The notes under the pieces are model-generated. The model made no database searches, had not been told where the DNA came from, and worked only from the letters and a program-made list of their open reading frames with translations. 64,000 nucleotides of DNA from an uncultured Chloroflexia bacterium (GTDB lineage: Bacteria; Chloroflexota; Anaerolineae; CG2-30-64-16). The translations under genes were made by a program, and so were the position numbers. This document shows, in pieces, positions 1 through 64,000 of the stretch (the stretch's first letter is position 1; every line of letters starts with the position of its first letter). Location of the stretch: assembly GCA_963810095.1 (NCBI GenBank), contig CAWEMM010000011.1, positions 301,844-365,843 on the forward strand, written 5' to 3'.

Positions 1-1
1 G

Positions 2-319
2 GCCGAAGATGCACCCGACGTCCTGGCCGCGGAGCCCAAGCCGCCGGTCCTGTGGATCCACGGCGACAAGGACCTGATCGTGGGCGACATGTCGATGTTC
101 GATTTCGGCGCGCTGGGCAAGTTGGGCTACGTTCCCGGCTGGCCCGGCGACGAAGTGTACCCGCCACAGCCGATGGTCGGCCAGACGCGCGCTTTCCTCG
201 AGCGTTATGCGGCGGCGGGCGGACACTTTCAGGAAGTCGTGATCGAGAACACCGGTCACTCGCCCCACATCGAGAACCCGCAGGAATGGCTGAATGCGTT
301 CCTGGAGATGGTGGGATAG
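2..319 (+). CDS. alpha/beta-fold hydrolase, C-terminal part (truncated by window edge)
   Basis: Open frame from base 2: PVLWIHGDKDLIV and GHSPHIE (catalytic Asp and His regions of alpha/beta hydrolases). Confidence 0.8.
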   Translation, partial: AEDAPDVLAAEPKPPVLWIHGDKDLIVGDMSMFDFGALGKLGYVPGWPGDEVYPPQPMVGQTRAFLERYAAAGGHFQEVVIENTGHSPHIENPQEWLNAFLEMVG

Positions 320-372
320 GCGGGGCCAACAGGTCCACCGCACCGCCCGTAACCGTGAATTGGAGTGGAGTG

Positions 373-1431
373 ATGCAGCGAGAACCGAAGATGACGTTGA
401 GCCAGATAGAAGCAATGCGTTCTGGGGCCCGCACCGCCGTTCGCACGTGCATGGGCGTGGGTCCGGCCGACCGGGTGTTTGTGCTGACCGATCGTGTCAC
501 GAACACGATCGGCCGGTTGTTGAGCGAAGAAGCGGACGAGGCCGGTGCGCAGGCAGTCATATACGACCTGGAGCACTTTGGCCCGCGGCCCATGACCGAG
601 TTTCCCGACAACCTGCGCCGCGAACTATTGAACTACCGGCCGACGGTCACGTTCTACGCTGCGGCAAGCCAGCCGGGCGAACTGCCGTTCCGCATGGCGC
701 TCCGGGTGTTCCTCGTGCAGGACCTGAAGGTGCGGCACGGACACATGCCCGGGGTGACGCCCCAGCTGATGGTGGAAGGTATGCGCGCGGACTATAAGGT
801 TGTCGCCGCGCTGACCCGCGCCGTGTATGACCTGGGCCGGGAGACACGCACCATCCACGTCACGACGCCGGATGGCACCGACCTGACCGCGCTGATCAGC
901 CCCCGCCTGCGATGGGTGCCGTCGACCGGCATCTACCACGAACAGGGCCAGTGGGGCAACCTGCCCGAGGGCGAGACGTTCACCTGCCCTGAAACGCTCG
1001 ACGGACGGCTCGTCGCCCATATCCTCGGAGATTACTTTAGCGAGAAGTACGGCGTCCTGGAGCACCCGGTGATCTTCCACCTGGCAGACGGCCGCGTCAC
1101 GGCGATCGAGAGCCAGAATCGCGACGTCGCCATCGAGGTCACTGAGTACCTGGACTCTTCTGAGAACGGCCGCCGGGCTGGCGAATTTGCCATTGGCACC
1201 AACGTCGGGCTGAAGAAGCTCATTGGCAACCTGCTGCAAGACGAGAAGCTGCCTGGCATTCACGTCGCGTTCGGCAATCCCTACCCCCACGAGACGGGGG
1301 CTGACTGGACGTCCAACGTCCACGTCGACGTGATCCCGATCAACTGCACCATCACGATGGACGGCCAGACGGTGATGCAGGATGGCCGTTTCGACTACGA
1401 ACTGCTGGGGGTCTCACCCAGCGGACGCTGA
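373..1431 (+). CDS. aminopeptidase, peptidase M29 (thermophilic metalloprotease) family
   Basis: NLPEGETF, GEFAIGTN, LQDEKLPGIHVAFG and HVD motifs; ATG 373 follows a GGAG-like RBS. The upstream part of ORF 52..1431 overlaps the hydrolase. Confidence 0.85.
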   Translation: MQREPKMTLSQIEAMRSGARTAVRTCMGVGPADRVFVLTDRVTNTIGRLLSEEADEAGAQAVIYDLEHFGPRPMTEFPDNLRRELLNYRPTVTFYAAASQPGELPFRMALRVFLVQDLKVRHGHMPGVTPQLMVEGMRADYKVVAALTRAVYDLGRETRTIHVTTPDGTDLTALISPRLRWVPSTGIYHEQGQWGNLPEGETFTCPETLDGRLVAHILGDYFSEKYGVLEHPVIFHLADGRVTAIESQNRDVAIEVTEYLDSSENGRRAGEFAIGTNVGLKKLIGNLLQDEKLPGIHVAFGNPYPHETGADWTSNVHVDVIPINCTITMDGQTVMQDGRFDYELLGVSPSGR

Positions 1432-1462
1432 CGCGCACGCGGAACCGCAAGGAATGTGAGCC

Positions 1463-3014
1463 ATGTTCATCGGCGACTGGCTCGGCCGGCGAGCCAACCT
1501 GACACCGGACAAGGTCGCACTCATCGACGCTACGGGCGCCGCCGAGCGCAGCATCACGTATGCAGAGTGGCACCGCCAGGCCTTGCGCACGCAGCACTTC
1601 CTGGTTGACGAGCTGGGCGTGACCAAGGGCGACCGGGTGGCAGTGCTTGCCGCAAACAGCGTCGAGTATCTGGATGTATGGTTTGCCCTGGGCAAGCAGG
1701 GGGCCATCCTCCAGAATCTCAACTGGCGGCTGGCCGTGCCCGAGCTCGAGCGCGTCTTGCTGGATGCGGAGCCGGTCGGCACTGATCTACTCGTCTGAGT
1801 TCGGCGGACAGGTGGACGAGCTGCGGGGCCGAGTGCCCTCGATTCGTCACTGGATTGCGTTCGACCGGCCCAACCGCGATGACATGCTCTTCGGCCGCCG
1901 CGAGCTGCACCCCGACACGCCGCTCCCAGACGTAGAGCTCGCCTGGGACGATCCGTGGGTGCTGTGCTACACGGGCGGCACGACCGGATTACCCAAGGGC
2001 GCCGTGCTCACCCACGGCAGCATGGCCGCCAATTCGATCAACACCGTCATGAGCTGGGGCGTGACCCCAGACGACGTCGTACCGCTGATTAGCCCGCTCT
2101 TCCATACGGGTGGACTCAACGTCTTCACCCTGCCCCTCGTCCACATCGGCGGTACGACGGTCGTCACCCGGGGGTGGAACACGGACCAGATGTACGACCT
2201 GGTCGCGCGCCGCGCAATCACGCTTTTCTTCGCCGTGCCGACCATGTTCGTCATGCTCCAATCGGACCCGCGCTGGGAGAGCACGGACTTCACCTACCTG
2301 AAATACGTCATCAACGGCGGTGCACCCTGCCCACTGCCCATCTTCGAGAAGTGGTGGGCGAAGGGCGTGCCGTTCAAGACGGGGTACGGCTTGACGGAGG
2401 CGGGGCCGAATACGTTCTGGCTCCCCGAAGCGGACGTGAAGCGAAAGCCCGGTTCGGTCGGCCACCCGCTGTTCCACGTCGACGTGCAGGTTGTCGACCC
2501 CGACTCCGAGCGGCCGTGCAGCCCGGGGGAGGTCGGCGAGCTGCTGATCAGGGGCCCGCACGTCTGCCGCGGCTACTGGCGCAACCCCGAGGCGACCGCG
2601 GCGGCGTTCCGCCCCGCGAAGGGCGACCCCGATGGGCCAACATGGCTGCACACGGGCGACCTGGCGCGCTGCGACGAGGAGGGTTTCTACTACATTGTCG
2701 GGCGCTGCAAAGATATGATTATCTCGGGCGGTGAGAACATCTACCCTGCCGAGGTGGAGAGCGCCATGCACGCGCACCCGGCGGTCGCGTCAGCTGCCCT
2801 CATCGGCGTGCCCGACGAGAAGTGGGGGGAGGTCGGCAAGGCGTTCGTCGAGCTCAGGCCGGGCGCAAAGCTCGAGGAGGCCGAGCTGCTCGACTTCCTG
2901 CGCGGCCGGCTCGCGCGCTACAAGGTGCCAAAGTCGGTCGTCTTTGTTGCCGCGATGCCCGTGACGGCCGCCGGCAAAATCGATAAGCAGGAACTGGCCC
3001 GCTCGTTCGCCTGA
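1463..3014 (+). CDS. acyl-CoA synthetase / long-chain fatty-acid-CoA ligase (frameshift near 1780)
   Basis: ORFs 1463..1798 and 1647..3014 join. AMP-binding YTGGTTGLPKG, GYGLTE, LHTGD, SGGENIYPAEVE and terminal GKIDK. Confidence 0.9.
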
Positions 3015-3017
3015 GCC

Positions 3018-3705
3018 ATGCAGATGGAAGCACTGGAAGCCATTGCCACCCGCCACGGCGTGCTGCGTTACCGGCCCGACCCGGTTGAGCCGGACAAGAT
3101 CCAGGCGGTGCTGGAGGCTGCGATCGCGGCCCCCAGCCCGGCCAACCTGCAGCCTTGGGCCTTCGTGGTCGTTACAGACCCCGGGGCGTGCAGACCAATT
3201 GCGCGCTACCTGGTCGACGTGCAGGAGCAGCGGGTGTTCCGCGAAATGCTGGGGATGCCAGCCGGCTCCACCGAACGGCTCATGGGCTTGTACGAGTCGT
3301 TCGACCGTGCGCCGTGCTTCATCCTGCTGTGCCTCGAGCAGAAGGCGTCGTTCGCCCGGCCCGAGCACGAGGGCGTGCTGCGGCAGTGGCACCTGGTGAG
3401 CCTGGGCGCGGCCATGCAGAGCCTGATGATCGCCGCAACCGCGCTCAGGATTGGGCACGCGCTGGTTTGGCGGTTTCGCGCTGGACGACGGCGGCGGGCC
3501 CTTGAAGGAGATGCTTGGCATCCCTCCGGCGGTCGAGATAGTGGCCGCCACGCCGCTGGGTTACCACGACGAGCCACCCAAGCCCAGACCCGGGCAGGCC
3601 CGGGAGGATATCGCCGGGTTCGCCCGGGGCGACAGCCGGGCCCTGGGCCGCTTGCTGAGGGGCAAGCTGCCGCTGGCCGAGGTCGTCCATTACGGGAAGT
3701 GGTGA
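3018..3705 (+). CDS. nitroreductase family protein (frameshift near 3450)
   Basis: AIATRHGVLRY, AAPSPANLQPWAFVVV; continues as GTRWFGGF...LGIP...PLGY in ORF 3451..3705. Confidence 0.85.
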
Positions 3706-3860
3706 AGTGACCAGCCGGCGCCCGGCTGGGGGTAGGTCTTTGTTGGGGGCCGGTCCCCAACGCCCCCGCCGGGGGGCTGCGCCCCCTCGACCCCCAAAGA
3801 GGTTAGGGGGAAGGATCATCCGCCGAACGATTCCTGCGGCCTGGATGGGCGGCGGGGCCA

Positions 3861-4282
3861 ACAGAAACGAGCTCGCACAGAACTGGCATTGCGGGGTTCG
3901 CGATCCAATCGGTCCCGAGGCCGTGGAGGCCTGGTATGCGCGAAGCATGAGGCACGCCAGGAGCGTAGCATTTGGGGGTCTCGGGGGCAGCGGCCCCCGA
4001 GGCGGGGGCGGCGGGGGCCAGCCGGCCCTCGCCAAACAATCGAAGCACCTTATGCCAGGCTGACAGAAACGAACTCGCACGGAACTGGCATGGCGGGATG
4101 CACAATCCAATTGGTCCCAAGGCCCTGGAGGCCTGGTATGCGCGAAGCATGAGGCACGCCAGGAGCGTAGCAATTGGGGGTCTCGGGGGCGAGGCCCCCG
4201 AGGCGGGGGCGGCGGGGGCCAGCCGGCCCTCGCCACAACGATGATAGGTCCCAGGACGCGGGCCAGCCGGCCCTCGCCAAAA
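3861..4282. repeat. tandem ~200-bp intergenic duplication with GC-rich hairpins (REP-like)
   Basis: Units 3861-4035 and 4063-4236 both start acagaaacga and share ggcctggtatgcgcgaagcatgaggcacgccaggagcgtagca and gcccccgaggcgggggcggcgggggccagccggccctcgcca; a third partial ggccagccggccctcgcca lies at 4261. Confidence 0.9.
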
Positions 4283-4332
4283 CGACGCAATCGACATCCG
4301 GGCGATGATGCTCACCTCAGAGAGGAGCAGGG

Positions 4333-5853
4333 ATGTACACATTCGATTGGCTGGCCAAGCAGGCCGACATGCGGCCGGATAAGCTTGCGCTCGTAGACGC
4401 GGCAACCGACCGCTGCTTCACCTATGCGGACTTCCACCTCCGCGCCAGCCGCTTTGCCGAGTTCCTTCGCGACGAGTGGCGCATCGAGCCCGGCGAACGA
4501 GTCGCTCTGCTCGCCAACAATTCCTCCGACTACTTCGAAATCCTCTGGGGCTGCGCCAAAATCGGCGCGATCCTCGTCTGCCTTAACTGGCGCTTGGCAG
4601 CGCCCGAGCTCGAGTTCATCATGCGCGACTCCACCCCCGTCGCGCTCATCTATGACCCGCCCTTTGCCGCCTCGGCCGGCGCGCTGAAGGAACGCCTGGG
4701 GCTGCACCGGATGATGACGCTGGCGCCGGAAGCCGGGGCCGGCGAATGGGCGTACGAGCCGGCCCTGGCACATGCGTCGGGGAAGCCCATCGTCATGCCC
4801 CCGCGCAGCTTGAACGACGTCTGGCACATCCTCTACACCGCGGGCACGACCGGCCACGCGAAGGGGGTCCTGCAGACGTTCGGCATGGTCTTCTACAACG
4901 CGCTCAATATCGGGCTCAAGATCGACCTGACCTCCGAGGACGTCACGCTCAACCTGCTGCCCTGCTTCCACACCGGCGGCCTCAATATGTACGCCAACCC
5001 CACGTTCCACGTCGGGGGCACCGCCATCATCCAGCGCACCTTCGAGCCCGCCGAGACGCTGCGCCTGCTCTCCACCCGCACGACCGCTTTCTTCGGCGTC
5101 GCAGCGATCTACCTCTTTCTGAGCCAGCACCCGGACTTCGAGCACACCGACCTGTCCCGCGTCCGGTCCTGGGCCGACGGCGGCGCGCCGATCCCGACGA
5201 GCCTGCTGCAGCTCTACCGCAAGAAGGGCATCGACATCCGGTTTGGTTTTGGCATGACCGAGACCGGGCCCACCGTCTTTCTCATCGACCAGGGCTATCC
5301 CGACAGCAAACTCGGCTCGGTGGGCAAGCCCTGCCTGCACGTGGACGTACGGATCGCCGACGCCGAAGGGCGCGATCTGCCGCCGGGCGAGCGCGGCGAG
5401 CTCCTGATCAAGGGCCCGGGCGTGACGCCGGGATACTGGCAGCTGCCGGACATCACGGCCAAGAGCATCGAAGACGGCTGGCTGCACTCGGGCGACGTGG
5501 CTATGCGCGACGAGGACGGCTACTTCTACATCGTCGACCGGGTCAAGGACATGTACATCTCGGGCGGCGAGAACGTCTACCCCGCGGAAGTGGAGAACGT
5601 CATCTATCAGCTGCCGCAAGTGTCAGAAACGGCAGTGATCGGCGTGGCCGACGAGAAGTGGGGCGAGGTCGGCCGTGCGCTCGTTGCCCTACGGCCGGGC
5701 CAGGAACTGACCGAGGCTGCGATCATCGAGCACTGCCGGGCCAACCTGGCGCGCTACAAGGTGCCGCGCTCGGTCGTCTTCGTACCGGCGTTGCCGCGCA
5801 ACCCCGCGGGCAAGGTCGTCAAGGGCGAGTTGCGCCAGCAGTTTGGGAAGTGA
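4333..5853 (+). CDS. acyl-CoA synthetase / long-chain fatty-acid-CoA ligase (second paralog)
   Basis: YTAGTTGHAKG, GFGMTETGP, WLHSGD, SGGENVYPAEVE; RBS aggag upstream. Confidence 0.92.
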   Translation: MYTFDWLAKQADMRPDKLALVDAATDRCFTYADFHLRASRFAEFLRDEWRIEPGERVALLANNSSDYFEILWGCAKIGAILVCLNWRLAAPELEFIMRDSTPVALIYDPPFAASAGALKERLGLHRMMTLAPEAGAGEWAYEPALAHASGKPIVMPPRSLNDVWHILYTAGTTGHAKGVLQTFGMVFYNALNIGLKIDLTSEDVTLNLLPCFHTGGLNMYANPTFHVGGTAIIQRTFEPAETLRLLSTRTTAFFGVAAIYLFLSQHPDFEHTDLSRVRSWADGGAPIPTSLLQLYRKKGIDIRFGFGMTETGPTVFLIDQGYPDSKLGSVGKPCLHVDVRIADAEGRDLPPGERGELLIKGPGVTPGYWQLPDITAKSIEDGWLHSGDVAMRDEDGYFYIVDRVKDMYISGGENVYPAEVENVIYQLPQVSETAVIGVADEKWGEVGRALVALRPGQELTEAAIIEHCRANLARYKVPRSVVFVPALPRNPAGKVVKGELRQQFGK

Positions 5854-5856
5854 GCG

Positions 5857-6258
5857 ATGGAGCTTAGGGTAGGGGCCGTTGCCGTGGCGCGGCGCACGTT
5901 CACCCAGGAAGACTTCAACCGCTTCGCCGGCCTCAGCGGCGACGACAACCCGATCCATGTGGATCCCGAGTTCGCCGCCCGCACGCGCTTCGGCCGCACG
6001 GTGTGCCACGGCATGCTGCTGTACAGCTCCATTTGCGCTGCCCTGAGTCGGGAGCTCGACCCCGCGTTCGTGCAGCACGAGCAGGAACTGATGTTCCTGA
6101 CGCCCACGTTTGCGGGTGAAGAGGTCGAAATCCGCCTTGAAGTCACCGGCCTGGCGCCAGACGCGGGGCTCGCCGAGCTCGCGACGGTGATCTACCGTCC
6201 GGACGGCGCCATTGCCTGCCAGGGTCGGACACGGATCGGCGCGGGCCGGCGCCGGTGA
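5857..6258 (+). CDS. MaoC-family (R)-enoyl-CoA hydratase/dehydratase
   Basis: FAGLSGDDNPIHVDPEFAARTRFGRTVCHGML hydratase-2 motif. Confidence 0.9.
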   Translation: MELRVGAVAVARRTFTQEDFNRFAGLSGDDNPIHVDPEFAARTRFGRTVCHGMLLYSSICAALSRELDPAFVQHEQELMFLTPTFAGEEVEIRLEVTGLAPDAGLAELATVIYRPDGAIACQGRTRIGAGRRR

Positions 6259-6313
6259 GTCGGCGCGGGAGGCAGGGGAGCAGCACGCCGCGCACGAGGC
6301 GGCGAGCGAGGGT

Positions 6314-6755
6314 GTGACACTCAAGGGGCTGCGCATCGGCCAGACCGCTCAGGTCGAACGCGTCTTCACCGCCGGCGACCTTGCCGAGTATGTCGCGCTG
6401 ACCGGCGACACGAATCCCGCCTACCTGGCCGGCCGCAGTGCCGAGGTCACGGGCTTGCAGGTCCCGAACGGGCTTCTGGGCGGCCTCTTCTCGTTCCTCC
6501 TGGGCACTCGGCTGCCCGGGCGGGGCACCAACTGGCTCAAGCAGCGCCTGGTCTTCCCGTCGCCCGCTGCCGGCGGCGCGCTGGCCCGGCCGGGCGACCC
6601 GGTCACCGCGCAGGTCGAGATTGTGCGGCTGCGCGCCGGATAAAGACCTGGTGAACCTGCGAACCACCTGCACCTGGCCAGCGGAGTGCGCCGTGTGCCG
6701 GGGCGAGGCTCTCGTCCTCGTGAAGGATCTCGAATCGGCTCGGGCGCCGGCGTGA
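6314..6755 (+). CDS. second MaoC-like hot-dog-fold protein (frameshift near 6635; start uncertain)
   Basis: RVFTAGDLAEYVALTGDTNP...GLLGGLFSFLLGTRLPGRGTNWLKQ, then PDKDLVNLRTTC...GEALVLV in the shifted frame. The catalytic His of the DxNPxH motif is absent. Confidence 0.75.
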
Positions 6756-6887
6756 CATGCCGTCGCTGAGAGTTTGCCCGGCTCACTGTGGGCCGGAGAG
6801 GAGGTGCCTGACTCACCGCACATCCTGCGCTTGAATAACCGGCCTGTCGTTCATCCACTTGGACACATAACCATGGAGGGGAGAAAC

Positions 6888-8314
6888 ATGCATTCCAATG
6901 TCAGTCGAAAATGGCTTGTCGTCAGCCTGGTGGTCGTGCTGAGCATGCTGCTGGCGGCCTGCGGCGGCGCCGCGCCCGCCACCGCGCCCACCCAGGCGCC
7001 TGCGCCCACGACCGCGCCTGTTGCGGAACCGACCAAGGCTCCTGAGCCGACCACGGCCCCTGAGCCCACCAAGGCGCCAGAGCCCACTGCGGCGCCCACC
7101 GAGGCCACCGCGCCCACTCGGCCGCCGAGCCCACCAAAGAGACTGCGGCTGCCACGGGCAAGGAACTCGTCATCGGCGAGTTGACAGACGATTCGGGGCT
7201 CCTGGCGCCCTACGGCCCGCTCTTCGAGCGCGGCTTCGAAATCGGCCTTGACTATGCGACGGACGGCAGCCGGGTGATCGCCGGGCGGCCGGTCAAGGTT
7301 GTGCTCAAGGACACCGTCAGCAAGCCGGACGTCGGCGCAACCTTGGCACGCGAGGCGCTGGAGAAGGACGGCGCCGAGATCCTCCTGGGCGTACCCAGCT
7401 CGCCGACGGCGCTTGCTGTGGGCGGCATCGCCACCGAAAACAAGAAGATCTACATCGCCGGTCCCGCGGCTGCCGATGCCATCACGGGCGCCAACTTCAG
7501 CCCGTATGTCTTCCGCTGTGGCCGCCAGAACATCCAGGACGCGCTGACCATGGGCGGCGGCCTCCTCGGCCTGGGCAAGAAGTTCGTCCAGATCTCGCAG
7601 GACAATGCGTTCGGGCAAGGCTCGGCCGCGGGCTTCTACAAGATCGTGAAGGCTGGAGGCGGGGCCTTCCCCCTCAATGACACTGAGAAAGGCGTTGGCG
7701 CAGTCTTCGCCCCGCCCGACACGACCGACTTCACCCCCTACATCAACCAGATCCTGGACTCGGGGGCCGAGGTGCTCATCGTGACGTGGTCTGGCAACGG
7801 CTTCGTGCCAATGTTCCAGCAGATGCAGCAGCTGGGCGTCTTCGATTCCATGAAGGTCGCCACCGGCTTCGGCGACAACCAGGCGCTGAAGGCGGGCTAC
7901 GAGGCGGCGAAGGATTCGTACGGCGTCAGCGTCTACCACTACTCGTTGTTCGACAACCCGGTCAACAAGTACCTGACCGACGAGCACATCAAGCGCTTCA
8001 ACGTCCCGCCGGACCTCTGGGCCGAAGCGGGCTTCAACTGCGCGGTGATGGTGAAGCAGGCTCTGGAAGCCACGAACGGCGACACGGACGGCGACAAGAT
8101 GATCAAGGCCCTCGAGGGCATGAAGTTCCAGGGCCCGAAGGGTGACTACGAGGTGCGGGCGACCGACCATGCGCTGCTGCAGCCCATGACTTATGTCAAG
8201 CTGACGAACACCACCGACCCGGACTTCAAGTTCTTCGACCTGGTTACGCTCTTCAAGCCGGAACAGACTGCGCCGCCGTGTGCGGTGCCGGCCGATCAGA
8301 ACCGCTGCAAGTAG
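6888..8314 (+). CDS. Liv-type (branched-chain amino acid family) ABC substrate-binding lipoprotein (frameshift near 7120)
   Basis: Lipobox LLAAC, PT/PEPTKA linker, then type I periplasmic binding domain (ORF 7181..8314); directly upstream of livGFHM. Confidence 0.88.
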
Positions 8315-8337
8315 CAGCCCATCCCGAGCCGGGAAGC

Positions 8338-8416
8338 TCGCCACGAAGACTCGAAGACACGAAGGCGCACTGAAGCAATCTTCGGGCAACTTGGTGTCTT
8401 TGAGTCTTAGTGGTGA
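8338..8416. repeat. imperfect palindromic intergenic repeat (cacgaagac family)
   Basis: Left arm tcgccacgaagactcgaagacacgaag pairs with right arm cttggtgtctttgagtcttagtggtga; related copy at 20601-20674. Confidence 0.8.
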
Positions 8417-8444
8417 ACACCGGCTTTCGCCAGGGAGACCATCT

Positions 8445-9203
8445 ATGCCCGACACGATCATCGAGACCCGCCAGGTCGCAAAACACTTTGGCGGCCTGCA
8501 CGCGGTCGACGGAGTGGACCTGAAGGTGACTGAGGGCGCCATGCACTCGATCATCGGTCCCAACGGTGCAGGCAAGACCACGCTCTTCAACCTGATCAGC
8601 GGCTATCTCAAGCCGACGTCGGGCCAAGTATTCCTCCGCGGCCGCGAAGTCACCGGCCTCCCCCTGCATCGCATGGCGCATCTCGGGCTCGGACGCTCGT
8701 TCCAGATCACGAACGTTTTCCCCACCCTCACCGTGCTCGAAAACGTCCGTCTCTCGGCACAGGCGCTCGGGCACGACAACTTCAAGCTCTGGCAGGGCGC
8801 CGGCAAATTCCACGGCTATGAGGACAAAGCACGGGCCGCGCTGCACGACGTGGGGCTGGAAGAGAAAGCCGGCGTGCCCGCCTTGGTGCTGCCCCACGGC
8901 GACAAGCGCAAGCTGGAGCTTGCCATCATCCTCGCCGGCGACCCACAGGTGCTGCTGCTGGACGAGCCCACGGCCGGCATGGCGTCCGAGCAGGTGCCGG
9001 CACTCGTCGAAATGATCGCCCGCATCCGAGCCGCGGGGAACAAGACAATCATCCTGGTCGAGCATAACATGGGCATTGTCATGAACATCTCGGACCGCAT
9101 CACCGTGATGCACCAGGGCCAGGTGCTGGCGGAAGGCAGCCCGCGCGAGATTGCGGCCAACGAGGCCGTCCAGAAGGCGTACCTGGGGGAAACGCATGAC
9201 TGA
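8445..9203 (+). CDS. livG: Liv-type ABC transporter ATP-binding protein
   Basis: GPNGAGKTT, LGRSFQIT, LLLDEPTAG, LVEHNM, VQKAYLG. Confidence 0.9.
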   Translation: MPDTIIETRQVAKHFGGLHAVDGVDLKVTEGAMHSIIGPNGAGKTTLFNLISGYLKPTSGQVFLRGREVTGLPLHRMAHLGLGRSFQITNVFPTLTVLENVRLSAQALGHDNFKLWQGAGKFHGYEDKARAALHDVGLEEKAGVPALVLPHGDKRKLELAIILAGDPQVLLLDEPTAGMASEQVPALVEMIARIRAAGNKTIILVEHNMGIVMNISDRITVMHQGQVLAEGSPREIAANEAVQKAYLGETHD

Positions 9204-9982
9204 CATCCTTGAGGTCAACGCCATCCATACCTTCATCAACCAGTTCCACATCCTGGAAGGGGTCTCGCTCACGGTGCCTCAGGGCAGCATCACGGCGCTG
9301 CTCGGCCGCAACGGAGCGGGCAAGACCACGACGTTGCGCTCCATCATGGGACTCAATCCCCCCCGGGAAGGCACGATCGTCTACGCCGGCGTGCCGATTC
9401 ACGGCCAGACAGCCTACCAGATCGCCGCCCGCGGCATCGGCTACGTGCCCGAATACCGGGCCATCTTCCGTTCGCTGACCGTCGAGGAAAACCTCAAGAT
9501 CGCGGAGCGTTCCAAGAACGACCTCGCGAAGCGCGGCGACCTCATCTTCGAGCTCTTCCCGGATTTGAAACGGTTCTACCGCTTGCCCGGCGGGCAGCTC
9601 TCGGGCGGCCAACAGCAGATGCTCGCCATTGCCCGTGCGTTGGTGCCGGAAAACCGGCTCCTGTTAGTCGACGAACCGAGTGAGGGGCTGGCCCCGATCC
9701 TCATCGACGCGATCGTGGTTGCACTGCGCCGGCTCTCGGCGCACGTGACGATCCTCCTCGTCGAGCAGAACTTCCGCATGGCGTCACAGCTCGCCGACCG
9801 CTACTACATTGTCGACGATGGCCAGACGGTCAACTCAGGGCGGATGGCCGACCTGATCAACGACCGGCGCGCTCATCACGCGGTATCTTGGGGCAGGCTA
9901 CGCCGGGGCGGCAAGTCACGCGGCCCCGCCGAACGAAACAGCCGCAGCCGCGGAAACAGGTGTGGAGGGAGTGAACCAATGA
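9196..9982 (+). CDS. livF: Liv-type ABC transporter ATP-binding protein (frameshift near 9868)
   Basis: GRNGAGKTT, LSGGQQQMLAIARAL, DEPSEGLAP, LVEQN. The shifted frame gives the canonical ALITRYLG tail and a TGA overlapping the next ATG (ATGA at 9979). Confidence 0.88.
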
Positions 9983-11491
9983 CCGCCTTCTTTCGCCGCA
10001 ACCGGCCACTCCTGGTCACGCTCTTGATCGTGCTGCTGGTGCTGGTCTGGATGGTGAATCGCTTTCCGGCGCGGGTCAGCGCCAGCATCCTACTGTCGGG
10101 GCTGACGCTGGGTGCGCTCTATTTTCTTGTGGCGGCCGGCCTGTCGCTGATCTTCGGCCTCATGGACGTGCTCAATTTTGCGCACGGTGTCATCTTCATG
10201 ATCGGGGCCTATTTTGGATTCACGGCCTACGCGAACCCCCGGCTCCTCCTCAACACGCTGCCCTTCGTGCTCGCCCTTCTGGGCGGTGCGCAGATCGGCC
10301 GGTGGATCGGCGGCATGCTGCCGCCGCGCTTCGGCAAGCGCTGGCTCGACACGGCCGCTCTCGTCATCATGTTCCTGCTCTCCGGCGCACTCCTGGTGTT
10401 TGCGCTGCGCGGCTTCAACATCACCGTGCTCACCGCGGCTGCGTCGACCGTCGCAGGCGGCGCGGTCGCCACGGACGTCGCCCAGGAGGTCGCGGCCGTC
10501 TTCCTGCCGCGCATCGTGCTCCTCACGGTGTCGGGCTTCTTCCTCGGCCTCGCCCTGAGCCGGACGAGCCCGGTCGAGGTGCGCCAGAAAACCCGTTGGC
10601 CGGCCGCCGCCATCGGCGCAGTCCTGGTCGCTGCGGCTTTCGCCATCACGCCGGTCCGCAGCCCCGCGGAAGCCTTTCTGCTGGCGACATCGTCCAACGC
10701 CCGCTTCGTCCTCGCGCTTCTCGTGGGGCTGCTGGTGGGCGGCGGACTCGGTGCTCTCGTCGAAACGTCCGTGATCCGGCCGCTATACGCCCGGCCCGTC
10801 TACCAGGTGCTCCTGACACTCGGCCTCAGCTATGTGGGCACTGAATTGGTCAGGAGCGTTTGGGGCACGGCCGGCTTCTTCATGACCACCCCCGCGCTTA
10901 TTCGCCGGGTCGGGTGAAGGCTGTCCATCTCCCAACCTGTGGTCTTGGTTCAGCGACCACTGCCAATCCATCCTCGTGCTGGGCAGGCCTTTCCCGTCCT
11001 ACCGGCTCTTCATCATCGCGCTCGGCGTGGCGATGTTCGTAGTCATTTGGTTGATCCTGAAGAAGACGCGGCTCGGTATTATCATCCGGGCCGGCGTGCA
11101 AGACAGCGAGATGGTGCAAGCACTCGGCATCAACGTCCGCCGGGTCTTCACCATCGTCTTTGCGATTGGGTGCGCGCTGGCCGCCGTGGGCGGCGTGGCG
11201 GCCGCCCCGTTTCTGGGCGTCAACCTTGGACTCGGCGCGGAACTCCAGCTGCAGGGGTTTATTGCGGTCGTGATTGGCGGCATGGGGAACTTCGTCGGCG
11301 CGGCAGTGGGCGCGCTGCTGGTCGGCATGGCACGCGCATTTGGCGACCAGTTGGTCCTCTCCGGCATCCAGCTGCCCTGGATGAACGAGGCGCTGCGCAT
11401 GTCGCCGGCGATCGCCCGTGCTTCGACCGTGCTCATCATGGCGCTCGTGCTGCTGCTCCGGCCCGCGGGGCTGTTCGGGAAGAAGGAGTAA
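9979..11491 (+). CDS. livH: Liv-type ABC permease with large internal membrane insertion (frameshift near 10900)
   Basis: GLTLGALYFLVAAGLSLIFGLMDVLNFAHG; TRLGIIIRAG...ALGINV; FIAVVIGGMG; LLRPAGLFG. Confidence 0.85.
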
Positions 11492-11495
11492 CGAC

Positions 11496-12560
11496 GTGGA
11501 CCAGACGAGCTCACGCACGCGCGCCGTGCGCGGCGCCGGCAGATGGGGCGGCCTCCTGGTGCTGCTTCTGCTGGCCGCGTTGCCGTTCCTCCTCGCGCTG
11601 TTCACCGGGCAGCCGGTCAATGCCGGGACGCCCAAGTTCTGGCAGGGCTTGATCATCCAGGTATTTATCGCGGCAGTCTATGCCATGAGCTATGACCTGC
11701 TGTTCGGTTACACCGGCATCCTCAGCTTCGGCCACGCCATGTTCTTCGGCACCGGCGCGTATGTGGCCGGCATCCTGCTCAAGGAAGCCGGCTGGTCACT
11801 CGGACCGGCGGTGCTTGCGGTGATTGGCGTCGCAGTGCTCCAAAGCCTCCTGGTCGGCGTGGTGTCGCTCCGGGTCCGGGGGGTGTACTTTGCCATGGCC
11901 ACCCTGGCCTTCTCGCAGATGTTCTACATCCTCGTCCAAGCCACCGACTTGCGCGACATTACCGGCGCAGAAGACGGCCTGCACGGCATCCCCGTGCCCG
12001 CCTGGTTAAGCCCGACCGACCATCGCCTGACGTTCTACTTCGTCGCGCTGGCGTTCTGCGTGGTGTGTTACCTGATGGCCCGGCGCCTGGTCGATTCGCC
12101 GCCCGGTCGCGTCATGGTGGCGATCCGCGAGAACGAACCGCGAGCCCAGATGATTGGTTACAACACCTTCGCTTACAAGCTCCTCGCACTCACGGTTGCT
12201 GGCGTCCTGGCGGCGCTGGCCGGCATGATGAATGCGCTGTGGAACGGGAATGCAACGCCCGAGGTCCTCAGCGTCGAGACGACGATCAACGCGCTGCTAA
12301 TGACCATCATCGGCGGGGTGGGCACGCTGATCGGGCCCATGCTGGGCGCGGCCGTCTTCCAGCTGCTGGGCTACTGGCTGAACAGCGTGTTCGGCTCGCA
12401 GTGGCAGCTCATCTTCGGCGCGGTCTACGTTCTGCTGGTCGTCTTCCTGCCCTATGGTATCGTCGGGACGTACTATGCCCGGCGCAACGATATCCGAGCC
12501 GGCTGGCAGCGCCTGCTCCGTCCGTTGCACCCGCCCGCAAAGCCATCCGAGCACCTGTAG
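11496..12560 (+). CDS. livM: Liv-type ABC permease
   Basis: YDLLFGYTGILSFGHAMFFG, LRVRGVYFAMATLAF, AIRENEPRA, IIGGVGT, LPYGIVG. Confidence 0.9.
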   Translation: MDQTSSRTRAVRGAGRWGGLLVLLLLAALPFLLALFTGQPVNAGTPKFWQGLIIQVFIAAVYAMSYDLLFGYTGILSFGHAMFFGTGAYVAGILLKEAGWSLGPAVLAVIGVAVLQSLLVGVVSLRVRGVYFAMATLAFSQMFYILVQATDLRDITGAEDGLHGIPVPAWLSPTDHRLTFYFVALAFCVVCYLMARRLVDSPPGRVMVAIRENEPRAQMIGYNTFAYKLLALTVAGVLAALAGMMNALWNGNATPEVLSVETTINALLMTIIGGVGTLIGPMLGAAVFQLLGYWLNSVFGSQWQLIFGAVYVLLVVFLPYGIVGTYYARRNDIRAGWQRLLRPLHPPAKPSEHL

Positions 12561-12752
12561 TGAGCCGGATGTTGTTTCCGGGGCTCCACCGCCACCGTCC
12601 GTGAAGTAGCCACGGCGATCGACGACGCAGGAGTGAGGTCCGCCGGTTCAGCGGCGCCACGTGCGCCCTGCCTTTTTGACGGACCCCTTGGGAAGGATTA
12701 TACTTTCGTTCGGCGGCCGACTGGCCGCCGAATCTTTTGTAGTTCACGTGTC

Positions 12753-14069
12753 ATGCCAGAAAGCCAATCCATCCCGCGCCCCGCGCCACCTGCTGCGTCG
12801 CGGCTGAACACCCGCCTGGACGAGTTTCTCGCCGGGCCGTACGATCCTGAGACCGACGCTCGCCCCGGCAGCCGCCGCGGCCGGCGCCTGTTCTGGGCCG
12901 ACGGCTTCACCTCGAACGTCTCCGAGTCGGTCGTCACAAACTTCACGAACCCGTTTGCGCTGGCGCTGGGCGCCACGAACCAGCAAATGGGCATCATGAG
13001 CAGCATCGCCAACCTTGCCGCTGCGCTGGCGCTCCTACCCGGCGCCCGCCTCGACGAGCGCGTGCCCAGCCGCAAGCGCATCGTGGTAACGACGAGCTTC
13101 CTGCACCGCCTGCTGCTCATCGCGATCGCGCTCCTGCCGCTCCTGTTCGGGCCGCGGGCCATCTACGTCTTCATCTTCCTGGTGGCCGTGCGGTCGTTTT
13201 TCGCCCAGCTCGGCTTCCCTGCGTGGTCCGCCTTCAGCGCGGACCTGGTGCCCGCACGAATCCGGGGCCGCTATTTCGGCGCGCGGAACATCGGGCTCGC
13301 CGTGGCGGCGCTCGTCTTTGCGCCGCTTTTCGGCCGGCTCGCCGACGTTATCGGCCTGCCGAAGGGCTACCAGGTCCTTTTCGTGATCGCCGCACTGGTG
13401 GGCTTTGGCGCGGTCCTGGTCTTCAGAAGCATCCCGGAGCCGCCGCGGTCGCGCTCGGCAGAGCAGGCCCCTGCGCAAGGGAAACAGCCTGTGCTGGCCC
13501 TGCTGCGAACGCACCCCCGCTTCGCCGCGTTCAGCGCGGTGGCCGTGCTGTGGAACCTGTCAATCATGGTCGCGGGGCCCTACTTCAGCGTCTACATCGT
13601 GCGCAACCTGGCAGCAAGCCCGACGATCATCGGTCTGCTCGCAGCTTCCAACGCTATCTTCAACATCATCGGGCAGCGGGTCTGGGGCCGCACCAACGAC
13701 CGCCGCGGTGCGGCATGGGTGATGGCCGCAACCGGCCTGATGATCCCGCTGATCCCGGCGTTCTATGCGGTGGCGCCCAACGCGTGGTATCTGATCGCCG
13801 TCGAAGCGTTCTCGGGCTTTATGTGGTCGGGCTATGGCCTTTCAAGCTTCAACATGATGCTGGGGCTGGCGCCCGCCGAACAGCGCGCGCGCTTCTCGGC
13901 CGTATACCAGAGCGGCGTCTTCCTGGCGTCCTTCCTCGGCCCGCTCATCGGCATGGCGCTCGTCAGCGTCTACGACATCCGGCTTCTCTTTTGGATCTCC
14001 GCCATCGGCCGCCTGATCGCCTCGCTCCTCTTCATGGTTGCGGTGCGTGTCGGACCGGATCGCGAATGA
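12753..14069 (+). CDS. MFS transporter
   Basis: About 12 hydrophobic segments; DLVPARIRGRYFG and WGRTNDRRG loop motifs. Confidence 0.85.
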   Translation: MPESQSIPRPAPPAASRLNTRLDEFLAGPYDPETDARPGSRRGRRLFWADGFTSNVSESVVTNFTNPFALALGATNQQMGIMSSIANLAAALALLPGARLDERVPSRKRIVVTTSFLHRLLLIAIALLPLLFGPRAIYVFIFLVAVRSFFAQLGFPAWSAFSADLVPARIRGRYFGARNIGLAVAALVFAPLFGRLADVIGLPKGYQVLFVIAALVGFGAVLVFRSIPEPPRSRSAEQAPAQGKQPVLALLRTHPRFAAFSAVAVLWNLSIMVAGPYFSVYIVRNLAASPTIIGLLAASNAIFNIIGQRVWGRTNDRRGAAWVMAATGLMIPLIPAFYAVAPNAWYLIAVEAFSGFMWSGYGLSSFNMMLGLAPAEQRARFSAVYQSGVFLASFLGPLIGMALVSVYDIRLLFWISAIGRLIASLLFMVAVRVGPDRE

Positions 14070-14157
14070 CGGCAGGGCGCAAGAATCACCTTGTGCCCGC
14101 TGCACCGCTTGTGCTAGAATCCCCAATGAACCCGCGACCTTTCAGTGGAGAGCCTCG

Positions 14158-14376
14158 ATGAACTGCCCGAACTGCGGCCAGTGGAACCCCGAAGACAAGC
14201 GCGTCTGTTGGCGCTGCGATGCGGAGCTGCCCAGGCCCGTCGAAAAGAAACCCAAGCCACCCCGGACGCTTTTTCTCGGCCTGCCGGTTTGGACGTGGGT
14301 CGTCCTGGTGCTGATGTTCGCGCTCCTGGCAGCCGCCCAGTGTCTTGGTCCGTCGCTCCTGAACCGGGGCGGGTGA
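14158..14376 (+). CDS. small zinc-ribbon membrane protein
   Basis: CPNCG...CWRC followed by one transmembrane helix; ggag RBS; stop overlaps the GTG of mutY. Confidence 0.7.
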   Translation: MNCPNCGQWNPEDKRVCWRCDAELPRPVEKKPKPPRTLFLGLPVWTWVVLVLMFALLAAAQCLGPSLLNRGG

Positions 14377-15460
14377 GCACACGAGCAGGATCCCCGAGAG
14401 CTGGCGGCCCGCCTCCTGGAATGGATGCAGGCCGCACGGCGCGATCTTCCCTGGCGGCGCGACCGCACCCCGTATGCCGTCTGGGTCTCTGAGATCATGC
14501 TCCAGCAGACGCAGGCCGCCACTGTCGTACCCTACTTCGAACGGTGGCTGGCTCGTTTCCCCGACGTCGATGCGCTGGCAGCCGCCCCGCTTGATGATGT
14601 TCTGAAGCTGTGGGAGGGTCTCGGGTATTACGCGCGCGCCCGCAACATGCAGCGCGCCGCGCAGATGATGATCGAACGTCATGGCGGCCGCGTCCCGCGA
14701 TACGGCCGGCGAACTTCTCGCCCTGCCCGGCATCGGCCGCTACACCGCAGGTGCGATCCTGAGCATTGCGTTCGGAGAACCCGCGCCGATACTGGACGGG
14801 AATGTCCGCCGGGTCCTGTGCCGGGTTTCAGACGTAGATGGCGACCCGCGCAGCCCCGAGGTGGAAGATCACCTGTGGGGCCTCTCCACGGTGCTGATGC
14901 AGGCTGCGCCCCCCGAAGCGGTAGGGGAGTTCAACGAGGCGCTGATGGAGCTCGGCGCACTTGTGTGCACCCCAAGCGCCCCGAATTGTCCTGACTGCCC
15001 GATCCGCGCATTCTGTCTCGCCTTCGCGCGCGGCACCGTGGGCCAGCGTCCCACCACCCACACCAAGCCCCCGACCCCGCACTACGACGTGACCGCCGGC
15101 GTCGTCCGCAACGAATTGGGCCAGGTTCTCATCGTCCGGCGGCCCCCTTCGGGCTTGCTGGGCGGGCTGTGGGGCTTTCCCGGGGGCGTCGTTGCGGCCG
15201 GTGAGGACCTGGGGGAAGCGTTAGCACGCACGGTGCGCGAACAAACGGGATTAAGCGTGCGGGCGCGCACGGTCGTTCGCACGGTCAAGCACGCGTACAC
15301 GCACTTCCGCATCACCTTACATGCATTCACGGCGGAGATTGAGTCAGGGCAGGCGCAAGCCGTTACCTGCGCCGAGGTGCGCTGGGTCGAGGTGGACGAG
15401 CTGGAGGAATACGCGATGCCGGTGACGGACCGAAAGGTGGCCCGCGCCATCGAAAGGTAG
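14373..15460 (+). CDS. mutY: A/G-specific adenine glycosylase (frameshifts near the start and near 14700)
   Basis: [42 protein letters not shown], CxxxxxxCxxCxxxxxC 4Fe-4S motif, C-terminal NUDIX-like domain. Confidence 0.92.
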
Positions 15461-15490
15461 ACCTTCGAGGTGTTCGAAACCTCGAAGGTC
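15460..15490. repeat. short palindrome (REP-like or bidirectional terminator) between convergent genes
   Basis: gaccttcgaggt-gttcgaa-acctcgaaggtc, a perfect 12-bp stem. Confidence 0.7.
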
Positions 15491-15508
15491 GTGTGCGACA
15501 AGACGTGC

Positions 15509-16558
15509 TCAGCTCTTCCGGTCGACGAGCATGTCGAGCAGTTCGGCCAGCAGGCCGTGAGAGGCGCTCCCGTTGCTGCCGGTCGCGGCGATGACCTGCA
15601 GGGCCGCGTGGCCGCGGGTCGTCGCTTCCAGCACTGCCTGCTCGGTTGTCCGGCGCACGCCGGCCTCTTCCAGCAGCGAAAGCACCCCGGGAACGTGCTC
15701 GGGGCCAAAGTCGGGTCCCGCGTACATGATCCGCAGCCGCTTCCCCACCCCCTCGTGGTTCAGCGCCAGCACGACCGGCAGCGACTTCTTCTTCGTGAGA
15801 ATGTCGCTCGCTGCCGACTTGCCCGTCTGCTTCTCGTCACCCCAAATGCCCAGAATGTCGTCCTGCAGCTGGAATGCTCGGCCGAGGCTTGCGCCGTACT
15901 CGCGGTAGGCCAATGCCACTTCCGGCGACGCCCCGGCGACCAGCGCACCGATCTCGGGCGCCGCGCCCAAAAGCGCTCCGGTCTTCCCCGCGATCATGGC
16001 GTAATACTCGTCGACCGTAACGTCGAGCCTGTCCTCGAACGTCATGTCCATGTACTGGCCTTCGGTCAGCGCAAGGTTCATCTCGACGAACCGCTGCAGG
16101 GCCGCCAGCACGGCCTGCTGCGGGACGCCATGCGTTGCCAGGTCGAAGAACGCGGCGTGCGCCAGGCTGAACATCCCGTCGCCCACGTTGCATGCGATGG
16201 GCACGCCCCACACCGACCAGGCCGTCGCTCGGTGGCGGCGGGTCTCACTATTGTCCTCGATGTCGTCATGGATCAGCGAAAAGTTGTGGAGCAACTCGAG
16301 GCCGGCCGCGGCAGGCAGGGCCGTGCCCGGATCACCGCCCGCAGCCGAGCATGCAAGCAGGCATAGCACCGGCCGGATGCGCTTGCCCGAGGGCGCGACG
16401 GCCGGCTGAAGCTCCTCGTCGCGCCAGCCCATGTGATACTGCATGATTTCGTAGTGGCGGGCCGCTCGGGGATTGCGCGGCTCCAGCAGCCGGCGCATCT
16501 CGCCCTCGACCAGCGGGACATACTCGGCAAATGCCTCAGCCAGGTTCACGATACTCAC
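15509..16558 (-). CDS. polyprenyl diphosphate synthase (GGPP/FPP synthase family)
   Basis: [14 protein letters not shown]...[21 protein letters not shown]; GTG start overlaps the fni stop. Confidence 0.9.
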
Positions 16559-17581
16559 CCCACCTTCACCAGCCGTTCGGGCTCGCGCAGAGCCGCCACG
16601 CTGCCTGCTCCCGCGCAGAACATGGCAACCCGTAGCTCGGCAGCCAGTTGGTCGATCGTCGCCACCACCTCTTCCGGCCCTGCTGCGGCCGCCTTGAGGA
16701 ATGAAGATGCAACCCCGACGAGCGTTGCGCCCAGTGCCAGCGCCTTCGCTGCCTCGATGCCGGTTCGCATTCCCCCGCTGGCAATCAACGGGAGGCCGGG
16801 GGCACCCTCTTTCGCCATCAGCAGCGAGTCCGCCGTGGGGATACCCCAGTCGGCAAAGGCGCGCGCCAGCTTGCGCAGCGAATCGGAGGTGGCACGGTGG
16901 TACTCGACCTCGGTCCAGGAAGTCCCGCCCGAGCCGGCCACGTCGATGACGGCGATCCCGACCTCCATGAGACGCCGGGCCGTCGCCGTGCTGATGCCCC
17001 AACCCACTTCCTTTGCGATGACCGGCACGCCGACCTGGCGGACCACCTGCTCGATCTTTGCGTAAAGCCCGCGCCAGTTCCAGTCGCCGTCGCCCTGCAC
17101 CGCCTCCTGGAGGGGATTCAAGTGCAGAATCAGCGCGTCGGCCTCGATCATCTCGACGGCCCGCCGGCATTGGTCCACGCCGTAACGATAATTCAGCTGA
17201 ATGGCGCCGAGGTTGGCAAACAGCAGGATGTCGGGGGCCAGGTCGCGGACCTTGAACGTCTCGGCCGTCTCAGGCTGTTCGATGCCGGTGCGCTGCGAGC
17301 CCAGCCCCATCGCGATGCCGTGGGCCTGCGCGCCTTCGGCCAGGTTCCGGTTAATGACGCGGCGCAGCCTCGGTCCCGCCCGTCATCGACGAGATCAGGA
17401 ACGGCAGCCGGAGGTGCTTGGCCAGGAGCTCGACGTGGGTGTCAATCGCCTGGAGGTCCAGTTCGGGCAGCGCCTGGTGCACCAGCCGGTAGCACTCGAA
17501 CCCCGTGGTGAGCGCCGGAAACTGGACATTCTCTTCCAGGTTGATGCGGATGTGATCGGCCTTTCGGCGGTCGTGGGCCAT
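16555..17581 (-). CDS. fni: type 2 isopentenyl-diphosphate isomerase (frameshift near 17365)
   Basis: [54 protein letters not shown]. Confidence 0.92.
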
Positions 17582-17723
17582 GACGCCTCGCAGGTTTCTC
17601 GCATAATTACGGATGAGGAGGACGCAACTTCCGCCCGCTGACGGTGTTTTAGGATCATGGGCCGCTCGTAAAGCACCCGACGGCCCGGGCTCGGCCTCGG
17701 GTTACAGCAGAGCGCCGAACGGC

Positions 17724-17752
17724 ATCTTACCAGCCTCACCTGCCCCTGTCAA
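17724..17752 (-). promoter_or_regulatory. sigma70-type promoter for fni operon
   Basis: Minus strand TTGACA-17 bp-TAAGAT. Confidence 0.65.
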
Positions 17753-17809
17753 AGCTCAACGTGGCTTCTGACAGCCGAGGTGGCCGCTCAACAGCTGCCC
17801 CAGATGCGT

Positions 17810-17838
17810 TTGACACTCACACAGCGAGTGATTACAAT
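17810..17838 (+). promoter_or_regulatory. sigma70-type promoter for acpP
   Basis: TTGACA-17 bp-TACAAT; a cactc...gagtg inverted repeat overlaps the -35 end and spacer. Confidence 0.75.
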
Positions 17839-17912
17839 TCCGGACGTTATGACCCTGAGTTTACCGATCCGCGTCACAGGGCCCCAAATTGCTCAACAAC
17901 AAGGAGATCTGC

Positions 17913-18161
17913 ATGAACCACCAGGAAATCTACGACGAAGTCAAGAAGATCGTCATCGACAAGCTGAACGTAACCGAAGACCAGATCACGCCCGAGGCGC
18001 GCTTCCGTGAGGATTTGAAGGCGGATTCGCTTGACCTTGTCGAGCTGATCATGGCCTTCGAAGAAGCATTCGGCGGCGAGATTAAGGACGAGGACGCTCA
18101 GAAGATCACGACGGTCGGCGAGGCCGTGTCCTACCTGGAAAAAGCGCAGGCTGGCGCCTGA
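17913..18161 (+). CDS. acpP: acyl carrier protein
   Basis: [18 protein letters not shown] phosphopantetheine site; aaggag RBS. Confidence 0.95.
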
Positions 18162-18178
18162 TCACGCGAGATCACGTT

Positions 18179-18214
18179 ACGAGCCCACACGGTGCGTGTG
18201 GGCTCGTTTGTTTT
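18179..18214 (+). terminator. intrinsic terminator after acpP
   Basis: acgagcccacac/gtgtgggctcgt stem followed by ttgtttt. Confidence 0.8.
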
Positions 18215-18237
18215 GACGAGGGGGCGCTTTGCCCGCG

Positions 18238-18871
18238 ATGGAACCCCTGACGGTCCTCATCCTGGCCGGCGGCCAGAAGCTCACGCATGCGGCAGGACAA
18301 GGTCTGGCTCGATCTTGACAGCGCTCCGCTGGTCGAACACGTCGCCCGCCGGCTGCTGCCGCTAGCCAGTGAGATCATCTTTAGCTCGAACGACCCGGCA
18401 GCATTCGATGGCCTCATCGCTCGGCTGCCCATCCCGGCCCACGTGGCCATCGACCTCTATCCCGGAGCCGGACCCCTTGCCGGGCTGCATGCGGGGCTGC
18501 AGGCGGCCGCGTGCGACCTGGTGCTCGCCGTAGCAACCGACATGCCCTTTGTGAACCCCGCAGTGGCCGCGGCGATGGCCGCTGCTTGCGGGCCGGCCGA
18601 CGCCGTGGTGCCCCGGCTTCATGCGCGGGGCTTCGATGCGCCCCAGCCCGAGCCGCTCCACGCGCTTTACCGCAAACGGTGTCTGCCCGCGGTCGAAGGG
18701 GCCCTCAAAGCGGGGCGCCGGCGGATGATAGGGTTTCTGCCCGATGTGAGCGTGTGCTACCTGGACGAAGATTTCCTGCGGGGCATCGACCCCGCGCTGA
18801 ACTCGTTCCGGAACATCAACACCCCGGAGGAATGGGCCCGGGCCAAGGAGGAACTGACCGGCCTAGGCTGA
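18238..18871 (+). CDS. mobA: molybdenum cofactor guanylyltransferase (frameshift near 18275)
   Basis: LILAGG..SSRMRQDK, GPLAGLHAGL, ATDMPF, EPLHALY, FRNINTPEE. Confidence 0.88.
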
Positions 18872-18921
18872 GGGGCGTTGGGACCCGGTGGCCCGGAGCG
18901 ATGGGCGCGCGCCCGCTCTGC

Positions 18922-19344
18922 CTAAACGGCACAGCTCAAGTACAAGAGCGCTTCCCCGTAAGCCTCGCAGGCATCGCCACCCCTGAACGCGAGCGCCTCG
19001 CCCTTCCACTCGAACCGGCACGTGAACTCGCCGTCCGCGTAGAACAGGTCATACATGGGTTCGCCCTGCAGCGCGAGGACGTCATGGAGCCGCTGGCGCA
19101 GCTGGCCCTCGTCGGGCAGCCAGACGGCGTCCGCCAGGAGGACGTAGTCGAGCGCCCACTCGGGCGTGCCGTGGAACGTAACTGCAGGCGTCCCTTGGAG
19201 CAACTCGATCACCGTCGCCATGTCGTTGATGACGAAGGTGCGATCGTCCAGATCACGATCGAGAAGCGCGAACTTGTCGCCCTGCGCTGGCTCCCACTTG
19301 ACGCCTGCTTCCTTGAGCCGCTTCGACATATCCAGGCTAATCAT
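18922..19344 (-). CDS. conserved hypothetical protein
   Basis: MISLDMSKRLKEAGVKWEPAQGDKF...FHGTPEWALD...WLPDEGQLR resembles an uncharacterised actinobacterial/Chloroflexota family; gaggtg RBS. Confidence 0.7.
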   Translation of the reverse strand: MISLDMSKRLKEAGVKWEPAQGDKFALLDRDLDDRTFVINDMATVIELLQGTPAVTFHGTPEWALDYVLLADAVWLPDEGQLRQRLHDVLALQGEPMYDLFYADGEFTCRFEWKGEALAFRGGDACEAYGEALLYLSCAV

Positions 19345-19707
19345 ACGCACCTCACCTCGCACGGGGACTCCTGGCCATTATCACCCGATATGGAAATCAA
19401 GCATGTAATGAAGCGCACGAACCAGAGCCCGTCGGAGGACCACCGGCAGCCGGTCCGTACGCGCACCGCACCCCGGTGTGCTTGCCGATCCGCGTGATTT
19501 GCGTTACGCTGCCCGAAATCTCGGATACGTCCCATTCGCATCCCGGCCGCCCCGGCCACATTAGGCAACTGCGATGGAGCTTGCAGACCGCCGCACAAGA
19601 ACGCGCCATATTACGCAAGCGTCACGCGTGGCTTTGCTCGCGTTCTGGCTCGGTCATCCCGTAGAGCCCGATTGGGAGGGTTAACGCTCAGACAGGAGAA
19701 GGGGTCG

Positions 19708-20593
19708 GTGGCCCCCGCTTCATCCACGCTGCTTTCCGACCTCGTGGTTCTCTTCAAGCTGAGGATCGTCTTCCTGCTGCTCCTGGCCGCGGTCGGGGGC
19801 CTGTTCCTCGGCGCCCACGGCTGGCCGGGCGGCGGACCCCTGGCGCTGACCCTCGTGACCGGCGGGCTCGCCGCCATGGGCAGCTCCGCGTGGAACCAGT
19901 ACCTGGAGCGTGAGAGCGACGCGCAGATGACCCGGACGCGACGCAGGCCGCTCGTAACCGGCGCGATTGCCCGGCCCAGCTGGGTGCCCTACGTGGCAAC
20001 GGCGATGATCGCGCTGCCCGTCCTGGCGGTGCTGCCTTTCAACCCCGCGTTGGCGTTCTTTCTGTCGCTCGGCGCATTCATCTACGTGGTCATCTACACG
20101 GTCTGGCTCAAGCCGCGCACGCCCCTGAACATCGTGATCGGCGGGGCGGCAGGGAGCGCGGCCGTGCTGGCCGGCGCAGCCGCGGCCAACGCCTGGACGG
20201 ACCCCGGCGTGATCGCCTTGGCGATCCTGCTCTTCTTCTGGACGCCGATACATTTCTGGGCGCTGGCGCTGGTCTATCGGGAAGACTATGCTCGCGCGAA
20301 GGTCCCGATGTTGCCGGTGACGTCGGCGCCGCGCGACGGCCGCGGCCTGGGGCTTCGTGCACGGTGTGGGTGCGGGGCTGGCAGGAATGGCCATGGCCTT
20401 CCTACCCTACCTGGGGCTGGTCTACACCGTGCCGGTGGCGATCATTACGGCGATCCTGCTGTTTCAAAGTGCGGCCCTGATCGTCGAGCCAACCAAACGC
20501 AGGGCGTATGGGGTCTTTCACACCTCGAACCTGTATCTCTTGATCGTCTTGTTGGCCGTGGTCGCCGGCTCGGTGATACGATTCCCGCGCTAG
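19708..20593 (+). CDS. ctaB: protoheme IX farnesyltransferase (heme O synthase; frameshift near 20335)
   Basis: NQYLERESDAQMTRTRRRPL, YTVWLKPRTPLNIVIGG, FWTPIHFWALAL, DYARAKVPMLP. Confidence 0.9.
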
Positions 20594-20600
20594 AAGGCTG

Positions 20601-20674
20601 CTAACGACAAAGGCACGAAGACGCAGGGCACAAGGGCTTTGTGTGCCTTGGTGTCTTCGTGCCTTTGTGGCTAG
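20601..20674. repeat. imperfect palindromic intergenic repeat (cacgaagac family)
   Basis: ctaacgacaaaggcacgaagacgcagggcac pairs with gtgccttggtgtcttcgtgcctttgtggctag, between convergent ctaB and galE. Confidence 0.8.
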
Positions 20675-21645
20675 CGATCGTATCCGTTTGGAAATCTGCT
20701 GCGCCACTCCCACGCACTAGCCATGATATCGATCAGGCCGGCCACCCGGGGCTGCCAGCCCAAGAGCTCGCGCGCACACGTAGCATCCGCCACCAGGATC
20801 GCCGCGTCGCCGGGCCGCCGCGGAAACTCGTCGGCGGGGATGGCATGGCCGGTCACCTGCCGGGCTGCGTCGATCACCTCCCGCACCGAATAGCCCGCAC
20901 CGTTGCCGAGATTGCAGGTGAGCGAATCGTGCCTTGCAAGTGCGTCCAGCGCCAGCACGTGAGCCGACGCCAGGTCGCTCACGTGGATGTAGTCGCGGAT
21001 GCAGGTTCCGTCGCGCGTGGGGTAATCCGTGCCGTAGATTCTGATCTTCTCGCGCTTACCCTGCGCCACCTGCAGCACCAGCGGGATGAGGTGGCTCTCA
21101 GGCTGGTGATCCTCGCCCAGCCGGCCCATTGCGCCGCACGCGTTGAAGTAACGCAGGACGCCGTAGCGCAGCCCCTTGATCTGCCGGTACCACGCCAGCA
21201 TCTGCTCGACCCACAGCTTCGACGCGCCATACGCGTTGACCGGCGCAATGGGGTCGGTCTCCTTGATCGGCTCGTCCTGCCCTGCGTACACCGCCGCGGT
21301 CGACGAAAAGACGAAGCGCCCGACGCCGTGCCGCACCGCGTTCTCGATCAGGTTGAGCGCGCCGCAGGTATTGTTCTCGAAGAACTTGCCGGGATCGATC
21401 ATCGACTCGCCGGCCTCGATGTAGGCAGCAAAATGGATGATGGCGTCGAAGCCACGAGACATGCATCCCGCGACGGCCTCCTTGTCACGGATGTCGCCCT
21501 GACAGAATGCAGCGCCCTGCGCAAGCGCAGCCCTGTGCCCTGTGACCAGGTTATCGAACACGGTTACGTCGTGGCCTGCCTCGAGCAGCGCGGCGGTAGT
21601 GACGCTGCCGATGTAGCCCGCGCCCCCGGTGACCAAGACCCTCAT
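20671..21645 (-). CDS. galE: UDP-glucose 4-epimerase
   Basis: VTGGAGYIGS, FSSTAAVY, YGASK, LRYFNACG, DGTCIRDYIHV, RRPGD. Confidence 0.95.
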   Translation of the reverse strand: MRVLVTGGAGYIGSVTTAALLEAGHDVTVFDNLVTGHRAALAQGAAFCQGDIRDKEAVAGCMSRGFDAIIHFAAYIEAGESMIDPGKFFENNTCGALNLIENAVRHGVGRFVFSSTAAVYAGQDEPIKETDPIAPVNAYGASKLWVEQMLAWYRQIKGLRYGVLRYFNACGAMGRLGEDHQPESHLIPLVLQVAQGKREKIRIYGTDYPTRDGTCIRDYIHVSDLASAHVLALDALARHDSLTCNLGNGAGYSVREVIDAARQVTGHAIPADEFPRRPGDAAILVADATCARELLGWQPRVAGLIDIMASAWEWRSRFPNGYDR

Positions 21646-21698
21646 CAGGATTCCTCCCCCGTTAGCGTCGCGGAACTTGCCATTCCTTGCGACACGGA

Positions 21699-22247
21699 TC
21701 AACGTTTGAGATCGGCGAGATGTTCTTTACGAAACTTGGCTACCTTCGGCGCAATAATGGCCTGACAGTAGCCCTGGTAGGGGTTGCGCGCAAAATACTC
21801 CTGGTGATACGCCTCGGCCGGGTAGAACCGCTCAAACGGCGTAATCTCCGTGACGATGCGCCTGTCCCATAACTTTCTCGCAGTCAGATCGGCAATCACC
21901 TGCTCGGCCGTCGCCTTCTGCTCGGGCGAATGATAGAAAATGGCCGAGCGATACTGGGGGCCCACGTCCGCGCCTTGGCGGTTGAGCGTCGTCGGGTCGT
22001 GGATGGTGAAGAACACTTCGAGGATTTGCCGGAAGGAGATGACTGCGGGATCGAATGTCACCTGCACGACTTCCGCGTGCCCCGTGCGCCCGCCGCACAC
22101 CTGCTCGTAGCTCGGCTCCACGACCTGTCCGCCGGAATAGCCCGACACGACGTCGGTGACCCCCCGCAACTGATCGTAGACCGCCTCCAGGCACCAAAAA
22201 CAGCCACCCCCGAGGGTGGCAACTTCAAGATTGTTGTTCTCGGGCAT
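21699..22247 (-). CDS. msrA: peptide-methionine (S)-S-oxide reductase
   Basis: GGGCFWCLE, GHAEVV, HDPTTLNRQG, AEAYHQEY. Confidence 0.95.
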   Translation of the reverse strand: MPENNNLEVATLGGGCFWCLEAVYDQLRGVTDVVSGYSGGQVVEPSYEQVCGGRTGHAEVVQVTFDPAVISFRQILEVFFTIHDPTTLNRQGADVGPQYRSAIFYHSPEQKATAEQVIADLTARKLWDRRIVTEITPFERFYPAEAYHQEYFARNPYQGYCQAIIAPKVAKFRKEHLADLKR

Positions 22248-22258
22248 CGTAGCTCCTG

Positions 22259-22374
22259 AATAGGACACTGATTTTACTGATGCAACAGACTACCCTGATC
22301 TTCGCAGCGCTACCGCAAGCAAGTTTCCGAAGGATCACGGCGATCGGTCAAATCAGTCTAATCAGCGTCCTATT
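22259..22374. repeat. MITE/REP-like palindromic element (aataggacactgat family)
   Basis: Terminal IRs aataggacactgatt / aatcagcgtcctatt; second copy at 37938-38033. Confidence 0.8.
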
Positions 22375-22387
22375 GAGCTTACGTCGC

Positions 22388-23872
22388 TTACTTGATGCCC
22401 ATCGTCAGGTTGTACTCTTCGATGGCCGCAGTCACGGATGCGGCGGCCTTGTCGAGCGCCTGCTGCGGCGTCGACTTGCCTGCCAGCACCTCTTCGATCG
22501 CGCCTTCGATGGTGGCGCGGGCGCTGGGGAAGACGCCGATCAGGCCGCCCTGGGTGAAGCGGTTGTTCGGCGACGCGTGCAGCTGGTCGATCGCGGTCTG
22601 GAACGCCGGGTACTTGGCGCGCCATTCTTTGTCAAGCGCTTCGTCGTAAGCGGCCTTGCGGATCGGGTAGTAGCCCGACATGGTGTGCCAGTAAGCCTGC
22701 TGCGGCGGTGCTGAGACGAACTTGATGAACTCCCACGCGCACTGCTGCTCTTCCGCGGGCCGGTCCTTCAGGATCCAGACCGAGGCGCCGCCGATGATCG
22801 TGCCCGACTTGTTGTAGGCTTCCTCATTGGGGCGCGGCAGGTAAGCCGTGCCGAGCTCAAACTTGCCCTTCGCGCCGTCCATCATGCCGCGCAGCGTGGC
22901 AGTCGATTCGATGATCATGGCGGTCTGCCCGGCCATGAACGCGTTGCGGGTGTCGACGGTCTTGCGGCCGAGGTTGCCCATCGTGCCCGCGTCGTACATC
23001 CGCTTCCAGAGGTCGAGGACCGCAACGCCTTCGGGGCTGTTGAACACGGCCTTGGTGGCAGGCGCCGCCCGGCCGTTCTCGTTGTCCGCATAGTACGCGC
23101 CGGATGCGGCCAGGAGTTGCTCGAAGAACCAGCCGTAGATGGCCCAGGTGGCGCCGGGCACGGTGACTTTGCCGTTGGCGTCCTTCTGCGTCAGCTTGGC
23201 GGCGGCATCTTCGAACTCGGCCCAGGTGCGCGGCGGCTTCTCAGGGTCCAGCCCGGCCTTCTTGAACATGTCCTTGTTGTAGTAAAGCATCGGGTTGGAC
23301 GTATTGAACGGCATCGACCACTGCTTGCCGTCGACGGTGTAGTAGGCCAAGACGTTCGGCTCGAGGTCGGAGACGTCGTACTTCTCCTTGTCGATGAAGT
23401 CCTGTACCGGCGTCGCCACCTTGAGGTCAACCATCAGGCGGGTGCCGATGTCAAACAGCTGGACGACCGCGGGGATCGCCTTCGACTGCAGGCCGGCCTT
23501 GAGCTTGTTGAGCGAGTCATCATACGAGCCCTGGTAGGTCGGCGTGACGTAGCACTTCTCCTGCGACATGTTGAAGTCGGTGGCGAGCTTGGGGATCGCC
23601 TTGCCGCCGATGTCGCCGGCCATGCTGTGCCAGAAATCGATCTTAACGGCGCCCGGCGGAACGGGCGCGCCCGTGGGCGTGGGCGGCGGGGTGTTCGTCG
23701 GCGCGGCCGCAGTGCCGGCCGGGGCGGTGGTTGCTGCGGCTGCGGCCGGAGCTTGCGTCGCCGCGGCCTGCGGCGCGGCGGTTGGCGCTGGCGCCGCGGG
23801 CGTCGCGCACGCGGACAGCACCATGCTGAGCACCACCAGGATGCACAGCACTGACCAAAGGGACCTCTTCAT
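22388..23872 (-). CDS. carbohydrate ABC substrate-binding lipoprotein, UgpB-like
   Basis: Lipobox LSAC, Ala/Pro linker, IDFWHSM, MPFNTSNPMLYYNKD, GGASVWI. Confidence 0.85.
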   Translation of the reverse strand: MKRSLWSVLCILVVLSMVLSACATPAAPAPTAAPQAAATQAPAAAAATTAPAGTAAAPTNTPPPTPTGAPVPPGAVKIDFWHSMAGDIGGKAIPKLATDFNMSQEKCYVTPTYQGSYDDSLNKLKAGLQSKAIPAVVQLFDIGTRLMVDLKVATPVQDFIDKEKYDVSDLEPNVLAYYTVDGKQWSMPFNTSNPMLYYNKDMFKKAGLDPEKPPRTWAEFEDAAAKLTQKDANGKVTVPGATWAIYGWFFEQLLAASGAYYADNENGRAAPATKAVFNSPEGVAVLDLWKRMYDAGTMGNLGRKTVDTRNAFMAGQTAMIIESTATLRGMMDGAKGKFELGTAYLPRPNEEAYNKSGTIIGGASVWILKDRPAEEQQCAWEFIKFVSAPPQQAYWHTMSGYYPIRKAAYDEALDKEWRAKYPAFQTAIDQLHASPNNRFTQGGLIGVFPSARATIEGAIEEVLAGKSTPQQALDKAAASVTAAIEEYNLTMGIK

Positions 23873-23981
23873 CTCTTTCTCCTCTCGACGATGAAAGATC
23901 GGCGGGCGCCTGGACGGCTGTCCTTGGGTGCTCTGCCGCCACAGACGGTCCTGTGAAGCGGCAAAGCAGCCAGGTGAAAGG

Positions 23982-24816
23982 TCAGCCCTTAACCGCGCCC
24001 GCCGTGAGACCGCGAATCAGTTGGCGGTTGCCAACGATGAACAGGATGAACGTCGGGATGAGGATCAACACGACGCCCGCCATGACGATGTTGAACATAA
24101 ACCGCTCCTGGTCTTGCAGCAGCGCGATGCCGATCTGCACGGTCCGCATCTGCTGGTTGTTCGTGATGAGGAGCGGCCACAGGTACTGGTTATAGGTCTG
24201 CAGAAAACTGTAGACCGCGAGGGTGCCCAGGGCCGGCCGTGCCAGGGGCAGGACGATGGTCGTCAGGAACCGGAGGTCGCCGCTGCCGTCGATCGTCGCT
24301 GCGTCGTGCAGCTCGTTTGGCAGCGTGAGGAAGAACTGGCGCAGCAGGAACGTGCCGAATGCGGTGGCAACGAACGGAGCGCTGAGCCCCTGGAAGGTGT
24401 CGGTCCAGCCAATCGACTTGATCGTCAGGTAGTTCGGGATGATCGTCGCTTCCCACGGAATCATCATGGTGGACAGGAAGACCAGGAACAGCAAGTTGCG
24501 GCCGTGGAACTTGATGAACGCGAAGGCGTAGGCCGCGAGGCTGGCCGTGATCAACTGGCCGAGCATCACGATGGTCGACTGGACGACGCTGTTGAAGAGG
24601 TAGCGCGCGAGGGGCGCCTGTTCAAGCGCGCTCTTGAAGTTGTCCAGCGTCAGCTGCGTCGGGTCGCAGCAGCGGCGGATAGGAGGCGACCTCCGCGTCG
24701 GTAAGCTGGCTGATGGTGAAGGCCGACCACAGCGGGAAAAGCACGAGCAGCGCGACGATGACCAGCAGCGCGTACCAGAAGATGCCTGAAACAGTGCGAC
24801 GTTGTGCGAAGGTCAT
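23982..24816 (-). CDS. carbohydrate ABC permease, UgpE-like (frameshift near 24660)
   Basis: FGTFLLRQFF...DAATIDG EAA loop, NQYLWPL, GLTAGAVKG end. Confidence 0.85.
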
Positions 24817-24828
24817 GCGGCGAATCCT

Positions 24829-25788
24829 CTATTCGTAGTGGACCCGTTTCTCCACCACCCCGAACTGGACGACGGTCAGGGCGAGGATGATCAAGAAGAG
24901 CATGATCGACTGCGCGGCCGCGTAGCCGTACTTGCCGTTGAAGTAGAACTCCCGGTAGATCGAGTAGACGAGCGTGTTCGTCGACTCGAGCGGCCCGCCC
25001 GCGGTCATGACATGGATTTGCGTGAACACCTGGAACGCGGCGAGCGAATCGACGATCAGCAGGAAGAAGAGCGTCGGCGAGAGGAGCGGCAGCGTGATGT
25101 GCCGGAACTTGGCCCACGATGTCGCACCGTCAATCATCGCGCTCTCGTACAGCTCGTCCGAGATGCCCTGCATGCCGGCAAGCAAAATCACGGTGTTGAG
25201 CCCGAGCGATAACCAGACTGTGGTGAACGCGACCGAGAGCAGTGCCGTCTGGTCGCTGATCAGCCATGGCACGGCCGGGATGCCGAACAGGCTTAAGATG
25301 TAGTTCAGCCAGCCAAGGACCGGATGGTAGAGATAGGTAAAGATGAGGGCAGCAGTGGCGCCGGAAACCGCAATGGTGATGGAGAACACCAGGCGGAAAA
25401 TATCGATGCGGCGCAGACGTAGGTTGCCCAGCAATGCGAGCGCCATGGCGACGACGAGGGTGGTCGGCACGGTATAGAGCACGAACTGGACCGAGCGCAG
25501 GAGGCTGTTTCGGAACTCGGGCGAGGCGAACAGGCGCTGGTACTGCAGCGTGCCCACGAACTTCACTGCCCGGCCCAAGGGATCGGTCAGGTACGTGCTG
25601 AGCTTGATCGACTGCAGGAGCGGGATGAAGACAAAAGCAACGAAGATGATGAGCGCGGGCGTGAGAAAGAGCAACGCCTTAAGGAAGGACTTGATTTCGC
25701 GCTGCTGGGGCCCGGTGAGCCCGAAAGGACCCGTGGGTAGAACCCGGACGCTGCCGGCCGGCGAACTGCCAGTAGTGGACTTGGTCAT
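24829..25788 (-). CDS. carbohydrate ABC permease, UgpA-like
   Basis: ELYESAMIDGA...ITLPLLSPT, QVFTQI..MTAGGP. Confidence 0.88.
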   Translation of the reverse strand: MTKSTTGSSPAGSVRVLPTGPFGLTGPQQREIKSFLKALLFLTPALIIFVAFVFIPLLQSIKLSTYLTDPLGRAVKFVGTLQYQRLFASPEFRNSLLRSVQFVLYTVPTTLVVAMALALLGNLRLRRIDIFRLVFSITIAVSGATAALIFTYLYHPVLGWLNYILSLFGIPAVPWLISDQTALLSVAFTTVWLSLGLNTVILLAGMQGISDELYESAMIDGATSWAKFRHITLPLLSPTLFFLLIVDSLAAFQVFTQIHVMTAGGPLESTNTLVYSIYREFYFNGKYGYAAAQSIMLFLIILALTVVQFGVVEKRVHYE

Positions 25789-25844
25789 TGTCTCGCTCGG
25801 TCAATGGTCACTGCAATGTGCCCAATGCAACGGAGGGCAGTTCG

Positions 25845-25873
25845 AGTATAACAGATGGCGCGAGGCGCGTCAA
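25845..25873 (-). promoter_or_regulatory. sigma70-type promoter for the Ugp-like ABC operon
   Basis: Minus strand TTGACG-17 bp-TATACT. Confidence 0.65.
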
Positions 25874-25906
25874 TGCGACGGCGCAGGCTTTGGGCGCACG
25901 CCGCGT

Positions 25907-27304
25907 TCAGCCGCCCTTTGTGAGGCTGAATGTGAACTTGCCCGTACGGTTACCGTTGGCGGACACCCCGTTGGCGTCGCGCGCACGCACCACGTAGAAG
26001 TAGTTGTGCTGTACGTCGAACGCGACGTCGGGCTGGCTGAAGCTCAATGCGGCACTATCCTGGTCCGGCGTGCTGTCGGGCGTGAAGTAGGGGTCGCTGG
26101 CGAACCAGACCCGGTATCCCGTCGCGCCCGTCACGGCGTCCCACGAGAGCTCCACGTCGTCGGTGCCCGAGGGGATGCGGATGCGAACGCGTGGGGCGGC
26201 GAGGCCGAGAATGACACGTGCGAGCTTATTTCGCCCCTGGTCGACCAGCCACACATCGCCACCTGCCGCAATGCCGAAGGGCGCCGCGTCGACAGGCATG
26301 CGAAATGTCTGCCAGTCACCCTGCGTATAGAGTGCGGTGTAGGTCTGAGCGACCCAGGCAGGTGTGGGTGCCGAAGAGGTGACGGTCGTCGCGGGTGAGG
26401 GCGTCACCGGAGCGCAGTCGGGGGTTACAGGCCGGGAACCGCGCTTGCTAGTGCGGCCCGTGCCGCCCGTGGCGCCGGTGCTGAAGTGGCCGAACGCCGA
26501 CGGTCCGCTCGGGTCCAGCATCGTCAGCCAGATCAGGTTGCCGTCGATCGACAGCAGTTCTGGGTAGAGGCTTTGAGGCAAGTCAAACTCGGTGTAGTTG
26601 TCCTGCCCCGGCGTCAGCCGGCCCAGGTAGTCGAGCCCGGCGTCGCTCCACCAGACATTGTGGCTCGCATCCACGGCAACGCCGAGCGGATTGGCCGACG
26701 AGCGCAGCGGCCACCAATACCAGGTGTTCTTGCTCGCATCGAACTGCACGATGCGAAGGTTGTAGGAGTCTCCAAGCCAGACGCTCGCACCGTCGGTCGT
26801 AACATACGTGCCCACCCCGCCGTCGGGGATCAGGTACTTGCAGAGGTTATTGGTGTTCGGGTTTAGGCTGTACAGGTACGACAGCCAGTAGTCGGACGCC
26901 CAGACGACGCCCTGGCTGTCAATCGCGGTCGTATACAGGCCACCACTCCCTGTGACCTGCCAGGAAGTCCGCTGATTGTTGCCCGTGTCCAGGCGGTTGA
27001 GACGGTCTGAGCCGAGGTCGCCCCACCAAACCTTCCCTGCGCCGTCGCCACGGGCGTCGGACGGCTGCCCGCCCACGCTGTACACCTCGAGCGCGCCCGT
27101 GCCGGTGTCGAAGCGCCAGAGCTCGGCGGGCGACTGGTGCGTCACCCACAGCATCCCCTGCCCGTCGAGGTTCGCCTGGAACGGCTGGCCCTCGGGCGCC
27201 AGGTTGGTTTCCTCGCCCGTCTGGTCTCCGGCGAACGCGGGCGCGGCAACCAGCGCAAGGCACGTAGCGAGCATGACGGCAAAGACAGCGGGGGCTCTGC
27301 GCAT
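25907..27304 (-). CDS. secreted beta-propeller (Vgb-lyase/NHL-like repeats) with C-terminal Fn3-like domain
   Basis: Signal peptide ending APAFA; repeated D..G.VW..D blades; tail LSWDAV...YRVW...PYFTP...YFYVVRA...NRTGKFTFSLTKGG. Confidence 0.75.
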   Translation of the reverse strand: MRRAPAVFAVMLATCLALVAAPAFAGDQTGEETNLAPEGQPFQANLDGQGMLWVTHQSPAELWRFDTGTGALEVYSVGGQPSDARGDGAGKVWWGDLGSDRLNRLDTGNNQRTSWQVTGSGGLYTTAIDSQGVVWASDYWLSYLYSLNPNTNNLCKYLIPDGGVGTYVTTDGASVWLGDSYNLRIVQFDASKNTWYWWPLRSSANPLGVAVDASHNVWWSDAGLDYLGRLTPGQDNYTEFDLPQSLYPELLSIDGNLIWLTMLDPSGPSAFGHFSTGATGGTGRTSKRGSRPVTPDCAPVTPSPATTVTSSAPTPAWVAQTYTALYTQGDWQTFRMPVDAAPFGIAAGGDVWLVDQGRNKLARVILGLAAPRVRIRIPSGTDDVELSWDAVTGATGYRVWFASDPYFTPDSTPDQDSAALSFSQPDVAFDVQHNYFYVVRARDANGVSANGNRTGKFTFSLTKGG

Positions 27305-27445
27305 GGTGGCAACTCCGTCCGGCGAGCCGTGTAGGGCCAGGCTGGGACCGGGGGCCGCGGCCGGGCCTCCTGTACGAAGGCCCGGCGGCAGGGTAGTCGA
27401 TGGCCGGGAGCGGAGGACTGCTCCGCTCCCGGAAAGACTCAGGAC

Positions 27446-30400
27446 TCAGGGCGCCGCGTCAGGCTCAAAGTCGATGGGCGCGAACCCATTCGCCTTGACC
27501 GTAATCGCGGTGGACAGCTTGTGATCCGGCACCTTCACGGTGTAGGTCGCTGCCTTGGCCGTGTGTTTGTACGGGTACATGTAGTACCCGTCTTCGTCCG
27601 TGTAGACGGTTGCCAGCACCGCGCCCTTCGGGTTGTAGATGACGACCTTCTGGTTGGCGTGCGCTGCCCCGTCGTACTTTGCCGTCGACGTCACGAAGCC
27701 CAGGAAGCCCGCAAACTTCTTGAACTGGTTGTAGCTGGATGGCGTCGTGACCGCCGTGTCGCTGCCCACGGTGCGGCCGAAGTTGTAGACCTCGTAACCG
27801 TGGATGGTGACCGCTCCACCGCCGAAGCCGGTCTGGTTCAGGACGTCGGCGATACTGGTGTTGGACACCGGATTCAGGGTAGAGGTGCCTGGCTGCTTCC
27901 AACTGCCGGTCTTCTTCAGGCCGTAGTCCAGGTGGATCGTCACGTACACGAGGCCGGTCGCCGGCACCTTGCCGCTGACCGTCACGGTCGTGTAGCTGCC
28001 GAGGTTCTTGGTCGCATAGTCCTCCGGCGTGATGATCTGGTTGCCCGCGCTGGAGGTCGGCGTCATGGACTGGGTCATGATGGTGAAGCCGCTCAGGCTC
28101 GGGTTCGGGCTGTAGCAGCCGGCGGCGGTCAGGCTCGTCCCGTCATGCACCTGGATCGGGTTGCCCGCGCCTTCCTGGGTCATGAACGGATACGGCACCT
28201 GGATCTTCATCGTGAAGGTCGAGCCCGGCGTGCCGGAGTAGAAGCCGTTCATGTAGAACTGGCCCGGGTTCGACGCCTGCAGCCGGTAGATGTTCGGCGC
28301 CACCTCCAGGTGGTAGTTCAGCCGGAACTGGTTGTTCAGCCAGCGGGCAGAAGGAGGTGTCGGTCAGCTGGCTCGCGCGGCGCCACGGTCACGGTATGAT
28401 CGTCCGTGTCCAGTCACGTCGTTCGGGAAGCCGGCCGGGTTGTAGTGAACGGTGACGACGTTCTTGATCGTCTTCGGCTGCAGGCCCACGTCGGGCACCG
28501 TGTAGGTGGCCGTGAAGGAGCAGGTGCCGTTGTAGACCAGGTTGTCGCACCCGGCCGCCTGCGCGCCGCCTTCAGGTCGCCGAGAACGTCGTCGTTCACA
28601 CTGACCAGCATCAGGTTCGGGCTGTCGCTCGAGCTCTTGTTGGTGATCGTGAAGTCGTAGGTGATCACGTCGCCCGAGGTCGCATACGCCGGCCCGGTCT
28701 TGACGATCTCGACCGCCGGCTGGAACAGGTTCGTGCTCCACTGCGAGCTGTCGCTGACCGAGAAGGTGGAACTGCCCACGACCGGCGCCGTCGCCGCCAC
28801 CGGCTTGCAGATCACCGACGCAGTGTTGAGGAACGGATCGGCAGCACCGGCCGGGATGGTGAACGCCTGGGTCGAGGTGTCGCTTGCACCAGACGCCAGG
28901 GTCACCGTCTTGTTGAAGCCAATCTTCGCGTCGCTGATCGTGCAGGACAGGTCGCGCAGGTTGGCGACAGCCGGGGTGTGTGTTGTCGAGCTTGATCGAG
29001 TACGTCACGCCGTCGCCGATTTTGCTCAGCGCGTCGCCCGTCTTGGTCAGCTCGATCTGCGGCCAGTAGCAGGCCACGTCCACCTTGGCGGTGTCCTTCT
29101 GCCCGGTCTCGTTGATCTTGGCCGTGTTGAGAACGCCGTAGCTATACTTGCCGTCAGTGTACTTGCTGGCGTCCGTCGAGCAGGCGAAGTCCTTGGTGTA
29201 GGTCCATTCGCCCGCCTCCGGTTCGCACTCCAGTTCTCGCCGGTCAGGTTGTCGTCGTCCACGGTGATGACGGGGTTGATCTCGGTCGGGTTCGTGAACT
29301 CGAAGGCCTTCGTCCCGGTGGCCGAGCCGGCGGGCGTGAAGTAGGTCACGTTATCCCAGGTCGCGGTGGCCGTATTCGACCCCTTGTAGGAGGCCGGCAT
29401 CGAAACCCAGGAGCACGTATACTTCAAGTTCACCAAGCTGTTAGCCGGGACACTCACCTACCATCCTCATAGCCACCACACATGTTCCGCCGTTGTCGAC
29501 CTTGTCGGACACGTCGGCAACGATGGCTTCCCAGTCGTTCGGGTTGCTGACGGTGATCGTGCCAACGACCTTCCACGCGCTGTCCGTCGAGGTCGGCGCA
29601 ACGGTGACCTTGTAGCCGTGTGTCACCGTGTCGCCCGCGAACAGGTTGTAGCTTCCGTCGAAGTCCTTCGTGATCGTCCAGGTCCACGTGCGGGTGAAGG
29701 TGGGGACAGCCGTCTTCGAGACCGTCAGATCCTTCCCAACACACACCGTGACCTTCTGCGGGTCGGACTGATCCGTCTCGTCGATCATCGCCGTGTTGGT
29801 GTAGTCCGTGCACTTCCCGCCGAGGCCCTGCTTGTCCAGCGAGTACTTGTACTCGAACGGGCCCGTTATAGTAGTCGCTCGTGCCCACCGTGACCGGGTT
29901 CAGCGGGTCGGTCTTGTCGTCGACCACCGTGATGGTCTTGTTCGTCTCGCCCTTCAATCCGAGCGTGAGGCCGCCTCCCCCGAAGCCGTACCCGTCGGGG
30001 TGAAGTACGTCGCCGCCACCCAGGTCGCCGTCGCCGTATTCTTCCCCGTGTAGCTCGGCTGGCTGGTAAACGTGCAGCTGTAGTTGAGCGTCACCGACTG
30101 CCCCGCCGGCACGACCACGTTCGTGCCGCCCGTGACGGTGCAGCTCCCGCCGCCGTCGTAACTGTCAGTCACGTTGGCCGTGATGGCCTCCCAGTCGTTC
30201 GGGTTGCTTACCTTGATCGTACCGCCCAGCATCCAACCGCTGTCCGTGTAGCCGTCGGGCGTTACTTTGACGGTATAGTTGAACATCGCCGTCCCACCCT
30301 GGGCGATCTCGATCCGCTTGTCGTCCACGCCCTTGTCGATCTTCCACTTGTACGTCCGGTCGAACGTCCCCGCCGCCGTCTTCGAGACCGTCAGGTCCTT

Positions 30401-33400
30401 GCCGACACAGTCCGTTACGCTCTTGCTGGCAGTCTGCTTCGTCTCGGTGATAGTCGCGGTGTTGTCGTACGTCTTGCAGGTGCCCCCGACCCCCGCAAAT
30501 CGTTACTGTAGGTGAACGACTTGAAGTCAAAGGGCGCAGCGTCGGTGGCCGTAACAGTGCCCAGGTCGCCGTCTAACTGTCGGTCACAGTGACGGTCTTG
30601 TTGGTCGAGCCTGCCTGCGTAAGGTAAACGCGGCGCTGCCCGAGGCCGAGCCAGTCGGCGTGAAGTAGGTTGCCGTGGCCCATGTCGCCGTAGCCGTATT
30701 GGTCCCGCTATAGCTCGCGGCTGCCGTGGCGTAACGTGCAGGTGTAGTTCACGCTCAACCGACCCGCCCTTCAGGCACCACGTCGGCGCCACCGGTCACC
30801 GTACAGGCGCCGCCGTTGTGGGCAGCATCCTCAGACTCGCAGCGTGATGTCTTCCCAGTCGTTCGGGTTGCTGACCGTGATCTTGCCCGTCACATCCAGC
30901 CGCTGTCGGTGATCCATTGTCTGCGTCGACATTGACCGTGTAGTTGAAGTCGCCGTACCACCGCCCGCCGCGAATCTTACCAGCGTCGGTCCACACCCTT
31001 GCTGATCTCCCAGGTACGTCCGGTTGAACGTCCCAGCAGCCGTCTTCGTGACGGTCGAGGTCCTTGCCCACGCACAGCGTCACGGTCTTGCTTGGCGAGT
31101 CTGTTTGCCGTGTCTGGTGATCGTCGCCGTGTTGTCGTACTCGTGCAGGTGCCCGCCAGGACCGTTGAAGGTCCGGGCGTAGGTGAACGTGCCTTGGAAA
31201 TGGCGCGGGTCAGTGCGGTCACAGTGCCAAGATCGCCGCCATACGAGTCGGTGACATGCCACACTTGTCGTCCACCCGGCTGGCTCGGTGTACGAAGCCC
31301 TCCGTGCCAGTGGCCGTATCAGTCGGGCGTGAAGTAGTACCCTTATCCCAGGTCGGCCGTGGCCGTATTCGTGCCGCTGTAGCTCCGGCCGTGAACGTGC
31401 AGGTGTAGTGGCACTGCTCAACCGCTCGCCGGCATGCTCACGCCCGACCCACCGGTCACTGCACAGGTGCCGCCGTGGGGCGGCGTCCTCACAGTCGCAG
31501 TGATCGTCTTCCCAGTCGTTCGGGTTGCTGACCGTGATCGTGCCGGTCACATACCAGCCACTGTCGGTGTCCATTATCGTGCGTCGACGTTGACAGTGTA
31601 GTTGAAGTTACCGAACCACCGCCCGCCGATCTTACCATCGTCTGTCCACACCCTTGGTGATGTCCCAGGCAATGTGCGGGTGAAGGTCGGAGCAGCCGTC
31701 TTGGTAACGGTGAGATCCGCACCCTGGCAGTCCGTGACTTTCTGGCTTGCCAGTCAGTTGTGCCAGTGTCATTGTTGGTGAAGGAGGCCGTGTTCGGGTG
31801 GCTCGTGCAGGTGCCCGCCGGATCGTTGAAGGTCGAGCGAGTACTTGAACTCTTCGGGCTCGGGTCAGTGCAGGCCACAGTGCCAAGATCACCGGGTATA
31901 GACTGGATCGGTCTTGACATCCACACCGTGATCGTCTATGTTCGTGTCGGTGTGACGAAGCTGACGGCTGCCGTGCCAGTGGCCGGACCAGTCGGGGTGA
32001 AGTAGGCCGCTTTGTCCCAGGTTACGGTCGCCGTGGCGGTATTGGTGCCGTTGCCCCGCCGTGAACGTGCAGGTGTAGGGCAGCTCAACCGAGCCCTTCT
32101 GCGGCAACGACATAGGCGCCGCCCCGGTCACGCGACAGGTGCCGCCCGATGGGGCGGCATCCGTGCCACGTCGCCGTCATGTCTTCCCAGTCGTTCGGGT
32201 TGCGACCGTGATCGTGCCGCCACGTACCAGCCACTGTCAGTTAGCCATCCGGCGTGACATTGACCGTGTAGTTGAAGATGGCCGGACCACCGCCGCTGTG
32301 CATTCTCAATCTTATTGTCGTCCACTCTCTTGGTGATACCCCAAGCGAATGTGCGGGTGAAGTACGGAACAGCCGTCTTCGCGACCGTCAGGTCCTTGCC
32401 GACACAGACCGTGACTTTCTGCGAGTCGGACTGATTGGTCTCCTCGATCATGGCCGTGTTGGTGTAGTCCGTGCACGTCCCCGCCACACCACTCTTGTCG
32501 AGCGAATAGGTGAAGATGTGCTCCCCGTCCGCCCAGTTCCAGGTGCCCAGCGTCACCGGGTTCGCGGGGTCGGTCTTGTCATCCACCACCGTGATGGTCT
32601 TGTTCGTCTCCGTCGGCGTTACCACGGAGAAGTCGACCGCTGCGGTGCCCGATGCCGATCCATTCGGCGTGAAGTAGGTCGCTTTCTCCCACGTGGCAGT
32701 CGCGGTGTTTGTGCCGGCCGCGGGATTCGGGGCCGCGGCGTAGGTGCAGGTGTAGTCGAGGACCACGCTGCTGTTCGCCGGCACCGTCACGTTCGTGCCG
32801 CCGGTCACGGAGCAGGAGCCCCCGTTATCGATGGCATCGGTCACATTCACTCCGGCGACGTCGAACCCATTCGGGTTGGCGACCGTGATCTTGCCGGCCA
32901 CCGCCCAGGCGCTATCTGTGTAGCCGTCCGGCGTCACCTTGACGGAGTAGTTGAACGTCGCCTTACCGCCGTCTGCAATGTTGATCTGAGTCTGGTCGAC
33001 ACTCTTGTCGATCTTCCAATTGTAGAGGCGGCTGAAGGACGCCACGGCGGTCTTGGTAACCGTCAGGTCCTTGTAGACCATCCGGGCATTGTGGAAAGTA
33101 CAGCTGGCGTTAGTGGCGCCGCCTGCGGCGGCAGCAACTGTGGCCGTAGCCGTACTCCCGCTGAAGGTGCAGTTGGTGCCAGAGCCCGAGACAAACGCAT
33201 AGCCGTCTAGCGCCGACTCGGTGATTGGCGTGTAGGTGCCGCTCTCCAAGCCGAGGAAGTCGACCGAGCTTTGCCCGGCAGGAACGCACTGCGTTACGTT
33301 GTAGCCATTCGGTCCGACAACCGTGAAGCACCACTGGTCAGGCGTGGCGCTGCCGCTGTCGACCACCTTCGTGACCGTTATCCTCGCCAGCTGGATGATC

Positions 33401-34380
33401 GCGCCTGGGTTGATGCCTCCGGTCTTGTCCGGGGAGGCGAGGCGCATTTGCAAACTCCCGCCCGGGTAGAAGCTGGAGCTGTGACCATAAGTGATCGAAA
33501 CAGGGTCTGTGTCGCCAGGTTTCGATAGTCGTCCGCCCCACAGTAGGTAGCGATCAGTGTTGCCGACGGCGTCAAACTTCACGATGACGAGCCGCTGCGT
33601 GCTCCCACAGGCGAAAGTGTTACCATCGAGGGTGCCGGATGAGGTACCAGTGTCGAAGACTTGAAGGACTGTCAGGCCAACTCCGCTAAACGCACCCGAC
33701 GTGCTGATGATAGTTCCACCAGCGTCTGCGTTTCTACTTGTGTTGAACGGCTGCAGCTGGGTATATCCGTATACAAGACCGTTGTTAGTACTGATCTCGT
33801 AGTCGCGGCACACCGGCGCGTACCACGGATTCCCGGTCGTCTGAACTGCATTCGCCTTCATCTCGATTCGGAACGGGACCGTCTCGCCTTCCTTGTAGTT
33901 TGAGTTGTTCTGGCCAAGCGTTCCAGTGACCCATCCCCCCGTATTCTTCGTCTCCCAGTTCGTGAGCGAGACGCTCGCAGGCAATGGACCATCCGTGAAG
34001 GTTGTGGTGGCTGTTCCGGACGGTCCCGCTGCCGTGACCGTATAGTTTGCCACGAACCACGTAGGTAGTTGGAACGGGTAGACGAATGTCCCGGCCGCAT
34101 CGGCCGTGACATCAGCGGTCAGGCTCCACGTCTGGTTGACGTCGTCGTTGACAAATATTCGCACGACTTCGCCTGCTTGCCAGCCCGCGCCTGTCAGAGT
34201 AACGATCGCACCCGGGGTATAGTCCGGCTGGTCCGTAACGATCGTGGGCGTCGCGCTGCCGCCTTCTTGTACCGCCGGCACGACGGCCACGGCGGCGGTG
34301 GCGGCGCTCAGCAACAGCGCCAGAACGATGAGGATGACGGAGAGAGGTTTGCCCATGTGGCCACTACTGCGGAATGGCAT
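27446..34380 (-). CDS. giant secreted repeat surface protein/adhesin (~2300 aa, many frameshifts)
   Basis: aaggagg RBS and signal peptide at 34380; six ~220-aa repeats marked by NPN(D/G)(W/F) near 29530, 30190, 30855, 31510, 32185, 32865; DUF11-like Ig repeats and a C-terminal beta-sandwich ending at 27446. Confidence 0.8.
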
Positions 34381-34950
34381 CTGATCCTCCTTGATCTGCT
34401 TGGGGCAACTACGCCGCCGGCACGTGCGCCAGCAGCAGGCAAGACAAGAAGAGTCAGGCAGCAGTGCGAATTGCGATGTCCCCTATCTCAATACCGAAAA
34501 AGACGTCACGCGGGCCGGCTCGAGAGTCCACAGGCACGACGGCCGCGTCACTCACCTGCAATGAAGCCGCCACAGCACCTCCTTCGCGTAACGGCTGCTG
34601 CCGCCCGCCACTATCGACAGCAGCCCCATCGCCCCCCTGGCTTGACCGTGCGCAGGAACATACCGCCAAAGTTCCCACTTCGATATCCACTTCACAAAGT
34701 AGCACTGTGACTAATCATTGTCAATTGACAAAAGCGCGTGTCTAACGCGTAATTCAACCCGCAAGCCGTAGGTAAAACCGCGTACCCCTCGCGCGCGTCA
34801 GAGTGCCACTGCCCATTCGGCGCCCGACCTGGATTCATGCGGAGATCGTGACGGCCGGATCAAACGCGCAGTTGTCGCCGGACCGCGCCGGTGGTATCAT
34901 CTGGCTGTCGTCGCACTCTTGCAACCGGCGACACATTGGTGGGAGAGGAT

Positions 34951-36729
34951 ATGTCGCCGCAACGCGTTCCACTCGTCGTCCATGTCACACATGAGGCCGG
35001 CGTCAAGCTCGGGGGCATCGGCGCGGTGCTCGACGGGTTCCTTGGCTCAGCCGCCTATAACGCCTCGGTTGCCCGAACCATCCTGGCGGGGCCCATTAAC
35101 ACCTTCGACACTGTCGAGATGGAGCGGCTGTTTGCCCCGGCAAACAAGCTGAAGGTCTGGTATTCCTCGCTCTACGGTTACGAGTGGAACGAAGGGCCCG
35201 AAGCCACGGTGGCCGCACTGCAGGCGATCGAACAGGCCATGAACGTGCGCTTTCTCTACGGCACACGGGTCGTCTCGGGGCGGGAGACCGAAATCCTGCT
35301 GGTCGACGCGGGCGCCATCGCCGCCAACGTCATCAACAGCTACAAGTTCTATCTCTGGCAGCGCTGGGGCCTGGACTGCGGCCGGTATGAGGGCAACTGG
35401 GAGTTCAGCTTCTTCCTCAACGCGGGCGAGCCCCTCTACGCCGCGCTCCAGGCCATTACCCAAGACATGCCGCCCGGCATCACCCGCTACCTCATTGCGC
35501 ACGAATGGCTGGGCCTGCCCGTGATCTTCAGCGCGCTGCTGCGCGACGACTGCTGCTACCGCACGGTCTTCTACGCGCACGAAGTCGCCACGGCTCGCCT
35601 GCTCGTCGAAGCCAACGGGGGGCACGACACCCGCTTCTACAACGCGCTGCGCCTCGGCCGGCTGCAAGGGGCCAGCCTGGACCAGGTCTTCGGCGACCAT
35701 TCGTGGTTCTACAAGCACGCGATGCTGCTGCGGGCGGGCGTCTGCGACCGCATTTTTGCCGTGGGCGATCCCACCGTGGACGAGCTGAGGTTTCTGGGCG
35801 GCGTCTTCTCGTCCGCGCCCGTCGATCTGGTGTACAACGGCGTGCCGGCCGCGTCCATCGATCTCGAGCAGAAGCTGAGGAGCCGGGCGTTGCTGCTGCA
35901 ATATGCCGAGAACCTGTACGGCTTCCGGCCCGACTATGTCTTCACCCACGTCACGCGCATGGTGGCCTCCAAGGCCCTGTGGCGCGACGTGCGGGTGCTC
36001 GAACACCTCGAATGGAACCTCGCCGCCCAGGGCAAGAGTGCCGTCGTCTTCGTCGTGTCCACCGCGTCGCCTAGCGGCCGGCGGCCGGAAGACGTGTACC
36101 GCTGGGAGGCCGAGTACGGCTGGCCGGTCAACCACCGCGGCGACAACAACGACCTAATCGACGACGAGAAGCACTTCTTCTTCAACGTGGTCGAGCCCTT
36201 TCACTGGGGCCGCCGCGCCGTCCGTATCTGCCTCGTCAACCAGTTCGGCTGGGAGCGGGGACTGTGCGGCAGCCGCATGCCCGAGCAGATGCGCTTCGCC
36301 GACCTCCGGGCCGGGACGGACCTGGAATTCGGGCAGTCCATCTACGAGCCATTCGGCATCGCCCAGGTCGAGCCGCTGGCCACGGGCGCGCTCTGCGTTC
36401 CGTCGAGCATCTGCGGATGCGTCGGTTTCGTCAGCCGGGCGAATGAGGGCGATATCCCGCCGAGCGTGATTGTGGGCGACTATGTCTTTATACCGCCCGA
36501 TTGGAAGATGTGGAGCCCGTGGGATGCACTGCGCATCGACCGCTCGGTGCGCGACGGCATCGAAGCGCGGCAAAGCTGGGAAGTGGCCCAGAAGATCGCG
36601 GAGCACCTTCCTAAGGGCGACGAGGATCGCGAGCGGCTGCTAACCGAGGGCTCCCGGGTGGCCCGGGGCATGCGCTGGGATGTCGTGGTCGAAGATTACT
36701 TCTTGCCGGCCCTGATGCGGGCGAGATGA
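34951..36729 (+). CDS. GT-B glycosyltransferase, glycogen-synthase-like
   Basis: HEAGVKLGGIGAVL (KxGG motif), AHEWLG, SIYEPFGIAQVEPL. Confidence 0.7.
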   Translation: MSPQRVPLVVHVTHEAGVKLGGIGAVLDGFLGSAAYNASVARTILAGPINTFDTVEMERLFAPANKLKVWYSSLYGYEWNEGPEATVAALQAIEQAMNVRFLYGTRVVSGRETEILLVDAGAIAANVINSYKFYLWQRWGLDCGRYEGNWEFSFFLNAGEPLYAALQAITQDMPPGITRYLIAHEWLGLPVIFSALLRDDCCYRTVFYAHEVATARLLVEANGGHDTRFYNALRLGRLQGASLDQVFGDHSWFYKHAMLLRAGVCDRIFAVGDPTVDELRFLGGVFSSAPVDLVYNGVPAASIDLEQKLRSRALLLQYAENLYGFRPDYVFTHVTRMVASKALWRDVRVLEHLEWNLAAQGKSAVVFVVSTASPSGRRPEDVYRWEAEYGWPVNHRGDNNDLIDDEKHFFFNVVEPFHWGRRAVRICLVNQFGWERGLCGSRMPEQMRFADLRAGTDLEFGQSIYEPFGIAQVEPLATGALCVPSSICGCVGFVSRANEGDIPPSVIVGDYVFIPPDWKMWSPWDALRIDRSVRDGIEARQSWEVAQKIAEHLPKGDEDRERLLTEGSRVARGMRWDVVVEDYFLPALMRAR

Positions 36730-36769
36730 CGTCGGGCTAGCCGCCGTTTGGCGAAGTCGGGGGTGGGCA

Positions 36770-37519
36770 ATGCGCAAGATCGCCGTGGCGCTCTCCAAAG
36801 GGGGCGTCGGGAAGACCACCACAGCGGTGAACCTGGCAGCCGGGTTGGCGCTGAGCGGCAGCCGGGTGCTGCTGGTGGATGTGGACACGCAGGGGCAAGC
36901 CGCCAAGCTGTTGGGCTGTGCGCCCGCGATCGGGCTGGCCGAGGTGGCCGGCGGCGAGGCAGCGCCGCAGCAGGCCGTCGTCACCGCCCGCGAGCGGCTT
37001 GACCTGCTGGGGGGCGGCCGCGGACTCGCCAGCCTCAAACGCCTGATTACCCGCAAAGACTTTGGCGGCGAGCAAACGCTGTCCGAGGCGCTGGCGCCCC
37101 TGGAAGGGGCCTACGACTTCGCCGTGCTGGACACCGCGCCCGGTTGGGACGCACTCTCGGTCAATGCCCTATTCTATGCGGACGAAGTGCTCTCGCCCGT
37201 GTCGCTCGAAGTGATGACCCTGCAAAGCCTCCTCGACTTCAACCAGAGCCTCGCCGCGGTGCAGCGCTACCACCCGGCGCTCACCTTGCGCTATATCCTC
37301 CCGACGTTTCTCGACCGCCGGGTGCGGAAGTCCGACGAAATCCTCAGCCAGTTGGCGGCTCACTTCGGCTCGCGGCTGTCCGCGCCGATCCGCTACAACG
37401 TGCGCCTGTCGGAGGCGCCCGGCTATGCGCAAACCATTTTCGAATTTGCCGCGCACTCGCCCGGCGCGGACGACTACCGCGCCCTGACAGAAAGGATCCT
37501 GAGCGATGGCGGATCGTAA
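36770..37519 (+). CDS. ParA/Soj/MinD-family ATPase
   Basis: KGGVGKTT deviant Walker A, VDVDTQG, LDTAPG, IRYNVRLSEAP. Confidence 0.9.
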   Translation: MRKIAVALSKGGVGKTTTAVNLAAGLALSGSRVLLVDVDTQGQAAKLLGCAPAIGLAEVAGGEAAPQQAVVTARERLDLLGGGRGLASLKRLITRKDFGGEQTLSEALAPLEGAYDFAVLDTAPGWDALSVNALFYADEVLSPVSLEVMTLQSLLDFNQSLAAVQRYHPALTLRYILPTFLDRRVRKSDEILSQLAAHFGSRLSAPIRYNVRLSEAPGYAQTIFEFAAHSPGADDYRALTERILSDGGS

Positions 37520-37922
37520 CCCATCACAGGAACGTAAGCACTCGCCCGACGTCCTGGCCGAGCTGCTCGGGACGGAACTGCCGGCGGCGCCCATGCCCGA
37601 TCTCGGGCCCCGGGCCGCGCCGCCTCGCACCGCCCGCGCGCAGCCGCCCGCCGACGCCAGGCCAAAAGTCGCGCCCAAGCCGGTCCTCGAGCCCGCGCCC
37701 GCCTGTTGGGAGACGGAGATCGTTACGCTGCAGGACCACAAGGGCTGGCGGCCGCGGTACGTCAACGGAGTCGAGGTGCCTAACTGGCTGACCGGGCCGC
37801 TCGTGCACGACTATCTCGCGACACGCGGCGCCGAGGGCTGGGAGGTTGCAGGGGCGTGTGCGGCCGGGCACTTCTACGGCGTGGCCGACGGCCTGCAGCT
37901 GTTTCTGAAGCGGCGCCGGTAA
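37506..37922 (+). CDS. small ParA-coupled protein (Pro/Ala linker plus DUF4177-like domain)
   Basis: Overlaps the parA stop; N-terminal DVLAELLG helix; C-terminal WE...LATRGAEGWEV...LFLKRR pattern. Confidence 0.65.
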   Translation: MADRNPSQERKHSPDVLAELLGTELPAAPMPDLGPRAAPPRTARAQPPADARPKVAPKPVLEPAPACWETEIVTLQDHKGWRPRYVNGVEVPNWLTGPLVHDYLATRGAEGWEVAGACAAGHFYGVADGLQLFLKRRR

Positions 37923-37937
37923 AGTCCCTGATCTACA

Positions 37938-38033
37938 AATAGGACACTGATGCAACGGATTGAACTGATCTGCACGGTCCTTCGGGAGAAAGATCGTGAT
38001 AATCAGTCCGATCCGTCCAATCAGTGTCCTGTT
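37938..38033. repeat. MITE/REP-like palindromic element (aataggacactgat family)
   Basis: aataggacactgat / atcagtgtcctgtt terminal IRs, between convergent genes. Confidence 0.8.
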
Positions 38034-38068
38034 TCGTCCCTTGTTGTCCAGCAGCGCCGCCTAGGTCT

Positions 38069-38836
38069 CTATTTCCGGTTCATCTCGTAGATCAGGCGCA
38101 GCCCATCCAGCGTCAGCCATGGGTCGACGTGCTGAATGACCGCCGTCTCACGCGCCACGACCTCGGCCAGGCCCCCGGTCGCGATGACTTTCATGTCGTC
38201 GCCCAACTCCTTGCGGAAGCGCGCGACGAGCCCCTCGACCAGTCCCACGTACCCGAAAAAGATGCCCGATTGCATGGCGGCCGCAGTGTTCGGCCCGATG
38301 GCACGTTGGGGCGCGGCGATCTCCACCCGGTAGAGCTTGGACGCCCGCGAGAAAAGTGCCTCTGCCGCAATGCCGATGCCCGGCGCGATCGCGCCGCCCA
38401 GGTAATCACCCTCCCGTGAGATCGCGTCGAAGGTGGTCGCGGTGCCGAAGTCGACCACGCACGCCGGCCCGCCGTACTTCACCTGGACTGCGGCGCAGTC
38501 GACCACCCGGTCCGCGCCCACCTCGCGCGGGTTCTCGTACCGGATGCGGACGCCGGTCTTAACGCCGGTGTCCACCACCAGCGCGTCGCGGTCCACGTAG
38601 TCGGCGCAAACGCGGCGGAATACGCCGGTAAGCGCCGGCACTACGCTGGCAATGGCTGCGCCGGTCACATCTGGGGGGGTGATCCCGCGATGCGCCATGA
38701 GTTGGACGAGCATAATGCCGTACTCGTCGGCCATCCGGTCGTGCACGGTCGCCAGGCGCCAGGTCGCGGCCAGCCGCTCGCCCTCGTACACGCCAAGGGT
38801 GATGTTGGTGTTACCGATGTCGATTGCGAGGAACAT
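38069..38836 (-). CDS. coaX: type III pantothenate kinase
   Basis: AIDIGNTN, EVGADR, VDFGTATT, GGAIAPG, IATGG. Confidence 0.95.
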   Translation of the reverse strand: MFLAIDIGNTNITLGVYEGERLAATWRLATVHDRMADEYGIMLVQLMAHRGITPPDVTGAAIASVVPALTGVFRRVCADYVDRDALVVDTGVKTGVRIRYENPREVGADRVVDCAAVQVKYGGPACVVDFGTATTFDAISREGDYLGGAIAPGIGIAAEALFSRASKLYRVEIAAPQRAIGPNTAAAMQSGIFFGYVGLVEGLVARFRKELGDDMKVIATGGLAEVVARETAVIQHVDPWLTLDGLRLIYEMNRK

Positions 38837-38912
38837 GGGGACTCCCGGACTTCTCGGGACCTCCGGGGCTGCGCCGCTTTGGTCGACGGTCGAACCCTGC
38901 GGAGGTCGGGGC

Positions 38913-39299
38913 TCAGCAGCACAACTCGCGCGCGATCTCGCCGTGGCGGGTTTCGAGGATATGGTTGTTCTCGCCCATCAGCAGCACGGTGGGCTCCCAG
39001 ACCTCGGGCAACGGTTCGTCGACCATGGCGTAGGCCATGATGATCACCTTGTGGCCGATCTCGACCAGGCGGGCGGCCGCGCCGTTCAACTCGATGGCGC
39101 CGCTGCCCGAGGGGCCCTCGATGACGTACGTCTCGAGCCGGTTGCCGTTATCGACGTCGACCACCTGGACGCGCTCGTACTCGTGGATGCCCGTGGCGGC
39201 CAACAGGTCCTTGTCGATGGTGATGGAACCGACGTAATGGATGTTGGCCGCGGTCACGGTGGCCCGGTGGATTTTCGCAAAGAGCAGGGTACGGATCAT
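38913..39299 (-). CDS. panD: aspartate 1-decarboxylase
   Basis: KIHRATVT, YVGSITID (Gly-Ser cleavage site), NGNRLETY, NGAAAR. Confidence 0.95.
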   Translation of the reverse strand: MIRTLLFAKIHRATVTAANIHYVGSITIDKDLLAATGIHEYERVQVVDVDNGNRLETYVIEGPSGSGAIELNGAAARLVEIGHKVIIMAYAMVDEPLPEVWEPTVLLMGENNHILETRHGEIARELCC

Positions 39300-39373
39300 T
39301 CTGACTCCAAGGTGTCGGATGCTAATGTCACGGTTGCCGAACTTACGAGTCCGGCAACCGTGACGCACATGCA

Positions 39374-40208
39374 CTAGGCCAAGAGGACATTATCGATCAG
39401 GCGGGCGCGGCCTACCCGCACGGCCATCGAGAGCAGGGCACCGCCGGCTGGCCTGGCCCAATTCGGCCAGCGTCACCGGGTCGGCTGCGCTCACATAGTC
39501 GACCTGAGCCAGCGGCTCTGCGCACAGCACGTCCAGCATAATTTCCTTCAGACGCTCGCCGTGCCGCTCGCCGGCGTCCCACGCCTCCCGCGCTGCCCCC
39601 AACGCGCGATGGAGCACGGGCGCTGCGGCCCGCTGCTCGGGCGTCAGGTAAATGTTGCGCGAGGACTTGGCGAGCCCGTCATGCTCGCGCACGATCGGGC
39701 AGACCACGACCTCAAGCGGGAAGTTCAGGTCGGCCACCATCTGCTTGATGACGACGACCTGCTGCGCGTCCTTCTGGCCGAAATAGGCCCGGTCGGGCTG
39801 GAACACATTGAACAGCTTGGCGACCACGGTCGCGACGCCGCGGAAGTGCGTGGGCCGGGCTGCGCCTTCCAGCGGCCGGCTCACCTCCTCGACCGTCACG
39901 TAGGTCTGAAAGCCGGCCGGATAGACTTCTTCGACCGGCGGCGTCCACACCAGGTCGACCCCGAGCTTCTCGAGCAGGCCGAGATCGCGCGCCAGGTCGC
40001 GCGGGTAGGCCGCCAGGTCCTCGGCCGGCCCGAACTGGGTCGGGTTGACGAAGATGGAGACCCCCACATGGTCGTTCTCCCGCCGGGCGGCCTCGACCAG
40101 CGCCAGGTGACCCTCGTGGAGGAACCCCATGGTGGGCACCAGGCCCCACGTTCCGCCGAGCTCCCGGCGAATGCGCCGGACTTCGTTGATTCTTTCGACG
40201 ACTTGCAT
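39374..40208 (-). CDS. panC: pantoate-beta-alanine ligase (frameshift near 39440)
   Basis: VPTMGFLHEGH, FVNPTQF, RPTHFRGV, FGQKDAQQ, GLAKSSRN; the shifted frame ends RLIDNVLLA. Confidence 0.93.
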
Positions 40209-40276
40209 GGCTGATCTTTCTCGTGGTACTGCAAGCATGGGTTCTTGCGAGAACCAATGCTTGCAGTACCAACGCA

Positions 40277-41196
40277 TTACAGCGCCCGCATCAGGCGCCA
40301 GACAACCTCGTTGGCGCCCGCGTGGACTCCAAGGCGCCGGCCCTCCGCAATCACAATCCCGTTGATGCTGTCGATCTCGGTCGGACGGCCGCGCTCGATG
40401 TCCTGCAGCATCGAAGACCGGTTCGCTGCCGTGCTCCGGCAAACGCCTTCGGTGTATGCCACGGGATCCTCGAACGGCAGCACAAGCCCGCGGGCCCGAG
40501 CCACGTTTGCCGCCTCTTCCGCCAGGCGGGCGAGCAGCCAGCGCCGGTCGGCCGAGGCCAAAAGCGCGCCGTTAGGCACCCGCCAGAGTGCGGTCAGGGA
40601 TTAATGGCCGCATTGACCACCGCCTTGCCCCACAGCCGCGCTTCGATGTCACTCCCGACCTCGGTCTCGAAGCCCGCGCGCTCGAACACTTCGGCGAGGG
40701 CCTCGATCCGCTCGGCGTTGTCCGGCGTCTGCCCCAAGTAGGTGGGGTTGTGGGCCACGTGACGCACCTCGCCCGGCGCCAGCAGCATTGCGCCGTTGTA
40801 CGTCACGCCGACGGCGGCGGAGCCCTCGCCCACCTCGTCGACCAGCGCCTGGTAGTTGTCCAGCCCGTTCTGCAGCGTCACCGCGAGCCCCTCAGTGGCA
40901 AGCAACTGGCGTGCCCACTCGGCAGCGCGCGGCGTTTGGTAGCTCTTGACGAGAATCAGCGCAATGTCGGCATAGCCACGCGGGGCATCCGGCGCCTCAA
41001 GATCTGCTGCCGAGCAGACCGGCACGTCGGCACGCCACAACCGGCCGTCCGGCTCGACCACGTGGACGCCGCTCTCGCGGATGGCGGCAATCCCCTCCGG
41101 CCAGCTCCCGAACATACAGACCTCGGCGTGGCCCGCCAGCCGTGCGGCGTAGATCGAAGCGAGCGCGCCCGTGCCAATGACTGCGATACGCATCAT
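40277..41196 (-). CDS. panE: 2-dehydropantoate 2-reductase (frameshift near 40595)
   Basis: IAVIGTGALA, VKSYQ, LQNGL, WGKAVVNAAINP, SSMLQD...TEIDSING. Confidence 0.92.
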
Positions 41197-41200
41197 GACC

Positions 41201-42109
41201 TCAGCAACCCACCAACTGCCCGGCCCAGCTGGGTTCATCCTCGGGCGCACCTGAGCCGTCCTGCGCGCCGCGGCTGCCCAGCCATGCCTCCCACTCGGCG
41301 TCGTCGATCGGGAAGGACTGCTCGCAGGCTGGAAAACGCCGCTGCTCGACGTCCTCGCGGTACGCGGGGAGGGCCTGCTCCATCTCGGGGAAGAGATGGG
41401 CATACTGCTTGACAAACTTGGGCGTGAATTTGTCGAAAATGCCGAGCAGGTCGTGGAGCACCAGCACCTGGCCGTCGCACCCGCCCCCTGCGCCGATGCC
41501 AATGGTGGGAATGTGCAGCTTCTTGGAGATGCGGGCCGCGACCCGGTCGGGCGCCATCTCGATCACCACCATCGCCGCGCCCGCCTCCTGCACGGCCAGT
41601 GCATCTTCGAGCAAGCGCTGCGCGTCGTGCGCAGTCTTGCCCTGCACCCGGTAGCCGCCCAGCTTCCCGGCCGACTGGGGGGTCAGGCCAATGTGACCGA
41701 TGACGGTGATGCCGGCATTGCCGATTGCGCGGATGACGGGCGCCATCTCCTGGCCCCCCTCCAGCTTGACCGCGTCCATACCGGCCTCTTTGAGGAAGCG
41801 TCCCGCGTTGCGGACGGCCTCGGCCGTATCGGCCTGGTAGGACATGAAGGGCATATCGCCGATCAGATAGGCGTTCTGCGCGCCGCGGCGCACGGCTTTG
41901 CAGTGATGGAGCATGTCCTCCATCGTCACGGGCACGGTCGAATCATAGCCCAGCACGACCATGCCGAGCGAGTCGCCGACGAGGATGGTGTCGATTCCCG
42001 CGCGGTCTGCGGCGAGCGCGGACGGGTAGTCGTAGGCAGTAACCATGCTGATGGGCAATCCCTGCCGTTTCTTCTCCTGGATCGCCAGGATCGTGACCTT
42101 CTTAGCCAT
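41201..42109 (-). CDS. panB: 3-methyl-2-oxobutanoate hydroxymethyltransferase
   Basis: TAYDY, LVGDSLG, DMPFMSY, VKLEGG, GHIGLTPQS, IGIGAG...DGQVLV. Confidence 0.95.
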   Translation of the reverse strand: MAKKVTILAIQEKKRQGLPISMVTAYDYPSALAADRAGIDTILVGDSLGMVVLGYDSTVPVTMEDMLHHCKAVRRGAQNAYLIGDMPFMSYQADTAEAVRNAGRFLKEAGMDAVKLEGGQEMAPVIRAIGNAGITVIGHIGLTPQSAGKLGGYRVQGKTAHDAQRLLEDALAVQEAGAAMVVIEMAPDRVAARISKKLHIPTIGIGAGGGCDGQVLVLHDLLGIFDKFTPKFVKQYAHLFPEMEQALPAYREDVEQRRFPACEQSFPIDDAEWEAWLGSRGAQDGSGAPEDEPSWAGQLVGC

Positions 42110-42134
42110 ACCTCTCCCCCTGCTCAGACCCACT

Positions 42135-42170
42135 CAAACAGAAAGCCCCACGGCACGCGCCGAGGGGCTG
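42135..42170 (-). terminator. intrinsic terminator (attenuator) in panB leader
   Basis: Minus strand agcccctcggc-gcgt-gccgtggggct followed by ttctgttt, about 25 nt upstream of the panB start. Confidence 0.7.
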
Positions 42171-42219
42171 GATTTCGGTCAGGCAGCGTCCATCACGGGG
42201 ACGCAAACCCCTATTCCGC

Positions 42220-42271
42220 CGTCTCGGTCGCGTCGGGCTGCGGCGAATGCTGCAACCGTTCGATCCAAGCG
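42220..42271 (-). ncRNA. pan RNA motif (cis-regulatory leader)
   Basis: Minus strand CGCUUGGAUCG pairs with CGACCGAGACG, giving a stem with two bulged A, the described hallmark of the pan motif; located in the 5' UTR of panB. Confidence 0.75.
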
Positions 42272-42336
42272 AGCATCATTGTCCTGACGATGTCGCGATT
42301 TATGCTGGCCGCCCGGTGGGGTCGGCTGCCAGAGTG

Positions 42337-42364
42337 AGTATAGCACGGTTCGTAGAGCCGTCAA
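42337..42364 (-). promoter_or_regulatory. sigma70-type promoter for pan operon
   Basis: Minus strand TTGACG-16 bp-TATACT with extended TG. Confidence 0.6.
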
Positions 42365-42455
42365 TTAGCGGGCTTACGATTGTGAGGGGCGAGGCCGGGC
42401 GATTGACGGGCCAGGATGAACATATTCATGAAATCCCTCCTGGCCGGCCTCGGCC

Positions 42456-42961
42456 TTGAATCAGCTTCGACATAAAGACCACGGGCGCGATCCCTGCGAA
42501 ATTCTCGCTCTCCTGGATGGAACTGCCTGCCGCTCTTGCTCCTTGCACGGCACCCCCACCGCGACCCCGAAGAGCATGATCACGGCAACATTCACCCTAC
42601 GACCTGTCGCGATCACGAAGACGCCCACTCCGGCGAACCGGGCCACGGCCGCCTATCTCGCGAGCTACGCGACCGCCATCGCGTTCACACCGGCACGGCC
42701 ACACCGCTGCCAACCTGGGTTTTCATCGCATCCGAGACGCCCACGGCCACGCCGCGTTCCACTGCCACCCCCCAACCCACCTCCACCCCGCTACCACCAC
42801 CCACACGCACTCCAAGCTGGTCGCCCAATGGCACAGAGATCGTCTTCCTGTCGAACCGGACGGGCCGCCAGCAGATCTGGATCATGAATGCGGACGGCTC
42901 GGGGCAGCGGCAATTGACCGACGGCACGTTCGAGGCTTGGGACCCGGTGTGGGTGAAGTAG
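42456..42961 (+). pseudogene. remnant of Thr/Pro-rich TolB-like (PD40) protein
   Basis: PT linker followed by a single PD40 unit PSWSPNGTEIVFLSNRTG...WDPVWVK; no signal peptide or clear start; frameshift near 42695. Confidence 0.55.
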
Positions 42962-43055
42962 ACCAAGAAAAGTATCGGGCCGGCGCTTCCGCGCCGGCCC
43001 CGCTCGAACCCCCAGCCTCGTCAATTAGCGCCCGGGGGTGAATCTTGCGTTGTAC

Positions 43056-43097
43056 CAGGCTGAGGGGCGGGACGCGGGCGTCCCGCCCCTCAGCCTG
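43056..43097. terminator. long GC hairpin between convergent genes
   Basis: caggctgaggggcgggacgc / gcgtcccgcccctcagcctg inverted repeat just downstream of the 43107 stop. Confidence 0.65.
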
Positions 43098-43106
43098 TTC
43101 CGCAGG

Positions 43107-46100
43107 TCAGGGCGCCCAGGGCGAGGAGGCCACGGCGTAGTTGCCGCCCATGAGCGAGAGGTCGAGGATGTTGACGGACCCGTCGCCGTTCACGTCGCTC
43201 GAGCCCGTACCGTTGCACACTCCCGGCGCCTGGCCGTAGGCGGAGCCGATGCAGGAGGCGTCCAGCACGTCGATCAGATTGTCGTCGGTCGCGTCGCCGC
43301 CCAGCAGGACCACGGTGCCCAGCGCCGTCGTCGGCCGCGTGGTGAGCGTCTGGCTGTCGGCATAGCTGCTCGCAGCCACGGCGGTGGTCGGCAGATACAA
43401 CGGACGGTCGACGAGCAGCCAGTAGGTGCTGCCCACCGTCAGCAGGTTGGGTGCAATGTAGGCCGTCGTGTAGGCGCCGCCCGCCGCGCTGGCCGCACCG
43501 GCGTACTGGGTCGCGCCGGCCTTGAGCTCCTGGTCGAACACCTGCACGGCCGCGCCGCTTTCGTTCGTCCGCCCCTGCAGGTCGATGAAGCCGGTGAACT
43601 GCGCGATGCCGGTGATCTTGACCGCGCCGTCGTCCGTGTCGGTGATGTCACGGCCGGGGGTCGAGGGCGCGCCGTAGCCCGCATTGTTCACGTAGATCTT
43701 CGCGCCGCCCACCGCCGCCCCGCTGGTGTCGGCCGGCAGGGCCGAGATATCCAGGTAGGTCGTCCACGGGCCGGCGCCGCTGCCGGGCAGGGCCGTGAAG
43801 TTGAAGGTCGCCACCGTGGCGCCGACTACGTCCTGCTGGGCAGCAGGCGCCAGCAGTTGGCAGCGGTAGCTCATCACGCCTGCCGCGACCGACAGCGCCG
43901 TGCAGTGGCCGTCCCAAGGTGCGACAAACGTCGTGCTGTTCAGCGTCAGGTACGCCGGATCGTATGTAACTTTGAAGGTCAGGCCGTACAGCTTGGCCGC
44001 ATCCACCTTCAGCTTCGCGTCGAAGCTCTGGCTTTGCAGGATGGTGCGCGTCGCGGCCAGCGTGTCGGGGACCATGTCCATGAACGGCTCGACGAAGGTG
44101 AAATTCGACGCATCCACCGAGCCTGCGACGCCGTCGCCCTGCGGCCCCGTCGGCCCGGCCAGGTCGCCCCACGAGTTGTACTGCGCGTTCAGGTTCGTGT
44201 TGGGCCCCGCGTTGTTCACGCCGGCGCCGCCGTTGGCCTTGAACAGGTTGCCGTCGATGTTGATCACGCCGCCGATGCCTGCCCCAGCATCCACGTGCAA
44301 CCCGTCGCGGCTGTTGTCGTGGATGTAGTTGCCGAACACCTTCAGCGACACGACGCTGCCGGCCAGCTCCAGGCCGTCCTGCCAGCCCATGACCGAGGTA
44401 TCGCGCAGCGTGAAGTTGTCCGCGCCTGCATTGACCAGCACGGCCGGGTCCGCCGTACCGCCGCCGTTCAGCGTGCCGGGTCCCTGGAGCACCACGTCGT
44501 CGGCATTGATCGTGAACGCCGGCGAGCCGTGGCCCACGGTCGCGTTGTTGAGGTAGATGGTCACGCCGTTCTTGGTGACGATGTTGCCGCCCGCATACGT
44601 GCCCTCGGCAACGTTGACCGTGCCGCCCTCGAGCACTGCGTCGAGCGCCGCCTGCAGCGTGGCGAACGCGTTGACGCCGAAGAACTTGCCCGGCGCCACC
44701 TCAGCACCCGCCGCGGAGCCGGTCCAGGTAGCATTGACGTAGACGTCGGACGGCACGACGAGCGTAAAGTTGGCGTTCGAGACGTCGAAGAAGATGTTGC
44801 CCAACGCCTCGATCTTGACGCGCGCCTGGGTCGTATTGACGCTGGGCAGCGTCACAGCCTCGGAGCCGTCATTCGCGGTGCTCGCAGCCAGGACGTAGGG
44901 GTACGTCTGCCCGCCGTCGGTCGACAGGGAGATCTTGACGTTGCTGGCGCCGACCGGCGCGACGTCTGTGCCTGCGGGGTTCCAGGTCACTGTCAGCACG
45001 GAGGGAGCGGCGTAGGGCCCGGCCACGTTGGGCGCAGTCACGAGGAACGGCCCCGTCCCCGCAGCCAGCAGCAGCGTCGTGTCTGCGTAGTTGCTGCCGC
45101 CGTTGCCATCGCGCGCAGTGAAGCGCATGTGGAGCGCAAGCGGGCTGGCGTTGACGCCCGAGAAACCGACGTAGGCCGAGGTGGGCAGGAATTCCGCGTA
45201 GCACTCCCGCACCGGGTAGTCGGCGTAGGGGGCGATGGGCCCTTGCCGGCACGCGCCGGTGTCGGCGTTGGTGTTGTTGTCCAGGATTTGCTGCAGGTCC
45301 GGGAACACCCGGGTCGGGTTCGTGGTCAGGTGGTTCTGGCCGGGCGAGTTGTACTGCAACGAATCGGCCGTGCTGATGATGCCCGACTTCGGGAACATGG
45401 CGAACAACGGGCCGTCGGTCTTCGTGTTGTTCAAGAGCGACGTGCCGGCGCTGCCGCCCCGGTCGTTCTGCTCCCACGAGTAGATCAACGGGTCGTTCTC
45501 GGCATCCGTGGCGCTGCCGGTCAGGCTGAAGGGCGTGCGCAGCGGGATGGTGTACTGGGCGGGTGCGGTGACCACAGGCGCCGTGTTGCCCGTGGACGTT
45601 ACCGTGAGCGGGCCGCCTGTATTGTCGACCGCGCCGCCCTTGTCGGTCTCGCCGACCCAGCCGGACGTGCCCGCGCTGAAGTCTTGCAGCGCAAGCATCA
45701 CCGGCACATCGGTCGAGGCCAGCGTTCCGCTGAATGTCACCTGGAAGCCGTTGCCGTTGAACGTGCCGCCCCCGAAGCCGCTAACCGTCACGGTCGCGCC
45801 AGAGGGCAGAAGGCCTGCGGCGCCCTTCAACGCTTCCACAGAGGTGCCAGAGCAGCCGGACGCGTTGGTCACGTCGGCCTGGCTCACATCCATGTTCAGG
45901 AGGGTCCCGCCGAAGCTCAACGTGTAACCCGTGTCGGCAAGCGCGTCCACCGTGACCGTACCACCTGTCGGCCAGCCGGCGACGGCCAGTCGTGCCCTTG
46001 ACGTTCTCGCGACTGGTCGCGGTGCAAGGCGTGCCGGCCGAAGCGCACGTGCCGAACACGATCCCGATCGGCGCCATGTCGACGTTCGCAGTCGCAGCGC

Positions 46101-49081
46101 CAAACGTGACCGTGAAGCCGCTGTTGCCCGCACCTGACACGGTGACTGTGCCGGGGAATCCGGCGATGGCGTTGATTGCGGCAGCAACGTTGGCGTTGCT
46201 GATGGCCGTTCCGCCGTTGCCAAGCACGGCTGAGAGGTTGCCGCCGATCTGAACCCGGAACGAATTGCCGGCGGTGCTGGCATTGAAGTTGGCGAGGGTG
46301 ATTGCCTGCTGTTCGTTCCCACCCTGCATCGCCGCCTTGATGCCTGCGCTGGTATAGTTCTGGCCGCGTGGTGATCAGCTACGGAATCGGCGCCGTCGTA
46401 GTTCAGCGTGTAGACGTCGCCGTTCGTGTCGAAACCGGTCAGGGACACGGTTTGCAGTTCGCTACCTTGCAGCACCGCTTGGATCCACACAGGCGAATAG
46501 CTGCTACCATTCGTGAACAGGGGCGAGACGTTGCCGTTATAGTCTAGCTTGAACGAGTCGAACCGCCGCCGTGTGTCGTTTCCTCGACCGAGGCGAAGCA
46601 GCCGCCGCAGCTCAGGTTGACCAGCTCGATGTTCGGCACGTCGGTGTTGGCCGATGCGCCGCCGTACGTGACCGCGAAGCCGGTCGAAGCTGCGCTGCCC
46701 ACGGTAACGGAGCCTGCAAAGCCCGCGATTGCGTTGATGGCATTCTGGATGTTGGTCGCGCTGATACGCCAGACCGCTCCCGCCGATCACGGCCGAGTCG
46801 TTGCCGCCAATGCGCACCTGGAACGGCACGTAGTAAGTCGCGGTGCCGCCGCCCGACGCAGCCAGGCCCGACGAGGCGGCCGTGTATTGGAAGCTGCGAG
46901 CCGTGGGAACGGCGGTGATGGCGAACGTGCCGTTATAGCCGGCGACGCCCACACTCGCGATCGTCACGACGTCGCCCACGGCGCGGCCATGCGGCGCGGC
47001 GGTGCTGATCGTCACAGTCGTGCCCGACTCGGTCGCACCGGGCACGGCCAGGGTCACTGTGCCGCCGCCCGAGCGGGCCAGGCCCGCAGTGGGATTGGTG
47101 AACGTGAAGGAGCGCGAGGTCGGTATGGTGTCGACCGTCCACGTGCCGTTGTAGCCCGCCACGCCCACGCCGGCGATCGTCACGACGTCGCCCGGCTGAA
47201 GCGTGTGCGCGGCTGAGACGGCGATGGTGACGACGTTGCCGTCCTCCGTCGCGCCGCCCACCGAGGCCGCGCTGGGGGCCGCGTTGATGGTCAGGCTGAG
47301 CGGCTGGACCGTGGCCGCCTGCGAGTAGCCGGGTCCGAACGTAACCGTCTGCACCTCGTTGCCGCCGCCGAAGCGGCGCAGCGAAACGGTCTGCACCTCG
47401 TTGATCGCGGATTGCGAGCTGGCCGTGTAACTGGAGATCTCCTGCTGGCTGCGCTGCGAGAAGTACGGATCGCTGTGCGCCTGCAGGTCGTCGGTGAGGC
47501 AGATGCCCGCATACGCCATCACCGAGGAGCCGCTGCCCGGTTCGACAGAGTTGGCTGCGCTGCGGTTGCCACCCGAACAGTTGAGTTGGTTGCCGTTGAA
47601 GGGGTGATTGCCGCTGAACTGGTGGCCCATCTCGTGCGCCACGTAGTCTACGGCGTAGTAATCGCCGTTAGGCGTGGGAATGCCAGTGCACCCGCCCGCC
47701 TTGTTCGACCGGCCCACGACGCCCAGATTTGCCACACCGCCGCCCGGCTGGCCCAGCCCCAGGTGCCCAATGTCATAGTTCGACGCGCCGATGATCTGCC
47801 CGATGACGTAGCGGGCGCGGGACGTGCTCGAGCAGCCTGTCACTTGCGACTGCGTGAAGCAGGCCGCCGCTCCGCACGGCCCGTTCGGGCCGGTCGCCTG
47901 CCCCCAGGTGTCAAGGTTGAGCAGATCGTTGTTCGCCACCAGCACCATGCGGATCGACATATCGTCCTCATAGAGCTGATTCACACGGTTAATTAACGTC
48001 ACCTTCGCCGGAGTCACGTTCGCCGAGCCGCCCCAGTACGTCGCGTAGCCGGGATCGGTAATGAGGGCGAGACGGTAGACGCGCAGGACGTCACCGGTCG
48101 CCACGTAGATCGCGGACGGCGCGGCCGCCGGGCCGACCTGGTAACTGCTGTATGCGACTGCGGAACCATCCGTGGCCGTCACCAGGTGGGTGTCGGCGTC
48201 GCCGTTCGGGTCGGCCACGAACTCGGCGGTGAACATGCCCAACTCGTCGGCCGTCGCGATAACCTCGCGCTTGGTGAAGTTCTCTTCGGGGTCCGAGATC
48301 GTGATCGTCACGGTCGAGTTGGCCGCAAAGCCGCTGCCACTCAGGGTGACGGCCGCGTCCGGGTGCTTTTCGCGCTGATCCAAAGTCAGGTCAGCCGCAT
48401 CCGCGTCGCGTTCGACCCAGCTATCGTCGGCATCGCGCGGGAGGTCGCTGCCGAAGTAGCTGGCGTAGACGCTCTGATCGAGATGGTAGTACGGCTCGAG
48501 ATACCATGCGCCGCCGGGCGAACGCACCGAGGCGTGGAAGCCGAGCGGGGTGAGGTCGAAGCGGATGGTGGCGGCGGGATCGTCGATGCCGCGGCCCCGG
48601 TACGTCTTGATGTCCGGATGCTTCTCGGCCAGGCCCGGCTCCATGATTGGCGCTTCCTGCACCGCAAAGCTCACGAACTGGCCGCAGGGGTCGGGCAGCG
48701 CGAGGGTGAGCGCGCTCGAAGAGGCAAGCGCGTCGGCCGAACGACCGCGGCTCGCCTCCCGCGGGGCGGTCGCAAGCAAGGCGGCCATACCCTCACGGTC
48801 CAGCGTGTACGCGCCGAAGAAGACGGGATCGACTGCCAGCTGGCTGGCCTGCACGCCGCGCTGCGCCTTCCCGCTCGCGGGCTGCCACAAGCTGCTGCCG
48901 GCGGCGCACGCGCCATCGAGTCCGGCACGCTGGCGCACGCCGGGTTCTGCCTGGCATCCGCGGCCGGCGCAGAAACTGCCACCGGCGCGGCTCGCGCCAC
49001 GGTCGCAGCCGGCGCCAGAAGCGCCGCGACGACCGCAAGCATGACCAAAGCAGAGAACAAGGGCGGGTGGGAATGCTTCAT
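43107..49081 (-). CDS. secreted M12B (reprolysin-like) zinc metalloprotease with C-terminal beta-helix, cohesin, X and dockerin modules (~2000 aa, several frameshifts)
   Basis: Signal peptide in ORF 48671..49081; HEMGHQFSGNH zinc motif and SVMAYAG Met-turn; cohesin-like LYGLTFKVTYDP; two EF-hand dockerin repeats GDATDDNLIDVLD and DVNGDGSVNILD. Confidence 0.85.
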
Positions 49082-49613
49082 CAGGTTCTCCTATCGATGT
49101 AGATGGTATAGAAAGCACAGGTCCTAACGAAGATGGGACGGGCCAAGCGTCGCGCCAACGCTGCCGGGTGCGCAGCGATAGCTGGCGCGCCGCGGCATAT
49201 TCAGCTTTGGTCAGGTTTCCAGGACCCCGCCCTTACCGGTGCATGCGAGGGGCTTGGCCGTAGTGCAATAGAAGGACTAGCGAGCAGTCGGTGCTTCGGG
49301 CTTCGAGACGGCGAAGCCGGCGCACTGAAAGAGGACGCTGGCAAACGCACAGGGTCATGATATTAGCAGACCGTGACCGATCAGCGTTGATAAGCGTCTC
49401 ATTTCATCCCTCGTTGTCAAACAGCGCGGGGTGAATGTCAAAACACGAAAGAGAACCGGAGTGCTACGCCGGGTATCAAGCTGGTAGATCTGGAGGAGTG
49501 TTTGGGCTTGTTGGCACAGGCCCAAGCAGGATTGGAGTATAGGACGGATGGCGTGCCCTGTCAAACTGGGGCGACCAGCGAGGGGTTGCTCCGGTGAGCC
49601 CGTGCCCGACGGC

Positions 49614-50543
49614 CTACTGGCGTGAGACACGCGTCAAGGGCTTGAACCCCTCGCCCAGCACCGAGTGGTTCGGGCTGATGACGACGAAGGCTTCGGGATC
49701 GGCCTGGCGGACCAGTTCCTGCAGCCGGGGTGTCTGCCGGTTGTTGATCGCGGTGAAGATCAGCGTGCGCTCGGAGCCGGTGTAGCCGCCTTCGCCCCGC
49801 AGGATGGTCACGCCCCGATCCAGTTCGGCCATGATGCCGTCGCGCACCAGGTCGGGCTGCTTGGTAATGATGAACGCGCTGCTGCCCGATTCGAACCCAT
49901 TTTCGACCGCATCGATGACCCGCGCCATGACCCAGGCGGCAATCAGCGCGTAGAGCGCGGGGGCAAGGCCGAAGAAGAACGCCGCCAGCAAGAGGATCAC
50001 GGCGTCCATGAGCAGCAGCGAGGTGGACATGCGTACGCCGCGGAAGTATTCGAGCAGCTTGGCAGGGATCTCGGTGCCGCCGCCTGTGGCACCCGCCCGA
50101 AAGATGAGCGCCATGCCGAAGCCGTAGAGCAGGCCACCGTAGGCCGTGTACAGCAGCGGTTCGCCGCGCACGACGGGCAGGTACGGCCGGAGCAGGTCGA
50201 TGAGCAGGGCCGACAGGACGACCGTGAAGATGGTCTTGGGGCCGAACTGCAGGCCCAGGTAGCGCATGCCGATCAGCAGGAACGGCAGGTTGAGCGCGAT
50301 CAGGGTGACGCCGATCGGCCAGCCCCACAGCCGGTTGGCGAACTGCGCGAGCGCGGTGAAGCCGCCGGGCACGACGTTGTTCGGGTCGAGGAAGATGTCG
50401 ATCGCGAGCGCGAGGCAGATGCAGCCAACGACGATGAAGGCCAGGTCGAAGAAGGCGCCGCCCGTAATGGTGGCGCCGTTGGGAAAGCGGACGAGCACGC
50501 GGCGGCGAAACCGCCGAAGCGGCGCGGGTAGGATCAGGGTCAT
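49614..50543 (-). CDS. YitT-family membrane protein
   Basis: VVPGGFTALA, LNLPF, GATGGGTEI, LDRGVT...GEGGYTG, DPEAFV...VLGEGF. Confidence 0.88.
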   Translation of the reverse strand: MTLILPAPLRRFRRRVLVRFPNGATITGGAFFDLAFIVVGCICLALAIDIFLDPNNVVPGGFTALAQFANRLWGWPIGVTLIALNLPFLLIGMRYLGLQFGPKTIFTVVLSALLIDLLRPYLPVVRGEPLLYTAYGGLLYGFGMALIFRAGATGGGTEIPAKLLEYFRGVRMSTSLLLMDAVILLLAAFFFGLAPALYALIAAWVMARVIDAVENGFESGSSAFIITKQPDLVRDGIMAELDRGVTILRGEGGYTGSERTLIFTAINNRQTPRLQELVRQADPEAFVVISPNHSVLGEGFKPLTRVSRQ

Positions 50544-50572
50544 GAGAGCACTGCCGTAAGCGAGAATTGCGA

Positions 50573-50608
50573 CAAAACGCCCCTCACTGGGTGAGGGGCG
50601 TCATTTTG
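50573..50608 (-). terminator. terminator-like hairpin after the cohesin gene array / in yitT leader
   Basis: acgcccctcac/gtgaggggcgt stem with T-runs on both strands. Confidence 0.65.
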
Positions 50609-50611
50609 TGC

Positions 50612-50640
50612 ATTATAGCACGGGGGCGTCGCGAGACCAA
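50612..50640 (-). promoter_or_regulatory. putative promoter for the YitT-family gene
   Basis: Minus strand TTGGTC-17 bp-TATAAT with extended TG. Confidence 0.5.
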
Positions 50641-50659
50641 AGCTCACTCTGGTGTCGCC

Positions 50660-51663
50660 TCAGATCCTTCGACGACGGGTGTACAGCGCTAACATGGCCA
50701 ACACAGGGACGATTGCCCAGGCAGAGGGCATGATTGTGGGTTGCGCTGCAAAGTGCGTCAGGCCCGCGGCGGTGGGGCCGGCAGTATGCACCAGGAAGGG
50801 GTCATGCCGGACTGCGCCCCCGTGCGTCAGCCGCTCTTCCAGCGCATACCAGTAGTCGCCGCCCCTCTCGACGCCGGGGTCAAGCCAGGCGTAAGAGGCG
50901 CCGTCCGCGCTGCCCGGGTTGTGCGCCGGGATAAGCGTGGCGTTGACTTTATGCCAGTCCCCCGCCCCCCGCCCGGCCCGGAAGACGTCAAAGCCCAACA
51001 CGTCAACCTCGGCGGTCGTGGTCCAAGTCAGCACGACGCCCCCGCCCTCGTAGCGCCCCGCCTGCCCTTCCAGCGAGACCGCGAGCGGCGTCTGGAACTC
51101 GATGCGGCAACTCTGGGTCGTCGATGCAATCTCGTTGGCGTCCGTATCGCCCGCCTTGTGGTAGCGGAAGTTCATGGTGAAGACGCCGAAGGTCTGGGGG
51201 GCCAAGGTGACACGGGCGAACGATCCGGCCGGATTGCTCGCCGGGACCGGCGGCTGGGGTAGAGCTGCGTGGCCGCAAAGCCGATGACGCCCGCGCTGGC
51301 ACACAGGCCGGAGCTTGCAGCATTGCAGGCATAATTCCGCGCCACGAACCCTGGCACGAACCAGCCGTACAAGGGCTGAATCTGCACGCCTGGCGCCGGG
51401 CCCGTGTCGACCACCTGTGCAATGGCAGGGTCAAACGTGAGTTCGACGTCGAGACCGTAAAGATTCTCGGCGTTCTCCGCGTAGAGGTCAATCACCGCGT
51501 CCGTGGTGGTGTAACCCAGATACGACGCCGGCTCACAACGAAAGAGGACAGGCGCACTGGGCGCGGCCGCCGCAGTCCCGGGGTTGAATGTCACGAGAAC
51601 CGCAAGCAGTGCGCACGCGACGAGCGCCGCCCTGGGTTGGAGTTGAGATCGAGTCACGCGCAC
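50660..51663 (-). CDS. cohesin protein A: signal peptide, cohesin, Fn3/Ig-like domain, C-terminal membrane anchor (frameshift near 51255)
   Basis: LYGLDVELTFDPAIAQVVD...PGVQIQP; PLAVSL...LTWTT..E...GFDVFR; tail PTAAGLTHFAA-hydrophobic-RRRRI. Confidence 0.8.
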
Positions 51664-51712
51664 CTCCCGTCTCCAGGCTCCCCCCGAGCCTACTCGTCAG
51701 ATGGCGGCACCG

Positions 51713-52303
51713 CTACCGCTGCACCAACGGCAGCATCAGGCGGAACGCGGGGCCCGTCCCGCCTACCTTGACCGTGCCGTCCTGGTGCATTGTGGGGATC
51801 TCGATGCCGTCACGGTCCGCAGTCTTCTGATATTCAATGGCCAGCGGACTCACGCCCGCCTTCAGGGCCTTGAACGTTACCTGCGCAAGTGGCCCTGAGC
51901 CGGTTTTCGGCTCGGCGGGGTTAAGCTGAGTGAAAGCGTACCACACGAGCCCGCTGGTCTTGCAGTTCTCACGGGCGGGATCCGCGGCATTGAACGCCTC
52001 CTGCTTGATCACGAAACCCGGCTGCATAAAGGAAGCGAGCGGTTGAATCTGGACGCCCGGGCGCGCCGTGTTGGCATCCTGCACCTGCAAAAGGGCCGGA
52101 TCGAAACACATTCGAATATCGGCGCCATAAGCATTCGTAACGTCCTGCAGATACAGGTCCACCGTGAAAGTGCTGCCAGGCAGGACCGTACTCGACAAGG
52201 GATCGGGACGGGCGATCGCGGGACCTGCGGCGGCCGCAGCTCCCACGCCGAGCAGCAGGGCCAGGGCGAACGCCAACGTGGCAAACGAAAGACCTCTTCG
52301 CAT
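51713..52303 (-). CDS. cohesin protein B: signal peptide, cohesin, C-terminal LPLV motif
   Basis: AYGADIRMCFDPALLQVQD...PGVQIQP...TQLNP...GSGPLAQVTF; ends FRLMLPLVQR. Confidence 0.85.
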   Translation of the reverse strand: MRRGLSFATLAFALALLLGVGAAAAAGPAIARPDPLSSTVLPGSTFTVDLYLQDVTNAYGADIRMCFDPALLQVQDANTARPGVQIQPLASFMQPGFVIKQEAFNAADPARENCKTSGLVWYAFTQLNPAEPKTGSGPLAQVTFKALKAGVSPLAIEYQKTADRDGIEIPTMHQDGTVKVGGTGPAFRLMLPLVQR

Positions 52304-52305
52304 GA

Positions 52306-53454
52306 CTAAGAACCTCCGAGGATAACCGGCAAATAGACCGGCAGGAGCGGGAGCGGTGCGTTACCGAAAGACACCTCGCCGACGCGCTGCGGGCCACTGG
52401 ATGGGAAGCTCAAGCTAACCAGGGCCGGCGAGGTATTCCGATAGCCGCCGAGGGGGAACTGCTTTACCAGGTACTCTGCATCCAGCCGCAGTCCCTCGAC
52501 CCGGTAGCGCCCGTCGGCCCCTGTGACCACCGTCTTCGACGGCTCGGAGTCCACCCCCGCGACCAGCACGGTTGCCCCCGCCAAGCCGGGCTCGCCGGGG
52601 TCATGTACCCCATCCCCGTCCCCGTCGAGATAGACCATGCCCCAGATCACTGCGGTGGTGGGCAGCAGCGTACCCGTCGGCGTGGCCGAGGGTGTGAGCG
52701 TGGCAGTCGGAGTGTGACTGGGCGTCGCCGTGGACGTTGGCGTGGACGTGTCAGTCGCCGTCGGCGACCATGTAGCCGTTGGCGTGGAACTAGCCGTCGG
52801 CGACGCCGTGGCGCTGGGCGTAAAGGTGGGGGTAAAGGTCGCGGTCGGGGGAGCCGGCACGCTGATCGAGCCACTCTGCATATCGAGGGGGATCGTGATG
52901 CCGTTGCGGTCGGCGGCCTTGGCGTAGGTCATGGTGATCGGCGACGTGCCTGCCGCAATGCCCCGAAAGGTGATGGCCGCAATGGCGCCCGAGCCGCTGA
53001 CGGGGGAAGTCGGATTAACCTGGGTCAGCGCGTACCAGATAAAGCCGGCCTTGCTACAGTCAGGGTTGGCCGGCTCTACCGTGTTGCACGCGACGCGCTT
53101 GATGACGAAGTCGGGCGACAGGAAGCTGTACAGCGGCTCGATCTGCGTGCCGGGGCTGTAACTGTCCGCGTCCACCACCTGCACGACCGCCGGGTCGAAC
53201 TCCAGCCGGATGTCGGCGCCGTACAGATTGACGACATCCTGGATGTACATGTTCACGACGGCGGTCTGCCCGACCTGAACGGTCGCGTTGACCGGGTCGG
53301 TGCGCGCAAGGGCCGTGAGCGCAGGCCGTGCGGCGAGCCCGGCCGCGGTCGGGCTCGCAAGGAGCAGCAGTGCGAGGACGGGCCCAAGGAGCGTGAGCAT
53401 CGCGCCGAGAGGCCGCGGGAAGGGATTGCCCCGCCGGCGCAATGCACTCGTCAT
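52306..53454 (-). CDS. cohesin protein C: cohesin, PT linker, SdrD-B-like domain, C-terminal YLPVI motif
   Basis: LYGADIRLEFDPAVVQVVD...PGTQI; (PT)n; GMVYLDGDGDGVHDPGEPGLAG...TGADGRY; ends VYLPVILGGS. Confidence 0.85.
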   Translation of the reverse strand: MTSALRRRGNPFPRPLGAMLTLLGPVLALLLLASPTAAGLAARPALTALARTDPVNATVQVGQTAVVNMYIQDVVNLYGADIRLEFDPAVVQVVDADSYSPGTQIEPLYSFLSPDFVIKRVACNTVEPANPDCSKAGFIWYALTQVNPTSPVSGSGAIAAITFRGIAAGTSPITMTYAKAADRNGITIPLDMQSGSISVPAPPTATFTPTFTPSATASPTASSTPTATWSPTATDTSTPTSTATPSHTPTATLTPSATPTGTLLPTTAVIWGMVYLDGDGDGVHDPGEPGLAGATVLVAGVDSEPSKTVVTGADGRYRVEGLRLDAEYLVKQFPLGGYRNTSPALVSLSFPSSGPQRVGEVSFGNAPLPLLPVYLPVILGGS

Positions 53455-54482
53455 TTACCGCGCCTCAGCACCACCACGGCCGCGATGCCCGCAGCTGCGA
53501 GGAGGAGCAGGCCGCCGCCGGCGAGAAACAGGCTGTTGCCGCGGCCTTCCTGGGTCGCGGCCTCGACGCGCGTCGGCGCGGCGGGCGTCGGGGGAATAAT
53601 CGCCCCGGCCGCTGCCGCAGTCGCCTGTCCCGTTGCAGCTACGGCCGTCGCACCAGCCGGCGAGGTCGCCGCTCGGTGCTGTGCGGCAGGCTCGACCGGC
53701 TGTGCCGTTGCGGCCGGGGCATCGCCCGCGCCAGCTTGCGCCGTGGGCCCTCCTGCGGGGGTCGAAACCTCAGCCGGGGCCAGCGTGGCGGACGGCGCGG
53801 CGGTCGCAGCCTCGGCCGCGGGCGTCGTGCCGGGCGCGGTCGTGGGCGGCACGGCGGTGGCAGGCGCCTGCGTCACCTTCGGGGTTGCAGTGGCCGCCGG
53901 CAGCGCGCCCGGCGTAATCTCCAGCTTTGGCGCGGGCGCGGTGGGCAGGACCGTTGGATTGGCGGGCAACGCGGCGCTGCCGGCCGTCACCTGCACCGAG
54001 CCGTTGCTCGACGTGGCCGGAATCGCCATGCCGTCGCGGCTTGCCAGCGTGAGACCGGTGATCTCGACCGCGGCCGTGCCCGCGGCCTTGCCCTTCACAT
54101 AGAGCGAGGCGAGCGTACCCGTGCCACTTTTCGCCTCGGCCGGGTTGAGCTGGCTGACGACGAGCTGTGCCGTCCCCGCCGCATTATCCGCGGTGTTGAC
54201 CGGCGAGAGGTCATAGGAAAGGAAGTCGCCGGGCAGCCACTGCACCCCGGGCATGTTGGGATCCGCGTCTTCTATCTGGATCACCGTGGGGTCGAACTTG
54301 ATCTTGACGTCGAAACCGTAAAGGCCCTCGACATTCGCAACCTTTACGGCGAGCGGGATGACCTGGCCGGTTGGGATCTGCAGCGGTGTGGGCGCCAGCG
54401 AGACGGTGGCGCCGGCGGCAGCGGCGGAAACGGGAAGCAGCAGGCAAAGGCCGGCCAGGAGCATGAGTTTGGCAAATTTCAT
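53451..54482 (-). CDS. cohesin protein D: cohesin, long Ala/Pro/Thr stalk, C-terminal transmembrane anchor
   Basis: LYGFDVKIKFDPTVIQIED...PGVQW...NTADNAAG...SGTGTLA; tail LFLAGGGLLLLAAAGIAAVVVLRRGK. Alternative GTG start at 54497. Confidence 0.85.
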   Translation of the reverse strand: MKFAKLMLLAGLCLLLPVSAAAAGATVSLAPTPLQIPTGQVIPLAVKVANVEGLYGFDVKIKFDPTVIQIEDADPNMPGVQWLPGDFLSYDLSPVNTADNAAGTAQLVVSQLNPAEAKSGTGTLASLYVKGKAAGTAAVEITGLTLASRDGMAIPATSSNGSVQVTAGSAALPANPTVLPTAPAPKLEITPGALPAATATPKVTQAPATAVPPTTAPGTTPAAEAATAAPSATLAPAEVSTPAGGPTAQAGAGDAPAATAQPVEPAAQHRAATSPAGATAVAATGQATAAAAGAIIPPTPAAPTRVEAATQEGRGNSLFLAGGGLLLLAAAGIAAVVVLRRGK

Positions 54483-54513
54483 AACAAAATTATCCACATT
54501 TGTTCAATTTAGG

Positions 54514-55421
54514 TCAAGAACCCCGGACCAGGTCGAAGTCCCACGCGCCCGTCCGGTTCGAGCCGGCACTGGTGAAGCCGTCGGAGCAAGCCGACTTGAC
54601 GACGTAGAAGTACTTGGCCGCGGTGCTGCCCAGCGCGTTGGGGTCTTCGTAGCTGAGGCCCGACGTGAAGCCGAAAGCGGGCTCGGCCGGGGTGAAGTAG
54701 GGCGCCACCGCCCGGAAAATGCGATAGGTGGCCGCATCGGTCGCGGCGTTCCAGCTGAGCCGCGGCTGGCGGTCGTGTTCGGCTTGCCAATGGCGACGGG
54801 GACCGGCGGGGCGAGCGGCGTCGCGGCCAGGTCGCTGTCACTTTCCGTGTTCGGGATCGTGACACCGTTGCGGTCCGAGATCTTCGAATAGTAGATGTCG
54901 AGCGGCGACAGGCCCGCGCCAATTGCGCGGAGCGTGATGCGCGGCAATGGCGCCCGACCCCGACTTTTCCGGAGTTGGGTTCACCTGCGTGAACGTGTAC
55001 CAGATCGTGCCCACTTCGGCCGGCTCGTCGCAGAGCGGATCGGCCGTGTCCAGCGCATTGCAGGCCACCTGGCGGATCAGGAAATCGGGGAGCATGAAGT
55101 CGTACAGCGGCTGGATCTGCGTGCCGGGCGAATACGTGTTCGTGTCGACCACGAGGACCTTCGCCGGGTCGAAACGGATGCGGACGTCGGCGCCGTAGGC
55201 GTTGACCACGTTGTTGAGCCGGATGTCGACGGTGGTCAGCCCGCAGCCCGAACGCTGGGGGAGGAGCGCTGCAGGTCGACGTTCGCGGTCAGGGCCGGGG
55301 CCGTGACCGTTTCGGGATCGACGCCCTGGGCGCCGGCCGCGGCCGCGGGCAGCAGGAGCAAGGCCAGGGCGATGAGCCAGCGCAGGGCCGGGGCGCGGCG
55401 GAGTGAGGGCCGGTGGGACAC
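54514..55421 (-). CDS. cohesin protein E: cohesin plus Fn3-like C-terminal domain (about three frameshifts)
   Basis: Signal peptide (55236..55421); AYGADVRIRFDPAKVLVVD...PGTQIQP...TQVNP...SGSGAIA; tail PYFTP...YFYVVKS...SNRTGAWDFDLVRGS. Confidence 0.8.
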
Positions 55422-55576
55422 GAGCGCCTCCTTTGGGAATCAGAAAGTTGCAGGCGGGACGAGAGTCCTGGGTGGTGCCGGTCAAGCGCTTACGAACGCC
55501 CGAGCAGCAACACCCAGTTTAACCCTCGTCCCGCGAGTCACCTAATCAAAGCCAGCCGGATGACGGCTGCTCCGGT

Positions 55577-58500
55577 TCAGGGCGTCCAGGGGGAAGCCAC
55601 AATGCCGAAGTTGCCGCCCATCAGGGTCAGGTCGAGGATGTCGACCTTGCCGTCGCCGTTCACGTCGGGCGAGCCCAGCCCGCCACAGGTGCTCACCACC
55701 GGCGCCACGCCGTACGCACCACCAATGCACGACGCGTCGCCCACCTCGATTGATTCGCTGTTGTTCGCATCGCCGCCCTTAAGCACGAGCTGAGCAAGCG
55801 AGGTCAACGCGGCCGTCGCAGAGCTGCTTGTTCGGCGCTGGCGAGGCCAGCGTCTTGACATAGAGCGGCTTGTCGACCGCGAAGTAGTAGGTCTGACCGA
55901 CGACCAGCATCGCGCCGCTCGGCGTCGTGTACGCGCCGCCCTTGGCACTCGATGCGCTGGCAAGCGCCGGCGCAACCAGCCCGCCAGTGCTGTAGACGTT
56001 CAGCACCGCGCCCGAGTCGTCCGCCCGGCCCTGCACGTCGATGAAGCCGGTGTAGCCGGCGATCGGCGTGATGGTGATCGTGCCGTCGACTGTGCCCGTG
56101 ATGTCGCGGGCGTTTGCGACGTCGGCGAGCTTCACGTTGTTCAGGTACACCTGAGCGCCGTTCTGGGTGCCCGCAACGGTCGTTGCGGAGTCGACATCAA
56201 AGGTCGTGGTCCACGACCCAGCCAGGCTCAGCCCCGTGCCGGTTGGCGTGAAGTTCAGGACGGCGACGGCTGCGGTCGGCGCCGTCGTCAACGGCCCCAG
56301 CAGGTTACAACTGTAGCCGATCTGGCCGGCAGGCAAGCCGGGCAGCACCGAGCACTTGCCCGTGAAGGGAGCCGGGAAAGTAGCGCTGTTGTACGTCAGT
56401 TTCGCCGTGTCGTAGACGACCTTGAAGGTCACGCCGTAGACGTTGACGGTGTCGGCGCGGACTTCCACGTCGAACGGCTGCCACGCAGGCACCGTTTGGA
56501 TCAGCGTTCGCGTGTCTCTGGTCGCCAGCCGTCGTAGGATCGGAGTCGAGGTACACCTCGGCAAACGTGCAGTTGCCTGTGTCGACGTTGGTGAAGGTCG
56601 GGCAGGTCTTCGTCGCAAACGAGTTCCACTGCGCGGGCAGCTTGGAGGCCCACTCCGGCGGCTGCAGCGGCTGCGCCACGCTCTTGATCGCCTCGGGGCC
56701 GGTGACCTTGAACAGGTTGCCTTCCACCGTGGCGACGCCCTCCACAGCGCCGTCCACCTGGACGCCCGATTCGGTCAGGTTGTGGAAGTAGTTGTTCACC
56801 ACCTTCAGCGACTTGACCGCGCCGGCGACCTTCACGCCGTCCTTCCAGTTCTTGACCTCGACGTTTAGCAGCGCAAAGTTGTCGGCGCCGGCCTCTACTT
56901 CCACCGCAGCGGTGCCGTCCGTATTGCCGGTGCCATCGAGCACGCCGTTCTGCAGCGTATCGTCGTCGCCAACGATGGTGTATGCCGGCGTGCCGTGCCC
57001 CACCGTCTGTCCGCCAAGGTCGATCGTGATGTTGTTCGCCGTCACGACCACGCCGCCGGGGTAGGCAGTAGTGCTGGTCGGGTAGGTGATCTTCGTGCCC
57101 GGGGCTGCGCAGTTCAGCACCAAGCCCTGAGTGTCCGCGCTGTCGCCAGGGTTAATGCTGGTCGGGATCGACGTCAGGATGATCGACCCGGCCGCATCGC
57201 CCCACCACGGGGTGAAGTCAACGTTGCCGCTCACCTGCGACGACGGGTTGCAGGGCGAGCCCCACCAGTTGTTCTTCGCATCGACGGTCGCGCCGGTGTT
57301 CGTGTTGTTCAGGGCCTTCGTCGGATTGCCGCCCAACTTGCTCCCGTTGACCTTCGCGGTCGCATCAGCACCTTCGACAAGGATGCCGGTGGCATCGGTA
57401 TCGATGGTCGAGTTCTGGATGTTGGCGTATACCGTCGCACCACTGGTGTTGCTCGGGTTGTCCTTGACATACACACCCGCGATCTTGGAAGTCAAGATCG
57501 TGACGCCGTCGACCTTTATCGCGGTGGAGCCGCCGTTGCTGCCCGTGCTCATCGGGTAGCCGTCAAAGTTGTTGACCCAGACGCCGTAATCGCCGCCAGT
57601 GACCGTGCCGCCGGTGATGGCAATCTCAGCGGTGGTCGTGTCATTCCAGGCGTTGTACCCGACCGTTTCCTGGGTCACATCTGTAGCGGTGATCGTGTTG
57701 TTCTCCACGATCGCATCGACAGCGCCGCCCAGCGAGAACAGGGCAATGCCGTCCCACCTCGAGTAAGCGGTGGCAGCCTCATCAGCAACCGAGAGGACGT
57801 TGTCCTTGATCGTCAGAGCGCTTGCGTCGCCGTAGTGCAGATTGTGGAAAATGCCCTTACGGGTAGACTGAATTGAATTCCGGCTGATACTGCCGGTCGT
57901 CCCGGGGTTTGCCCGGTAGAAATTGCCCGTCTGGACGCCAACACGCACATTGGTCATCACGTTGTCGGTGACGTCCGCGTAGAAGTTGTCGTAGATGATC
58001 ACACCGATGCCGTAGCCATACGGGATGTGTCCGAGATTGTCGAACTTGTTGTATTGGATGTAGTTGTTCGACGTGGCGGCAGTATTCACGTAGTTGTCGA
58101 AGTCAACCGCAGAGTAGGCAGTGTTCTTGAAGATGTTGTTGGCGACTGTGATGTTACCGACACCCTCATTGCTCACCAACGCCTCGCAGGCGTCCACATC
58201 GACACCGTTCACCAGCTTGCCGCTTGTCAGAGCCGGGTTATTGCCATCGAAGGTCAAGCCCTTCAGCGTAACGTTGCCGACCTTGACATACATGATCGTC
58301 GTTGTCGTGGAGCCGTACGGATCAGGGTTGCTGGTTGCGGGCTGGAGCACTGCTTCGGCAACCCGCGTCCCTGTGTTGGGGTTCACGGTATCGTTCGGGC
58401 CGAGAATCGTCAGCGACTTGTTGACAGTGATGTCCTCGACGTAGGTCCCGGCGGCCACGTGAATCGTGCCGCCCGCCGCAGCGGTGCTGACGGCCTTCTG

Positions 58501-59406
58501 AATCGTCTTGAACGGAGACGCGACCGTCCCGACGTTCGCGTCGTCGCCTGTCGTGGCATCGACATAGCAGTCCGTGGTGCAGGGGCTCTGGACTTCATAG
58601 TGGATGTCGTCGAAATAGAAACCCATGAGGGCGGCATTGCCGTCCGAGCCGGCGGTGAACTTCAGACGGCTGTGGTCGGCATAGGCCCCACTGTTCGCGT
58701 GGCGCCACTCGTTCAGCGCAGCGTTGTAGACAACCGGGGCCCCGTCGTCCAGCGAGACGGACACCCGATCGACAAACCCGCTCTTGGTCAGCGCGTGAAG
58801 GCGAGCTTGTGCCATTCGGTGGTGGTGACCCCGGTGAACAGGTCGATCCTGTCAAAAGCGGCGCCGTTTGTGATGCCGTAGATATTGACGCCGCCGCTGC
58901 TGGTGTTCTCCAGATAGGCGAGGTAGTTGCCGCGATCCATTCCATCGGCCGTCCCGGTCGTGATCTTAATCGTCTGCCCGTCCGGCGTGTCGCTGGCGGC
59001 CTTGAACCAGAGCGATGCCACGAAGCGTTCGCCGTCTGCGCTGACGCCATTGCCGTCGCCATTCTCGACAATCGGGCCGTAGGGCGTACCCTGGCCCGGG
59101 CTGCCGTAGCCGCGAGCATAGAGCCATGCCTGCGAGCCGCCGTGAACGGGGCTGGAGACGATCCTCGTCACCAAGATCATTGTTGGTAAAGTCCGGCTGT
59201 GCGCCGCCGGACCAGCCGCCCTATGTAGGGCCGCCGGCGGGGCTTATTGGCCCGAGCACGAACCCTTCCGAGGTCTCGAAACCTGTCGAATACGAAGGCC
59301 CGCTCGCGAACGCCGCCGGCGCGAGGGCCAAGAGCAGCGCGCCCAGAAGCACGCTGACGACGAGGAAGGCCGCGGCCTTCCGGTGGAGGGTGGATGATTG
59401 GGACAT
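55577..59406 (-). CDS. large secreted right-handed beta-helix protein with C-terminal cohesin, X and dockerin modules (several frameshifts)
   Basis: Signal peptide at 59406; YVDATTGDDANVGTVASPFKTIQKAV...GTYVE beta-helix cap; cohesin VYGVTFKVVYD; dockerin GDANNSESIEVGD...DVNGDGKVDILD. Confidence 0.82.
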
Positions 59407-59498
59407 ACCGATTTCGCTCCACAACACTGTGCCGGCGGGATGATTTTGGCCGGCCGCGCGCCCGGTGCGCGCGGCCGGCCTGGGTGCTACTTCCGGAC

Positions 59499-62400
59499 CT
59501 ACTCGGTCCAGTCGGATGCGGTCTTGCTGTAGTTGCCGCCCATGAGCGTCAGGTCGAGGATGTCGACCTTGCCGTCGCCGGTCACATCGGAGCAGGCCCC
59601 GCCGGCCGTGCACACGATGCCGGTATTCCCATAAGCGCCGCCGATGAGCGTCGCATCCGGGTTGTCGATGATATTGTCGTTGGTCGCGTCGCCGCCCAGC
59701 AGCACCACGTTGTTGAGCGATGTGGTAGGCCGGTACTCTAGCTTCTTGAAGTCGCCCAGCTCGTCGCGGTCGTCGCCGTGGTGGGCAGGTACAGGTCGCG
59801 GTCAACCTGGAAGTAGTAAGTCGAGTTCATCACGAGCTGCGGCCCCGTGGTATACGCGCCGCTGCTGGCGCTGGTGGCGCTGGCCTTGAGCGTCGCGCCG
59901 CTGATAAGGGCCTGATTGTACACACGAACCGCGGCGCCGCTGTCGTTCGTGCGGCCCTGCAGGTCCACGTAGCCCGCAAAGGCTGCGAGACCATCGATGA
60001 CGATCGTACCGTCGTGGTCGTCGGTGATGTCCTTGTCGGGGGACGAGGGAGCGCCGTAGCCCGCGTTGTTCACCCACGCCTTGATGCCGTCGCGCGCAGC
60101 CGACGCAAGGCCGGAGTCGTGCTTGAGGTCAAGGTAGGTCGTCCAGGGCGAGAGGTTGATATGGCTAGCGTCGGGCACGACCTTGAACGTAATGGCATTG
60201 ACGACCGCAGCCGTCGCGTTCACGTCGAGCGCCGGGCTCAGCAGCGAGCAGTAGGAGGTGATCACGCCTGCCGTGCCGTGTTGACCGTACAGGCGCCGAA
60301 GGCGCCGTTGGCGATACCCTGGAACTGCAACAGGGTCGGGTCGTAGGTCAGCTTGTATTGCACCGCGTAAAGACCCGCCACATCGGCCAGCACATTGACG
60401 CTGAAGGTCTGGCCCTCGACGACGCTCATCGGCGTGATCGCCGCGTCGGTGAAGACTTCGACGAAGGTGAAGGGTGTCGCGTCGACGTTGCCGCTCGTGC
60501 CGTCGCCGGCCGGCGCGGCCGAGCCCGCGATGCTGCCCCACGAGTTGTACTCCGCGGGGATCGTGCCGGTGCTCTCGTTCCAGATGCCCCAGGCAGTGTT
60601 GAACTTGAACAGGTTGCCGTTGATCGTCACGACGCCGCTCAGCGCGGTGGCGCTGCCGAAGTGGAAGCCGTCGTGATTGTCGTGCAGCCAGTTGTTCACC
60701 AGCTTGAGCGAGGCGTGCGTGCCGTCGACCAGAACGCCCGCGAGGCCCCAGTTCTTGATCTCCACGCCGTCGAGCGTGAAGTTGTCCGCGCCCGAGTTGA
60801 CTTCGATCGCGTTGTTGGTCGTGGCGCCGCCGTCAAGGACGCCGGGGCCCGTGACCGTCACGTCGTCCGCGTTGATGGTGAAGGCCGGCGAGCCATGGCC
60901 GATCGTCGCGCCGTCCAAGTTGATCGTCGCGCCGTTCGCGTTGACCACGATGCCGCCCGGATGCGTGCCGGCGGCCACGTTGTACGTGCCCGCGCCGGCG
61001 ATGATGATCTTGCCGCCGGGCGCGACGCGGCCACATGCGCTGATGAGTGTCGGTGAACGGGTCGAGCTGGCCGCCCGTGCCACCCGGCGCCGCGCCGGCT
61101 TCACGTAGACGATTGAGCAGCATCGCCGGAGACAACCGCTGATCCTCGATGACCGCATTGTTGTTCGCCGCGCTCATGGCAGCGATGTCGGTGTAGCAGA
61201 CGGGCCGACAAGTGCGAGGATCGCAATGTCGACCACGTTGCCCGAGCCCCATGTGTTGCCAGTGAACGTCAGGTTGCCCTGCTCGATCACCCAGCCCTGC
61301 GTCGCCGTAAACGAGGTTGTTCTTGACTGTCGCCCAGGATCACGCCGCTGATGTACGCAGGCTGGCGCAGCGCGTAGATCGTGTTGCCTTCGATCAGCGT
61401 GCCGCTGAAACCGCCCGACGTGACAAATCGCGGCGGGTTACGGGGTCACTGCTGGTCGCATACTGCACCGTGGATCGTGTTGTTCTTGATGGTGGCGTTG
61501 TTCGCCTGAATCCAGATGAGATCCTGGCTGCCGGATTCGGTCTTCTCGATGTCGAAGCCCTGAATGGTCACGCCGTTGGCGAAGATGTGGAAAAGATTGT
61601 CCCCGGCGAACGGAACCTTGATAAAGGTGTTCGCGCGCCTGCGCCAAGCAGCGTCACGGCCTTGTTGAACTACGGTCTTTGCGGGTTCGGTGTACGTCCC
61701 GGCCGACCACGTTGACCGTGCCGCCGGGCTTGACCAGACTGACGCCTTCCTGCGATGCGGCCTGCCGTGCCGGCCTGGGCGCCCGCGCCGTCACGTACAG
61801 CGAGGAGAAGTCGCCCTGGAAGCCGTTGGTCCCGCGGCCGGCGGTCGTCTCGACGTTCGTGTCGGTGCCGTGCCGAGGTAGGGGCGTGAAGTCGAAGTTG
61901 GCCGAGGCGGCGCCGAGGATGTCGGGCTCGGCCGCCGGGCGGAACGGCCGTGCCGCCGAACGCGACAGGGATCTGCGCCGCGTAGCCGGGCTCGGCGCTG
62001 TTGGCGGTCGAGACGACGGGCGTGGTCGGTGCCGAACCAGTTGCCGCTGAAGTTCTTGAGGTTGGTCGCCGGGCGCGGGCAGCGAGCCGCCGGTCTGGCG
62101 GTCGACGATCTGGCCGTACCAGTTGCCGCTGATGTCGTTGTTGCTGAAGGTGCAGTTCAGCGCGGTCTGCACCGGGGCTGTTCGTGCCGCCGCTGGCATC
62201 GAGGAAGAGGACGCCGACGGTCCAGTTGTTGGTGATCTCGTTCTCGACGACGTCAGGTTGTCGGTCTGGTTGCGGAAGATCAGGCCGGTGCGGTTGACGT
62301 CGATGACGTTGTTGCGGATCGTGTGGCCGTTGCAGTTGTTGATGTCGATGCCGGTGCGGTTGCCGGTGATGATGTTGTCGCGGATCAGCGTTGCCCGTGA

Positions 62401-63505
62401 AGGCCTGGCCCTGAATCGGCGATCCCGGCGCTGTTCAGGCACCGGGTTGTTCCAGTCGGTCGTGTTGTTGCCGGCGCGGCGTGATCGTGAAGCCGGCGAC
62501 GGTCACGATTGCTGGCGCCGCAACTGCAGCGTTGTGCCGGCGCCGCCGATCGGGCCGCTGATGCGTGGTGGTCGCCGCGCCCGCGCCGAGCAGGCTCAGC
62601 TGCTTGTTGACGTTCACGTCCTCGTCGTACGTGCCGGCCGCGACGTTGACGGTTGCCGGCGCAACCGCATTGACGCCGTCCTGGATCTTGGCGAAGGCGT
62701 TGAAGCCGAAGAACGCGCCCGGGCAACTTCGCTGCCCGTCGTCTTGCCGGCCCAGTCGTCGTCAACCCAGACGTCGGTTGCCTGGTCCTCGAGGTCGATG
62801 TTCAGCACCTCGCCGCCAGTCAGCGTGAACGTGATGCCGTCGAGGAAGCCGTCGAATGACGCTCCAGCCCGAGCCCGTCTGGAAGCTGATGTACTTGACG
62901 GTGTCGCCGCCGTAGTCGATCGGCGTGCCGCAACCGGTGACGGGCAGTCACGAGCCGAAGTGATGGACCAGTCTGAATCGACCCCGCAGTATAGCGGCCA
63001 CGGGGGCGAGCCTAGAGCTCGCCGCCGTAATCGTGGTCGTACCAGGTCAACTGGTTCTCCGGCCGCCGTGGTGGTCCAGGTGTTCCACTGTTAGCTCACC
63101 GGAGCCCAGTTGAAAGACGTAGAGGCTCGGCGGTCAGCCGATGGCAGTACCAGGCTCGGTGCAGTCGGTGCCGGGGACGTATAGACGACGCGCTGAAGTC
63201 GACATCGCTCGGTCGTGCCGCGTGTATGGTGTGGTACACGATGTCTGGATGTCCGGCCACCGTGATCGAGTGGCCCAGGTAGGGCGCCGGATCGAAGTGC
63301 AACTCCATCTTGTCGCTGCGGAGACGTTTCGCGCCAAGAGCCGGCGCCAACGTAGTGGGCGCTGGAGCTGGCGGTCGTGCCGGCGAGTGGCGCCGTGGCC
63401 GCCAAAGGTCACGTTGACCGGGCCCGCCGCGCTCGCGGCCAGCGGCACTGCCAGCAGCAGCAGGCAGAATGCCAGGACGATGACTCGTCGCAACGAGTGG
63501 GACAT
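59499..63505 (-). CDS. large secreted multi-beta-helix protein with C-terminal cohesin, X and dockerin modules (heavily frameshifted)
   Basis: ggagga RBS and signal peptide at 63505; parallel beta-helix fragments (DNIITGNRTGIDINNC); cohesin LYAVQYKLTYDP; dockerin GDATNDNIIDNPD...DVTGDGKVDILD. Confidence 0.75.
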
Positions 63506-63644
63506 AGAGTGTTCCTCCTAAACTAGTGGGTGGTTTGGTGGTGACAATGCGCCTGTGATTCAGTTCCCCAGTCTCAGACGGTCACGCCTCCTTCCATCAG
63601 ACTGCCGGCCCTCACTTAACGCCGATGAGGGCGCTTGCTCTTAT

Positions 63645-63740
63645 TTGGCGGGGGCCGGCTGGCCCCCGCCACCCTCAGTCTGAGGGTTTCTTCTTTTTGG
63701 CGGAGGCCGGCTGGCCCCCGCCACCCCCGCCTCGGGGGCA
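63645..63740 (-). repeat. two inverted copies of the GC-rich element seen at 3990-4280
   Basis: ttggcggaggccggctggcccccgccacccccgcctcggggg is a near-exact reverse complement of cccccgaggcgggggcggcgggggccagccggccctcgccaa. Confidence 0.85.
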
Positions 63741-63741
63741 T

Positions 63742-64000
63742 TGTATAGACCGGGGACATAGTAGACAGTCGTTCGGAGACATGGTAGACGCTAGAATGGG
63801 CATAACTGCCACCGGAAGGAGGCTGATATGCCCTGGCGAGAGGCAAATGCCATGTCCTTACGGATCTTGATTTCGTGACCCGAGCTGGTCACGAAGCTGC
63901 TAACGCGCGGGCCTGGTGCCGCGAGTCTCGGTATCAGCCCGAACACTGCGTACAAGTGGCTTGTGCGCTACCAGGCGGCGGGGCCCGCGCCGGCCATTGG
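63742..64000 (+). mobile_element. IS481-family element, left end and start of transposase (truncated)
   Basis: Begins TGT; subterminal repeats gacatagtagac/gacatggtagac; aggagg RBS, ATG 63828 MPWREANAMSLR...GISPNTAYKWLVRY, an HTH typical of IS481 transposases. Confidence 0.8.

What the first reader, a model, noticed from the sequence alone, without database searches (positions are those of the whole stretch)
43107..63505. Non-cellulosomal cohesin-dockerin surface-assembly locus
Seen: eight co-oriented secreted genes, interrupted only by a YitT gene. Three giant proteins end in a two-EF-hand dockerin preceded by an Ig-like X module, and five tandem small genes each encode a signal peptide plus one cohesin-like domain (YGxDxxxxFDP...PGxQI...SGSG.LA). 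Established: X-dockerin/type II cohesin pairs attach clostridial cellulosomes to cell-anchored scaffoldins. Inference: this is a complete plug-and-socket display system in a probable Chloroflexota organism. Its cargo is a metalloprotease and beta-helix proteins rather than glycoside hydrolases, and it uses monovalent adaptors rather than a polyvalent scaffoldin. I know of no characterised system with this layout.
Basis: partly seen in the sequence, partly recalled or inferred. Interest (0 to 1): 0.92.

Follow-up and report, generated by a model that had tools for sequence, protein, structure and literature searches.

The report
Anaerolineae cohesin-dockerin surface docking locus
A gene cluster in an Anaerolineae-like (Chloroflexota) bacterium encodes three very large secreted proteins that each end in a plug (dockerin) and five small proteins that carry the matching socket (cohesin), so the docking parts known from cellulosomes seem to be reused here to hang a protease and beta-helix proteins on the cell envelope; related genomes keep the same kit, and I found no study of it.

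Summary
On the minus strand of 43107-63505 lie three large secreted genes, five small cohesin genes and one YitT gene. Pfam, AlphaFold2 models and Foldseek show real cohesin folds. The end of each giant protein is a cohesin-X-dockerin cassette whose best structural match is the CohI9-X-DocII end of C. thermocellum CipA.

The many frameshifts look like assembly errors. Short-read contigs carry an extra base at the two frame changes they cover, and adding both bases joins the frames.

The layout (cassette-bearing giants, then a run of 2-4 small cohesin genes) recurs in 27 of 44 related loci, nearly all from Anaerolineae MAGs, and in a closed genome of the same class. Two window cohesins have C-terminal membrane anchors, two have a short LP tail, and relatives carry LysM domains.

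Binding itself has only weak support from a predicted complex (0.39 against a best control of 0.00).

It is not a cellulosome: the locus has no multi-cohesin scaffoldin and no glycoside hydrolase. Non-cellulosomal cohesin-dockerin modules are a known kind, so this is a new, conserved and uncharacterised variant.

The parts
59499..63505 (-). Gene A: secreted beta-helix protein (about 1335 aa) ending in a cohesin-X-dockerin cassette. It is split over at least 5 frame segments in this assembly.
   Evidence: Frames and translations. Pfam Beta_helix, NosD and DUF1565; Cohesin 4.1e-4; Dockerin_1 1.8e-4. Homologue P0085 maps across frames -2/-3/-2/-1/-3. Short-read contigs carry an extra base at 59752 and at 60274. 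Adding both bases lengthens the open frame from 364 to 558 codons.
59541..59693 (-). Dockerin of gene A
   Evidence: Pfam PF00404, 22.1 bits against a cut-off of 22.9; 22.9 with neighbouring stretches. Two EF-hand-like loops.
55577..59406 (-). Gene B: secreted DUF1565/beta-helix protein (about 1275 aa) ending in a cohesin-X-dockerin cassette. Frameshifted in this assembly.
   Evidence: Pfam DUF1565 7.2e-7, Beta_helix 7.7e-7, Dockerin_1 1.9e-4. NCBIfam LIC10774-family surface protein 1.2e-10, below its cut-off. P0034 maps across frames -2/-3/-1. Start coordinate.
55619..55774 (-). Dockerin of gene B
   Evidence: Pfam PF00404, 22.0 bits; 24.4 with neighbouring stretches. Alignment.
54514..55451 (-). 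Small cohesin 1: signal peptide, cohesin and an FN3-like C-terminal domain ending in ..DFDLVRGS. No anchor was seen. At least 3 frameshifts in this assembly, and the start is approximate.
   Evidence: tblastn, 54-59% identity to paralogues. Intact orthologues in L021 and L024, 60-62% identity over about 250 aa. No Pfam hit on the fragments.
53451..54497 (-). Small cohesin 2: signal peptide, cohesin, an Ala/Thr/Pro-rich linker of about 140 aa, and a C-terminal TM helix followed by RRGK.
   Evidence: Pfam Cohesin 1.7e-5, 25.5 bits. C-terminal hydrophobic window 2.58 and linker composition. Orthologues in L021, L023 and L024 have the same end.
52306..53454 (-). Small cohesin 3: signal peptide, cohesin, Pro/Thr linker, SdrD_B-like Ig domain and a C-terminal LP tail (..VYLPVILGGS).
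   Evidence: Pfam Cohesin 2.6e-7 and SdrD_B 6.2e-8. Orthologues end in ..HLPLILGGS.
51713..52303 (-). Small cohesin 4: intact 196-aa protein with signal peptide, cohesin and a C-terminal tail (..FRLMLPLVQR).
   Evidence: Pfam Cohesin 2e-7. 26 metagenome relatives. AF2 model pLDDT 85.9. Foldseek top hits are all cohesins, best 6kgd_A at E 4.9e-10 and TM 0.79. LP tail columns are nearly invariant.
50660..51663 (-). Small cohesin 5: signal peptide, cohesin, FN3-like domain and a C-terminal TM helix followed by RRRRI. One frameshift near 51250.
   Evidence: tblastn, 41% identity to paralogues. Orthologues in L022 and L023 map across frames -2/-1. Hydrophobic window 2.05.
49614..50543 (-). YitT-family membrane protein. 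It also follows the cohesin run in the two closest loci. A role in the system is not shown.
   Evidence: Pfam YitT_membrane 8.3e-57 and DUF2179 2.3e-20. 76% identical copies directly after the last cohesin in L021 and L024.
43107..49081 (-). Giant secreted protein (about 2000 aa): M12B/reprolysin-like metalloprotease, repeated Ig-like modules, a short beta-helix and a cohesin-X-dockerin cassette. It has an N-terminal frameshift, and inner stretches read in another frame.
   Evidence: Pfam Reprolysin_2 1.4e-31 and Dockerin_1 6.6e-5. HEMGHQFSGNH at aa 495. Frames.
47484..48086 (-). M12B metalloprotease domain of the giant protein
   Evidence: Pfam PF13574/PF13688/PF13583, residues 345-545.
43110..44096 (-). 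C-terminal cohesin-X-dockerin cassette of the giant protein (329 aa); the dockerin itself is 43149-43298.
   Evidence: AF2 pLDDT 93.0, pTM 0.83. Foldseek 3kcp_A at 1.6e-15 and 4fl4_C at 3.9e-15 (CipA CohI9-X-DocII); X-Doc chains 4u3s_B and 4wi0_B. phmmer against PDB: 2b59_B at 0.0022. 102 representative proteins at E<=1e-30, with the cassette at the C-terminus in the listed full-length matches.

Best explanation
This is a non-cellulosomal cohesin-dockerin docking system of the cell envelope, conserved in Anaerolineae.

The three large proteins are exported by the Sec pathway. Each consists of a variable cargo (an M12B zinc protease, or DUF1565/right-handed beta-helix domains), a conserved short beta-helix, and a C-terminal cohesin-X-dockerin cassette.

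The five small proteins each present one cohesin on the outside of the cell:
- Two are tethered by a C-terminal transmembrane helix. In one of them a long Ala/Thr/Pro linker lies between the cohesin and the helix.
- Two end in a short hydrophobic LP tail that many other secreted proteins of this genome also carry.
- One has no recognisable anchor.

The calcium-loop dockerin of a giant protein, stiffened by its X module, plugs into one of these cohesins. That holds the protease and the beta-helix proteins at the surface.

Shown: the folds, the architecture, conserved synteny, co-occurrence, and that the frameshifts examined are assembly errors. Inferred: that the pairs bind, which pairs bind, that the proteins sit on the surface, and what the cargo does.
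For: Folds:
- The small protein models as a cohesin (pLDDT 85.9). The listed Foldseek PDB hits are cohesins, best TM 0.79-0.80, and they fit type I better (0.73-0.80) than type II (0.54-0.60).
- The cassette models with pLDDT 93 and pTM 0.83. It matches the trimodular CohI9-X-DocII of CipA (3kcp_A at 1.6e-15) and X-Doc chains. By sequence alone it matches 2b59_B at E 0.0022.
- The dockerins have two EF-hand-like loops.

Conservation:
- 1299 representative proteins match the cassette at E<=1e-3 and 102 at E<=1e-30. The cassette sits at the C-terminus in the listed full-length matches, which are 600-2136 aa.
- The cargo is Beta_helix in 28 of 35 scanned.

Synteny:
- 27 of 44 related loci have a dockerin-reaching match in the flank, mostly directly upstream on the same strand, followed by 2-4 tandem cohesins.
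- In 9 of the 17 loci without such a match, the DNA held starts within 400 bases of the first cohesin.
- A closed genome of the same class has two dockerin giants (1587 and 1412 aa) followed by five cohesin genes.

Co-occurrence in one sample of 300 genomes of the phylum:
- Small cohesin found in 8 genomes, cassette in 10, both in 6.
- In 4 of those 6 the matches lie on one contig within about 10 kb.

Anchors:
- TM helices in two window proteins and in 21 of 105 cohesin ORFs of related loci.
- Three LysM repeats on 4 of 4 related cohesin proteins tested.

Predicted complex of small cohesin 4 with the giant's X-Doc:
- Weak support: score 0.39 (runs 0.51, 0.39, 0.29), best of 3 controls 0.00.
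- The mark was reached by 58 of 80 solved complexes and 2 of 110 mismatched pairs. At 0.60 or under it was reached by only 7 of those 80 solved complexes and by both mismatches that passed.
- The runs agree in at least 97% of contacts, and the partner's pLDDT is at least 90.
- Similar complexes are solved, so the pass may reflect likeness only.

Genes intact:
- Short-read contigs carry one extra base at 59752 and one at 60274. These are the sites of two frame changes mapped independently with a homologue.
- Adding both bases lengthens the open frame from 364 to 558 codons.
Against: - No binding measurement exists, and the complex prediction is only 'weak support'.
- Two of the three dockerins score just under Pfam's cut-off on their own (22.0 and 22.1 against 22.9).
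- Two of the five small cohesins give no Pfam match as assembled.
- In the phylum sample, 2 of 8 cohesin-positive genomes had no cassette match, and 4 of 10 cassette-positive genomes had no small-cohesin match at E<=1e-5.
- Three of the five small cohesins have no proven anchor, and the LP tail is of unknown function.
- Each read-backed insertion rests on a single contig of depth 2-3.4. The other frame changes (about a dozen) were not covered.
- The locus touches a contig end.
- The M12B cargo was not found in any of the 44 related loci, so that part is not conserved.
- Related genomes are not independent samples.
Confidence: 0.65

Rival explanations
1. Scaffoldin-free self-assembly. Every giant protein has both a cohesin and an X-dockerin. 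The giants could therefore chain head to tail, or form a lattice, into fibres, a sheath or an S-layer-like coat on the filament. The small cohesin proteins would then act only as membrane or wall starting points, or as caps.
For: - An internal cohesin sits just before the X-dockerin in all three giants.
- It is strongly conserved, with invariant Cys residues, across 35 full-length relatives.
- Cassette dockerins in this genome number about five (three in the window, two on C8) against about eight small cohesins. The genome thus lacks the many-dockerins-per-scaffoldin ratio that I recall for cellulosomes.
- Small cohesin-plus-dockerin proteins occur in relatives (L017, 334 aa; L025, 286 aa).
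Against:
- The pTM of 0.83 for the cassette could instead mean that the internal cohesin packs against its own X-Doc. The coordinates could not be inspected.
Confidence: 0.18
2. A cellulosome-like polysaccharide-degrading complex. The right-handed beta-helix cargo domains would be polysaccharide lyases or hydrolases, docked to act on a polymer substrate.
For: - The beta-helix is the fold of pectate lyases and several glycosidases (recalled).
- Among 35 relatives, 1 matched Pel9A-like_beta_helix and 1 matched Pectinesterase.
- The first giant in G076 matches Pect-lyase_RHGA_epim at 3e-8.
Against: - No glycoside-hydrolase, polysaccharide-lyase or CBM family was found in the window genes.
- The only sequence match of gene B to a solved structure is a 43-residue stretch of a xylosidase at E 0.0065.
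- One cargo is a protease.
- There is no multi-cohesin scaffoldin in the locus.
Confidence: 0.1
3. The cohesin-like and dockerin-like modules are only structural spacers of large surface proteins, and the small proteins have an unrelated role. No cohesin-dockerin pairing takes place.
For: - Pfam scores lie near the cut-offs.
- The complex prediction is only weak.
- By my recollection of Peer et al. 2009, many non-cellulosomal cohesin and dockerin modules have no shown partner. That paper was not held.
Against: - The two module types are tightly and repeatedly adjacent in many genomes.
- They co-occur in 6 of the 8 cohesin-positive genomes, against 4 of the 292 others.
- The Ca-loop residues are conserved.
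Confidence: 0.06
4. The locus is a decaying set of pseudogenes, and the frameshifts are real.
For: About 16 frame changes in 20 kb.
Against: - Both frame changes that short-read contigs cover are single bases missing from the assembly.
- A gene outside the locus (an M20 peptidase on C8) is split in the same way.
- The genome's completeness is 88.5% in 16 contigs.
- Orthologues elsewhere are intact.
Confidence: 0.02

Closest known systems
C-terminal CohI9-X-DocII of the Clostridium thermocellum scaffoldin CipA, docked to type II cohesins of wall-anchored SdbA/OlpB/Orf2p (PDB 3KCP, 4FL4, 2B59)
   Same: - The same three-module order (cohesin, Ig-like X module, dockerin) lies at the C-terminus. 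These chains are the best structural matches and the only PDB sequence matches.
- The plug attaches a large secreted protein to a cell-bound cohesin. The role in C. thermocellum is recalled.
   Different: - Here the cassette ends cargo proteins (a protease, beta-helix proteins), not a nine-cohesin scaffoldin.
- The receiving cohesins are structurally closer to type I.
- They are tethered by a TM helix, an LP tail or LysM. I recall SLH domains as the anchors in C. thermocellum. Pfam found no SLH domain in the window's locus genes.
- TM-score is only 0.44-0.49 with rmsd 8-9 A, so the domain arrangement differs.
- No glycoside hydrolases are present.
Non-cellulosomal cohesin- and dockerin-like modules (Peer et al. 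2009, FEMS Microbiol Lett 291:1; seen here only as a reference, paper not held), e.g. the Archaeoglobus fulgidus cohesin 2XDH
   Same: Cohesin and dockerin modules occur outside cellulose degraders, often on non-catalytic or non-glycosidase proteins, and sometimes both in one protein (recalled). 2xdh is among the structural hits.
   Different: Here the modules form a conserved multi-gene locus with a fixed set of distinct single-cohesin proteins and a fixed C-terminal cassette. I cannot say whether that survey listed Chloroflexota examples.
Single-cohesin surface proteins of Ruminococcus flavefaciens that bind X-dockerins (autonomous cohesin ScaG/CohG, PDB 4WKZ and 4N2O; ScaE is recalled)
   Same: Monovalent cohesin proteins receive an X-dockerin. 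Both entries are among the fold hits.
   Different: Those belong to a cellulosome with multi-cohesin scaffoldins, and I recall a sortase anchor. Here there are four or five different monovalent cohesins with other anchors.
Clostridium perfringens cohesin-dockerin pairs between secreted glycosidases and toxins (cohesin modules 2W1N, 2VO8, 2JH2)
   Same: A non-cellulosomal use of the pair to assemble large secreted proteins. The structures are among the fold hits.
   Different: There both modules lie inside soluble enzymes that bind each other (recalled). There are no dedicated anchored cohesin genes and no operon of this layout.
Minimal cellulosome-like system of Cellulosilyticum lentocellum (PMC13487519; passages read)
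   Same: A single-cohesin protein takes the place of a polyvalent scaffoldin.
   Different: That system couples a CBM-bearing cohesin protein to a GH5 cellulase. Here the cargo is a protease and beta-helix proteins.

Membership tests
Cohesin (Pfam PF00963) | Sequence match above the family's gathering score | tested here: met
   Three of the five small proteins scored 31.7, 31.4 and 25.5 bits against 24.1. The two frameshifted ones gave no match as fragments but are 41-59% identical to the others. The internal cohesin of gene A scored 21.0 bits, below the cut-off.
Cohesin (Pfam PF00963) | Nine-stranded beta-sandwich (jelly-roll) cohesin fold | tested here: met
   The AF2 model of 51716-52303 has pLDDT 85.9. 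Foldseek against PDB gave 69 matches at E<=0.001. The listed ones are cohesins, best 6kgd_A at 4.9e-10 with TM 0.79. The cassette's first module also matches cohesins, e.g. 6kge_A at TM 0.78.
Cohesin (Pfam PF00963) | Binds a dockerin | tested here: inconclusive
   Predicted complex: weak support, 0.39 against a best control of 0.00. A binding assay is not possible with these tools.
Dockerin (Pfam PF00404) | Sequence match above the gathering score | tested here: met
   The giant scored 23.5 bits against 22.9. Genes B and A scored 22.0 and 22.1 on their own, and 24.4 and 22.9 with neighbouring stretches.
Dockerin (Pfam PF00404) | Duplicated Ca-binding loop plus helix (two EF-hand-like segments) | tested here: met
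   Alignment A4 shows both loops with acidic or polar residues at positions 1, 3, 5, 9 and 12 in all three window dockerins. The model has two helices, at 277-285 and 310-318. Calcium binding itself is not testable here.
Type II-like X-dockerin | Ig-like X module directly before, and packed against, the dockerin | tested here: met
   Beta strands at 157-264 precede the dockerin helices, with pLDDT >=95. Foldseek matches X-Doc chains 4u3s_B and 4wi0_B (TM 0.67-0.68) and CipA X-DocII. phmmer matches 2b59_B at 0.0022. The packing could not be inspected because no coordinates were available.
Type II cohesin | Type II-specific additions to the cohesin fold | tested here: not met
   The small cohesin fits type I cohesins better (TM 0.73-0.80) than type II cohesins (0.54-0.60 for 5k39_A, 1qzn and 2b59_A). 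This is an indirect test.
Cellulosome | [quoted passage not shown] | tested here: not met
   All five cohesin proteins of the locus have one cohesin, and no GH family was found in any locus gene. A protein with five cohesin-like repeats exists elsewhere in the genome at C6:142193-145519, but no GH was seen beside it.
M12B/reprolysin-like metallopeptidase (giant protein's cargo) | Family match and zinc-binding HExxH...H motif | tested here: met
   Reprolysin_2 at 1.4e-31, 110 bits against 27. HEMGHQFSGNH at residue 495 has the three His and the Glu. The Gly of the recalled metzincin consensus is shifted by one position. Activity was not tested.

The most novel reading that the evidence does not exclude
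Anaerolineae may build their surface without a scaffoldin. Each giant protein carries a socket and a plug in one conserved C-terminal cassette. From a few membrane- or wall-tethered single cohesins, the giants could then extend head to tail into fibres or a coat along the filament.

The short C-terminal LP tail ([hydrophobic]-LP-x-x-x-R/K at the very end) is shared by two of the cohesin proteins and by about 30 other secreted proteins of this genome. It could be a so far undescribed envelope-attachment tag of this class.
Probability: 0.2. Interest if true: 0.8.

Novelty: new variant of a known kind. Interest (0 to 1): 0.55.

Why it matters
- Anaerolineae are abundant filamentous bacteria of sludge, sediments and digesters, and as far as I know their envelope and surface proteins are poorly studied. 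My searches found no account of their cohesin-dockerin systems.
- A conserved, self-contained docking kit would explain how very large proteases and beta-helix proteins are kept at the surface. The kit is a cassette on more than 100 protein clusters plus a fixed set of anchored single cohesins.
- It would extend the cohesin-dockerin principle to a new phylum and a new task.
- It would provide new orthogonal cohesin-dockerin pairs for protein engineering.
- Routine annotation misses it. Pfam found the dockerin in only 4 of 35 cassette proteins and the cohesin in only 2 of 35.

Tried and rejected
- **Expression.** No RNA holder was listed for the stretch. Nothing can be said about expression.
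- **Habitat.** The runs that hold parts of the stretch are metagenomes of one study, with small shares of 0.15 and 0.05. They may include the source sample, so I draw no conclusion on habitat.
- **NCBIfam.** No family at or above its cut-off for any locus protein, apart from a parallel beta-helix repeat model in a gene A fragment (TIGR03804, 24 bits against 19.45). All other matches were weak and sub-threshold (NosD, a Kustd1514 S-layer protein, SdrD, the LIC10774 family).
- **M12B cargo.** tblastn against the 44 related loci and the whole genome found only the gene itself. I ran no further search on it.
- **PDB sequence search of gene B.** It gave only a 43-residue xylosidase match at E 0.0065, which I treat as chance.
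- **ESM Atlas.** The nearest clusters carry Cohesin, CarboxypepD_reg/NOMO1-like and Dockerin_1 families, from Chloroflexota and Bacillota. The first hit is a cluster labelled viral, with Cohesin on 10% of its members. These are leads only and are not used as evidence.
- **Literature.**
  - Searches for cohesin + dockerin + noncellulosomal (62 papers, 15 listed), + Chloroflexi (14) and Anaerolineae + cohesin (6) showed no title or abstract on such a system.
  - These papers were seen as listings only.
  - Peer et al. 2009 is not held. What I say of it is recalled, or taken from citing passages.
  - No supplementary files were consulted, because they are closed.
  - A search for a Chloroflexi C-terminal sorting signal (14 papers holding at least 2 of the 3 terms, 12 listed) found nothing on the LP tail.
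- **Pseudogene reading.** Rejected.
- **Giant protein read in one frame.** I first read the giant protein's 2041-codon open frame as one protein. Arg-rich stretches, and a better-looking sequence in another frame, show compensating frame errors inside it. The domain map of its middle part is therefore uncertain.

Full report
**What is there**

The window is the last 64 kb of contig C11 of a 6.13-Mb, 16-contig genome with 88.5% completeness. From 63505 down to 43107 all real genes lie on the minus strand. In the order of transcription they are:
- Gene A (59499-63505).
- Gene B (55577-59406).
- Five small genes (about 55451-54514, 54497-53451, 53454-52306, 52303-51713, about 51663-50660).
- A YitT-family membrane protein (50543-49614).
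- A giant gene (49081-43107).

Below 43107 housekeeping genes begin. By eye, from its N-terminal sequence and not tested, the minus-strand ORF at 41204-42133 looks like panB. All eight locus proteins start with a hydrophobic, signal-like segment (for small cohesin 1 this is seen in its intact orthologues).

**Modules**

- *Giant protein.* Pfam finds an M12B/reprolysin-like metalloprotease (1.4e-31) with HEMGHQFSGNH at residue 495.
- *Genes A and B.* Pfam finds DUF1565, Beta_helix and NosD-type right-handed beta-helix domains.
- *Dockerins.* A Dockerin_1 match lies at the very end of all three: 23.5, 22.0 and 22.1 bits against a cut-off of 22.9. All three count as over the cut-off when neighbouring stretches are added.
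- *Small cohesins.* Three small proteins pass the Cohesin model (31.7, 31.4 and 25.5 bits against 24.1). The other two are broken by frameshifts, but they are 41-59% identical to the rest and have intact orthologues elsewhere.
- *Internal cohesin.* A Cohesin match (4.1e-4) also appears inside gene A just before its dockerin region.

**Structures**

- *Small cohesin.* The intact 196-aa small protein, modelled with 27 relatives, gives pLDDT 85.9. Against the PDB it matches cohesins (69 matches at E<=0.001; the listed ones are cohesins, best 6kgd_A at 4.9e-10 with TM 0.79). It fits type I cohesins better (0.73-0.80) than type II (0.54-0.60). The non-cellulosomal Archaeoglobus cohesin 2xdh is among the hits.
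- *Cassette model.* The last 329 residues of the giant protein give pLDDT 93.0 and pTM 0.83. The model is a beta-sandwich (1-130), a low-confidence linker (131-160), a second beta-sandwich (about 157-264) and two helices (277-285, 310-318).
- *Cassette matches.* Its best PDB matches are 3kcp_A and 4fl4_C/I/L, the CohI9-X-DocII end of C. thermocellum CipA (1.6e-15 to 1.2e-13). Single cohesins and the X-Doc chains 4u3s_B and 4wi0_B follow.
- *Sequence match.* By sequence alone, the only PDB matches of the giant protein are CipA X-DocII, 2b59_B at 0.0022 and 3kcp_A at 0.0076.
- *Calcium loops.* The three dockerins show two EF-hand-like loops, for example DATDDNLIDVLD and DVNGDGSVNILD in the giant.

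So each giant protein ends in cohesin-X-dockerin.

**The frameshifts are assembly errors, as far as they could be checked**

- Homologues map onto genes A and B across several frames. Orthologues do the same for small cohesins 1 and 5. The giant gene has an N-terminal shift and inner stretches that read in another frame.
- Short-read contigs from two runs of one study match the stretch, several at 100% identity. They differ by one inserted base after 59752 (one contig, depth 2) and one after 60274 (one contig, depth 3.4).
- Position 60274 is exactly where the homologue's alignment changes frame. Position 59752 lies in the 59741-59801 overlap of the two open frames.
- Adding both bases lengthens the open frame in 59499-61400 from 364 to 558 codons.
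- The other frame changes were not covered.
- A peptidase gene on another contig is split in the same way.

**Conservation**

- *Small cohesin 4.* It has 26 relatives in metagenomes, 47-71% identical and nearly all 185-198 aa. Twenty of them carry a precomputed Cohesin annotation.
- *Cassette.* It matches 1299 cluster representatives out of 1.84 billion proteins at E<=1e-3 and 102 at E<=1e-30. It sits at the C-terminus in the listed full-length matches, which are 600-2136 aa and usually end in ..GGNY....SPWTP.
- *Conserved block.* An alignment of 35 full-length members shows that the conserved block also takes in a short beta-helix before the cohesin.
- *Cargo of relatives.* Pfam sees Beta_helix in 28 of the 35, NosD in 14 and DUF1565 in 6. 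It sees Dockerin_1 in only 4 and Cohesin in only 2, so routine annotation hides the system.

**Synteny and co-occurrence**

- *Related loci.*
  - A scan of species-representative genomes with the small-cohesin profile gave 44 loci. Nearly all are from Anaerolineae, Anaerolineales or 'Chloroflexia' MAGs, including Promineifilum, Ardenticatenaceae and Ca. Brachythrix. Single distant hits came from MAGs labelled Bacteroidales, Moorella and Dehalococcoides.
  - In 27 of the 44 loci a match reaching the dockerin lies in the flanks, mostly directly upstream on the same strand, followed by 2-4 tandem cohesin genes.
  - In 9 of the other 17 loci the DNA held starts within 400 bases of the first cohesin.
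- *Closest loci.* L021 and L024 keep the window's order of small genes: cohesin-FN3-like, cohesin-linker-TM, cohesin-SdrD_B-LP tail, cohesin-LP tail, then YitT at 76% identity. L022 and L023 hold orthologues of small cohesin 5.
- *Closed genome.* A closed 2.6-Mb genome of the same class (G076) has two dockerin giants (1587 and 1412 aa) followed by five cohesin genes. One of these also carries a dockerin.
- *Phylum sample.* In one sample of 300 genomes of the phylum, the small cohesin was found in 8, the cassette in 10 and both in 6. In 4 of those 6 the matches lie on one contig within about 10 kb. Related genomes are not independent, and these are samples.

**Anchoring**

- *TM anchors.*
  - Small cohesin 2 ends in a linker of about 140 residues, two thirds of them Ala, Thr or Pro, then a TM helix and RRGK.
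  - Small cohesin 5 ends in a TM helix and RRRRI.
  - Of 105 cohesin ORFs in the related loci, 21 end in such a helix.
- *LP tail.*
  - Small cohesins 3 and 4 end in a short hydrophobic LP tail.
  - The LP columns are nearly invariant in the 28-row alignment.
- *LysM.* In more distant Anaerolineae loci the cohesin proteins end in three LysM repeats. All 4 tested by Pfam show this (E 1e-51 to 1e-58), and 3 of the 4 have two cohesins. Ten loci have such ends by eye.
- *Overall.* This family of cohesins is repeatedly joined to envelope-binding ends, which fits a socket fixed on the cell.

**Binding**

The single complex job paired small cohesin 4 (residues 28-185) with the giant's X-Doc (160-329), each with its alignment. 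The result was weak support:
- Score 0.39 (runs 0.51, 0.39, 0.29), against a best of 3 controls of 0.00.
- The mark was reached by 58 of 80 solved complexes and 2 of 110 mismatched pairs. At 0.60 or under it was reached by only 7 of those 80 solved complexes and by both mismatches that passed.
- The runs agree in at least 97% of contacts, and the partner's pLDDT is at least 90.

Cohesin-dockerin complexes are solved, so this may reflect likeness only. Which of the five (or eight) cohesins receives which dockerin remains open.

**Comparison with what is known**

- *Not a cellulosome.* It does not meet the definition quoted in PMC13487519, a scaffoldin with two or more cohesins plus a dockerin-fused glycoside hydrolase (passage read).
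- *Nearest kind.* It belongs with the non-cellulosomal cohesin/dockerin modules surveyed by Peer et al. 2009. That paper was not held and is cited from reference lists; its content is recalled.
- *Mechanistic analogy.* It works most like the X-DocII to type II cohesin anchoring step of C. thermocellum, and like the single-cohesin X-Doc receptors of R. flavefaciens (4wkz and 4n2o among the hits).
- *New features.*
  - The fixed cohesin-X-dockerin cassette sits on cargo proteins.
  - There is a conserved set of four or five different single-cohesin proteins with TM, LP-tail or LysM ends.
  - The cargo is a protease or beta-helix proteins.
  - The host group is new for this kind of system.
- *Literature.* Three searches found no description of it (listings only).

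**Limits**

- The locus ends at a contig end.
- Further members lie at the start of contig C8: two or three cohesin genes and two cassette genes with a near-identical repeated X-Doc stretch. The system is therefore larger than the window, and the repeats may have broken the assembly.
- A different cohesin-dockerin pair lies at C6:142193-152189. It consists of a protein with five cohesin-like repeats next to a 2084-aa dockerin protein.
- The function of the beta-helix cargo is unknown, and a polysaccharide-active role is not excluded.

**Verdict**

This is a real, conserved and uncharacterised cohesin-dockerin envelope-docking locus, a new variant of a known kind. Confidence in the docking model is 0.65. 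Interest is 0.55.

Noticed in passing
Window 51713-52303 and 52306-53454; genome-wide, e.g. G000 C11:148310-153574, C6:1853040-1857281, C9:201045-205028: A short motif, [hydrophobic]-LP-[LVIFA]-[LIVMT]-x-[RKHQ], lies within 3 residues of the stop codon in 32 of 10,934 open frames of at least 200 codons. The internal rate of the same motif predicts 1.7 (22 examples). The proteins are diverse and mostly large and secreted. The tail is nearly invariant in the small-cohesin family and recurs in other Anaerolineae loci. No NCBIfam model matched, and a literature search found nothing. It is a candidate envelope-sorting or attachment tag.
   Followed up: partly
G000 C6:142193-152189 (locus L065): A second, different cohesin-dockerin pair lies in the same genome. 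A 1109-aa protein has five tandem cohesin-like repeats (Pfam Cohesin 2.1e-15; repeats seen in the sequence and with the A1 profile). Directly upstream lies a 2084-aa protein with a Dockerin_1 match of 1.6e-7. This is a polyvalent scaffoldin-like protein outside the window.
   Followed up: partly
G000 C8:1-7300 (locus L066): More members of the same system lie at the start of another contig, on the minus strand: two or three small cohesin genes and two cassette-bearing genes. A stretch of about 100 residues of X-dockerin is repeated almost exactly at 1607-2323 and 3685-4038. The repeats may explain the contig breaks, and the end of C11 may join here.
   Followed up: partly
Window 49614-50543; L021:4073-4999; L024:11626-12549: The YitT gene follows the cohesin run in the two closest related loci as well, at 76% identity. 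It is a conserved neighbour rather than an interruption. No role in the system is shown.
   Followed up: partly
L047:9737-11662, L048:2908-4698, L051:7380-9215, L042:10544-11674: Related cohesin proteins of other Anaerolineae MAGs carry one or two cohesins followed by three LysM repeats (LysM at 1e-51 to 1e-58). This suggests peptidoglycan-bound sockets.
   Followed up: yes
L017:12286-13287 (G076) and L025:6734-7591: Small proteins with both a cohesin and a C-terminal dockerin lie inside the cohesin run of relatives. They are possible true adaptors, and the window has none. In L025 both matches are below Pfam's cut-offs.
   Followed up: no
Window 43107-63505 and G000 C8:10206-11850: Single-base deletions in the assembly are frequent: about 16 frame changes in the 20-kb locus, and an M20-type peptidase outside it is split over two frames. 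Two sites were confirmed as missing bases by short-read contigs. Gene calls on this genome will be fragmented.
   Followed up: partly
Window 43149-43298 and cassette alignments A2/A3: Conserved cysteines occur in the cassette: two invariant Cys in the internal cohesin and two in the dockerin region of the 35-protein alignment (C787, C803, C1006 nearly invariant, C1018). They suggest disulfides in an extracellular module. Gene A's dockerin has its cysteines in different positions from those of the giant and gene B.
   Followed up: no
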